64,000 nt of DNA from Nemertoderma westbladi (Eukaryota > Animalia > Xenacoelomorpha). Numbering within the stretch: position 1 is the stretch's first letter; the number at the start of each line of letters is the position of its first letter. Where the stretch lies: positions 21,400 through 85,399 of the forward strand of contig JAUCBJ010008015.1 of NCBI GenBank assembly GCA_032718475.1. The letters are read 5' to 3'. The notes beneath the pieces were generated by a model. The model worked only from the letters and a program-made list of their open reading frames with translations, ran no database searches and was not told the origin of the DNA. Of this stretch, positions 1 to 64,000 are shown in pieces. Position numbers and translations under genes: made by a program.

Positions 1-27
1 ATAGAGACGAGTACTGCGTTGACAAAG

Positions 28-250
28 GTTGGTTGAGCGCAGGACCTTCAATCTATTGGTTGTACCGGTAGGTTCAGCCCCGCCAGGGTCCACTCAGCCT
101 TTCATCCACTGGGGTCGATAAAATTAGTACTAGTTAAATAACTGGGAGCAAATCTTGGGGTAGGAGTAGCGCCCACCCCTACCTTCGGGTAACAGCTATC
201 GAAAGAGGAGCCCTCGGGTCGCCTCCGGCTTCGGCCGACTGTTTGCTTGC
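28..250 (+). mobile_element. tRNA-derived SINE, 5'-truncated copy
   Basis: Near-identical to 35446-35690 (GTTGGTTGAGC...GGTTCAGCCCC...CTCAGCCTTTCATCCACTGGGGTCGATAAAAT...CCTCCGGCTTCGGCCGACTGTTT), with Pol III A/B-box-like head. Confidence 0.8.
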
Positions 251-326
251 TAACTGCGTTGACTATAAAAGGCGCAGGTTTAATTAACGACACCCCACAG
301 CGTTACTTGCGAGCTACTAAACACAA

Positions 327-3300
327 ACTCTACCACGATAAACTTACTGTATCGGTAGGCGGTGTCCCGTCGTGTCTACTCTACTCTACCACGATATACT
401 TACTGTATCGGTAGGCGGTGTCTCGTCGTGTCTACTCTACTCTACCACGATATACTTACTGTATCGGTAGGCGGTGTCTCGTCGTGTCTACTCTACTCTA
501 CCACGATATACTTACTGTATCGGTAGGCGGTGTCCCGTCGTGTCTACTCTACTCTACCACGATATACTTACTGTATCGGTAGGCGGTGTCCCGTCGTGTC
601 TACTCTACTCTACCACGATATACTTACTGTATCGGTAGGCGGTGTCCCGTCGTGTCTACTCTACTCTACCACGATATACTTACTGTATCGGTAGGCGGTG
701 TCCCGTCGTGTCTACTCTACTCTACCACGATATACTTACTGTATCGGTAGGCGGTGTCCCGTCGTGTCTACTCTACTCTACCACGATATACTTACTGTAT
801 CGGTAGGCGGTGTCCCGTCGTGTCTACTCTACTCTACCACGATATACTTACTGTATCGGTAGGCGGTGTCTCGTCGTGTCTACTCTACTCTACCACGATA
901 TACTTACTGTATCGGTAGGCGGTGTCTCGTCGTGTCTACTCTACTCTACCACGATATACTTACTGTATCGGTAGGCGGTGTCCCGTCGTGTCTACTCTAC
1001 TCTACCACGATATACTTACTGTATCGGTAGGCGGTGTCCCGTCGTGTCTACTCTACTCTACCACGATATACTTACTGTATCGGTAGGCGGTGTCCCGTCG
1101 TGTCTACTCTACTCTACCACGATATACTTACTGTATCGGTAGGCGGTGTCCCGTCGTGTCTACTCTACTCTACCACGATATACTTACTGTATCGGTAGGC
1201 GGTGTCCCGTCGTGTCTACTCTACTCTACCACGATATACTTACTGTATCGGTAGGCGGTGTCTCGTCGTGTCTACTCTACTCTACCACGATATACTTACT
1301 GTATCGGTAGGCGGTGTCTCGTCGTGTCTACTCTACTCTACCACGATATACTTACTGTATCGGTAGGCGGTGTCCCGTCGTGTCTACTCTACTCTACCAC
1401 GATATACTTACTGTATCGGTAGGCGGTGTCTCGTCGTGTCTACTCTACTCTACCACGATATACTTACTGTATCGGTAGGCGGTGTCTCGTCGTGTCTACT
1501 CTACTCTACCACGATATACTTACTGTATCGGTAGGCGGTGTCTCGTCGTGTCTACTCTACTCTACCACGATATACTTACTGTATCGGTAGGCGGTGTCCC
1601 GTCGTGTCTACTCTACTCTACCACGATATACTTACTGTATCGGTAGGCGGTGTCTCGTCGTGTCTACTCTACTCTACCACGATATACTTACTGTATCGGT
1701 AGGCGGTGTCCCGTCGTGTCTACTCTACCACGATATACTTACTGTATCGGTAGGCGGTGTCCCGTCGTGTCTACTCTACTCTACCACGATATACTTACTG
1801 TATCGGTAGGCGGTGTCCCGTCGTGTCTACTCTACTCTACCACGATATACTTACTGTATCGGTAGGCGGTGTCTCGTCGTGTCTACTCTACCACGATATA
1901 CTTACTGTATCGGTAGGCGGTGTCCCGTCGTGTCTACTCTACTCTACCACGATAACTTACTGTACGGTAGGCGGTGTCCGTCGTGTCTACTCTACCACGA
2001 TATACTTACGTACGGTAGGCGGTGTCCCGTCGTGTCTACTCTACTCTACCACGATATACTTACTGTATCGGTAGGCGGTGTCCCGTCGTGTCTACTCTAC
2101 TCTACCACGATATACTTACTGTATCGGTAGGCGGTGTCCCGTCGTGTCTACTCTACTCTACCACGATATACTTACTGTATCGGTAGGCGGTGTCCCGTCG
2201 TGTCTACTCTACTCTACCACGATATACTTACTGTATCGGTAGGCGGTGTCTCGTCGTGTCTACTCTACTCTACCACGATATACTTACTGTATCGGTAGGC
2301 GGTGTCCCGTCGTGTCTACTCTACCACGATATACTTACTGTATCGGTAGGCGGTGTCCCGTCGTGCTCTACTCTACTCTACCACGATATACTTACTGTAT
2401 CGGTAGGCGGTGTCTCGTCGTGTCTACTCTACTCTACCACGATATACTTACTGTATCGGTAGGCGGTGTCCCGTCGTGTCTACTCTACTCTACCACGATA
2501 TACTTACTGTATCGGTAGGCGGTGTCTCGTCGTGTCTACTCTACCACCGATATACTTACTGTATCGGTAGGCGGTGTCCCGTCGTGTCTACTCTACTCTA
2601 CCACGATATACTTACTGTATCGGTAGGCGGTGTCTCGTCGTGTCTACTCTACTCTACCACGATATACTTACTGTATCGGTAGGCGGTGTCTCGTCGTGTC
2701 TACTCTACTCTACCACGATATACTTACTGTATCGGTAGGCGGCGTCTCGTCGTGTCTACTCTACTCTACCACGATATACTTACTGTATCGGTAGGCGGTG
2801 TCCCGTCGTGTCTACTCTACTCTACCACGATATACTTACTGTATCGGTAGGCGGTGTCTCGTCCTGTCTACTCTACTCTACCACGATATACTTACTGTAT
2901 CGGTAGGCGGTGTCCCGTCGTGTCTACTCTACTCTACCACGATATACTTACTGTATCGGTAGGCGGTGTCCCGTCGTGTCTACTCTACTCTACCACGATA
3001 TACTTACTGTATCAGTAGGCGGTGTCCCGTCGTGTCTACTCTACTCTACCACGATATACTTACTGTATCGGTAGGCGGTGTCCCGTCGTGTCTACTCTAC
3101 TCTACCACGATATACTTACTGTATCAGTAGGCGGTGTCCCGTCGTGTCTACTCTACTCTACCACGATATACTTACTGTATCGGTAGGCGGTGTCTCGTCG
3201 TGTCTACTCTACTCTACCACGATATACTTACTGTATCGGTAGGCGGTGTCCCGTCGTGTCTACTCTACTCTACCACGATATACTTACTGTATCGGTAGGC

Positions 3301-6300
3301 GGCGTCCCGTCGTGTCTACTCTACTCTACCACGATATACTTACTGTATCGGTAGGCGGTGTCCCGTCGTGTCTACTCTACCACGATATACTTACTGTATC
3401 GGTAGGCGGTGCCCCATCGTGTCTACTCTACTCTACCACGATATACTTACTGTATCGGTAGGCGGTGTCTCGTCGTGTCTACTCTACTCTACCACGATAT
3501 ACTTACTGTATCGGTAGGCGGTGTCCCGTCGTGTCTACTCTACTCTACCACGATATACTTACTGTATCGGTAGGCGGTGTCCCGTCGTGTCTACTCTACT
3601 CTACCACGATATACTTACTGTATCGGTAGGCGGTGTCTCGTCGTGTCTACTCTACTCTACCACGATATACTTACTGTATCGGTAGGCGGTGTCTCGTCGT
3701 GTCTACTCTACTCTACCACGATATACTTACTGTATCGGTAGGCGGTCTCCCGTCGTGTCTACTCTACTCTACCACGATATACTTACTGTATCGGTAGGCG
3801 GTGTCCCGTCGTCTCTACTCTACTCTACCATGATATACTTACTGTATCGGTAGGCGGTATCTCGTCGTGTCTACTCTACTCTACCACGATATACTTACTG
3901 TATCGGTAGGCGGTGTCCCGTCGTGTCTACTCTACCACGATATACTTACTGTATCGGTAGGCGGTGCCCCATCGTGTCTACTCTACTCTACCACGATATA
4001 CTTACTGTATCGGTAGGCGGTGTCTCGTCGTGTCTACTCTACTCTACCACGATATACTTACTGTATCGGTAGGCGGTGTCCCGTCGTGTCTACTCTACTC
4101 TACCACGATATACTTACTGTATCGGTAGGCGGTGTCTCGTCGTGTCTACTCTACCACGATATACTTACTGTATCGGTAGGCGGTGTCCCGTCGTGTCTAC
4201 TCTACTCTACCACGATATACTTACTGTACCGGTAGGTGGTGTCTCGTCGTGTCTACTCTACTCTACCACGATATACTTACTGTATCGGTAGGCGGTGTCC
4301 CGTCGTCTCTACTCTACTCTACCACGATATACTTACTGTATCGGTAGGCGGTATCTCGTCGTGTCTACTCTACTCTACCACGATATACTTACTGTATCGG
4401 TAGGCGGTGTCCCGTCGTGTCTACTCTACCACGATATACTTACTGTATCGGTAGGCGGTGCCCCATCGTGTCTACTCTACTCTACCACGATATACTTACT
4501 GTATCGGTAGGCGGTGTCTCGTCGTGTCTACTCTACTCTACCACGATATACTTACTGTATCGGTAGGCGGTGTCCCGTCGTGTCTACTCTACTCTACCAC
4601 GATATACTTACTGTATCGGTAGGCGGTGTCCCGTCGTGTCTACTCTACTCTACCACGATATACTTACTGTATCGGTAGGCGGTGTCTCGTCGTGTCTACT
4701 CTACTCTACCACGATATACTTACTGTATCGGTAGGCGGTGTCTCGTCGTGTCTACTCTACTCTACCACGATATACTTACTGTATCGGTAGGCGGTGTCTC
4801 GTCGTGTCTACTCTACTCTACCACGATATACTTACTGTATCGGTAGGCGGTGTCCCGTCGTGTCTACTCTACTCTACCACGATATACTTACTGTATCGGT
4901 AGGCGGTGTCCCGTCGTGTCTACTCTACTCTACCACGATATACTTACTGTATCGGTAGGCGGTGTCCCGTCGTGTCTACTCTACTCTACCACGATATACT
5001 TACTGTATCGGTAGGCGGTGTCTCGTCGTGTCTACTCTACTCTACCACGATATACTTACTGTATCGGTAGGCGGTGTCTCGTCGTGTCTACTCTACTCTC
5101 CACGATATACTTACTGTATCGGTAGGCGGTGTCCCGTCGTGTCTACTCTACTCTACCACGATATACTTACTGTATCGGTAGGCGGTGTCTCGTCGTGTCT
5201 ACTCTACTCTACCACGATATACTTACTGTATCGGTAGGCGGTGTCTCGTCGTGTCTACTCTACTCTACCACGATATACTTACTGTATCGGTAGGCGGTGT
5301 CCCGTCGTGTCTACTCTACTCTACCACGATATACTTACTGTATCGGTAGGCGGTGTCCCGTCGTGTCTACTCTACCACGATATACTTACTGTATCGGTAG
5401 GCGGTGTCTCGTCGTGTCTACTCTACTCTACCACGATATACTTACTGTATCGGTAGGCGGTGTCTCGTCGTGTCTACTCTACTCTACCACGATATACTTA
5501 CTGTATCGGTAGGCGGTGTCCCGTCGTGTCTACTCTACTCTACCACGATATACTTACTGTATCGGTAGGCGGTGTCTCGTCGTGTCTACTCTACTCTACC
5601 ACGATATACTTACTGTATCGGTAGGCGGTGTCCCGTCGTGTCTACTCTACTCTACCACGATATACTTACTGTATCGGTAGGCGGTGTCTCGTCGTGTCTA
5701 CTCTACTCTACCACGATATACTTACTGTATCGGTAGGCGGTGTCTCGTCGTGTCTACTCTACTCTACCACGATATACTTACTGTATCGGTAGGCGGTGTC
5801 CCGTCGTGTCTACTCTACTCTACCACGATATACTTACTGTATCGGTAGGCGGTGTCTCGTCGTGTCTACTCTACTCTACCACGATATACTTACTGTATCG
5901 GTAGGCGGTGTCTCGTCGTGTCTACTCTACTCTACCACGATATACTTACTGTATCGGTAGGCGGTGTCCCGTCGTGTCTACTCTACTCTACCACGATATA
6001 CTTACTGTATCGGTAGGCGGTGTCTCGTCGTGTCTACTCTACTCTACCACGATATACTTACTGTATCGGTAGGCGGTGTCTCGTCGTGTCTACTCTACTC
6101 TACCACGATATACTTACTGTATCGGTAGGCGGTGTCCCGTCGTGTCTACTCTACTCTACCACGATATACTTACTGTATCGGTAGGCGGTGTCCCGTCGTG
6201 TCTACTCTACTCTACCACGATATACTTACTGTATCGGTAGGCGGTGTCTCGTCGTGTCTACTCTACTCTACCACGATATACTTACTGTATCGGTAGGCGG

Positions 6301-9300
6301 TGTCTCGTCGTGTCTACTCTACTCTACCACGATATACTTACTGTATCGGTAGGCGGTGTCCCGTCGTGTCTACTCTACTCTACCACGATATACTTACTGT
6401 ATCGGTAGGCGGTGTCCCGTCGTGTCTACTCTACTCTACCACGATATACTTACTGTATCGGTAGGCGGTGTCTCGTCGTGTCTACTCTACTCTACCACGA
6501 TATACTTACTGTATCGGTAGGCGGTGTCCCGTCGTGTCTACTCTACTCTACCACGATATACTTACTGTATCGGTAGGCGGTGTCCCGTCGTGTCTACTCT
6601 ACTCTACCACGATATACTTACTGTATCGGTAGGCGGTGTCTCGTCGTGTCTACTCTACTCTACCACGATATACTTACTGTATCGGTAGGCGGTGTCCCGT
6701 CGTGTCTACTCTACTCTCCACGATATACTTACTGTATCGGTAGGCGGTGTCTCGTCGTGTCTCTACTCTACCACGATATACTTACTGTATCGGTAGGCGG
6801 TGTCTCGTCGTGTCTACTCTACTCTACCCGATATACTTACTGTATCGGTAGGCGGTGTCTCGTCGTGTCTACTCTACCACGATATACTTACTGTATCGGT
6901 AGGCGGTGTCTCGTCGTGTCTACTCTACTCTACCACGATATACTTACTGTATCGGTAGGCGGTGTCCCGTCGTGTCTACTCTACTCTACCACGATATACT
7001 TACTGTATCGGTAGGCGGTGTCCCGTCGTGTCTACTCTACTCTACCACGATATACTTACTGTATCGGTAGGCGGTGTCCCGTCGTGTCTACTCTACTCTA
7101 CCACGATATACTTACTGTATCGGTAGGCGGTGTCCCGTCGTGTCTACTCTACTCTACCACGATATACTTACTGTATCGGTAGGCGGTGTCCCGTCGTGTC
7201 TACTCTACTCTACCACGATATACTTACTGTATCGGTAGGCGGTGTCTCGTCGTGTCTACTCTACTCTACCACGATATACTTACTGTATCGGTAGGCGGTG
7301 TCCCGTCGTGTCTACTCTACTCTACCACGATATACTTACTGTATCGGTAGGCGGTGTCTCGTCGTGTCTACTCTACTCTACCACGATATACTTACTGTAT
7401 CGGTAGGCGGTGTCCCGTCGTGTCTACTCTACTCTACCACGATATACTTACTGTATCGGTAGGCGGTGTCCCGTCGTGTCTACTCTACTCTACCACGATA
7501 TACTTACTGTATCGGTAGGCGGTGTCTCGTCGTGTCTACTCTACTCTACCACGATATACTTACTGTATCGGTAGGCGGTGTCTCGTCGTGTCTACTCTAC
7601 TCTACCACGATATACTTACTGTATCGGTAGGCGGTGTCTCGTCGTGCTCTACTCTACCACGATATACTTACTGTATCGGTAGGCGGTGTCCCGTCGTGTC
7701 TACTCTACTCTACCACGATATACTTACTGTATCGGTAGGCGGTGTCTCGTCGTGTCTACTCTACTCTACCACGATATACTTACTGTATCGGTAGGCGGTG
7801 TCTCGTCGTGTCTACTCTACTCTACCACGATATACTTACTGTATCGGTAGGCGGTGTCCCGTCGTGTCTACTCTACTCTACCACGATATACTTACTGTAT
7901 CGGTAGGCGGTGTCTCGTCGTGTCTACTCTACTCTACCACGATATACTTACTGTATCGGTAGGCGGTGTCTCGTCGTGTCTACTCTACCACGATATACTT
8001 ACTGTATCGGTAGGCGGTGTCTCGTCGTGTCTACTCTACTCTACCACGATATACTTACTGTATCGGTAGGCGGTGTCTCGTCGTGTCTACTCTACCACGA
8101 TATACTTACTGTATCGGTAGGCGGTGTCTCGTCGTGTCTACTCTACTCTACCCGATATACTTACTGTATCGGTAGGCGGTGTCTCGTCGTGTCTACTCTA
8201 CTCTACCACGATATACTTACTGTATCGGTAGGCGGTGTCTCGTCGTGTCTACTCTACTCTACCACGATATACTTACTGTATCGGTAGGCGGTGTCCCGTC
8301 GTGTCTACTCTACTCTACCACGATATACTTACTGTATCGGTAGGCGGTGTCTCGTCGTGTCTACTCTACTCTACCACGATATACTTACTGTATCGGTAGG
8401 CGGTGTCCCGTCGTGTCTACTCTACTCTACCACGATATACTTACTGTATCGGTAGGCGGTGTCCCGTCGTGTCTACTCTACTCTACCACGATATACTTAC
8501 TGTATCGGTAGGCGGTGTCTCGTCGTGTCTACTCTACTCTACCACGATATACTTACTGTATCGGTAGGCGGTGTCCCGTCGTGTCTACTCTACTCTACCA
8601 CGATATACTTACTGTATCGGTAGGCGGTGTCTCGTCGTGTCTACTCTACTCTACCACGATATACTTACTGTATCGGTAGGCGGTGTCTCGTCGTGTCTAC
8701 TCTACTCTACCACGATATACTTACTGTATCGGTAGGCGGTGTCCCGTCGTGTCTACTCTACTCTACCACGATATACTTACTGTATCGGTAGGCGGTGTCC
8801 CGTCGTGTCTACTCTACTCTACCACGATATACTTACTGTATCGGTAGGCGGTGTCTCGTCGTGTCTACTCTACTCTACCACGATATACTTACTGTATCGG
8901 TAGGCGGTGTCTCGTCGTGTCTACTCTACTCTACCCGATATACTTACTGTATCGGTAGGCGGTGTCCCGTCGTGTCTACTCTACTCTACCACGATATACT
9001 TACTGTATCGGTAGGCGGTGTCCCGTCGTGTCTACTCTACTCTACCACGATATACTTACTGTATCGGTAGGCGGTGTCTCGTCGTGTCTACTCTACTCTA
9101 CCACGATATACTTACTGTATCGGTAGGCGGTGTCTCGTCGTGTCTACTCTACTCTACCACGATATACTTACTGTATCGGTAGGCGGTGTCTCGTCGTGTC
9201 TACTCTACTCTACCACGATATACTTACTGTATCGGTAGGCGGTGTCCCGTCGTGTCTCTCTACTCTACCACGATATACTTACTGTATCGGTAGGCGGTGT

Positions 9301-12300
9301 CCCGTCGTGTCTACTCTACTCTACCACGATATACTTACTGTATCGGTAGGCGGTGTCCCGTCGTGTCTACTCTACTCTACCACGATATACTTACTGTATC
9401 GGTAGGCGGTGTCCCGTCGTGTCTACTCTACTCTACCACGATATACTTACTGTATCGGTAGGCGGTGTCTCGTCGTGTCTACTCTACTCTACCACGATAT
9501 ACTTACTGTATCGGTAGGCGGTGTCCCGTCGTGTCTACTCTACCTCACGATATACTTACTGTATCGGTAGGCGGTGTCTCGTCGTGTCTACTCTACCCAC
9601 GATATACTTACTGTATCGGTAGGCGGTGTCTCGTCGTGTCTACTCTACTCTACCACGATATACTTACTGTATCGGTAGGCGGTGTCTCGTCGTGTCTACT
9701 CTACCACGATATACTTACTGTATCGGTAGGCGGTGTCTCGTCGTGTCTACTCTACTCTACCACGATATACTTACTGTATCGGTAGGCGGTGTCCCGTCGT
9801 GTCTACTCTACTCTACCACGATATACTTACTGTATCGGTAGGCGGTGTCCCGTCGTGTCTACTCTACTCTACCACGATATACTTACTGTATCGGTAGGCG
9901 GTGTCCCGTCGTGTCTACTCTACTCTACCACGATATACTTACTGTATCGGTAGGCGGTGTCCCGTCGTGTCTACTCTACTCTACCACGATATACTTACTG
10001 TATCGGTAGGCGGTGTCCCGTCGTGTCTACTCTACTCTACCACGATATACTTACTGTATCGGTAGGCGGTGTCTCGTCGTGTCTACTCTACTCTACCACG
10101 ATATACTTACTGTATCGGTAGGCGGTGTCCCGTCGTGTCTACTCTACTCTACCACGATATACTTACTGTATCGGTAGGCGGTGTCTCGTCGTGTCTACTC
10201 TACTCTACCACGATATACTTACTGTATCGGTAGGCGGTGTCCCGTCGTGTCTACTCTACTCTACCACGATATACTTACTGTATCGGTAGGCGGTGTCCCG
10301 TCGTGTCTACTCTACTCTACCACGATATACTTACTGTATCGGTAGGCGGTGTCCCGTCGTGTCTACTCTACCACGATATACTTACTGTATCGGTAGGCGG
10401 TGTCTCGTCGTGTCTACTCTACTCTACCACGATATACTTACTGTATCGGTAGGCGGTGTCTCGTCGTGTCTACTCTACTCTACCACGATATACTTACTGT
10501 ATCGGTAGGCGGTGTCCCGTCGTGTCTACTCTACTCTACCACGATATACTTACTGTATCGGTAGGCGGTGTCTCGTCGTGTCTACTCTACTCTACCACGA
10601 TATACTTACTGTATCGGTAGGCGGTGTCTCGTCGTGTCTACTCTACTCTACCACGATATACTTACTGTATCGGTAGGCGGTGTCCCGTCGTGTCTACTCT
10701 ACTCTACCACGATATACTTACTGTATCGGTAGGCGGTGTCTCGTCGTGTCTACTCTACTCTACCACGATATACTTACTGTATCGGTAGGCGGTGTCCCGT
10801 CGTGTCTACTCTACTCTACCCGATATACTTACTGTATCGGTAGGCGGTGTCTCGTCGTGTCTACTCTACTCTACCACGATATACTTACTGTATCGGTAGG
10901 CGGTGTCTCGTCGTGTCTACTCTACCACGATATACTTACTGTATCGGTAGGCGGTGTCTCGTCGTGTCTACTCTACCACGATATACTTACTGTATCGGTA
11001 GGCGGTGTCTCGTCGTGTCTACTCTACTCTACCACGATATACTTACTGTATCGGTAGGCGGTGTCTCGTCGTGTCTACTCTACCACGATATACTTACTGT
11101 ATCGGTAGGCGGTGTCCCGTCGTGTCTACTCTACTCTACCACGATATACTTACTGTATCGGTAGGCGGTGTCTCGTCGTGTCTACTCTACTCTACCACGA
11201 TATACTTACTGTATCGGTAGGCGGTGTCTCGTCGTGTCTACTCTACTCTACCACGATATACTTACTGTATCGGTAGGCGGTGTCCCGTCGTGTCTACTCT
11301 ACTCTACCACGATATACTTACTGTATCGGTAGGCGGTGTCTCGTCGTGTCTACTCTACTCTACCACGATATACTTACTGTATCGGTAGGCGGTGTCCCGT
11401 CGTGTCTACTCTACTCTACCACGATATACTTACTGTATCGGTAGGCGGTGTCCCGTCGTGTCTACTCTACTCTACCACGATATACTTACTGTATCGGTAG
11501 GCGGTGTCTCGTCGTGTCTACTCTACTCTACCACGATATACTTACTGTATCGGTAGGCGGTGTCCCGTCGTGTCTACTCTACTCTACCACGATATACTTA
11601 CTGTATCGGTAGGCGGTGTCCCGTCGTGTCTACTCTACTCTACCACGATATACTTACTGTATCGGTAGGCGGTGTCTCGTCGTGTCTACTCTACCACGAT
11701 ATACTTACTGTATCGGTAGGCGGTGTCTCGTCGTGTCTACTCTGCCACGATATACTTACTGTATCGGTAGGCGGTGTCCCGTCGTGTCTACTCTACTCTA
11801 CCACGATATACTTACTGTATCGGTAGGCGGTGTCTCGTCGTGTCTACTCTACTCTACCACGATATACTTACTGTATCGGTAGGCGGTGTCTCGTCGTGTC
11901 TACTCTACTCTACCACGATATACTTACTGTATCGGTAGGCGGTGTCCCGTCGTGTCTACTCTACTCTACCACGATATACTTACTGTATCGGTAGGCGGTG
12001 TCCCGTCGTGTCTACTCTACTCTACCACGATATACTTACTGTATCGGTAGGCGGTGTCCCGTCGTGTCTACTCTACTCTACCACGATATACTTACTGTAT
12101 CGGTAGGCGGTGTCTCGTCGTGTCTACTCTACTCTACCACGATATACTTACTGTATCGGTAGGCGGTGTCTCGTCGTGTCTACTCTACTCTACCACGATA
12201 TACTTACTGTATCGGTAGGCGGTGTCTCGTCGTGTCTACTCTACTCTACCACGATATACTTACTGTATCGGTAGGCGGTGTCTCGTCGTGTCTACTCTAC

Positions 12301-13682
12301 CACGATATACTTACTGTATCGGTAGGCGGTGTCTCGTCGTGTCTACTCTACTCTACCACGATATACTTACTGTATCGGTAGGCGGTGTCCCGTCGTGTCT
12401 ACTCTACTCTACCACGATATACTTACTGTATCGGTAGGCGGTGTCTCGTCGTGTCTACTCTACTCTACCACGATATACTTACTGTATCGGTAGGCGGTGT
12501 CTCGTCGTGTCTACTCTACTCTACCACGATATACTTACTGTATCGGTAGGCGGTGTCCCGTCGTGTCTACTCTACTCTACCACGATATACTTACTGTATC
12601 GGTAGGCGGTGTCTCGTCGTGTCTACTCTACTCTACCACGATATACTTACTGTATCGGTAGGCGGTGTCCCGTCGTGTCTACTCTACTCTACCACGATAT
12701 ACTTACTGTATCGGTAGGCGGTGTCTCGTCGTGTCTACTCTACTCTACCACGATATACTTACTGTATCGGTAGGCGGTGTCCCGTCGTGTCTACTCTACT
12801 ATACCACGATATACTTACTGTATCGGTAGGCGGTGTCCCGTCGTGTCTACTCTACCACGATATACTTACTGTATCGGTAGGCGGTGTCCCGTCGTGTCTA
12901 CTCTACTCTACCACGATATACTTACTGTGTCGGTAGGCGGTGTCCCGTCGTGTCTACTCTACTCTACCACGATATACTTACTGTATCGGTAGGCGGTGTC
13001 CCGTCGTGTCTACTCTACTCTACCACGATATACTTACTGTGTCGGTAGGCGGTGTCTCGTCGTGTCTACTCTACTCTACCACGATATACTTACTGTGTCG
13101 GTAGGCGGTGTCTCGTCGTGTCTACTCTACTCTACCACGATATACTTACTGTATCGGTAGGCGGTGTCTCGTCGTCTCTACTCTACTCTACCACGATATA
13201 CTTACTGTATCGGTAGGCGGTGTCTCGTCGTGTCTACTCTACTCTACCACGATATACTTACTGTATCGGTAGGCGGTGTCTCGTCGTGTCTACTCTACTC
13301 TACCACGATATACTTACTGTACCGGTAGGCGGTGTCCCGTCGTGTCTACTCTACCACGATATACTTACTGTATCGGTAGGCGGTGTCCCGTCGTGTCTAC
13401 TCTACTCTACCCGATATACTTACTGTACCGGTAGGCGGTGTCTCGTCGTGTCTACTCTACTCTACCACGATATACTTACTGTATCGGTAGGCGGTGTCCC
13501 GTCGTGTCTACTCTACTCTACCACGATATACTTACTGTATCGGTAGGCGGTGTCCCGTCGTCTCTACTCTACTCTACCACGATATACTTACTGTATCGGT
13601 AGGCGGTGTCCCGTCGTGTCTACTCTACTCTACCACGATATACTTACTGTATCGGTAGGCGGTGTCTCGTCGTGTCTACTCT
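327..13682 (-). repeat. 56-bp tandem array (~240 copies) made of the gene B exon 3' end plus 5' splice donor
   Basis: Minus-strand unit AGAGTAGACACGACG(A/G)GACACCGCCTACCGATACA|GTAAGTATATCGTGGTAGAGT. The outermost copy is the real end of exon 13648-13848 (...SRHDETPPTDT|gtaagt). 51-bp variants lack one CTACT. Confidence 0.95.
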
Positions 13683-13848
13683 GCCAGTCTCCGACCTCAT
13701 TAAGGACATTTAGGACGGTATCCAAGGTTTCCTTACTGGCCGCCTCCGCTGGCTCCAATGAGCCCAAGTTTCCGTCGATTTTACCCAATAAGTTCTCCAC
13801 AACGGGAACTATTCCGCTACCGGCCTCCTCGGATACGAGATTACTTAA
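13648..13848 (-). CDS. Gene B exon, helical segment after HormR (probable start of GAIN domain of an adhesion GPCR)
   Basis: tttcag|LSNLVSEEAGSGIVPVVENLLGKIDGNLGSLEPAEAASKETLDTVLNVLNEVGDWQSRHDETPPTDT|gtaagt; 201 nt, phase 0-0, compatible with exon 14669-14909. Confidence 0.8.
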
Positions 13849-14668
13849 CTGAAACAACAACGGAGAGTCGGAATAGAAATGTAATAAATAAAATCCATTA
13901 AATAATAAAACGAATCTTGATTTTACATTTATTTAATACGGAATTTACGTAATTAATAAAATTACTGTGAATTAAGTTATAATATTATAATAATTATTAT
14001 AGAATTAAATATTTTTCTAATATTTGCATTGAATATTTTTTCTTAAAAAAGCAGAACATCAATGTGAAAAACAGAAAATAACTCTAACAATAAAATGATT
14101 CAATTTCGCTTGATCGCTTGACTGCGATCGTTTATCTAACTTATTAAAACATTATTGTTGCAGATAGGGGGGGGAACTGGTCGCAATAAAAATGTCCCTC
14201 CAAGGGAAATTCGACGCAAATAACAGTTGATTACTCTAAAAAATAAAGCTGTAACCTGTGTGTTTAGTTTATTGTTTTGGTTAAAATAACGTGCCACTGT
14301 AACCTGCTCCTTTCCCTAAATTAAGAATTTAACATTGAGGCGGGATATTAATTCGCCGAGGCGGGTTTTGCGTCCTGTTTCCCCCGCTGTCTCTATTGTT
14401 GTCGTATAGGCCTACTAATCCTACTATTCTTGCGAGATAATTCTTATTTTTAATAATATTTTGATAATTCGTTATTAGGTCACAACTTTGGTGCGTAAAC
14501 ATTAAGTTTACCAGACCGGCACTCTGTCGGAAATACCTCGGGAAATATAAACGGGCGAAATCCCAAAACCCGCGGAAACTGAGCAACAAATAGCGGCCGG
14601 ATCTAAAGACGAACAGACCAAAACGGAGCGGGAAGCCGAGTTTATCGATAGAAAGAATAGAAACTCAC

Positions 14669-14909
14669 CACATCGCTGGAGGACTCTATCTTCTCCTCGA
14701 CGTTACCAGTCTGTCCGGCGTCCCGACACCGCGAACTATCGACCGGGGCCCAGACCCCCTCCGTCGAACACCGTCTGGTAGCGAATCCGACCAGGTTCGT
14801 TCCGACACACAGAGCCTTCCGTTGTTTACCGCCCTTCGTAAAGGGCCAATTAGTGCCGTCGTCGGTCTCCAGTGAGGGGCACCATACACCGCCTTCGGGG
14901 AGACCTGAC
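14669..14909 (-). CDS. Gene B exon, hormone-receptor (HormR/HRM) domain
   Basis: gtttag|...WCPSLETDDGTNWPFTKGGKQRKALCVGTNLVGFATRRCSTEGVWAPVDSSRC...SSDV|gtgagt. The C-W-C-(A-x-R-x)C-(G-x)W-C pattern is typical of HormR; phase 2-0. Confidence 0.85.
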
Positions 14910-16227
14910 CTAAACATTAATTATTAATTTAATGAATTATTTGACAAACTATTTAACATTTAATTTAATTTTAACATAATATAACATTTTTTAAACCCCG
15001 AACTGGTTTATAAAACACACAATTACTTCTTATTTTAAATTACTGTAAATCATTTTTATGATATTTAAGTTAATTTTTTAACCAAATTCAGTGCTGGGTA
15101 CTACTTTACTTTCAGTTTTCAAATAATGTTGATTTTATGTTATTCTGACTGTTATTCAGGTTTACCTCACGTCGAAAGTCAATATTTTTCACACAAGTCC
15201 CCAACATATTTTGTATCTATTAATTAACTACAGTATTAATTATATGAATAAAATCTATATAAAATGTAACAATAGGGGCCACGATCTACCGGGCCTACCA
15301 CGAGAACATTATCAAACTTGAACATTTATTTATTACAATACTAACATACTAACTTAATATAAACATGTAACTATATGCGTTAGTTATGAGTCCTATGATA
15401 TAGAAAGTGTAAAAGGTTACTACTAAATAACACATTATTATTTATCTACAGTATTTCGAACTAAAGTCTATGGGATAGTAAATAAATATAAACTTTACTA
15501 AAAAGGGGGGCACAGGTTGGTAGTGAGTCGCGGATCCTCAGCTGGCGCGGATGCATAGGGAAGAGGACTACGGTGACCTCGGAGGCAAAGCCCAGTTGTC
15601 CGGAGTAAGCTGAAGGAAAGTCGACTCCGCAACCAGTGTACAACCGATGAATTAGTGGAGTCACGCTTCTCCACCAGATGGCCGGCTAGATGCGTTAAAA
15701 ACCGGCTGCACTCAGTACCAGCAGGTCCGCTAGAGGTAAAAACGAGGGGAGAAAATAAAGCGCGTTCTACATTCAGTACCCTATCGATATATTTACGTCG
15801 CTTCTCGGCCTCTTGGTTCTATAGAAGATTGTCTATGGAGGATGGGAGATAGGATTCAGTATTAGGGTAGAATACCCGTACATGAAAGAATGACTTGGAG
15901 TGGCGGATCCAAAAACCTGTTGCTGACACATGGAGACGAGCTTCATTTACAGAAACTCCAGAGGAAGGTGTTAATACCTGGCCAGACAGTTGGAGCAGAC
16001 TGGGTCCTACTCCAACATACACATAGACTTCTTTAAGAAGATAGGCAATTATATCGCGCGTTTCATTGTCTCAATGCAATAAAACATCAGGGATAAAGGA
16101 TGCTGAGCATACACACATAGCTGGGCAAGTTGTAGCGCATTGTAAGTGCATCTGGAAAGGTACGACTTATTTAGTACAAATCCTTCAGCATCAGCGCCAA
16201 ATTTGGCGAAATTTAGGGGTGTATTTG

Positions 16228-16282
16228 TAAGCCGGCACAGCACTCTTAAAAATGCAGCTGCAATGCAGCATGCCGATCCTAG
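16228..16282 (+). mobile_element. Short Helitron/Helentron-like remnant (hairpin + CTAG end), copy 1
   Basis: TAAGCCGGCACAGCA...GCTGCAATGCAGC ATGCCGATCCTAG|T; near-identical to 33201-33255. Confidence 0.5.
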
Positions 16283-16874
16283 TAGTATAGGAGTGTATTT
16301 GTGGAATTTTATCATAAATTTCACAAATCATATCCCTGGACAAATATATATAATTTTGAATTTTCCCAAGAAGATTCAAATAACTTTGTAGTTATAAATT
16401 TCATGATGAAAACCGCAACATCACTTAGTGTTATTGCACAGTAAGTCTGTTTATTGTTTAAAAGTCGAAGAAAAAATTTAAAATTTTTTTTACTTTCAGA
16501 AAAAAAAAAAATTTTTTAAATTTTAATTTTGAGTTAAATAATAAAATAGAAAATGTCCGTAAGCACCACCATAAATGTATCCTTATTTTTTTCAAGATTA
16601 GAAAATTATTCCACATAAAATCCAGATTTATATAACATATTAATAAAAATAAACAAGTTCACCATTTTTAGTGAGGCTGCGCACCAAATTTCCGGCACCA
16701 CATGGAGAGAAAAGTACAAAAACTAAGAGTGCACAGCTTTTTTCAAAAAAAAAACCGATATATTTGAAGAATTCTCAAAAACATTTAGGAATACGTACAA
16801 TTTTTGCGTTTCCCGTTACAAATTTCGCACTACAGTACAGTTGTAACTAGTTTGACAACTAAGGCTTTACTAAC

Positions 16875-17125
16875 TCTGCGCTGGATGTGACAGTGAGTGT
16901 AGCTGAGAGCGTCCGTTCCTTACTCGGGTCACCTTTCTCGGCGGTACAATCCAGATCAATGTCCCGCGTAACCCACTTTAACGTCAGCGTCAGCCTCTTC
17001 GTATGTTTGTCTGGGTTATCGTGGGTTGATTCGCTCGAAGTCCCGGTTAAATCTCCGTAAAATGAGAAACTCGGAAAAGCCGGTGTTTCCTGGTCCGTGT
17101 CGGTCTCTCCGGGTTTTATTCGAGC
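16875..17125 (-). CDS. Gene B exon, C-terminal part of a second Ig-like domain
   Basis: attag|ARIKPGETDTDQETPAFPSFSFYGDLTGTSSESTHDNPDKHTKRLTLTLKWVTRDIDLDCTAEKGDPSKERTLSATLTVTSSA|gttagt; 251 nt open frame, phase 0-2, fits both neighbours. Not in the ORF track. Confidence 0.75.
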
Positions 17126-18030
17126 CTAATTAATTAATTAACAACGTAATTAGAAGGTAAAGTTATATTCTGTGAAAACAATAAACAATTATAATAAAAT
17201 CAGAAGACATTCAGTATTAACATTGAACTTGTGCATTGAACTTTAAAGCGGCGCGGCCGTGTGTTGGTCTATACTACTGTAGGACAGAAGGACACCACGG
17301 TCAAAAGAAAATATCAATTTCTCGTCTCATCAACAATCCTTTATTTTTTTTCTGAAGCACTTCAACATTTTTTGCAGATCCTTAAAGGCTCTCGGCTACC
17401 TTGGCTATACGGCTGTCAAATATCGATTTGAAAATAAATACGGATCTGTTTCCGATATTTTCACACACGGCTTCAAACATTGTAACTTTAATAAAACGCT
17501 TAGCAACGCCCCCTTCGCTGACGGCAGCCCCTCCCCCCCAATTGACGTCTACATTCGCACTATATCGATAACAAGGAACAATTTGGACATATTTTTTGTT
17601 TAGCAAATTTGTATCACTACCAAAATCCAGGTCTCGAATTATTTCACGTAAAATATATTATTACACAATTAATTATAAATATAAAAGCAATGTAGTTAGT
17701 TAGTTTGTGTGTGCTTAACGATTTAGTGACAGGGGAATTCGTCTGGACCACTCCAGTCACGTAAATCTTTTACAAAACGACAAATAATTATATGTTATAT
17801 TTACAAGGCAAATAATATACGAATAGCGTACAATGATTGTAATGGATTTGACTGTAATATACTGTAGTTGTGAGAATTTATACATTAAATTTGTCTCAAA
17901 TAAATATAGAAAATGAAGTGATTTCATGAGATTATGATCTAATTGATTGAACAATTGTGAACAATATGAACTGTATGCTACATAGCAACATAATATAGAA
18001 AACTTAAGTCTGGGCGACTGATTTACGGGA

Positions 18031-20663
18031 ATCTCGTGTCTAGACAACTCGTGTCTGGACAACTCGTGTTGTACAACTCGTGTCTGTACAACTCGTGTCT
18101 AGACAACTCGTGTCTGGACAACTCGTGCCCGGATAACTCGTGTCTGGACAACTCGTGTCTGGACAACTCGTGTCTGTACAACTCGTGCCCGGATAACTCG
18201 TGTCTGGACAACTCGTGTCTGGACAACTCGTGTCTGTACAACTCGTGTCTGTACAATTCGTGTCTGGACAACTCGTGTCTGGACAACTCGTGTCTGGACA
18301 ACTCGTGTCTGTACAACTCGTGTCTGTACAATTCGTGTCTGGACAACTCGTGTCTGGACAACTCGTGTCTGTACAACTCGTGTCTGTACAACTAGTGTCT
18401 GTACAATTCGTGTCTGGACAGCTCGTGTCTGGACAACTCGTGTTTAGACAGCTCGTGTCTAGATAACTCGTGTCTGGACAACTCGTGTCTGGACAACTCG
18501 TGTCTGGACAATTCGTGTCTGGACAACTCGTGTCTGGTCAACTCGTGTCTGGACAACTCGTGTCTGTACAACTCGTGTCTGGAAAACTCGTGTCTGGACA
18601 AATCGTGTCTGGATAACTCGTGCCTGGACAACTCGTGTTTAGACAACTCGTGTCTGGACAACTCGTGTCTGTACAACTCGTGTCTGTACAACTCGTGTCT
18701 GTACAACTCGTGTCTGGAAAACTCGTGTCTACGTAACTCGTGTCTGGATAACTCGTGTCTGGACAACTCGTGTCTGGACAACTCGTGTCTGTACAATTCG
18801 TGTCTGGACAACTCGTGTCTGGACAACTCGTGTCTGGACAACTCGTGTCTGTACAACTCGTGTCTGTACAACTAGTGTCTGTACAACTCGTGTCTGGACA
18901 ACTCGTGTCTGCGCAACTCGTGTCTGCGCAAATCGTGTTTAGACAGATCGTGTCTGGACAACTCGTGTCTGGACAACTCGTGTCTGTACAATTCGTGTCT
19001 GGACAACTCGTGGCTGCACAACTCGTGTCTGGACAACTCGTGTCTGAACAACTCGTGTCTGTACAACTCGTGTCTGTACAACTCGTGTCTGTACAACTCG
19101 TGTCTGTATAACTCGTGTCTGGACAACTCGTGTCTGCGCAACTCGTGTCTGTGCAACTCGTGTTTAGACAGCTCGTGTCTGTGCAACTCGTGTTTAGACA
19201 GCTCGTGTCTGGGACAAATCGTGTCTGAACAACTCGTGTCTGGACAACTCGTGTCTGTACAATTCGTGTCTGAACAACTCGTGTCTGGACAACTCGTGTC
19301 TGGACAACTCGTGTCTGTACAACTCGTGTCTGTACAACTAGTGTCTGTACAACTCGTGTCTGGACAACTCGTGTCTGCGCAACTCGTGTCTGTGCAACTC
19401 GTGTTTAGACAGATCGTGTCTGGATAACTCGTGTCTGGACAACTCGTGTCTGGACAACTCGTGGCTGCACAACTCGTGTCTGGACAACTCGTGTTTGAAC
19501 AACTCGTGTCTGTATAACTCGTGTCTGGACAATTCGTGTCTGGACAACTCGTGTCTGGACAACTCGTGTCTGTACAACTCGTGTCTGGAGAACTCGTGTC
19601 TGGACAACTCGTTTCTGTACAACTCGTGTCTGGACAACTCGTGTCTAGACAACTCGTGTCTGTACAACTCGTGTCTGTACAACTCGTGTCTGGAAAACTC
19701 GTGTCTGCGTAACTCGTGTCTGGATAACTCGTGTCTGGACAACTCGTGACTGGACAACTCGTGTCTGGAAAACTCGTGTCTGTACAACTCGTGTCTGTAC
19801 AACTCGTGTCTGGAAAACTCGTGTCTGCGTAACTCGTGTCTGGATAACTCGTGTCTGGACAACTCGTGTCTGGACAACTCGTGTCTGTACAATTCGTGTC
19901 TGGACAACTCGTGTCTGTACAACTCGTGTCTGTACAACTAGTGTCTGTACAACTCGTGTCTGGACAACTCGTGTCTGCGCAACTCGTGTCTGCGCAACTC
20001 GTGTTTAGACAGATCGTGTCTGGACAACTCGTGTCTGGACAACTCGTGTCTGTACAATTCGTGTCTGGACAACTCGTGGCTGCACAACTCGTGTCTGGAC
20101 AACTCATGTCTGAACAACTCGTGTCTGTACAACTCGTGTCTGTACAACTCGTGTCTGTAAAACTCGTGTCTGTATAACTCGTGTCTGGACAACTCGTATC
20201 TGCGCAACTCGTGTCTGTGCAACTCGTGTTTAGACAGCTCGTGTCTGCGCAACTCGTGTTTAGACAGATCGTGTCTGGACAACTCGTGTCTGTACAATTC
20301 GTGTCTGGACAACTCGTGGCTGCACAACTCGTGTCTGGACAACTCATGTCTGAACAACTCGTGTCTGTACAACTCGTGTCTGTACAACTCGTGTCTGTAA
20401 AACTCGTGTCTGCGCAACTCGTGTCTGGACAACTCGTGTCTGCGCAACTCGTGTCTGTGCAACTCGTGTTTAGACAGATCGTGTCTGGATAACTCGTGTC
20501 TGGACAACTCGTGGCTGCACAACTCGTGTCTAGACAAGTCGTGTTTGAACAACTCGTGTCTGTACAACTCGTGTCTGGACAACTCGTGTCTGGACAACTC
20601 GTGTCTGTACAACTCGTGTCTGGACAACTCGTGTCTAGACAACTCGTGTCTGTACAACTCGTG
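18031..20663. repeat. 15-bp intronic minisatellite (AACTCGTGTCTG[G/T]AC, ~175 copies)
   Basis: Clear 15-bp periodicity with recurring variant blocks; lies mid-intron between exons 21169 and 17125. Confidence 0.95.
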
Positions 20664-20687
20664 TGGTTGCATTGAATTCATATAACT

Positions 20688-20925
20688 CGTAGGTCGCGGA
20701 TTAAATCCCCGCATGGGGGCCAAGGCAGTTTTCGTTTCGGCACGAATGCCTTAAAGGCACCAGCCGGAGCGCATATCTGCTTTGCATCCTTAAATGGTAG
20801 GTAAATGAGTACTGGAGTTTCCTCTGGGGAGTAAAGTTCTGGGGGGACCGCACTGGAAATAAGTCATCAGACTTTGTTTAGTAATAACCCCTGGCCTAAC
20901 GGCCGAAGATAATTTACTTTTACTT
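20688..20925 (+). mobile_element. Degenerate SINE-like element (second family)
   Basis: Degraded B-box-like GGATTAAATCCC, central TTTGCATCCTTAAATGGTAGGTAAATGAGTACTGG similar to the core of the other SINE, and a TTTAC-repeat tail. Confidence 0.5.
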
Positions 20926-21168
20926 TAATGTAACAATAAAATATAAACTATATATATTTGGTTTATTATTTTGATTATTGTTTGTTGGTTATGGCTAAAC
21001 TGTTGGACTTGATGACTTAGAGTTAGTGTTACATGTTAGTTACATTTAGGGTTTGCGTCACTAGAGTAACCAGCGCAAAAAAAAACGCGAAATTCTGACA
21101 GCTTATTTTATATTTTTAACTTATTTTAATACTTAATATTATTTTTTAATTTAATAATTAAATCTCAC

Positions 21169-21291
21169 CTCGCAAACGAACTGTATATTTTTCGCGGTTT
21201 TGGTAACAGTTAGCGAGACGGGTGAAAGTCTGAAATCGTAATTGTATTGGCTGGAATCGAGTTTAACGTTGGCAACCTGAGACTGCAGACT
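21169..21291 (-). CDS. Gene B exon, end of Ig-like domain 1 / start of Ig-like domain 2
   Basis: ccattacag|SLQSQVANVKLDSSQYNYDFRLSPVSLTVTKTAKNIQFVCE|gtgaga; 123 nt, phase 0-0. Confidence 0.75.
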
Positions 21292-21400
21292 CTGTAATGG
21301 AGAAATTAATGAGTTTGTTGTAAAGATTCTATGAGTTTTGTCGACCAACATAGGTTATCGTGCGCTCCTAACCAACACAACATTGAGTTCATTAACTCAC

Positions 21401-21678
21401 CTCTTCAGCACCAAACACAACTAGTTTCACATCGCAGCGATATCGGATAACGTCGACATCGTCACCGTAAGACTTGTCAGTTAGTTCGCTCTCGTGTCTA
21501 TTGTTACCGCATCTACGGGTTGTTTGTTCTGTGGGCGACGGGTTTATATCTCGTACGTTCACGCCGTCCCTGTACCATTCCACGACGGTGCCGGAAGGGG
21601 GACCCGTGTAGGTGCACGTCAGATAGATGGGGTTACCTCGGGGGAGAATCTGATCCTCGGGTTTAATAGCAGGTTCGT
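21401..21678 (-). CDS. Gene B exon, Ig-like domain
   Basis: ctttag|EPAIKPEDQILPRGNPIYLTCTYTGPPSGTVVEWYRDGVNV...DVIRYRCDVKLVVFGAEE|gtgagt; L-x-C, W-Y-R-D-G and Y-x-C Ig motifs; phase 1-0. Confidence 0.85.
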
Positions 21679-21933
21679 CTAAAGATTATATAAATTCATA
21701 TTTCACGATTCTGTTGATATAAAATGCCAGTCAATGCCGCACTAAAAGACTTGGAGGGAAGTTGCGACGTGTCGATTTCTACAGCTGTACAAATAGACAG
21801 ACAAACAAACTGAGCATTTTTATATATATACTGTATGATTATACATTCTATGAATCTTTGACAAAATTCTAACAATAACACATATCAACTAATTACAATT
21901 AATTAATTAATTACCCCATACTATAGAACTCAC

Positions 21934-22008
21934 TTATAGTTTGCTGTGCTTTAATCGTGTTTACCGGCAACCCACTCCTCACTATCTCTTTACTAAAACC
22001 CGCTGATT
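21934..22008 (-). CDS. Gene B probable small exon
   Basis: tattag|..SAGFSKEIVRSGLPVNTIKAQQTI|gtgagt; the phase-1 end matches the Ig exon, but the upstream partner is unresolved. Confidence 0.5.
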
Positions 22009-22506
22009 CTAATATGTAATATGGTTCTTAATTTATTTCCCGTTATATTTCCCTCCCCCCTCCCCCGATTTCCATTACTGAACGGTATATCTAATTAAAT
22101 CAATAATCTGGTATTTTCAATATTCACTGTTACCCTTTCAAACTCCTTTTCTTCCATTATGATTCTTTCAACCTAAAATATAATTATATTAATATTATTA
22201 ATTATTAATAAAAACAAACTCAGTATAAATAACTCATTATTATATTTGGATACAGTACAGAGTGATCCAGGCAATCAGCTGATCTGAAGGTTAAGTCGTG
22301 GGAGGCTTTGGGAAGAGGCCAAGCTAAAGAGGACATTAGAGTGATTGATGTTACAAATAAATACATTTTGTCCCCCAAGTAATAAAGGGTATCGAATCGA
22401 AGTGAGTCCTGAGTAAACCATAAGGAAAAAAATTATTTAAGAATATAAAAAACTACGATTCCAACAGTTTGTTGACCTAACATCGGTTTAGAGACAAGTC
22501 ACTCAC

Positions 22507-22581
22507 TGCTTGTCTGGTTTCTGCGTCCTCTTTAAGCGCACGTAGCAACTCCGAACCTTCCACTAAGTCGGCCTTCACTAC
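22507..22581 (-). CDS. Gene B candidate exon
   Basis: gttcag|VVKADLVEGSELLRALKEDAETRQA|gtgagt; 75 nt with good splice sites. A possible upstream piece MSEQLEVQ|gtaaag lies at 22695-22718. Confidence 0.45.
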
Positions 22582-23559
22582 CTGAACGAGGACAATTACC
22601 TTACAGGATTCGTAAACTAAAACTATAAAAACTATCTATTATCAAAAACTGACATATAATACAGTAAAGTCAGGCATTTTTCTAAATTCTTTACCTGAAC
22701 TTCAAGTTGTTCGGACATATTGTTCGGAAATAAAACAAGGTTGAACACTTACTGTATACAACAATACATACATGATCGGTATGCACTATGTTGCTAGACG
22801 CTTGTGCTGTGCTCTGGTGTAACAGTCTGCTGCTGGTGAGAAGAAACGTGATGGACAGCCTGCTCCTCAAATTAGATCCAATCCGATTCAATTCAATTCA
22901 AATCCTATTCCCCATTAAAATAATTATATTTGTGTGTTACAGAAGCAAACAAATAACGATTACATATGATTTGAAGACAAATAATACTGTTATATATTAC
23001 TGGGAGGCACCAACTAATAGCATAGCTCGTCAATGTTGGTGCTTGGGGGAAAGAGGGGGGGGGGGGGGGGGGGGGGGTTGGGGGAGTGGGAAGGGGGGTT
23101 GTCTTAATTTGATATCAAAAAGTAACGTCCTATATAATTTTGAAGGTTGGGATTTGAGTAAAACTGTTGTTGAAGGTATCGTATAAGTGCAGCGTTGGCT
23201 AGAGCGGAAAGATGGAAATGCTTGCATATAGGGGTGAACTAGGAAAGTATATATATCGGTTGAGTGCTCTTGTTGCTGGGTCTGCCAGCACTACACCTTA
23301 GTGCAAGCCGATTACCTTAATCGTGCACTATGGTGCAGTGCAGATACGCAGAATCAAAGATGCCCCCGAATCACTCGGTCAGTCATGTACCTTCTCAGTT
23401 CGGCGTTGGACAGTGTTCCATTAACGAAATAATGTAGGCGAAGTTAATTTATTGACTGATCGCCATGTTTGTTTAGACCAGTTGGTTAACAGAGAAAAGG
23501 TCGCAAACAGGCTGCCGGCGATAGCTATGGACGGTCAGATTTAGATTGTGAATCAACAC

Positions 23560-24845
23560 CACTGTGTTTTGTATTTGGTGATTTTAACGCCGCAATATCT
23601 ACAATATTTTATAGCCATCTTTTAGATTGGGCCGCAGATAGTAATTTGCATCTGTGTGATACAATGTTTCAACCTCAAGATACTTTCACTTTCGTTAGTA
23701 CGGCTCATGGCAGCACATCGTGGCTCGACCATGCTATAAGTACAGGTACCCTGCTCCCATATTTACGAGATTTTAATGTGCATTATAACTTGGCAATATC
23801 GGACCACTTTCCTGTGTCATGTAAAATTAATTTACAGTACAGTTTACTAAGTAGTACGGATGATATTAACATTGGTGCTACTGAACAAAAATGTGCCCGG
23901 CTTGATTGGTGCAAAGCGTCACCCCAGCAACTTTCTGCTTACGATAATAATCTCAATGTATTGCTGTCGCAAATAGATACCAATTGCATAGGTGCTAATA
24001 ACGGTGAGTCTATTTTATGTACAGAGCATAAATCATGCATAGATTATTATTATAAATGTATAGTTGACTGCTTGTTAAGGGCAGCTGAATCGTCTATTCC
24101 TTCGAAAAAATCAGCCAATAGTGGAGCAAACAGAAATGTTCCCGGTTGGAACGATTTCCTGCGAGATAAATATAATTTATCCCGCCGTTTCTTTCTAATT
24201 TGGAAAAGTAATGGCTGTCCGAGAAATGGGCTCATATATGAGGAATACACGAAATCGAGATTTAACTTCAAGCGCTACATGCGCGAGTGCAAACGTAACG
24301 CAAACCAGATCCGCAGCGACAAATTAGCTGAGTTAATTTACTCGAACAACCAGAACGAATTTTGGAATAATGTCCGTAAACAGACGGGTGTTTCTACACC
24401 ACTGTCTAATAAAGTGGGCAGTGCGGTACGTGAAAAAGAGGTTTGCGATATGTTTAAAAATAAATTTGAAACTTTATACAATGCGAACCAACCTGAGCCC
24501 CATAAAGCTGAGGTTGATCGTAAACTTGAAGGTATTAAATTTTGTGAATCAATGATTGTAACTCCGATAGAGGTGGTGTTTGCAATTGATAAGCTTGTTA
24601 CAGGTAAAGTTGCCGGCCCGGATGGCATTTCTTGTGAATTTTTTATAAATGGTACTAAATCTCTATATGTTCACTTAGCAAATGTATTCACCTGTTTTAA
24701 TGTTCATAGTTATATACCCGATGATTTTATGCGTTGTAACCTAATTCCTTTACTTAAAGACAAGAATGACGATATTACATCGCCCGACAATTATCGTGGC
24801 ATAGCCATTGCCACAATTATGAGTAAGATATTTGAACATGTATAT
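23560..24845 (+). mobile_element. Non-LTR retrotransposon ORF2, part 1 (end of APE endonuclease, linker, start of RT)
   Basis: GDFNA, SWLDH, SDHFPV, PGWN, GPDGI and NYRGIAI motifs; interrupted at FEHVY by the Gypsy element. Confidence 0.9.
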
Positions 24846-25020
24846 TGGTATGTTCTGCCATAGGCAGTCAACTGAACAATAAATAGCAATGTTCCAACCA
24901 GATATGTTATATTGCAGTATGGACTAAATGATACCGGTAGTAGTAAAGTACCCCAGTAGGAATCGACTTAGGTCCTACTAAGGTTTGTAATGACCTCCAC
25001 CATTATATTAATATCTCCCA
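24846..25020 (-). repeat. 3' LTR of Gypsy element
   Basis: Identical by eye to 30481-30655. Confidence 0.95.
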
Positions 25021-25143
25021 ACTCCCTTTCATAAAGATATATTCATTGCTAGTATTAAATTAATCAAGTAATGAATATATCGAAATATAACTTAACTCAG
25101 TTAAATGTTTTAGAATACTTAAAACTGGTAATATATTATGTAG

Positions 25144-28100
25144 TTATTTGGGACTACCCAAACGCTTGTAGATCAGTTTATCGGGCTTAACTCGCTGCCG
25201 GGTGCTCCTTCGAACTGAATTCCATGATGAGTCTGATTGTACTGGAATCATTTGATTCGTCTCATTTGCATTAGTGTTTCTTTGTGTATGTTTCCACTCT
25301 GAACCGCAAAGCTCCTGCTGAACAGGTCGCAAGAAGAGTCGATTTCGATACAATGCTCGACCAGATTCAAGTTTGATCCGATATCTCCGATGGTTCGAGG
25401 TATCAATAACTGTGGCTAAACGATCCCATCGTTTGGTGACTGGATTTTGTACAAGAACTGTTGTACCATTCTCGATCGGGGTCAACGCAACAGCAGAACG
25501 ATCGTGGTAAAATTGTCTCTTTACTGCATTTCTTAGTCGTGAACAATCCGCTTTGTCTGCACTTTTCTGCCAATCAGCAGAATAATATTGCCAATGAACA
25601 GGGAGTAGAGACCTTGTAGGGTGTCCAAATACTCGCTGTGAAGGTGACAATCCGTCCTTGTTCGGAGTATTCAATAATTCGATCACACCAGCTATATATT
25701 CATCGCTTGTAATATCACCTCCTGTTTTTGCTAATAAATATTTCATTTTCTTTACATTGACTTCAGCGTGGCCATTCCCTTTTGGGTATCTAGGAGAAGA
25801 TGGTGACCAAGTAATTCCCCATTGTTTAAAGAATAACTGCATTTCTTCTGAAGCAAATTGAGGACCTTGATCTGAAGACAACTCATTTGGAATACCAGTC
25901 ATAGAAAAGTAACGTTTGAACACAGAAATTGTATCAGTAGATGATGGATGGCTAACAAATTTTTCTGTTGTAGTATATCCTGAATATCTGTCAGCTATAA
26001 TAATGTAATGTTGACCCGCATATTCATAAAAATCTGTTGATACAGATACAAATGCTCTTGGTGGAATATCCCGTTGTATCATTGGCTCCTGGATTTGTGA
26101 CGGGCGGTAGAGTTGACAATCATGACATGATTCAATTGTTTTAATTATGTCATATGTATATCCTGGCCAATATACAGTTTGCCTTGCACGACGTTTAGTT
26201 TTTTCAATACCTTGATGGCTAGCATGTAATCGATGTAATATATTTTTCACTGAATTTGGTGGTATTACAATTTGACAGCCACGGAGAATTAAATTGTCAT
26301 CTAATGACAGTTCGTCTTTAATGTTTTTAAACTGTTCAATGTAGTCAGACTTAATAGAAGATGGGAAATCATTTAAAATTGCAAGAATAAGTTGTCTGTA
26401 ATCTGGGTCTTTTTGAGCATTTTCTCGAAGGTCATCTAATATTAGATCAGGTATTTCATTTGCAGAAGTTATTGCGACATTAACAATCAATTCTGATTGT
26501 TCAGCGATAAGTTCATCAATGAAATAGTCGTCTTCCTGTGGTTCACTCGTCGGGGCCCTTGAAAGGGCATCTGGAATGAAATGCTCTTTTCCTCTTTTCC
26601 AACATACGGTGAAACTATATGGTGTGAGTTTGGAACGGTAATTTAATACACGAGTGTTTTCTATATCGACTAGACCATATTGGTTGAATAGCGATACAAG
26701 GGGTTTATGATCAGTGATAACTTGGAAGGATGGTAAACCCGCTAAGTAGACGTGACACTTCTTAATGGCCCAAAGAATAGCCAGAGCCTCCAGTTCTACT
26801 GCAGCATAACGTGTCTCTACATCTCTAATGAATCGACTACCACATTGTATTAGTCGCCATTCGTTATCCTGTTTTTGCAATAACGCAAAACCAAGTCCAT
26901 GGGAACGGGATGCATCAGTTTGGAGTGATGTTTCTGCTGATGGGTCGAACATTCCAAGTATGGGTGGTGATACAAGTAATTTTTTCAAATTTTCAAATAT
27001 GTTAGTATGTTCTTGGAGCCACATAAATTCATTCTTTGTTTGTAGGAGCTGGCGAAGTGGGCTGGCTACAGCTGCGATTTCTTTACAAAATGATCCCAAT
27101 TGATTTGTTAATCCTAGAAAACTTCTCAGGTCGGTTCGACTACAAGGGGTTGGGAAATCAGAGATTGCATCAATTTTTTTTTTGTCTGCTCTAATGGAAC
27201 CATGTGAAATGGAATATCCAACAAAATTTATTTTATTGCTACATAAGATACTTTTATCTTTGTTTATGGTGATGTTATGTTTAGTGCATCTTTCTAGAAC
27301 ATTACATACTATGCGTACCAATTCTTGGAGTGTGGGAGCTCCGATGCCAACATCATCTATAACTTTATTCACATTTAATCCTGTGAGAGCACAGTCGCCA
27401 CGATATGAGTAACTATCCCCAGTGGATACAAAACCCATTGGGGATCTCAAGAATTTGAACTTGCCAAATGGTGTTATGAAAACTGTTAAATCTTGTGAGG
27501 TTGAATCTAATTCCATCTGCCAATAACCCTTAGTGAAATCCAATTTGGCGAAATATTTATCTGTTGGTGTAAATCCGTTAATCGCCTCAGCGGGAGTTTT
27601 GGTATGATAAGAAGTTCTTTGAACTTGGTTGTTTAGTTTCGTTAGATCAACACATAATCTGACATCACCATTTGGTTTGGGGATGACGACTAGTGGATGA
27701 CACCACTTCGTTGGTATATCTCCTACTGACTCAATTATTTTGCTTTTGATCATATACTCTATGTTTTTTCTGACTTTGTCCAATAAAGCATATGGTATTT
27801 GGCGAGCTGTATGGATGGCATAGGGGACAGCATCTTGCTTTAGACTGATAGACATCGGACTTCCAACTTCACCACCTTTCATAGTTTTTAATTCGATTGA
27901 ATCATGGAAGACTTGAGAATATATAGTTTTTAGCTTATTATTGATTTCGAGTATTATTTGATCATCCATTGAACAGTTTTTTGGCAGATCATTAATCCAA
28001 CTTTCTCGATCAGACCAAACATCAGATAATGGCTGTGTGTCCTTCTTTATGTTATTTATATTAGTATTCTCATTTTTGGGATAGGGGAAATGAGAACTAA

Positions 28101-29868
28101 CAATTTGTAATTCACGACAGGTTTCGAGAGACAAGTAACAACCTGCTACATCGAAGCAAACTACAATTAATGCAATTGCATTGTGGTTTTTGATGCTGAC
28201 GTTTGCAACAAAGGTTCCAGCTTGTTCTAAAGTTGTTCCTCCTATTGATAATATTCTACAATTCAATTTTGGGCCAAGTGGAAAATTGTTTGCGAAGCTG
28301 GTCTCGTTGAATGTTTTAATACCCATTACATTAGCTCCTGCGCCTGTATCTGCTAATGCAATAACTTCAGAACTAAATAAACAATTTTCAGGTTGAATGT
28401 TGACTGCTATCAATGGTTGTATAGATTTTTCAATAACGGTTATTGTTAATTTATCGCCAATTGTTTGACAGGGTATTTTTGTATAGGTATTAATATTCAA
28501 ATTCGTATTATATTCATCTTCTTGTTCCTCATCGCTACTTTCAAAACAGATATTTTCATCATCATTATTTTCTTCTACCATATTAGCATTGGCAATGATT
28601 GCTTTGCTTGGACATACAGTTGTAAAATGTCCTAATCCACCACATGATATGCATTTTGCCTTGATTGCTGGACATTTATTAAACTGGTGGTTTGACTGAC
28701 CACATCTATTGCAACGGGGTTTGTTAGATAATTTTTCAGCATTTTTTCTCTCTTCTTTCTGTGATTCATTTCTATTTGTCTTTGTTCTGTCGAAATTTTT
28801 CCACTTCCGTTTAATATATTCCGTTTTTCCAGCATTTACAGATTTTGTATGAAATGTAAGACATTTGTTTGTAAAAGATTCAGCACTTTCATTTAAACTT
28901 TTTGAAGCCGCACGTGCCGATTCTAAAGAAGTAATGAATTTTCTGGAATCATTAAAATCGAGTGGAGGGTCTTTTGAAATTAATTTTTGATTGTCTTCCT
29001 CATCAGAAATGGCCAATATCAACAAGGCTGTGTGTAATCTGTCAGTTGTTACTTTCTCTGTGTTAGCGTATTCACCCAACTCCTGAATTTCATTGCAGAG
29101 GGATGTGTATGATTGGCCATGTTTTTGTCGAATGGATAGTAAAGCACGCCAATCTAAGTTGCAGTTTCGGAGGGAACGGAGATAATGAAGAATATTGTTG
29201 TGAATTTCTTCAACTTCTTCATCTGTGTCTGCTGGGATATTTAATGTTCTGTTAATGATTCTTAAAAAACCTGGGGAGCAACAATCCCAAAATGCAGCAA
29301 CTTGAGTTTCTCGGGAACGCAAATTGAATTCCATTAAACTGTGGTAATTACGCCATAATGGACGCCATTCTCTAAACTTTCTAAAATCAGTATCAGATTC
29401 TAGAATTGGTGGACGGCGAGGTGTTAATTTCGGAAAATCAGCTTGACTTCTTCTAGTACCGGTACTGCCTCCACCAACTGGGTGTGTAAATTGAACAGGA
29501 GTAGCAGCTGCAGCAGCAATTGCAATATCCCGTTGTTGTCGTGTTTTATCAGCTGCCTCAAAGGCTGATAATTTCTCTTGTGCTTGTAAAAGTTGTTCCT
29601 CGATGCTGTCAATGTCTTTATCTTCGTCACCATTGGATGCTTCAGGATGGCAAATTATAGTCATCTCACAGTCACGGAACCTTTGGAATTTCTTATCCCA
29701 ATCATTCATTCGAGTAAATATTGAGGAGGGATATCCACGTTCATCTATTGCCAACATTTCGTATTCCTGTATTGCTGACAATGCTGCATTTCGAGCTTTT
29801 GTGACAGCTGCTTTGAATCCTCGTTTAGATGCTTTTAAAGATTTTAAATCTGTATTTTTTAAATCCAT
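25144..29868 (-). CDS. Gag-Pol polyprotein (2 CCHC knuckles, protease, RT, RNase H, integrase)
   Basis: Single uninterrupted ORF (first ATG 29868): CNRCGQSNH..C and CISCGGLGH..C, ADTGA, LCVDL..LDFTKGYWQ..VIDD, TDAS..TDHKPL, H-H-C-C plus DDE integrase, in Gypsy domain order. Confidence 0.95.
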   Translation of the reverse strand: MDLKNTDLKSLKASKRGFKAAVTKARNAALSAIQEYEMLAIDERGYPSSIFTRMNDWDKKFQRFRDCEMTIICHPEASNGDEDKDIDSIEEQLLQAQEKLSAFEAADKTRQQRDIAIAAAAATPVQFTHPVGGGSTGTRRSQADFPKLTPRRPPILESDTDFRKFREWRPLWRNYHSLMEFNLRSRETQVAAFWDCCSPGFLRIINRTLNIPADTDEEVEEIHNNILHYLRSLRNCNLDWRALLSIRQKHGQSYTSLCNEIQELGEYANTEKVTTDRLHTALLILAISDEEDNQKLISKDPPLDFNDSRKFITSLESARAASKSLNESAESFTNKCLTFHTKSVNAGKTEYIKRKWKNFDRTKTNRNESQKEERKNAEKLSNKPRCNRCGQSNHQFNKCPAIKAKCISCGGLGHFTTVCPSKAIIANANMVEENNDDENICFESSDEEQEDEYNTNLNINTYTKIPCQTIGDKLTITVIEKSIQPLIAVNIQPENCLFSSEVIALADTGAGANVMGIKTFNETSFANNFPLGPKLNCRILSIGGTTLEQAGTFVANVSIKNHNAIALIVVCFDVAGCYLSLETCRELQIVSSHFPYPKNENTNINNIKKDTQPLSDVWSDRESWINDLPKNCSMDDQIILEINNKLKTIYSQVFHDSIELKTMKGGEVGSPMSISLKQDAVPYAIHTARQIPYALLDKVRKNIEYMIKSKIIESVGDIPTKWCHPLVVIPKPNGDVRLCVDLTKLNNQVQRTSYHTKTPAEAINGFTPTDKYFAKLDFTKGYWQMELDSTSQDLTVFITPFGKFKFLRSPMGFVSTGDSYSYRGDCALTGLNVNKVIDDVGIGAPTLQELVRIVCNVLERCTKHNITINKDKSILCSNKINFVGYSISHGSIRADKKKIDAISDFPTPCSRTDLRSFLGLTNQLGSFCKEIAAVASPLRQLLQTKNEFMWLQEHTNIFENLKKLLVSPPILGMFDPSAETSLQTDASRSHGLGFALLQKQDNEWRLIQCGSRFIRDVETRYAAVELEALAILWAIKKCHVYLAGLPSFQVITDHKPLVSLFNQYGLVDIENTRVLNYRSKLTPYSFTVCWKRGKEHFIPDALSRAPTSEPQEDDYFIDELIAEQSELIVNVAITSANEIPDLILDDLRENAQKDPDYRQLILAILNDFPSSIKSDYIEQFKNIKDELSLDDNLILRGCQIVIPPNSVKNILHRLHASHQGIEKTKRRARQTVYWPGYTYDIIKTIESCHDCQLYRPSQIQEPMIQRDIPPRAFVSVSTDFYEYAGQHYIIIADRYSGYTTTEKFVSHPSSTDTISVFKRYFSMTGIPNELSSDQGPQFASEEMQLFFKQWGITWSPSSPRYPKGNGHAEVNVKKMKYLLAKTGGDITSDEYIAGVIELLNTPNKDGLSPSQRVFGHPTRSLLPVHWQYYSADWQKSADKADCSRLRNAVKRQFYHDRSAVALTPIENGTTVLVQNPVTKRWDRLATVIDTSNHRRYRIKLESGRALYRNRLFLRPVQQELCGSEWKHTQRNTNANETNQMIPVQSDSSWNSVRRSTRQRVKPDKLIYKRLGSPK

Positions 29869-30480
29869 GCTTGTAGATGTAGGCCTACTGGCAATCAATT
29901 ATACATGTACAATTAGGGGAAATCAATATTTATAAATTCAATAATCCGCGTTGTACTACCGGTCTAGGTTGTACTGGTATTGGTATAGAGATATATTAGT
30001 GCAGTAGAACCGGCACGGCCATCCGATCGAGCCCTAGTACAGTGGCCTATTCCTGTATTCTGCTATTCGTAGCCAATCTGCCAATTGCAGTAAATGGGTA
30101 GGCCTACCTGCCTACCTATCTCCTCAGTGGTCTTTTCTTTAGTATAAATATCTGACTGTCTGAAACAACCGATGTCAGAATAACAGAATAATGTAATAAC
30201 TAGAAACTGCAAAACGGATCTGTTTTGCTGTTCAACTCTTGAGCCATAGTGATCCTGCTGGATACTGGGCTAATCCAGTAATCTGCTAATAACAGAATGA
30301 ATTGGAAACAATGTGATTCGGTACCGGTATCGTCGCTTACCGCAGGGCTGCAGACCGCGCGTTATTTACCGCCTACCGTCAGACCATTAAGTTCAGAAGT
30401 TGTAATTAAGCAATTACAGTATAAGATGAAGCTAACTGTAGCCTGTAGCCGCTATTGTAGATTCATAAATCGCAGCGCCA

Positions 30481-30655
30481 TGGTATGTTCTGCCATAGGC
30501 AGTCAACTGAACAATAAATAGCAATGTTCCAACCAGATATGTTATATTGCAGTATGGACTAAATGATACCGGTAGTAGTAAAGTACCCCAGTAGGAATCG
30601 ACTTAGGTCCTACTAAGGTTTGTAATGACCTCCACCATTATATTAATATCTCCCA
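30481..30655 (-). repeat. 5' LTR of Gypsy element
   Basis: Identical by eye to 24846-25020; followed on the minus strand by the PBS. Confidence 0.95.
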
Positions 30656-31061
30656 TATATATTGATCGTTTTTGTGATAAGTTACATACTTCGAACTCGC
30701 AATTTGGCTTTAAGCAAAATTACGGCACCGAACTCTGTATCTTCACTTTGAAAGAAATTATTCAGCATTATCTTGAAAATGATTCAGCAGTTTACGTGTG
30801 TTTTATTGACTCATCAAAAGCTTTTGATTTAGTAAATCATTACACACTTTTTAAAAAACTTATAGATAGGGGCATACCGTTGTTTTATATTCGGCCGATT
30901 AAATTTTGGTACAAATTTCAACAATTAGGTGTACTTTGGGGTGGTTTTATTTTTAACTATTTTCATGTTTCTAACGGGACCAAACAAGGTGGTATTTTAT
31001 CTCCGTATTTATATAGCGTATATCTTGATGACCTGAGTAGGGAATTAAATAACAGTAATGT
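30656..31061 (+). mobile_element. Non-LTR retrotransposon ORF2, part 2 (RT core)
   Basis: Resumes in frame: YIDRF..QFGFK..FIDSSKAFDLV..NGTKQGGILSPYLY..ELNNSNV. Confidence 0.9.
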
Positions 31062-31157
31062 GGGGCGAGCCACGAAGTTGGCGGAGCCTTAGCGAATTGA
31101 CACTGTTAGGGGGTGGGTCAATTTATGCAAATAGTTGTCGTCGTCGTCGTCGTCGTT

Positions 31158-31253
<96 letters not shown>

Positions 31254-31257
31254 GTCG

Positions 31258-31289
<32 letters not shown>

Positions 31290-32478
31290 GTCGTTACGAT
31301 TTTGACATGCTAATAACTTTGTCGGATTTAAAGCTGCCAAGTTGAAAATTTGTAGGTATCAATATGAGCAAAAGTTGAGATTTTTGAGAGACTTTCAGAC
31401 ACCATCAGTGCAATGGTCTCCCGCTAGAGGGCCACATGTCTAAACATTAAATGCCCTCCCATTTCTTTGCTTTTAATCCGTTTAAGCTGAAACTTGGCAG
31501 ATATGTATTAGACCATTAGCTGTGACTTTCAAAGGAGGCGAATCCATCTGCAGTTCTCCAGTCTGCCGCTAGAGGGCCAAAGGTCTGAAAGTGAAATCGT
31601 TGTCGTCGTTACAATTTTGACATGCTAATAACTTTGTCGGATTTAAAGCTGCCAAGTTGAAAATTTGTAGGTATCAATATGAGCTAAAGTTTAGATTTTT
31701 GAGAGACTTTCAGACACCATCAGTGCAATGGTCTCCCGCTAGAGGGCTACATGTCTAAACATTAAATGCCCTCCCATTTCTTTGCTTTTAATCCGTTTAA
31801 GCTGAAACTTTGCAGTAAACTTGGAAACTTGGAAATATGTATTAGACCATTAGCTGTGACTTTCAAAGGAGGCGAATCCATCTGCAGTTCTCCAGTCTGC
31901 CGCTAGAGGGCCAAATGTCTGAAAGTGAAATCGTTGTCGTCGTTATGATATTGATTTCCTTTAACTTTGTCGAATTTAAAGCTGCCAAGTTGAAAATTTG
32001 TTTTGTTGAAAATCAGTTCAACAGTCACCCGCTATAGGACTACTTTATGCCTGAAAGTGAATAGATTCTCCCGTCTCATTGATTTTAATCAGTTTAAGCT
32101 GAATCTTGCCATATATTCTGGACCACATGCTGCGTCTTTGTGGGGGGGGGGGGGGGGGAGATTTAATCGGTCTGCCGCTATACGACGAAATTTCTGAAAG
32201 TGAGATCCGTCTCTCATTTCGTTATCCGTTATTCAAGATGAAACTTGGCCGATGTACGTATGTACTATTCATCCATAGGCTGTGTCTTTGTGGGGCTGGA
32301 GACCCTAATCCATCTTCAGTTCTCACTATACCGCTAGAGTCAGAAATGTCTGAATAGAAATGAAAGAGGTAAAAAGTGATTAGGCGAAATCTGCTTAAAA
32401 TTTGCTAATACAGTAATACTTTCGAATTAGTACTTAAATTAAATTTAAGTCACGTGCTGCGCGAAGGCCCCACTTCGT
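31062..32478 (+). mobile_element. Non-autonomous element inserted in the LINE RT, Helentron-associated (HINE/DINE-1-like) architecture
   Basis: Splits LINE codons N-V|G-C. Short subterminal inverted motif ACGAAGT/ACTTCGT, a (GTC)n microsatellite near the 5' end, and internal ~310-330-bp direct repeats with CCGCTAGAGGGCCA. The 3' end recurs at ~39310-39432. Confidence 0.65.
31134..31295. repeat. (GTC)n microsatellite
   Basis: About 54 GTC/GTT triplets. Confidence 0.95.
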
Positions 32479-32997
32479 GTAGGTTGTATGATGTCTGGTG
32501 TCCGCTCTAATCATATGATGTATGCCGATGATTTGTCTATGTTTTCAAATTCGATTACTGGACTGCAAAAACTGCTACATATTTTTGAAAAATATGCACT
32601 TCTACATTCGATTACGGTTAATCTTAAAAAATCCAAATGCATGTATTATTTCCCTAAATCGTGTAAAAACTCAAATGTAGGACAAGTATCTTTAAATATT
32701 AATAAGTTAACAATAGTGCACGAGATTAAATATTTAGGTCATATACTTTGCGATAATACAGACGATAATTCGGATATTCATAATCAATTAAGATCATTTT
32801 ATAAACGTGCTAATACCATTATTAAAAAATTTGCAAATTGTACTACAGCCGTAAAAGTTAAATTATTTCGATGTTTTTGTACTCAATTTTATTGTAACGC
32901 TTTGTGGTCTAGATTAAATTACTCTGCTTCTGTGCATAATAAATTAAGAGTAGCATATAATACAGCGGACAGACGCTTTTTCGGTAAAATTGTTTAG
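32479..32997 (+). mobile_element. Non-LTR retrotransposon ORF2, part 3 (YADD and C-terminal region)
   Basis: VGCMMSGVRSNHMMYADDL..IKYLGH..KLRVAYN. Confidence 0.9.
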
Positions 32998-32999
32998 TG

Positions 33000-33200
33000 A
33001 TCGACCTTGTTTCCATGAGGTTGCCGTGAGGACCAGCCAGTGCATAATCTTGTACTTTAGCAGCCTCATGGAGTGAATAAGCATGGTGGACAGTCCATGA
33101 CTTTCTTGAGACGCATCTTAAAGGACACTGGCCTTGAAGATGCGGATGATCTAGCAAACGTCATGGGTGATAGGGAGTTGTGGCGTCGCAATTTTGTCGA
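33000..33200 (+). mobile_element. Possible 3' fragment of an RTE-type LINE
   Basis: Translates TFLRRILKDTGLEDADDLANVMGDRELWRR, resembling the D-R-x-x-W-R C-terminus of RTE ORFs. Confidence 0.45.
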
Positions 33201-33255
33201 TAAGCCGGCACAGCATTCTCAAAAATGCAGCTGCAATGCAGCATGCCGATCCTAG
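33201..33255 (+). mobile_element. Short Helitron/Helentron-like remnant, copy 2
   Basis: Matches 16228-16282 with about 2 differences; hairpin followed by CTAG|T. Confidence 0.5.
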
Positions 33256-34179
33256 TAGTTGTTTTCATGGATTTGAGGGCACTTTTAATTTTCCAGTTTT
33301 TATTTCTCAACTATTTCATGATAAATATCATTGCGGCGGGAAGTTTCGGGAACATTATATAATAACTGAAGATTAAATAAAGGGCATTAAAATTAATTAT
33401 TGGCTTGCGATTTGAAAATATTTGAATACCTTTTAATATATTTTTATTATATGTCTCAGTGCAATATCTTCATACATAAATACATTCTTGGCGTTTTTCT
33501 GTTTCTTCTTAATCTTACAAGTACGAAGTCACAACTATTTCAGCGAAAAAATAACATTTCAACATTACAATGGAAACTGATATACAGAGAGAACAACATA
33601 CTGACATAGTAAAAGGTGAAAAAGAAAGAATAATAAAGGATTGAATTGTGAATTTGAGACATAAATGTGATTGGACCATATTTATATCATCTTTTACTCC
33701 ATAATAATAAAAATGTGAAAACATTATGTATATACAACGATATGATCTTCTGTAACATTATTTACACATAATTTAATAAATTTAATAAATGCCGCACTTT
33801 AATAACCACTGTTGACCTTGATACTAAAAGTAACTCAATTTAAATAAAATGTTATGTGAGAATCCGTCATAATGCCACGGAGACAGAATCATTATTGAAA
33901 AAAAACAGAAACATATTAACCGAATATTATGCAGCTTTAAGAATAATTAATGAAATTATCCGTCTACAATAAATGCCGAAATATTAAATTAGCAACATAA
34001 ATTTCAGAAAAATAACTATCGGAATTTATATAATATATATAAATCTTTCACTCAACAAATTATTAAACAATTTTAATTAATATATAATTAATATGGCACC
34101 TTTATAGCTGGAAATGTGATAATTAAATTCTGGAATAATACAAGATTAAGCGAAAGTGAAGTAAATAGACTTGTGCGGT

Positions 34180-34712
34180 TCATTTATTATCAACAATAAA
34201 GCCATCGACGTACTTCCGAATCGGAGCTAATTTCCGACGCAATTCGCCTCCGACACTATCCGATCTCATATAGTCAACCGGCGGTTTCTGCGAAGGTTTG
34301 GCTACTTCGTCTGCTGACTGCACTGTTGGTTCAGTATGATCAGTCGCAGGCGGTGTTGGTGAGTGTCGTGTATCTGATTGGTCTGAAGACATTCTCGGCG
34401 GTTGTCCGTTCTCTGATTGGTTATCAGATACACTAGGTTGCGGTCCGTTCTCTGATTGGTTATCAGATACACTAGGTTGTGGTCCGTTCTCTGATTGGTT
34501 ATCCGATACACTAGGTTGTGGTCCGTTCTCTGATTGGTTATCAGAGACTAGAGGCTTGTCATCCACATGTGATTGGTCGACAGATTGACTTGCTTGGTCC
34601 ACTTCTCGGGATGGTTCAACGTTTTGTTTCTCAGTTTCTTTTATTACCGGTTTCTCAGACACGGGAATAACTATGTTCTCGGGAATTTGTGACGGTGGTT
34701 GTTGCTCAGCAA
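34180..34712 (-). CDS. Gene A probable last coding exon (disordered cytoplasmic tail)
   Basis: ttttcag|TT GCT GAG..; phase 1 joins exon 40175 (G+TT = Val). AEQQPPSQIPE...IRKYVDGFIVDNK*; contains four 39-bp repeats. Confidence 0.7.
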
Positions 34713-35445
34713 CTGAAAATAACAAGACAATACAAAAAACAATCTGTTTAGTGTACACAATAACGCAGACTGTATAAATGTTGTTCTACCACAATATATG
34801 TAAGTACAACTAACCAACCAACCAAACAAACAAATAATAGTATCTTACACTAATTGCAGAGTCAATTTGTAGGGTTACTATTACTGTGTTCACCTAATAT
34901 CGGTTCAGTAATGTTGGCCTACATACAGGTAGGCACGCAACATACCGAATACAGAATCATCTATATTTTCCACAACCCTATCCGAGTGATTTATTCGAGG
35001 GTCTTCAACTTTAATTGGCTCAATGATTTCTATATCGATAACTTTATCGCCAGATTTCGAATGCTTTCGGTGGGCTCTTAGTAACTCATCTAAAAGATTA
35101 ATTGTTTTCTAAGAATACAAACACCGTGGGGAATATAACGACGGCAGAGTAGTTTTTCGAGTTTAGATGCGGATTCTATTAGACAGTGTAACACCAATTA
35201 TTGTTTCAGTGAAGTCCATATAATGATAATAATTTAGCGAAAATTATTCAAGATAAGTTAGTTTAAATAGAAAATGGCAGTTAAGCTGTGAGGAGGCCTA
35301 CCATTAAGCCCGAACCCTAAATGCTCAGTTAGTCTTTAAATTTAGTATCAATGATTTATAATATATTTATAATTAAACTAAATGTTTCAAATCGCCAAAA
35401 AGAATAGAAAAAACAATTCAGTTAATAAGACCTTAATGTAGTAAG

Positions 35446-35690
35446 CGGCGGGGTAGCTCAGTTGGTTGAGCACCGGGCCTGCAATCTAATGGTTGTAGGT
35501 TCAGCCCCGCCAGGTTCCACTCAGCCTTTCATCCACTGGGGTCGATAAAATGAGTACCAGTTAAATAACTGGGAGCAAATCTTGGGATAGGAGTAGCGCC
35601 CACCCCTACCCTCGGGTAGCAGCTATCGAAAGAGGAGCCTTCGGGTCACCTCCGGCTTCGGCCGACTGTTTACTTGCTTTGCTTTGCTTG
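35446..35690 (+). mobile_element. tRNA-derived SINE, full-length copy
   Basis: GGCGGGGTAGCTCAGTTGGTTGAGC A-box, GGTTCAGCCCC B-box-like motif, conserved-looking core CTCAGCCTTTCATCC..GGGGTCGATAAAATGAGTACCAG, and (TTGCT)n tail. Confidence 0.85.
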
Positions 35691-35987
35691 CTAATGTAGT
35701 AATCCTACTGTACAAGTTGCCATGTTGGTTAGAGCGCCTGTCTTCCAATCGGAATGCCGTGAGTTCGAGCCCCAGATAAGGAACAGCTTCCTCCCTCTCC
35801 TGTCACATCCGTTGATAACTTTAGTTTACTTTTAGGTTACACTGTTGCCGAACAGTGAGGATTACGATATTTATCGTATAAGTGAGGAGATTTAAGGCGA
35901 GGGTGAGACTAGAGACGCAGATTGCATGAATATTATAGCGGAACGTGCAAAAGGTGGAACTAAAAGCAGGCGTGAAACAGCAATAAT

Positions 35988-38345
35988 TTGTTTTGTGCAG
36001 AAGTAAATCATAAATTAGATATTGAAAAGTACGCACTTGATTTATTGCAAGTTATTGAAAGCTGTGCAGTAGACTGTTTATCTAATAGAAATGATAAGAA
36101 TGGTGCTGGTACATTTGATAGGCCTATGCTCCCAGGTTGGAATGAAAATGTTAAACCTTTCCGTGACGAGTCAATCTTTTGGCATAGTGTCTGGGTGTCT
36201 GCTGGGTGTCCGAATGTTTCTCAAAATGCACATCTATTTCATATGCGTAGAGTTACAAGGGCTCAGTTTAAATATGCTGTGCGACGGTTGAAACGCGCTT
36301 CTGATAACATTCAGCGAGACAAATTACTGCAAGCCTGTTTGAGAAACAATCAACAGATATTCGAGGAGATTAAGAAGCTGCGTCGGGTGTCGCCTGTAGT
36401 TAGTTCTAGAATAGATGACTGTGTTGACTCACAGTCAATAGCTGATCGCTTTGCTTCAATTTACTCCACATTGTTTAATCAACCTTATAACTCAAATTTG
36501 GAAGGTTTACGGCAGCAGATTCATGAGAAATTGGACAGTTGTGATAGGGATGCATTGCCGCTTATAACTTCAGAGCTAGTTTGGGAGGCTATGAATAAGC
36601 TTAAAAGTTCTAAGACAGATGTAGCCTTTGGATTTGATTCGGACTGCTTAATCAATGCGGGCCCGGAATTTAGAGAGCAATTAGTTAGGTTATTTAACTT
36701 GTTTCTTGTTCATGGTTTTGTACCTCAATTTCTTCTGACTTGCGTTATATTACCTTTAATTAAAGATAAGCTGGGTGATCAAGCCGTCTCTAGTAACTAC
36801 CGTGCAATAGCTTTGTCATCATTGTTAATCAAACTATTTGAATGGGTAATGTTGCTGTCACAATCTGAATGCCTTTCATTGGATGAGCTGCAGTTCGGTT
36901 TTCAGTCTGGTACGGGGACAAGCCAGTGCTCGTGGGTGGCCTCAGAGGTGATTGGTCATTACTCCAGGTACAATACACCAGTATATGGGAGTCTACTTGA
37001 CCTCACAAAGGCATTCGATATGGTCGAGTGGTGTAAACTATTCTTGGAACTGATCAAAAAGGGTTTCTCTCCATTATTCCTACGTACCCTACTGTGGATA
37101 TATTCCAATCAATCCTGTTGTGTCCGTTGGAATGAAACTTTATCGTCTCCTTTCGGTATTTCTAATGGTGTAAAACAGGGATCTGTGGCCTCGCCAATTC
37201 TTTTTTGCATTCTTCTCAACTCGCTCCTTGTGCGTCTGCGAGAGGCAGGTGTAGGATGCTGGATAGGCACATATTTCTTGGGTGCACTAGCATACGCGGA
37301 TGATATTTTCTTGTTGTGCCCATCTCTGTGCGGCCTTCAGTTTATGGTTTCATTATGCGAAAGATTTGCACAAGATAATGATTTAGTTTTCAGTACAAAG
37401 GTAACTCCAGAGAAGTCTAAATCGAAATGTATTGCATTCAGCAACTCGACGCGTTGGAGGGAACCTGCTGCCAGAATACATTTAAATGGTCACGATTTGC
37501 CATGGGTTCGTGAGGCAGTTCATTTGGGGCATGTTTTTGATTTTCGCAATAGTATGGTGTCTGATGTACTGAAAAAACGCGGCCAATTAATAGGTAAATT
37601 AAATGCACTAAGACAAGAGTTTTATTTTTCTGATCCTTATTTATTGTGCGATATCCAGCGGATTTACGCAACTTGTCTTTTTGGGAGTAATCTATGGGAC
37701 CTTTTTTCAGACAGTACATCTAGAATTTATACATCGTGGAATATTAATATTAGATTAATATTCAGATTACCTTACAATACACATAGATTTATTGTAGAGA
37801 ATTTGGTACCTTTTAAGCATCCGTGCGTAATGTTGCAAACTCGTTATGTTAAATTTGTTAACTCTTTACTCACATCTAATAAACGTATTATACGATTTTT
37901 GGCTGAATTGTGCGTTTTTGATTGTAGGACACGTTCGGGCACAAATTTACGAAATATTGGTAACCGGTGTAACATATATAATTTACGTTCTCTGGTCCCA
38001 AGGTTTGCTAATAGTTTGAGTTATGCACATGTGCCTGTTGGTAATGAATGGCGGGTTCCTTTGTTACAAGAACTTATTAATTGTCGGTTAAATAACGCTA
38101 GTGTTCCCGGTTTTGATTCTCTTGAACTAGATAATATTATAAATTTTGCTGCCACTGCATGATTCTTCTCTTAGTTTGTTGGTTAGGGTTTAATACACTT
38201 ACATTTTACCAATATTTTGTCTTGTTTCTGTTTCAGTCTGTGCTTTTGTTATTTTATAGTTTAGGTGGTCGATTTGTGCACATTAATTACGGTGTACCAA
38301 ACTATATTTTGTTTGTGTATAAAATTAAATTAAAAAAAAAAAAAA
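35988..38345 (+). mobile_element. 5'-truncated non-LTR retrotransposon with intact RT region, 3' UTR and A-tail
   Basis: 724-aa ORF (to 38162) with PGWN, NYRAIAL, QFGF, DLTKAFD, NGVKQG and YADD; no endonuclease; A-run at ~38332-38345. Same general family as the LINE at 23.6-33 kb; antisense in the gene A intron. Confidence 0.9.
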
Positions 38346-39309
38346 TAATAATTCTAGAACGCTCGCGATACGTGTTTCCATGGCTACCACATTAGATGGG
38401 CAATTAATAAATACCCTAGCTTTGTTATAAATATGGAAATTTGAAGATAAATATTTATTCACCAGTAAAGATTCAAATTATGAAATCATGACAACTTCAT
38501 CTAAAGTTTTCTGATTAGAACTTCTAATACCCAGTGATGCAGGTGTTAAAAAAAGTGGTAGTTCTGGGGGATTTAATCACTGCAAGTGTTGGCGGGTTAC
38601 AACAGTAGTTACTCTCTATTTTAAAGAAAGTGGACATACAGATAGAGTCTTAGCGAAGTGGTACTTTATGCATATTGTATTCAACCGGTTTTCGGTAGAC
38701 CGACAAAAATAAGAAACACAACAAGGAAGGCAACACCCCCCACCCGCCCCGCAACTAACATCCGCACAAATACGAAATAAAACAAAACACAAATACGAAA
38801 CACCATTTTCATTTGATAACATTGTTTCTATGATTTTTGATCTCTCCCACTCCCACCACCAGTGATGCACCCATGCTACCTACCTGTTGTAGGTGGGGGT
38901 TGGTTGCTTGACCCAGAAACGATGTAGTAAATGGCTGCTTGATTCCCAGTGATTTACATACCCGTGATAGTTTATTTAATGCGACCGTGTTTGGATGTGT
39001 TTTCAAATAGATGCGAAACAGATTGTTTTTGTATTTATTATATCTCGTCTCGTCGAAATATCAATGTTAATTACCAATTACGGGAAAGAACCACGTTACA
39101 TAGACACGTAATTCTAACCAAAACAATAAACGAAAGATACAGTTTTATATTTGTAATTCGGAATTGTGTGGGTCGGAATTGCCCCGGTCGGAATTGTCCG
39201 TACAAATTTAAATTTGTCCGTACACCTTTTACCTTTACCTTTATATCAGCTGATATTTGTTCCGCCCCTCAACTGAGCTCAGACTGAGGTTTTATTAAAC
39301 CGTCAGCAG

Positions 39310-39432
39310 TTACCCAGTCTGCCGCTAGGGAGTAAAAGTGATTAGGAGAAATCTGCTTATATTTTGCTTATAATTTTTTCGAGTTGACAATTAACATTAA
39401 TTTATTTCACGTGCCTCGCGAAGGCACTTCGA
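39310..39432 (+). mobile_element. 3' fragment of the HINE-like family
   Basis: CAGTCTGCCGCTAG..GTAAAAGTGATTAGG.GAAATCTGCTTA..TCACGTGC..GCGAAGGC.CTTCG matches 32330-32478. Confidence 0.6.
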
Positions 39433-40174
39433 GCCGTTAATGCACAATTTATATTATATTTATCCGGACCACGAAATGAGAAAGATTTACCTGAAACGTT
39501 CAGCAAAGGTTTATTGTGAGTAACGGGAACTGCTATATAATACAATGGAGTAACATAATAAAACCAGATGTTTTGAACTGATTGCATATTATATAGTTTA
39601 TATTATATATACCGGCATTAAGTTGTATAAATAATTACGTCAAAATCAGTTTAACGAATAAATTATAATTAAAATATTAACAAAAAAAATACGATGTAAC
39701 ATTTTATAACTCAAACAATAACGGATCGATTTTCTACCTTTTTCAGACGAGAAACTGTCCCAAAAAAAACGTTCAATAAAAACGGAGTAAAAATAATTGA
39801 ATGATATAACGTTATCTGTATGAAATAAGTTGATTCCAGAAGAAATCGTAACTTCGCTATTTAACAGTTTGAAATTGTATTTTGTTCTACAAACTTTTTA
39901 TTTTGAAGCGATAAATGTTAATATTCAATCGGTATTTATTGGCTCAGGTGGGACGTTATTTGGGTCAGTTTATCAGTCTAAAATAAAAAAGGAAAAACGT
40001 CTCAAAAAAACCTCCAAATAAAAACTGGTGACTTTCGCTAAGCCGTTTTCAACAAAATTAATTAGTAATAAATCTTAAGATTAATGTTAAGCAACTCTAA
40101 ATTTACTAACAAAACACAAAAAGTAAACAATTAAGTATTAGTTGTTCCCATGAGTAGATCATATTTATTTCTAC

Positions 40175-40442
40175 CTGAACTATCAGCTAATTCGTCAATA
40201 TCTAACTGCTGTTTGACCCCAGTGGTTGCGATAACAGCTGGTTGGATCTCTATCAACGGCTTGATTGAGTTCGAATCACCGGCAGCGTTCATTGGGGGAG
40301 TCGGGGATCTCGTATTCAACTCGATCTTGTGATTGGACCAATTACTTTTACTGTATTTCTTCGTCATCGAATCGGGATTGGATGAAGACGACGGGAATGC
40401 CGAACTCTTCCGAGCCGTGGTAGACAACGTCGGGGGGTCGGC
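40175..40442 (-). CDS. Gene A exon, cytoplasmic tail
   Basis: gaatag|ADPPTLSTTARKSSAFPS...LDIDELADSS|gtagaa; phase 0-1, fits both neighbours. Read-through would stop at 40131. Confidence 0.7.
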
Positions 40443-40928
40443 CTATTCGAATCAATTAAACTTGAATTAAATTAAAAACATTTAAAAAATTGAAAGAAAT
40501 AAACTTTTATCTTAATCCCGGTTCACATATACATTCGCAGTGACAGCACGGTGGTTTTTCGTCACGTTTTGACTGCACTTTAACAGCGCCCTCCGCGTTT
40601 TCGGAGCGCTGTAACCAAAAACCCAAACCCTGTGATTGGTCAGCATTGCGCTCTCACAAAGCTGCCATGCGTTGTCACAGCAAAGTGTATCTGTTAGCCG
40701 AACTTTGGTCCTGGCCTACTCCTATGTGACAATCATACAGTAAGCAGGGAGGAGTTTACTAGCATGTAAATCAGCCCAGTAATTGATTCCAGCAGACTGA
40801 GGCGAGTCTTGCTGTGTCTCATTTCTGTTTATGATGCGAACAGGTATTCCTTGGCTTGATGAGCATAAAAGACTCTCCCATTCAAAATTATAACAACACC
40901 GTATCCTTTGTTCCATATTTCTAATCAG

Positions 40929-42787
40929 CTTACCGCACTACTTGTACCAGATCTGTTTCCTCTAATCCTTTCTATTACTTACCGCACTGCTTGTACCAGA
41001 TCTGTTGCCTCTAATCCTTTCTATTACTTACCGCACTGCTTGTACCAGATCTGTTGCCTCTAATCCTTTCTATTACTTACCGCACTGCTTGTACCAGATC
41101 TGTTGCCTCTAATCCTTTCTATTACTTACCGCACTGCTTGTACCAGATCTGTTGCCTCTAATCCTTTCTATTACTTACCGCACTGCTTGTACCAGATCTG
41201 TTGCCTCTAATCCTTTCTATTACTTACCGCACTGCTTGTACCAGATCTGTTGCCTCTAATCCTTTCTATTACTTACCGCACTGCTTGTACCAGATCTGTT
41301 GCCTCTAATCCTTTCTATTACTTACCGCACTGCTTGTACCAGATCTGTTGCCTCTAATCCTTTCTATTACTTACCACACTGCTTGTACCAGATCTGTTGC
41401 CTCTAATCCTTTCTATTACTTACCACACTGCTTGTACCAGATCTGTTGCCTCTAATCCTTTCTATTACTTACCACACTGCTTGTACCAGATCTGTTGCCT
41501 CTAATCCTTTCTATTACTTACCGCACTGCTTGTACCAGATCTGTTGCCTCTAATCCTTTCTATTACTTACCACACTGCTTGTACCAGATCTGTTGCCTCT
41601 AATCCTTTCTATTACTTACCACACTGCTTGTACCAGATCTGTTGCCTCTAATCCTTTCTATGACTTACCGCACTGCTTGTACCAGATCTGTCGCCTCTAA
41701 TCCTTTCTATTACTTACCGCACTGCTTGTACCAGATCTGTTGCCTCTAATCCTTTCTATTACTTACCGCACTGATTGTACCAGATCTGTTGCCTCTAATC
41801 CTTTCTATTACTTACCGCACTGCTTGTACCAGATCTGTTGCCTCTAATCCTCTCTATTACTTACCGCACTGCTTGTTCCAGATCTGTTGCCTCTAATCCT
41901 TTCTATTACTTACCGCACTGCTTGTACCAGATCTGTTGCCTCTAATCCTTTCTATTACTTACCGCACTGCTTGTACCAGATCTGTTGCCTCTAATCCTTT
42001 CTATTACTTACCGCACTGCTTGTAACAGATCTGTTGCCTCTAATCCTTTCTATTACTTACCGCACTGCTTGTACCAGATCTGTTGCCTCTAATCCTTTCT
42101 ATTACTTACCGCACTGCTTGTACCAGATCTGTTACCTCTAATCCTTTCTATTACTTACCGCACTGCTTGTACCAGATCTGTTGCCTCTAATCCTTTCTAT
42201 TACTTACCGCACTGCTTGTACCAGATCTGTTGCCTCTAATCCTTTCTATTACTTACTGCACTGTTTGTACCAGATCTGTTGCCTCTAATCCTTTCTATTA
42301 CTTACTGCACTGCTTGTTCCAGGATCTGTTGCCTCTAATCCTTTCTATTACTTACCGCACTGCTTTTACCAGATCTGTTGCATCTAATCCTTTCTATTAC
42401 TTACCGCAATGCTTGTACCAGATCTGTTTCCTCTAATCCTTTCTATTACTTACCGCACTGCTTGTACCAGATCTGTTGCCTCTAATCCTTTCTATTACTT
42501 ACCGCACTGCTTGTACCAGATCTGTTGCCTCTAATCCTTTCTATTACTTACCGCACTGCTTGTACCAGATCTGTTGCCTCTAATCCTTTCTATTACTTAC
42601 CGCACTGCTTATACCAGATCTGTTGCCTCTAATCCTTTCTATTACTTACCGCACTGCTTGTACCAGATCTGTTTCCTCTAATCCTTTCTATTACTTACCG
42701 CACTACTTGTACCAGATCTGTTGCCTCTAATCCTTTCTATTACTTACAGCACTACTTGTACCAGATCGAGGTCCTCTAATCCCTTTT
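40929..42787 (-). repeat. 49-bp tandem array (~37 copies) of the TM7 exon end plus donor
   Basis: Minus-strand unit AAAGGATTAGAGGCAACAGATCTGGTACAAGCAGTGCG|GTAAGTAATAG versus exon end GGGATTAGAGGACCTCGATCTGGTACAAGTAGTGCT|GTAAGTAATAG. Confidence 0.92.
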
Positions 42788-42864
42788 GCTAAGTATCCTT
42801 TCCTCCGCATCGCATCTCGCACAGGTTTCGCCATGAGACAATGAAAAATAAATATAAAAACTCC
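42748..42864 (-). CDS. Gene A exon, TM7 and helix 8 of an adhesion (family B2) GPCR
   Basis: tttcag|GVFIFIFHCLMAKPVRDAMRRKGYLAKGIRGPRSGTSSA|gtaagt; with the preceding Q it gives the QG.FIF.FHC signature; 117 nt, phase 0-0. Not in the ORF track. Confidence 0.92.
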
Positions 42865-42940
42865 CTGAAATACAAAAAGAGAACATAGTAAATTATTCTT
42901 TAAGAATAGTGAACTAATTGTAGTTCATTAAACAATATTC

Positions 42941-43735
42941 GAGTTAGTGGCATGATTTAGTTCGAGAATAGTCGAGTTAGTAACGTGAGTTAGATCGAGA
43001 ATAGTCGAGTTAGTGACGTGAGTTAGATCGAGAATAGTCGAGTTAGTGACGTGAGTTAGGTCGAGAATAGTCGAGTTAGTGGCGTGAGTTAGTTCGAGTA
43101 TATTCGAGTTAGTGACGTGAGTTAGTTAGATCGAGAATAGTCGAGTTAGTGACGTGAGTTAGTTAGATCGAGAATAGTCCAGTTAGTGACGTGAGTTAGT
43201 TAGATCGAGAATAGTCCAGTTAGTGACGTGAGTTAGTTCGAGAATAGTCGAGTTAGTGACGTGAGTTAGTTAGATCGAGAATAGTCGAGTTAGTGACGTG
43301 AGTTAGTTAGATCGAGAATAGTCGAGTTAGTGACGTGAGTTAGTTAGATCGAGAATAGTCGAGTTAGTGACGTGAGTTAGGTCGAGAATAGTCGAGTTAG
43401 TGGCGTGAGTTAGTTCGAGTATATTCGAGTTAGTGACGTGAGTTAGTTAGATCGAGAATAGTCGAGTTAGTGACGTGAGTTAGGTCGAGAATAGTCGAGT
43501 TAGTGGCGTGAGTTAGTTCGAGAATAGTCGAGTTAGTGACGTGAGTTAGATCGAGAATAGTCGAGTTAGTGACGTGAGTTAGGTCGAGAATAGTCGAGTT
43601 AGTGGCGTGAGTTAGTTCGAGTATATTCGAGTTAGTGACGTGAGTTAGTTCGAGAATAGTCGAGTTGGTGACGTGAGTTAGTTCGAGAATAGACGAGTTA
43701 GTAACGTGAGTTAGATCGAGAATAGTCGAGTTAGT
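42941..43735. repeat. 30/34-bp intronic minisatellite (GAGTTAGTGACGTGAGTTAG[TTAG]ATCGAGAATAGTC)
   Basis: About 25 units, ending ~75 bp upstream of the TM7 acceptor; rich in CTAAC on the transcribed strand. Confidence 0.9.
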
Positions 43736-44358
43736 CTGTCCGACAATAACTACGAGTCTGATAAATTCCCGAAAACTGGTCCCTAAAGATCTACAAAATT
43801 TGTTTTCTGTATTTATGTACATTTATTGTAAATGTTTATGTAGCGATATTCGTTGCCACATTATGTGTTGCATAATAATAATAGCCGCATTATGGTAATC
43901 CGCGCCACAGAATAACAACATCATTACCGGTAAAGCAACTATTTAGTGGTTTTTTTTCATGATTTAAAAATACCATTGACAGACAATTTAATAAAACAAA
44001 ATGTTTGAGAATTAAATCAATATGTAATCGCATCATTGGAGTAGTTGAATTCAACCAGAGTGAATGAGCAGTTAATAACCCACCGTTAATCCGTAACATA
44101 CTCAACATGTACGAAATTGTCGCGTTTCATAAGTAGTTACTAGTGATTTTACTCTAATATGAATGAATGGTTAATGAAGGTAATATGAATGGTTAGAGCA
44201 ACCCGGAGGTCACCAGTTCGATCCCACCTGGACGTCATTGCTTAATTTACTAAACTAAACCGAGCGAAAATTATAATAATTAGAGACATTCGGATTAGAG
44301 GTCGGCTAACCCGAACTGATGGTGCAATAAGATACCCCGAATATATAATTTCACTAAC

Positions 44359-44485
44359 CTGAGTCGAGATTAATATATTGAATAAATATTGTAACACGAC
44401 TGCCTCTTCAGTTACAGCAAAAACACCGATCACCCAAGAGACTCCGAAAACTGGAACAATAACGCATAAACTCCAAACGCCTCCC
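44359..44485 (-). CDS. Gene A exon, TM6 to start of TM7
   Basis: ttgtag|G GGVWSLCVIVPVFGVSWVIGVFAVTEEAVVLQYLFNILISTQ|gttagt; phase 2-0; P..G..W..G motif. Confidence 0.92.
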
Positions 44486-44649
44486 CTACAACACAAAAAC
44501 AGAAAAGTTAATATCGAAAAACGCACCTAAACCTTGTGTAGACACAAAATATGAAAAAATATAATATTATTAACTTAATGAAATAAAATAAAATTAATAA
44601 AATAATATTATAATATAATTCCAATATAAATCCAACTCTATAGCAAATG

Positions 44650-44720
44650 GAGCGGAAAAAATGAATTCGCCACCAGCGGGGATCGAACCCGCGTCTCCCG
44701 ATAAACGTTCAGGTATGCTA
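44650..44720 (-). pseudogene. tRNA-like sequence (SINE head or tRNA pseudogene)
   Basis: Minus strand CTCCGTGGTGTAGTAGGTGTTAGCATACCTGAACGTTTATCGGGAGACGCGGGTTCGATCCCCGC followed by a T-run; A/B boxes are present but the acceptor stem pairs poorly. Confidence 0.5.
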
Positions 44721-45220
44721 ACACCTACTACACCACGGAGTTGGATCATCCTTAGTCCTGTTTAATTACTTAATGATTTATACAATCTATGGATGTTAAA
44801 CACAAATGCAATAATATTAATATTAATATTATAAACATCTCTATTTATAATTAAATTGTGTAGGTGTTTGTAGGTGTGGTAAAAATCACAAAAAGAATAT
44901 TTTTCCAGCAGCAATAGCGTTGAATGTTATTGGGTTTATTGTACTGTATTACTAACGAGATGGTGAATATTGAAAAAATGATTTCCAAGACAATAAATAC
45001 AACGCGATGCTAGTGAGAGACAATATTTACAAATCCTCAGAATATCAACCCATGATGAGTTACGGGGGTTTATTACGATGTGGTTTAGCAATTAAATAGC
45101 CTCGCAGTCTAAATCATGCAGCTTCCCAACGACGATAGCTCAGCTATTTCTACACGAAATTGTTATGTTTATATTGTCTTGTTTTTACATATTTGGCGAT
45201 ATGTACCTGAATTAAAACAT

Positions 45221-48200
45221 TCCAGGAGATAATTCAATGTAACTCACTTGATCTGTTCTATCCAGGAGATAATTCAATGTAACTCACTTGATCTGTTCTA
45301 TCCAGGAGATAATTCAATGTAACTCACTTGATCTGTTCTATCCAGGAGATAATTCAATGTAACTCACTTGATCTGTTCTATCCAGGAGATAATTCAATAT
45401 AACTCACTTGATCTGTTCTATCCAGGAGATAATGAAATGTAACTCACTTGATCTGTTCTATCCAGGAGATAATTCAATGTAACTCACTTGATCTGTTCTA
45501 TCCAGGAGATAATTCAATGTAACTCACTTGATCTGTTCTATCCAGGAGATAATTCAATGTAACTCACTTGATCTGTTCTATCCAGGAGATAATTCAATGT
45601 AACTCACTTGATCTGTTCTATCCAGGAGATAATTCAATGTAACTCACTTGATCTGTTCTATCCAGGAGATAATTCAATGTAACTCACTTGATCTGTTCTA
45701 TCCAGGAGATAATTCAATGTAACTCACTTGATCTGTTCTATCCAGGAGATAATTCAATGTAACTCACTTGATCTGTTCTATCCAGGAGATAATTCAATAT
45801 AACTCACTTGATCTGTTCTATCCAGGAGATAATTCAATGTAACTCACTTGATCTGTTCTATCCAGGAGATAATTCAATGTAACTCACTTGATCTGTTCTA
45901 TCCAGGAGATAATTCAATGTAACTCACTTGATCTGTTCTATCCAGGAGATAATTCAATGTAACTCACTTGATCTGTTCTATCCAGGAGATAATTCAATGT
46001 AACTCACTTGATCTGTTCTATCCAGGAGATAATTCAATGTAACTCACTTGATCTGTTCTATCCAGGAGATAATTCAATGTAACTCACTTGATCTGTTCTA
46101 TCCAGGAGATAATTCAATGTAACTCACTTGATTTGTTCTATCCAGGAGATAATTCAATGTAACTCACTTGATTTGTTCTATCCAGGAGATAATTCAATGT
46201 AACTCACTTGATCTGTTCTATCCAGGAGATAATTCAATGTAACTCACTTGATCTGTTCTATCCAGGAGATAATTCAATGTAACTCACTTGATCTGTTCAA
46301 TGTAACTCACTTGATCTGTTCTATCCAGGAGATAATTCAATGTAACTCACTTGATCTGTTCTATCCAGGAGATAATTCAATGTAACTCACTTGATCTGTT
46401 CTATCCAGGAGATAATTCAATGTAACTCACTTGATCTGTTCTATCCAGGAGATAATTCAATGTAACTCACTTGATCTGTTCTATCCAGGAGATAATTCAA
46501 TGTAACTCACTTGATCTGTTCTATCCAGGAGATAATTCAATATAACTCACTTGATCTGTTCTATCCAGGAGATAATTCAATGTAACTCACTTGATCTGTT
46601 CTATCCAGGAGATAATTCAATGTAACTCACTTGATCTGTTCTATCCAGGAGATAATTCAATGTAACTCACTTGATCTGTTCTATCCAGGAGATAATTCAA
46701 TGTAACTCACTTGATCTGTTCTATCCAGGAGATAATTCAATGTAACTCACTTGATCTGTTCTATCCAGGAGATAATTCAATGTAACTCACTTGATCTGTT
46801 CTATCCAGGAGATAATTCAATGTAACTCACTTGATCTGTTCTATCCAGGAGATAATTCAATGTAACTCACTTGATTTGTTCTATCCAGGAGATAATTCAA
46901 TGTAACTCACTTGATCTGTTCTATCCAGGAGATAATTCAATGTAACTCACTTGATCTGTTCTATCCAGGAGATAATTCAATGTAACTCACTTGATCTGTT
47001 CAATGTAACTCACTTGATCTGTTCAATGTAACTCACTTGATCTGTTCTATCCAGGAGATAATTCAATGTAACTCACTTGATCTGTTCTATCCAGGAGATA
47101 ATTCAATGTAACTCACTTGATCTGTTCTATCCAGGAGATAATTCAATGTAACTCACTTGATTTGTTCTATCCAGGAGATAATTCAATGTAACTCACTTGA
47201 TCCGTTCTATCCAGGAGATAATTCAATGTAACTCACTTGATCTGTTCAATGTAACTCACTTGATCTGTTCTATCCAGGAGATAATTCAATGTAACTCACT
47301 TGATCTGTTCTATCCAGGAGATAATTCAATGTAACTCACTTGATTTGTTCTATCCAGGAGATAATTCAATGTAACTCACTTGATCTGTTCTATCCAGGAG
47401 ATAATTCAATGTAACTCACTTGATCTGTTCAATGTAACTCACTTGATCTGTTCAATGTAACTCACTTGATCTGTTCAATGTAACTCACTTGATCTGTTCA
47501 ATGTAACTCACTTGATCTGTTCAATGTAACTCACTTGATCTGTTCAATGTAACTCATTTGATCTGTTCTATCCAGGAGATAATTCAATGTAACTCACTTG
47601 ATCTGTTCTATCCAGGAGATAATTCAATGTAACTCACTTGATCTGTTCTATCCAGGAGATAATTCAATGTAACTCACTTGATCTGTTCTATCCAGGAGAT
47701 AATTCAATGTAACTCACTTGATCTGTTCTATCCAGGAGATAATTCAATGTAACTCACTTGATCTGTTCTATCGATAATTCAATGTAACTCACTTGATCTG
47801 TTCAATGTAACTCACTTGATCTGTTCTATCCAGGAGATAATTCAATGTAACTCACTTGATCTGTTCAATGTAACTCACTTGATCTGTTCAATGTAACTCA
47901 CTTGATCTGTTCTATCCAGGAGATAATTCAATGTAACTCACTTGATCTGTTCTATCCAGGAGATAATTCAATGTAACTCACTTGATCTGTTCTATCCAGG
48001 AGATAATTCAATGTAACTCACTTGATCTGTTCTATCCAGGAGATAATTCAATGTAACTCACTTGATCTGTTCTATCCAGGAGATAATTCAATGTAACTCA
48101 CTTGATCTGTTCTATCCAGGAGATAATTCAATGTAACTCACTTGATCTGTTCTATCCAGGAGATAATTCAATGTAACTCACTTGATCTGTTCTATCGATA

Positions 48201-49005
48201 ATTCAATGTAACTCACTTGATCTGTTCAATGTAACTCACTTGATCTGTTCTATCCAGGAGATAATTCAATGTAACTCACTTGATCTGTTCTATCCAGGAG
48301 ATAATTCAATGTAACTCACTTGATCTGTTCAATGTAACTCACTTGATCTGTTCAATGTAACTCACTTGATCTGTTCTATCCAGGAGATAATTCAATGTAA
48401 CTCACTTAATCTGTTCTATCCAGGAGATAATTCAATGTAACTCACTTGATCTGTTCTATCCAGGAGATAATTCAATGTAACTCACTTGATCTGTTCTATC
48501 CAGGAGATAATTCAATGTAACTCACTTGATCTGTTCTATCCAGGAGATAATTCAATGTAACTCACTTGATCTGTTCTATCCAGGAAATAATTCAATGTAA
48601 CTCACTTGATCTGTTCTATCCAGGAGATAATTCAATGTAACTCACTTGATCTGTTCAATGTAACTCACTTGATCTGTTCAATGTAACTCACTTGATCTGT
48701 TCAATGTAACTCACTTGATCTGTTCAATGTAACTCACTTGATCTGTTCTATCCAGGAGATAATTCAATGTAACTCACTTGATCTGTTCTATCCAGGAGAT
48801 AATTCAATGTAACTCACTTGATCTGTTCTATCCAGGAGATAATTCAATGTAACTCACTTGATCTGTTCTATCCAGGAGATAATTCAATGTAACTCACTTG
48901 ATCTGTTCAATGTAACTCACTTGATCTGTTCAATGTAACTCACTTGATCTGTTCAATGTAACTCACTTGATCTGTTCAATGTAACTCACTTGATCTGTTC
49001 TATCT
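45221..49005 (-). repeat. 40-bp tandem array with 23-bp variants (~100 copies) of the TM5 exon end plus donor
   Basis: Minus-strand unit GATAGAACAGATCAA|GTGAGTTACATTGAATTATCTCCTG; the outermost copy is the real exon end ..SEIEQIK|gtgagt. Confidence 0.95.
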
Positions 49006-49142
49006 CCGATTTTTTATTAAAAGCCGAGCTTTTAAACATAGTTCTGAGTACAATAACAATAACCACCATGTTAGCCACGGCTATAGCTAATGCGGGGCCT
49101 ATGAAGGCATACAAAACACCAACGGAAGGATCTAACCAGCAT
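48990..49142 (-). CDS. Gene A exon, ECL2 Cys-Trp and TM5
   Basis: ttccag|A CWLDPSVGVLYAFIGPALAIAVANMVVIVIVLRTMFKSSAFNKKSEIEQI AA|gtgagt; CWL and F.GP..N motifs; phase 2-2. Not in the ORF track. Confidence 0.92.
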
Positions 49143-49159
49143 CTGGAAAGGAATCATAA

Positions 49160-49905
49160 AGTATAAAATAAAGTAAATAAAACCTACTGTTGGGGTAAAT
49201 AAAGTAGAAAATAAACTAAACAAAACCATCTGTTGAGGTATATAAAGTAGAAAATAAACTAAACTAAACCTAATGTTGAGGTATATAAAGTAGAAAATAA
49301 ACTAAACTAAACCTAATGTTGAGGTATATAAAGTATAAAATAAACTAAACCTAATGTTGAGGTATATAAAGTAGAAAATAAACTAAACTGAACCTACTGT
49401 TGAGGTATATAAAGTAGAAAATAAACTAAACTAAACCTAATGTTGAGGTATATAAAGTATAAAATAAACTAAACCTAATGTTGAGGTATATAAAGTAGAA
49501 AATAAACTAAACTGAACCTACTGTTGAGGTATATAAAGTAGAAAATAAACTAAACTAAACCTAATGTTGAGGTATATAAAGTAGAAAATAAACTAAACTA
49601 AACCTAATGTTGAGGTATATAAATAAAGTAGAAAATAAACAAAACTAAACCTACTGTTGAGGTATATAAAGTAGAAAATAAACTAAACTAAACCATCTGT
49701 TGAGGTATATAAAGTAGAAAATAAACTAAACTAAACCTACTGTTGAGGTATATAAAGTAGAAAATAAACTAAACTAAACCTACTGTTGAGGTATATAAAG
49801 TAGAAAATAAACTAAACTAAACCTAATGTTGAGGTATATAAAGTAGAAAATAAACTAAACTAAACCTACTGTTGAGGTATATAAAGTAGAAATGAAACTA
49901 AACCT
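49160..49905 (-). repeat. 43/38-bp tandem array (~17 copies) abutting the TM5 acceptor
   Basis: Minus-strand unit AGTTTAGTTTATTTTCTACTTTATATACCTCAACA(G/T)..GGTTT. Confidence 0.88.
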
Positions 49906-50097
49906 AAGGGACGTGATCTTATTACCGAGGTGCAGAAATTATGTATTATTATTATAATTATTATTATTATTTTCGAAGTAATTAGGTAATTTATTGAATT
50001 ACGCGTCTTTATAAATAACAATAACATAGTCGGCATATCAATTTTACTTAAACAAATATTAAAATAATACTTTATTATCCCTAAGATAAATACTTAC

Positions 50098-50339
50098 ATA
50101 ACATCTCCCCCTGGCCGTTCGTACGAGTATCCATTGAGTTGGCTGGCACCAGCCGAAATACCAACTACCAATAACGGCGCACCCCAACCGATACCTAAAT
50201 AAATCCATTTCCAGGAAACCTCCCGTTCAAATATAACGACTACGTTGAGATAATAGAGAATTCCTTCATTCAACATCCAAGTGAATACGGAGAGGAAGAA
50301 ATAATGTAGAAGGACTGCTACAGCAGTGCAACCAGAATC
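50098..50339 (-). CDS. Gene A exon, TM3-TM4 of an adhesion GPCR
   Basis: ttacag|DSGCTAVAVLLHYFFLSVFTWMLNEGILYY...YLGIGWGAPLLVVGISAG...GGDV AT|gtaagt; C..A.LLHYF.L..F.WM..EG and GWG.P signatures; phase 0-2. Confidence 0.95.
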
Positions 50340-53300
50340 CTGTAAGGAATAAAGTAGAACTGTTACAGAAGTACAACCAGAATCCTGTAAGGAATAAAGT
50401 AGAACTGTTACAGCAGTACAACCAGAATCCTGTAAGGAATAAAGTAGAACTGTTACAGAAGGGCAACCAGAATCCTGTAAGGAATAAAGTAGAACTGTTA
50501 AGTGCAACCAGAATCCTGTAAGGAATAAAGTAGAACTGTTACAGAAGGGCAACCAGAATCCTGTAAGGAATAAAGTAGAACTGTTACAGAAGTACAACCA
50601 GAATCCTGTAAGGAATAAAGTATAACTGCTACAGCAGTACAACCAGAATCCTGTAAGGAATAAAGTAGAACTGCTACAGCAGTGCAACCAGAATCCTGTA
50701 AGGAATAAAGTATAACTGTTACAGAAGGTCAACCAGAATCCTGTAAGGAATAAAGTATAACTGCTACAGCAGTACAACCAGAATCCTGTAAGGAATAAAG
50801 TAGAACTGTTACAGAAGTACAACCAGAATCCTGTAAGGAATAAAGTAGAACTGTTACAGAAGGGCAACCAGAATCATGTAAGGAATAAAGTAGAACTGTT
50901 ACAGAAGGGCAACCAGAATCCTGTAAGGAATAAAGTAGAACTGTTACAGCAGTACAACCAGAATCCTGTAAGGAATAAAGTAGAACTGCTACAGCAGTAC
51001 AACCAGAATCCTGTAAGGAATAAAGTAGAACTGTTACAGCAGTACAACCAGAATCCTGTAAGGAATAGAGTAGAACCGTTACAGAAGGGCAACCATAATC
51101 CTGTAAGGAATAAAGTAGAACTGCTACAGCAGTGCAACCAGAATCCTGTAAGGAATAAAGTAGAACTGTTACAGCAGTACAACCAGAATCCTGTAAGGAA
51201 TAAAGTAGAACTGTTACAGCAGTACAACCAGAATCCTGTAAGGAATAGAGTAGAACCGTTACAGAAGGGCAACCATAATCCTGTAAGGAATAAAGTAGAA
51301 CTGCTACAGCAGTGCAACCAGAATCCTGTAAGGAATAAAGTAGAACTGTTACAGAAGTACAACCAGAATCCTGTAAGGAATAAAGTAGAACTGTTACAGC
51401 AGTACAACCAGAATCCTGTAAGGAATAGAGTAGAACCGTTACAGAAGGGCAACCATAATCCTGTAAGGAATAAAGTAGAACTGCTACAGCAGTGCAACCA
51501 GAATCCTGTAAGGAATAAAGTAGAACTGTTACAGCAGTACAACCAGAATCCTGTAAGGAATAAAGTAGAACTGCTACAGCAGTACAACCAGAATCCTGTA
51601 AGGAATAAAGTAGAACTGCTACAGCAGTGCAACCAGAATCCTGTAAGGAATAGAGTAGAACCGTTACAGAAGGGCAACCATAATCCTGTAAGGAATAAAG
51701 TAGAACTGCTACAGCAGTGCAACCAGAATCCTGTAAGGAATAAAGTAGAACTGTTACAGAAGTACAACCAGAATCCTGTAAGGAATAAAGTAGAACTGTT
51801 ACAGCAGTACAACCAGAATCCTGTAAGGAATAAAGTAGAACTGCTACAGCAGTACAACCAGAATCCTGTAAGGAATAAAGTAGAACTGCTACAGCAGTGC
51901 AACCAGAATCCTGTAAGGAATAAAGTAGAACTGTTACAGAAGTACAACCAGAATCCTGTAAGGAATAAAGTAGAACTGTTACAGAAGTACAACCAGAATC
52001 CTGTAAGGAATAAAGTATAACTGCTACAGCAGTACAACCAGAATCCTGTAAGGAATAAAGTAGAACTGCTACAGCAGTGCAACCAGAATCCTGTAAGGAA
52101 TAAAGTATAACTGTTACAGAAGGTCAACCAGAATCCTGTAAGGAATAAAGTATAACTGCTACAGCAGTACAACCAGAATCCTGTAAGGAATAAAGTAGAA
52201 CTGTTACAGAAGTACAACCAGAATCCTGTAAGGAATAAAGTAGAACTGTTACAGAAGGGCAACCAGAATCATGTAAGGAATAAAGTAGAACTGTTACAGA
52301 AGGGCAACCAGAATCCTGTAAGGAATAAAGTAGAACTGTTACAGCAGTACAACCAGAATCCTGTAAGGAATAAAGTAGAACTGCTACAGCAGTACAACCA
52401 GAATCCTGTAAGGAATAAAGTAGAACTGTTACAGCAGTACAACCAGAATCCTGTAAGGAATAGAGTAGAACCGTTACAGAAGGGCAACCATAATCCTGTA
52501 AGGAATAAAGTAGAACTGCTACAGCAGTGCAACCAGAATCCTGTAAGGAATAAAGTAGAACTGTTACAGCAGTGCAACCAGAATCCTGTAAGGAATAAAG
52601 TAGAACTGTTACAGAAGTACAACCAGAATCCTGTAAGGAATAGAGTAGAACCGTTACAGAAGGGCAACCATAATCCTGTAAGGAATAAAGTAGAACTGCT
52701 ACAGCAGTGCAACCAGAATCCTGTAAGGAATAAAGTAGAACTGTTACAGAAGGGCAACTAGAAACCTGTAAGGAATAAAGTAGAACTGTTACAGCAGTGC
52801 AACCAGAATACTGTAAAGAATAAAGTAGAACTGTTACAGCAGTACAACCAGAATCCTGTAAGGAATAAAGTATAACTGTTACAGAAGGGCAACCAGAATC
52901 CTGTAAGGAATAAAGTAGAACTGTTACAGAAGTACAACCAGAATCCTGTAAGGAATAAAGTAGAACTGTTACAGAAGGGCAACCAGAATCCTGTAAGGAA
53001 TAAAGTAGAACTGTTACAGAAGGGCAACCAGAATCCTGTAAGGAATAAAGTAGAACTGTCACAGAAGGGCAACCAGAATCCTGTAAGGAATAAAGTATAA
53101 CTGCTACAGCAGTGCAACCAGAATCCTGTAAGGAATAAAGTAGAACTGTTACAGAAGGGCAACCAGAATCCTGTAAGGAATAAAGTATAACTGTTACAGA
53201 AGGGCAACCAGAATCCTGTAAGGAATAAAGTAGAACTTTTACAGCAGTACAACCAGAATCCTGTAAGGAATAAAGTAGAACTGTTACAGCAGTGCAACCA

Positions 53301-56300
53301 GAATCCTGTAAGGAATAAAGTAGAACTGTTACAGAAGGGCAACCAGAATCCTGTAAGGAATAAAGTAGAACTTTTACAGCAGTACAACCAGAATCCTGTA
53401 AGGAATAAAGTAGAACTGTTACAGCAGTGCAACCAGAATCCTGTAAGGAATAAAGTATAACTGTTACAGAAGGGCAACCAGAATCCTGTAAGGAATAAAG
53501 TAGAACTGTTACAGAAGTACAACCAGAATCCTGTAAGGAATAAAGTAGAACTGTTACAGAAGGGCAACCAGAATCCTGTAAGGAATAAAGTAGAACTTTT
53601 ACAGCAGTACAACCAGAATCCTGTAAGGAATAAAGTAGAACTGTTACAGCAGTGCAACCAGAATCCTGTAAGGAATAAAGTAGAACTGCTACAGCAGTGC
53701 AACCAGAATCCTGTAAAGAATAAAGTATAACTGTTACAGAAGGGCAACCAGAATCCTGTAAGGAATAAAGTAGAATTGTTACAGAAGGGCAACCAGAATC
53801 CTGTAAGGAATAAAGTATAACTGCTACAGCAGTGCAACCAGAATCCTGTAAGGAATAAAGTAGAACTGTTACAGAAGGGCAACCAGAATCCTGTAAGGAA
53901 TAAAGTAGAACTGTTACAGAAGGGCAACCAGAATCCTGTAAGGAATAAAGTAGAACTGTTACAGAAGGTCAACCAGAATCCTGTAAGGAATAAAGTATAA
54001 CTGCTACAGCAGTGCAACCAGAATCCTGTAAGGAATAAAGTAGAACTGTTACAGAAGGGCAACCAGAATCCTGTAAGGAATAAAGTAGAACTGTTACAGA
54101 AGGGCAACCAGAATCCCGTAAGGGATAAAGTAGAACTGTTACAGCAGTGCAACCAGAATCCTGTAAGGAATAAAGTAGAACTGTTACAGAAGGGCAACCA
54201 GAATCCTGTAAGGAATAAAGTATAACTGTTACAGAAGGGCAACCAGAATCCTGTAAGGAATAAAGTAGAACTTTTACAGCAGTACAACCAGAATCCTGTA
54301 AGGAATAAAGTAGAACTGTTACAGCAGTGCAACCAGAATCCTGTAAGGAATAAAGTAGAACTGTTACGTTACAGAAGGGCAACCAGAATCCTGTAAGGAA
54401 TAAAGTAGAACTTTTACAGCAGTACAACCAGAATCCTGTAAGGAATAAAGTAGAACTGTTACAGCAGTGCAACCAGAATCCTGTAAAGAATAAAGTAGAA
54501 CTGTTACGTTACAGAAGGGCAACCAGAATCCTGTAAGGAATAAAGTAGAACTTTTACAGCAGTACAACCAGAATCCTGTAAGGAATAAAGTAGAACTGTT
54601 ACAGCAGTGCAACCAGAATCCTGTAAGGAATAAAGTAGAACTGTTACAGAAGGGCAACCAGAATCCTGTAAGAAATAAAGTAGAACTGTTACAGAAGGGC
54701 GACTAGAATCCTGTAAGGAATAAAGTAGAACTGTTACAGAAGGGCAACCAGAATCCTGTAAGAAATAAAGTAGAACTGTTACAGAAGGGCGACTAGAATC
54801 CTGTAAGGAATAAAGTATAACTGCTACAGCAGTACAACCAGAATCCTGTAAGGAATAAAGTAGAACTGCTACAGCAGTGCAACCAGAATCCTGTAAAGAA
54901 TAAAGTATAACTGTTACAGAAGGGCAACCAGAATCCTGTAAGGAATAAAGTAGAACTGCTACAGCAGTGCAACCAGAATCCTGTAAAGAATAAAGTATAA
55001 CTGTTACAGAAGGGCAACCAGAATCCTGTAAAGAATAAAGTATAACTGTTACAGAAGGTCAACCAGAATCCTGTAAGGAATAAAGTAGAACTTTTACAGC
55101 AGTACAACCAGAATCCTGTAAGGAATAAAGTAGAACTGTTACAGAAGGGCAACCAGAATCCTGTAAGGAAAAAAGTAGAACTGTTACAGAAGGGCAACCA
55201 GAATCCTGTAAGGAATAAAGTAGAACTGTTACAGCAGTACAACCAGAATCCTGTAAGGAATAAAGTAGAACTGTTACAGAAGGGCAACCAGAATCCTGTA
55301 AGGAATAAAGTAGAACTGTTACAGCAGTACAACCAGAATCCTGTAAGGAATAAAGTAGAACTGCTACAGCAGTGCAACCAGAATCCTGTAAAGAATAAAG
55401 TAGAACTGTTACGTTACAGAAGGGCAACCAGAATCCTGTAAGGAATAAAGTAGAACTGTTACAGAAGTACAACCAGAATCCTGTAAGGAATAAAGTAGAA
55501 CTGTTACAGAAGTACAACCAGAATCCTGTAAGGAATAAAGTAGAACTGTTACAGCAGTGCAACCAGAATCCTGTAAGGAATAAAGTAGAACTGTTACAGC
55601 AGTGCAACCAGAATCCTGTAAGGAATAAAGTAGAACTGTTACAGAAGGGCAACCAGAATCCTGTAAGGAATAAAATAGAATTGTTACAGAAGTACAACCA
55701 GAATCCTGTAAGGAATAAAGTAGAACTGTTACAGCAGTGCAACCAGAATCCTGTAAGGAATAAAGTAGAACTGTTACAGCAGTGCAACCAGAATCCTGTA
55801 AGGAATAAAGTAGAACTGTTACAGCAGTACAACCAGAATCCTGTAAGGAATAAAGTAGAACTGCTACAGAAGGGCAACCAGAATCCTGTAAGGAATAAAG
55901 TAGAACTGTTACAGCAGTGCAACCAGAATCCTGTAAGGAATAAAATATAATTGTTACAGAAGGGCAACCAGAATCCTGTAAGGAATAAAGTAGAACTGTT
56001 ACAGAAGGGCAACCAGAATCCTGTAAGGAATAAAGTAGAACTGTTACAGAAGGGCAACCAGAATCCTGTAAGGAATAAAGTAGAACTGTTACAGAAGGGC
56101 AACCAGAATCCTGTAAGGAATAAAGTAGAACTGTTACAGCAGTGCAACCAGATTCCTGTAAGGAATAAAGTAGAACTGTTACAGAAGGTCAACCAGAATC
56201 CTGTAAGGAATAAAGTAGAACTGTTACAAAAGGGCAACCAGAATCCTGTAAGGAATAAAGTAGAACTGTTACAGAAGGGCAACCAGAATCCTGTAAGGAA

Positions 56301-57264
56301 TAAAGTAGAACTATTACAGAAGGGCAACCAGAATCCTGTAAGGAATAAAGTAGAACTGTTACAGAAGGGCAACCAGAATCCTGTAAGGAATAAAGTAGAA
56401 CTGTTACAGCAGTACAACCAGAATCCTGTAAGGAATAAAGTAGAACTGCTACAGAAGGGCAACCAAAATCCTGTAAGGAATAAAGTAGAACTGTTACAGC
56501 AGTGCAACCAGAATCCTGTAAGGAATAAAATAGAATTGTTACAGAAGGGCAACCAGAATCCTATAAGGAATAAAGTAGAACTGTTACAGAAGTACAACCA
56601 GAATCATGTAAGGAATAAAGTAGAACTGTTACAGAAGGGCAACCAGAATCCTGTAAGGAATAAAGTAGAACTGCTACAGCAGTGCAACCAGAATCCTGTA
56701 AGGAATAAAGTAGAACTGGTACAGCAGTGCAACCAGAATCCTGTAAGGAATAATGTAGAACTGTTACAGAAGGGCAACCAGAATCCTGTAAGGAATACAG
56801 TAGAACTGCTACAGAAGGGCAACCAGAATCCTGTAAGGAATAAAGTAGAACTATTACAGCAGTACAACCAAAATCCTGTAAGGAATAAAGTAGAACTGTT
56901 ACAGCAGTACAACCAGAATCCTGTAAGGAATAAAGTAGAACTGTTACAGCAGTGCAACCAGAATCCTGTAAGGAATAAAGTAGAACTGTTACAGAAGGGC
57001 AACCAGAATCCTGTAAGGAATAAAGTAGAACTGTTACAGCAGTACAACCAGAATCCTGTAAGGAATAAAGTAGAACTGTTACAGAAGGGCAGCCAGAATC
57101 CTGTAAGGAATAAAGTAGAACTGTTACAGAAGTACAACCAGAATCCTGTAAGGAATAAAGTAGAACTGTTACAGAAGGGCAGCCAGAATCCTGTAAGGAA
57201 TAAAGTAGAACTGTTACAGAAGTACAACCAGAATCCTGTAAGGAATAAAGTAGAACTGTTACAG
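50315..57264 (-). repeat. 45-bp tandem array (~154 copies) of the 3' splice acceptor plus TM3 exon start
   Basis: Minus-strand unit TTCTACTTTATTCCTTACAG|GATTCTGGTTGCACTGCTGTAACAG; the innermost copy is the real acceptor at 50340. Confidence 0.95.
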
Positions 57265-60200
57265 TGTTAGCTTATTCAATTGCGCTAACCACCCCATAAA
57301 GTGAGCGTTAAGCAATATTGGGGAACACGAGGGTGATCAATCAACCTCGTGTCACCCCAACAAAGTGGGAAGGAGAAACCCCAAAGAACACACGCACAAT
57401 AGGGGTCAGGGGTTACACCCCTGAGAGAGAGGAGAGTAGCAGCAGCGGGGGGGAAACACCCCCACAGAGCAGAGGGTGTGAAATAGGTTATTAGCCAATG
57501 GGGGGAAAGCATCGACTGAGTAACACCACGTGGCCAACCGTGCAATATATATTACCAGTCATCATGTTATCCCATTCACTTATAGTAAGTCAGTTTAGCT
57601 AGGGTAGTACCGGAACTTTAATTACCGTCTTCCGTCTACTGCCAAAATTATATCTTATACTCTGTGTTATATCAATCTATCTTATACTATTAGACCCGAG
57701 GAACTATATACAGCGATCAATAACTCTTTTACCTTTTCACACACACACACGGCGGGGACGCGTAGATTAAAAACCGGATAAACCGGGATCCTCCGTGGAT
57801 CCCGTCACAGTAATTAAATCCAACTGCTGCCCTAGTAATAGATACCAACAGCTACCCGAAACTGACTGCCAGCCATCAAAGCGATGAGTCGAACAGGAGA
57901 GACGACACCGCCGCGGACCCCGGATGGCGATCTAACGATCCGCGAGGCCGCGATGCGACGGTACCGACCCACGACGCCGGACCCATCGACAACGGGTGAT
58001 CCGGTAATCCAAGACGAGGGGGGCCGTCTACAACCGGAGAGCAAGTCTGGAGGAGAAAGAGACGAGTCGACACACGACGGCGGCGGTCGACGTGCCGATG
58101 TCGCCGGCCAGCCACAGGCCGAGGGCGACGAACTGCCCACCGGAACACCGACGCCGGACCCGGAGAGATAGAGGAGACGTCGTCGACGAGGACGTCGGGG
58201 TCAGCGATCGACTTCGACGGGCCTACAACGCGACCTGGAAACTACTTAAAGAGACCAAAGGAGGGGCCAAGATAGACCAGGTGAAGTTGAAAAGGCGACT
58301 AGGTGAGTCGAACGAACACTTTAACTATCTAATGCGTTTTGGGCAGAGAGAACTAGCCGAGGAGAGAGCGAGAGGGGTTGCCAGCGAACTGTCTGATCTA
58401 TGGGAGTGTAGGGGTATGCAGCCTAGTGTAGTGTACATAGGGCCATACTTAGTCGATGCCCGGGGAATAAAATTAGTGGGTTGGAGGAGACCGCAGGAGG
58501 GCGAATCCGAGGTTAACCCCGAAGATTCGGTCTCGTCGGTCGGAGGAAGTTCCGGGAAGCGGGGGAGAATTAGTAGGACGGGAAGGCGGAGGGAATCCGT
58601 CACAACCGATAAGTCTGCTACATCCTCCACAAAAGAAAGACGGGTGATGGCAATAAATGTGGCGTGCCAACTCGATCTGGTGGCGCAAGACCAGAGAGAA
58701 GTAGAGAGACAGTTAGAGGAGGGGAGGGCGCTATTAGAGAAGGAAATGGAACTTGTTAGAGACCGGAGAGAGGGCCGAGAAGGCCGCGAGAAGCTTTAGG
58801 GAGTGCGAGGAAATAGGGAGGAAGGAACAAGAAGAGCGTGAGGCGAGAGAGGAGAGTGAATGTAAGGAGTGTGAGGTGAGAGAGCAGAGTGAACGTAAAG
58901 AGCGCGGGGCGGAACGTAAAGAGCGCGAGGCGGTACGAAAAGAGCACGAGGCGGAACGTAAAGAGCGTGAGGCGGAACGTAAAGAGCGTGAGGTGGCGAG
59001 GGAGGCGAGACGAATGGAGAGAGTTGCGAGAGAGATGGAATTGGCCAACCAGAGCGCGCGGGAGAATAAGGAGAGAGTGGCAGAGGGGAAGCGTGTGCGG
59101 GATGATTTACATACCCGCCTAAGGGGGCTCATTCAGTACCAAACCAGACAGAAGCGCAGACTGGAACTGGCGCAGATGGGGTTGTCAGAGAGTGACGCTG
59201 GCTCGAGTGCTTTCGAGGAGCCAAGGGTCGAGGAAACATTTATTAATACCCCACTTACAGGAACCGCACGACAGACCCGAGACTGGTGTGACCGTACGGG
59301 CGGGGGGGTAATAATAATACTACAGTAGACGACGTTAATATTAATAGTACCGTATTGGATAATTCTAACCAAACCTTTATTGCAGGAAATATTTTACCTA
59401 GTAGTAGTAATTTAAATTTAAACACAAATAATCCAAATAATGTAATTACGCAAAATAATTCAAATAATGTAATCACGCAAAATAATTCAAATAATCTTAT
59501 TTCGAACGAACAAAATAATTCCGTCTCTAGTTTGGGTGCACAAAATAATTTAACTGAGTTGGAAGATTCAATTGATCTAACCAATGGCAATACCAGTGGT
59601 GCTATTAATGTGAACGCGTCGGACGTGTATGGCCCGACAGGTGAGGGCCTGGTAGGCCACGTAGTTAGTGCGCAGGGTTGAGCCAGCCCAACGGCGGCCT
59701 GGTAGGCCACGTAGTTAGTAGGCAGGAGGTGGCGGGGTTGAGTCAACCCGATGGCAGCCTGGTAGGCCACGTAGTTAGTAGGCAGGAGGTGGCGGGGTTG
59801 AGTCAACCCGACGGCGGCCTGGTAGGCCACGTAGTTAGTAGGCAGGTGGTGGCGGGGTTGAGTCAACCCGAGAGGGGCCTGGTAGGCCAGGTAGTAGTAG
59901 AGAGAGAGGCGGGGGTGAGTATACCCAGCTGCACTAGAAACATTGTGTCGACTAAAGAGGGGTGTAGTGAAGTAAGAGGTAGCAACGTGATATGTGGCGA
60001 GTGGGGGGGGGGGGGGGGGGGGCTACAGGAGCCCCACAGCGAGAAGTTAGCGGCGCGAGGGGGGGGGGGGGCATAGAGTGCCCCACAACCGTCGACGGAT
60101 AATGCGCGGGCCGAGTTAGGTAAACCGCAACACCTGGCGACGGAGAGCAATAGGGGGATTGCGAGTATCCCCAGCGGCGTGCGATCGAGCAGAGAGAGCC

Positions 60201-63200
60201 AGGTTGACGCCGCGAGAGGGTGGATGAAGCGTCGAGCCCGATCAGAAGAGGGAAGAAGAACAGTGGAGTTTAACCGGGAGATCGACGAGAGATCTCACGA
60301 GCGGGAATACTGCACTGGAGAGAGAAGAAGAGAAGAAAGTAGAAGAAGTGTCGTCGCAAACGACAGGAGAGTGAGGAAGGATAGTGAGCCGTCGGTAGTC
60401 GAGGTGGGAACGGAGAGTCAGTGGGGTCGAACTTCGGGGGATTGCCGTCGTCCTGGAGAAACGCGACCTGGTGAGGCGCACTACGCGCCGAGAGAGGGGT
60501 ACGCGATGTACCGGTACGAGGACGAGAGCAGTAGAGGGGGTCGAAGAGAAACTTCCCGGCGGGATCTAGCTACCGATCGAGAATACGGTGGCTGCGGGGA
60601 GGATTATTCGAGAAGATTAAACTTCGATCCCGAGCGACACATACAGACTGTAGGACATACTGTAGGCCTTACTGCACATACCATAGGCCATGCTGGCAGG
60701 AATAATGTAGGCGATAGGATAGCGCGGACGACAGGATTAAACCCGGAAGTCGCGGAGTACATACCGGCAGGTAGGCCAGAAGCTGATAGGCATATACCGG
60801 TACCAGTACAGCAGTATGACTACAGCATGCAAGGACATAACATATACCCAGGGGAGGGGGGAATTATTGCGGATAGGTGCATGGGCCCCAATATATTAAC
60901 ATCAAGCCCAGTACCAAACATACCGGTGGGGGGGGGGGGGGGGGCAGGGTGACATTCCCCCATCACAGTATCAACAATATACCCCTATAGGAGCAAGAAC
61001 AACGAACCCCATGGATGAAAATAGATCATGCTACACCGAAATATGGAGGGGGCCGCTACCCCCAATGATATACCCAAGCCAAAGGAAGGCAGGAAATAGG
61101 ACGGACGGACCGCACCCAACAGGAGAAACTATACAACATCCATCGAACCCATTGGAAGCGTAGGCGATGGGGATGGCCACGTTAATCGATGCATTAAAAA
61201 CTAGGATCGAGTTACCACCCGTGGAACCGTTTAAATTCGATGGGAGTAGGCCGGAAGAATATCTACAGTTTCGGCGCATGTATAGTAACGAAATACTAAC
61301 AAAGAACTTGACGCAGGCGGAGTGCCTAAAATATCTGCAAGTATATACAGGAGGCCCAGCATACGACATCGTGAGGCAATACCAGGGCATCAAGGGTGGC
61401 TTCACAACGGCATGGCGGGCACTGGACAGGGACTACGGGCACCCGGCCAAGATCATCCGGCAAACCCTGAGAGGCATAACATCGGGTGGCCTACAGGATA
61501 ATCCCGTTAGCATTAAGACGTTCGCAAATAAGATCGAGAAGGCGCTAATCGTGCTAAAGACGCTAGACGCGCCATACGAGCTAAACGCGTCCAACAACAT
61601 CACCACGATAGCGCAGGCACTACCGATATGGCTGCGCAACAAGTGGAGAAAAATCGCTTTCTCCACTCGAGACAAGAAGGGCGCGGAACCGGGTTTAGAA
61701 GAAATGTCGAGCTTCTTGAACTACGAAGCCGAATTAATAACAGACCCAGTCTATAGTGAGGACAGCCTGGGAAAGGGACCAAGAACCGATTACCATAGAC
61801 CGAAACCAGAACACAACACGTCAAACGCATTACCAAAACTCAGGCAATCACTGCCATACGCAGCGACGCAGGGGACTGCTAGTCCACAGGTAGCCGGGGG
61901 TAAGACCACATCATGGAGCGGACAGGGGAAAAATAACAACACAAATAAACATAACCCCAGTACGCCCAGTAGGCCGAACCCAAACAATAAGAATAGTAGG
62001 GACTTTGGTACAAATGCAACTGCGATACGCAATGCACTGTATAAGGACGGCTACGACCCAAAGAGCAAATGCCAGCTACATACAAATGCGCTTCATCAGA
62101 CCATGAACTGCAGGTACTGGCAAGCGCTACCCAGGGAAGATCAGGTAGAATAGGCGGCGAGAAATGAGATCTGCTCGCGATGTGTGATGAGTGGACATAG
62201 AGATAGGCAATGCAAGGAGACGCTGATTAAGTTCGGTCAGGGCAAAGGCCAAACGATGGCAACGAGCACAGTAGGGGCGAAGAAGAGAGGAACGGTGCTA
62301 CTTGGGGTAGTACCAGTGCGAGTGATCGGGGAAGGCAATTGATCAGTGACCACACTGATGCTGGTCGACAGTGGAGCTGCCTTCACATTAGTCGAGAATT
62401 GGGTAGCTGAGGAGATAGGATTGAGGACGAGGCCAAGTAGAATGGCGGTAACAACAATCTCCAGCAAAGACGAGATCCTGGAGATGAGGACCGGACGGTG
62501 CGCGATAGCAGCAATAGCACCGGGATGCGACTATAGGGCGAGCATCGACCCCATCCAGGTGATAGAGTCAATAAACATCAACGCCAGGCGACCAACCAAC
62601 ATCGAGGTCGAGCAATATAAATTCCTGGACAGTATCGATTTCTCAATCCCAGAGGTGGACGTTAGGAAAGTATCCATCATAGTAGGAATGGACTGCCCGA
62701 CAGCCCACGAGAGAATGCAAACGGTATTCGGCGAAGACAGGCAGTGTGACCCGGTGGCGATATTAACACCATTTGGGTGGACACTGAGCGGCGCAATTAA
62801 GAGTAAGATACCATTTAGGATGTCGGAGACATCAGGATGCATGTTCGCGGGAACTATGCAAGAAATGGGAGATGAGAGAGCGGAGGAGCAGCTCAAGAGA
62901 CTGCTCAGACAGGACTTTGAGGGATTAAAGGAAACCGGGGTCAGAACCTTGGTAGAAGATAAACAGGCTCTACAGAGCGTAAAGGAGTCTATGAGGTGCG
63001 ATGAGGGGCGGTATACCATAGGGATGGTATGGAAGCTACCGCTACCCGACAATAAAGGGATGGTACTCACGAGGCTTCGTAAGCTGAAGCAGACGCTAAG
63101 GCGGAGCCCCGAAAAGAACGAGTACATTCATAAGACGATCAGGAAGTATGTCGAGAAAGGATGGGCTGTGGAGCTACCGGTCTACGAACCAAGCACGGGC

Positions 63201-64000
63201 AGGACATATTACCTGCCACTCCACGTGGCTTTAGATCCGAAGAAAGGTAAACTGCGGATGGTAGTTGACGCATCGGCTAAAACCAACGGCAAATGCCTAA
63301 ACGATTATCTGCTGGAGGGTCCCAATATCTACAACTCAGGGATCGAGGTCCTACTCAGATTCAGGAATGGGAAACACGCCTTCACCTGTGACATAGAAGG
63401 CATGTTCAACTAAGTCCGTGTAACGGAAGAGGATAGCGATAGCCAACGCTTCCTATAGTACAACGGCGACGAAGAACCGTCAACTATACTGATGTACAAG
63501 ATGGTAGTACAGAATATGGGAGCCAAGTCGTCTTCGTTCACAACGACTGTGGCCGTGAGAGATACAGTGGAGGGGAAGGAAGATAAATACAGTGCTAGGG
63601 CCATCGATATGATTCAACGCGGCTTCTACGTAGACGACGGGATGGAGTCTGGGAACACGGTTAAGGAGCTACTGGACACAGGGCGCGAGGTTCGCGACAT
63701 CCTTAAGGGATCCGTCTTTAACCTAACCAAATTCCAATCCAGTTCGGAGGAATTTATCGAGGCGATAAAAGATGAGAGACCAGGATCGACCATGGATAAT
63801 CCCACGACAGCCAAGGTGCAGGACATGGCGATCAAACGAATAGAGTCCCAACAGAAGGCACTAGGGATCGTGTGGAACAGAGAGACGGACGAGCTGAAGT
63901 ACCAATTAAGCCAGGAGGGCGCAGACATCCACACGAAAAGGGGCTATGTGTCGTACATAGCGAGGATATACGATCCCCTAGGTCTAGCATCCCCATTACT
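57265..64000 (+). mobile_element. Degenerate BEL/Pao LTR retrotransposon (runs off the window end)
   Basis: Abrupt TG start at the array edge with a putative LTR to ~57750. Gag ELPPVEPFKFDG (61167-62153), protease LVDSGA, RT YLPLH..LRMVVDASAK..CLNDYLLEGP..FYVDDG, then YDPLGLASP. In-frame stops at ~62151, 62341, 63411 and 63457. Confidence 0.9.

What the first reader, a model, noticed from the sequence alone, without database searches (positions are those of the whole stretch)
327..57264. Locus-wide amplification of exon-intron junctions into 'splice-site satellites'
Seen: four unrelated satellites (56, 49, 40, 45 bp), plus probably a fifth (43 bp), each straddle a splice junction of one of two adhesion GPCR genes. 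Three are donor arrays running downstream and one or two are acceptor arrays running upstream, together several hundred extra splice sites over ~26 kb. The authentic exons remain open and phase-compatible at the array edges. Known: tandem duplication is a proposed route to intron gain and expansion, but I do not recall recurrent kb-scale junction arrays being described. Inference: so many junction-centred arrays among ~13 exons is unlikely by chance. It suggests a junction-targeted, possibly transcription- or splicing-coupled amplification process, or a regulatory use of decoy sites, and implies strict selection of the exon-proximal site.
Basis: partly seen in the sequence, partly recalled or inferred. 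Interest (0 to 1): 0.9.

Follow-up and report, generated by a model that had tools for sequence, protein, structure and literature searches.

The report
Giant splice-junction "mirage" minisatellites, two genes
Four exon edges in two neighbouring receptor-type genes have been copied head-to-tail 38 to 241 times with their splice signals; this is a repeat type already named "mirage" in lancelets, far longer here than the published cases read, and likely tolerated rather than regulatory, since at the one array with RNA data the transcript uses only the first copy.

Summary
Four arrays (56, 49, 40/23, 45 bp; 25.9 kb) straddle splice junctions of two minus-strand genes and add about 530 spare splice sites. 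The 43-mer only abuts an acceptor. The 11 modelled exons join into open frames. In one run with spliced contigs, the gene B transcript leaves the genome exactly at the first of 241 donors, and unit-to-unit joints occur in DNA runs of two samples, so the 56-mer is not an assembly error. Four of 7 long arrays sit on junctions (in-window P 1e-5 to 1e-3, not corrected for how the window was chosen). This is a known kind: lancelet 'mirages' and human junction minisatellites (F7, CBS). This scan's notes report it in other genomes too (unchecked). What stands out is scale: up to 241 copies, against at most about 25 in the cases read. A regulatory role is unsupported: the next donor of each array gives an early stop, and splice cores are no better conserved than the rest of the unit. 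Best reading: short-homology-seeded duplications expanded by ordinary minisatellite turnover and tolerated by exon-proximal site choice. Why they favour exon edges is open. Acceptor choice and gene A expression are untested.

The parts
327..13682 (-). 56-bp donor array of gene B (35 nt exon end + 21 nt intron start; 51-bp variant common); 241 donor motifs including the real one at 13648|13647
   Evidence: unit-to-unit joints in DNA runs X2, X3 and first-donor use in X4
13648..13848 (-). Gene B exon 5 of the model (helical segment after HRM; GAIN start inferred); its end is unit 1 of the 56-mer
   Evidence: covered exactly by spliced X4 record 25
14669..14909 (-). Gene B exon, HRM-like domain
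   Evidence: Pfam HRM E 0.0017, below cut-off; relatives are HRM proteins; both flanking introns seen as RNA joints, 820 and 1965 nt
16875..17125 (-). Gene B exon (second Ig-like segment, inferred from sequence; no Pfam hit)
   Evidence: X4 record 31
21169..21291 (-). Gene B exon (modelled)
   Evidence: open and phase-compatible; no RNA test
21401..21678 (-). Gene B exon, Ig domain; upstream exons not resolved
   Evidence: Pfam Ig_3 E 2.7e-6, just below cut-off
34180..34712 (-). Gene A terminal coding exon (cytoplasmic tail, with a 39-bp coding repeat)
40175..40442 (-). Gene A tail exon (modelled)
40929..42782 (-). 49-bp donor array of gene A (35 nt exon + 14 nt intron); 38 donors; the exon copy differs from the array consensus at 7 of 35 positions
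42748..42864 (-). Gene A TM7 exon; its end is unit 1 of the 49-mer
44359..44485 (-). Gene A TM6 exon
   Evidence: Pfam 7tm_2 E 7.7e-6
45221..49004 (-). 40-bp donor array of gene A (13 nt exon + 27 nt intron) with 23-bp sub-units; 104 donors
48990..49142 (-). Gene A TM5 exon; its end is unit 1 of the 40-mer
   Evidence: Pfam 7tm_2 E 6.9e-6
49156..49903 (-). 43-bp array abutting acceptor 49142 (contains its pyrimidine tract, ends 13 bp short); possibly an old diverged acceptor array
50098..50339 (-). Gene A TM3-TM4 exon; its start is the last unit of the 45-mer
   Evidence: Pfam 7tm_2 E 2.3e-19; ADGRD1 hits
50314..57264 (-). 45-bp acceptor array of gene A (19 nt intron end + 26 nt exon start); about 149 YAG acceptors; far end cut by an LTR-like element

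Best explanation
These are junction-spanning ('mirage') minisatellites: each unit is a copy of an exon edge with its splice signal, likely seeded by slippage or end-joining between short direct repeats flanking the junction, likely grown by ordinary minisatellite turnover, and likely tolerated because the spliceosome keeps to the exon-proximal site. Steps: (1) shown: unit = exon edge + splice signal at four junctions; (2) inferred: seed duplication at short homology (5, 2 and 3 bp at the 51-, 40- and 23-bp junctions; 14 of 19 nt imperfect at the 45-mer); (3) inferred from length variants, repeated blocks of variants and a diverged end copy: expansion and homogenisation by slippage and unequal exchange; (4) shown for the 56-mer only, in one run's contigs: first donor used; inferred for the rest from the reading frame and from F7; (5) inferred: rare use of a spare donor would give an early stop and be cleared by nonsense-mediated decay, so selection against the arrays is weak. 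The excess at exon edges is most likely a birth bias, cause not established.
For: Anatomy. Real DNA: back-joints of 56 and 51 bp in runs X3 and X2, two samples. First-donor use: X4 record 25 (2027 nt) matches 13648-13848 and not 13600-13647, with joints of 820 and 1965 nt at the predicted introns. Microhomology: 5, 2, 3 bp against chance 0.009, 0.19, 0.07; 45-mer 14 of 19 nt, 0 of 2236 exon windows, shuffle p 0.003. Turnover: 51/56 and 23/40 length variants, recurring variant blocks, 49-mer exon copy 7 of 35 positions from the consensus while units are 97% alike. Neutral look: variant alleles 23/81 intron-derived against 49/109 exon-derived positions (p 0.07), splice cores 4/21 (p 0.19). Same properties reported for lancelet mirages (PMC3087553 passages) and F7 (PMC1557585).
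Against: Does not by itself explain why 4 of 7 long arrays sit on junctions. Two of the microhomologies (2 and 3 bp) are within chance, the 49-mer seed cannot be resolved, and two acceptors without arrays reach 13 of 19 somewhere in their exon's first 80 nt. The intron-derived part trends towards fewer variants (p 0.07), and no donor core is altered in the 56- and 49-mers. RNA evidence is one run, contigs only, one array; minor isoforms would be dropped. How a downstream-most acceptor wins over about 148 upstream copies is not tested.
Confidence: 0.72

Rival explanations
1. Junction-targeted birth: transcription or co-transcriptional splicing makes exon edges prone to breaks or slippage (R-loops, polymerase pausing, nucleosome edges), so seeds form there far more often than elsewhere. 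This is compatible with the best explanation and would supply its missing cause.
For: 4 of 7 arrays on junctions and a fifth abutting one, P 1.4e-5 to 1.3e-3. Both donors and acceptors, both genes. Lancelet papers report mirages at several loci and say the mechanism is unclear (PMC3087553). Scan notes describe the same clustering in other genomes (unchecked).
Against: No direct evidence for any transcription link. Two long non-junction arrays (15-mer 2.6 kb, 33-mer 0.8 kb) show that this genome makes long minisatellites anyway. No genome-wide test was possible.
Confidence: 0.3
2. Chance plus survival and ascertainment: arrays arise anywhere, those inside exons are purged, intronic ones are eroded by deletions and insertions, those anchored to an exon persist, and this window was picked because it is extreme.
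For: The window is one of a very large scan, so P of 1e-5 to 1e-3 can be met by selection alone. Intron sequence here turns over fast (many differences between samples; several mobile elements).
Against: The null already excludes wholly exonic seeds and, in its strictest form, all DNA over 500 bp from an exon, and still gives 1.3e-3. Recurrence in lancelets and in scan notes argues for a general bias.
Confidence: 0.22
3. Regulatory decoys: the arrays tune output by binding U1/U2AF or by diverting transcripts into decay; the three in-frame acceptors add 15, 30 or 45 residues before TM3.
For: All 241 and 38 donor cores intact in the 56- and 49-mers. The 45-bp unit is frame-preserving, with acceptors at 50384, 50429 and 50474 in frame and open. 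Most 49-mer copies have G at -1 where the real donor has T.
Against: Core conservation is not above background (p 0.19). Exon-derived positions of the 45-mer carry common amino-acid-changing variants. X4 shows only the first donor at the 56-mer. Lancelet mirages gave no aberrant mRNA (PMC3087553, PMC3902484).
Confidence: 0.07
4. Assembly artefact or pseudogenes.
For: Single-base indels are scattered in the 56-mer. True copy number is not confirmed: array-bin depth differs about 100-fold between X1 and X3 of one sample. Gene A has no RNA evidence here.
Against: Unit-to-unit joints in two samples; structured variants that a polishing error would not give; gene B is spliced; gene A is open over 479 codons and aligns to ADGRD1 across TM3-TM7.
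Confidence: 0.04

Closest known systems
Lancelet 'mirage' minisatellites (Adh3, globins BflGb6 and BflGb9, troponin C, PGBD5); passages read in PMC3087553 and PMC3902484; the original Adh3 paper (PMC117041) was not held
   Same: Tandem units spanning an exon-intron boundary with AG/GT signals; both 5' and 3' boundaries; unit size within the Adh3 range of 10-72 bp; homogenised inner units with an excluded end copy; normal splicing retained.
   Different: Scale: 38-241 copies and 1.9-13.4 kb here, against 2-7 copies in the globin and PGBD5 passages read (Adh3 copy numbers not seen). Four arrays at 21 junctions in two neighbouring genes. The organism is not identified.
Human donor-spanning minisatellites: F7 IVS7 (37 bp), CBS IVS13, 6-16, LMNB2, PDGF; abstract, introduction and passages read in PMC1557585
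   Same: First unit spans the exon-intron boundary; identical pseudo-donors follow; the most upstream donor is used (F7, LMNB2, PDGF), as at the 56-mer.
   Different: 5 to about 25 copies, one array per gene as described, donor side only; in CBS and 6-16 two further sites are also used, which contigs here could not have shown at low level.
Variable internal tandem repeats at exon-intron boundaries in human segmental duplications (PMC2812944, passages read)
   Same: Tandem repeats at exon-intron boundaries that can alter gene structure.
   Different: There the repeats create new introns and alternative transcripts; here no new intron is seen, the arrays lengthen existing introns.

Membership tests
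Mirage minisatellite | Head-to-tail unit contains both exon-derived and intron-derived sequence across a real junction | tested here: met
   56-, 49-, 40-, 45-mers; junction shown by RNA for the 56-mer, by frame and homology for the others
Mirage minisatellite | Copies keep GT or AG splice signals | tested here: met
   241, 38, 104 donors; 149 of 153 units end in YAG
Mirage minisatellite | Normal splicing at the authentic site is retained | tested here: inconclusive
   Met for the 56-mer in one run's contigs; no RNA data for the three gene A arrays
Mirage minisatellite | Concerted evolution with the boundary copy excluded | tested here: met
   49-mer: exon copy 7 of 35 positions from the consensus, last intron copy also diverged, units 97% alike; weak in the near-identical 56- and 40-mers
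Mirage minisatellite | Length instability between alleles or cells | not testable with these tools
   Contig depth is no copy number and differed about 100-fold within one sample
Mirage minisatellite (43-mer only) | Unit spans the real junction | tested here: inconclusive
   Ends 13 bp before the acceptor; 2 of 16 units resemble the acceptor and exon start
Adhesion GPCR (gene A) | Secretin-type 7TM (PF00002) closest to adhesion receptors | tested here: met
Adhesion GPCR (gene A) | GAIN/GPS domain before TM1 | not testable with these tools
   Upstream exons lie outside the window; no genome held
Adhesion GPCR (gene B) | GAIN/GPS and 7TM after the Ig and HRM domains | tested here: inconclusive
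   Ig and HRM seen; exon 13648-13848 has no Pfam hit and only E 0.19 to ADGRD1; X4 record 25 carries 1771 further letters that I could not read

The most novel reading that the evidence does not exclude
In this animal lineage exon edges of transcribed genes are true hotspots of tandem amplification, through a transcription- or splicing-coupled lesion, and the resulting kilobase arrays are a major, unrecognised driver of intron length; the spliceosome picks one exon-proximal site out of about 240 identical donors or about 150 identical acceptors (with the working branch point lying inside an array unit), giving the strongest natural test yet of exon definition.
Probability: 0.25. Interest if true: 0.7.

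Novelty: new member of a known kind. Interest (0 to 1): 0.36.

Why it matters
The kind is known, but the published cases I read are small and their origin is called unclear. This locus has four arrays at 21 junctions and is about ten times larger in copy number, so it is a clean test bed for two open questions: whether tandem duplications are born preferentially at exon edges, and how splice-site choice works with hundreds of identical competitors, above all on the acceptor side, where upstream copies are transcribed first. Practically, such arrays mislead gene prediction (the 45-mer gives open frames of several hundred codons) and read mapping.

Tried and rejected
No whole genome is held, so no genome-wide permutation was run. 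The run search listed no RNA holder; run X4 proved to hold spliced contigs only when laid. No read data were obtained for gene A, so site choice at the 45-, 40- and 49-mers is open. Contig depth on the 56-mer bin (9802, 36876, 89 against about 10-40 on unique DNA) was rejected as a copy-number measure because X1 and X3 of one sample disagree about 100-fold. The '0 of 20,000' similarity test at the 45-mer was rejected as partly circular and replaced. The idea that the 15-mer and 33-mer arrays are carried by transposons was tested by looking for inverted ends and shared flanks and not supported, so they stay in the denominator. Selection to preserve decoy cores: not detected. Homologue searches did not name the lineage: 3 mammalian ADGRD1 hits of 390 candidates, 47 unnamed HRM-like hits of which I scanned 12, 10 with HRM and none with 7tm_2. 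Paper searches for a genome-wide survey of junction-spanning arrays and for minisatellite origin at flanking repeats found none; the library lacks most subscription papers. Look-ups for earlier notes on this genome or look-alike DNA were blank.

Full report
Observation. Tandem Repeats Finder lists seven arrays of at least 300 bp and period at least 10 in 327-57264: 56 bp (327-13682), 15 bp (18033-20664), 49 bp (40929-42782), 33 bp (42934-43735), 40 bp (45221-49004), 43 bp (49156-49903) and 45 bp (50314-57264). The 56-, 49-, 40- and 45-mers total 25,945 bp. Read on the minus strand, each of these four units is an exon edge plus a splice signal. Donor motifs number 241, 38 and 104 including the real ones; 149 of 153 complete 45-bp units end in YAG. 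That is about 528 spare sites. The 43-mer stops 13 bp before acceptor 49142 and contains its pyrimidine tract; 2 of 16 units also resemble the acceptor and exon start (p 0.003-0.007 each, best of 10 unit types), the other 14 do not. The 15-mer and 33-mer touch no junction (504 and 69 bp from the nearest modelled exon).

Genes. Gene A has six exons in the window (50339-50098, 49142-48990, 44485-44359, 42864-42748, 40442-40175, 34712-34180) that join to 479 open codons and a stop. Three of the six hit Pfam 7tm_2, and the spliced model aligns to mammalian ADGRD1 at 42.6% over 195 columns. Gene B has five modelled exons (21678-21401, 21291-21169, 17125-16875, 14909-14669, 13848-13648), open over 364 codons, with an Ig hit and a weak HRM hit, both under Pfam's cut-off. 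Of 47 relatives of the HRM exon I scanned 12; 10 carry HRM and none 7tm_2. Gene B is therefore an adhesion GPCR by architecture only. The organism was not identified.

Real DNA, and spliced. Six runs of one organism were listed, none on record as RNA; I laid four of them on 13600-17300. X3 and X2 (two samples) show joints that go back 56 and 51 bases, the two main unit lengths, so tandem copies exist outside this assembly; X1 shows high depth there but no listed joint. Depth is not a copy number: X1 and X3 of one sample differ about 100-fold. X4 covers the exons but not most intron bins and shows joints skipping 820 and 1965 bases, exactly the predicted introns; X1-X3 do not show these joints. 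Its record 25 (2027 letters) matches 13648-13848 and does not continue into 13647-13600, although that stretch was offered. So the main transcript leaves at the first of 241 donors. This is one run and contigs only; minor forms would be missed. No reads were obtained for gene A, so site choice at its three arrays is inferred from frame alone.

More than chance? With arrays collapsed to one unit, wholly exonic seeds excluded and 21 junctions, 4 or more of 7 on a junction has P = 1.4e-5 (whole span), 1.7e-4 (modelled gene spans), 7e-4 (minus mobile-element frames) and 1.3e-3 (only DNA within 500 bp of an exon). These values are not corrected for the window having been chosen for this feature, and no genome is held for a wider test. 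The direction of the arrays is forced: a duplication across a donor must extend into the downstream intron, one across an acceptor into the upstream intron.

How they likely arose. Where both ends survive, the seed can be read. The 51-bp form of the 56-mer has a 5-bp direct repeat at its ends (chance 0.009), and the 56-bp form carries one further copy of that 5-mer; the 40- and 23-bp units have 2 and 3 bp (chance 0.19 and 0.07). At the 45-mer the 19-nt intron end matches the exon just past the unit at 14 of 19 positions (0 of 2236 exon windows, shuffle p 0.003), though two array-free acceptors reach 13 of 19 somewhere in their first 80 exon bases, and the original upstream intron is hidden by an LTR-like end at 57265. 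The 49-mer seed is too diverged to read. That minisatellites start at short flanking repeats is recalled, not from a call (search 49 found nothing). Later growth looks like ordinary turnover: length variants, recurring blocks of variant units in the 45-mer, and in the 49-mer an exon copy 7 of 35 positions from a 97%-identical array.

Function of the spare sites. Reading on past the first donor meets a stop after 5, 6 and 0 added codons in the 56-, 49- and 40-mers, so the next donor of each array gives an early stop. Of 148 acceptors scored in the 45-mer, 24 are in frame and only 4 are in frame and open: the real one and the next three, which would add 15, 30 or 45 residues; a 41-bp unit shifts the frame beyond them. 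Distinct variant alleles number 23 in 81 intron-derived and 49 in 109 exon-derived positions (p 0.07; 0.10 without CpG), and 4 in 21 splice-core positions (p 0.19): no detectable selection to keep decoys, with a trend that I cannot exclude. The only branch-point-like TNAY motif within 45 nt of acceptor 50339 has its A at -24, inside the adjoining array unit; that the array supplies the working branch point is an inference.

What is known. The scan's own notes pointed me to the term 'mirage', which I then checked. PMC3087553 (abstract and passages) describes minisatellite-like duplications of intron-exon boundaries in lancelet globin and Adh3 genes, on both 5' and 3' sides, with units of 10-160 bp, 3-6 copies in BflGb6, concerted evolution that excludes the ends, normal splicing, and an unclear mechanism. 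PMC3902484 (passages) adds PGBD5 (2-7 copies) and troponin C. PMC1557585 (abstract, introduction, passages) lists human F7, CBS, 6-16, LMNB2 and PDGF with 5 to about 25 copies and shows that the most upstream donor wins even against stronger downstream copies. PMC2812944 (passages) covers boundary repeats that create introns. PMC10078293 and PMC12783039 (passages) did not bear on junction-spanning units. The original Adh3 paper was not held, so its copy numbers were not seen. My searches found no genome-wide survey and no kilobase-scale case, within a library that lacks most subscription papers; no supplements were read.

Verdict. A real, dense and unusually large example of a known repeat kind. 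Its claim of an undescribed phenomenon is not right, and a regulatory role has no support. The cause of the bias towards exon edges remains open here as in the lancelet papers. Interest 0.36.

Noticed in passing
window 24846-30655 (minus): Apparently intact Ty3/Gypsy-type element: 1584-codon frame with RT, RNase H and integrase between two identical 175-bp ends, so likely a very recent insertion; it sits between two plus-strand frames (23490-24863, 30607-31092) that look like halves of a LINE (recalled likeness; no Pfam hit for the first).
   Followed up: partly
window 57265-64000 (plus): LTR retrotransposon with a TG...CA end at 57265-57809 and a DUF1759 gag plus protease (Bel/Pao label recalled). 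It cuts the far end of the 45-mer, which may continue beyond the window.
   Followed up: partly
window 35976-38162 (plus): LINE-type reverse transcriptase frame of 728 codons inside the last intron of gene A.
   Followed up: partly
window 42934-43735: 33-bp intronic array ending 69 bp upstream of acceptor 42864; on the sense strand it has no YAG at all and carries branch-point-like CTAAC motifs in each unit.
   Followed up: no
window 18033-20664 and 39158-39199: 15-bp array of 175 copies in a gene B intron, not at a junction; a short 15-bp repeat at 39158 lies next to a copy of the high-copy element also found at 14253-14338.
   Followed up: partly
window 14220-14343 and 16204-16327: Short elements with summed contig depth of 1e5 to 1e6 in DNA runs: very high-copy dispersed repeats.
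   Followed up: no
window 28-251 and 35461-35678: Two 91% identical copies of a SINE-like element (label recalled); one begins about 75 bp beyond the end of the 56-mer.
   Followed up: no
window 34404-34545: 39-bp coding repeat (13 residues, 3.6 copies) in the cytoplasmic tail exon of gene A.
   Followed up: no
window 13600-17300: Many substitutions and small indels in introns between the window and samples S1 and S2, few in exons: a highly polymorphic species or distinct populations.
   Followed up: no
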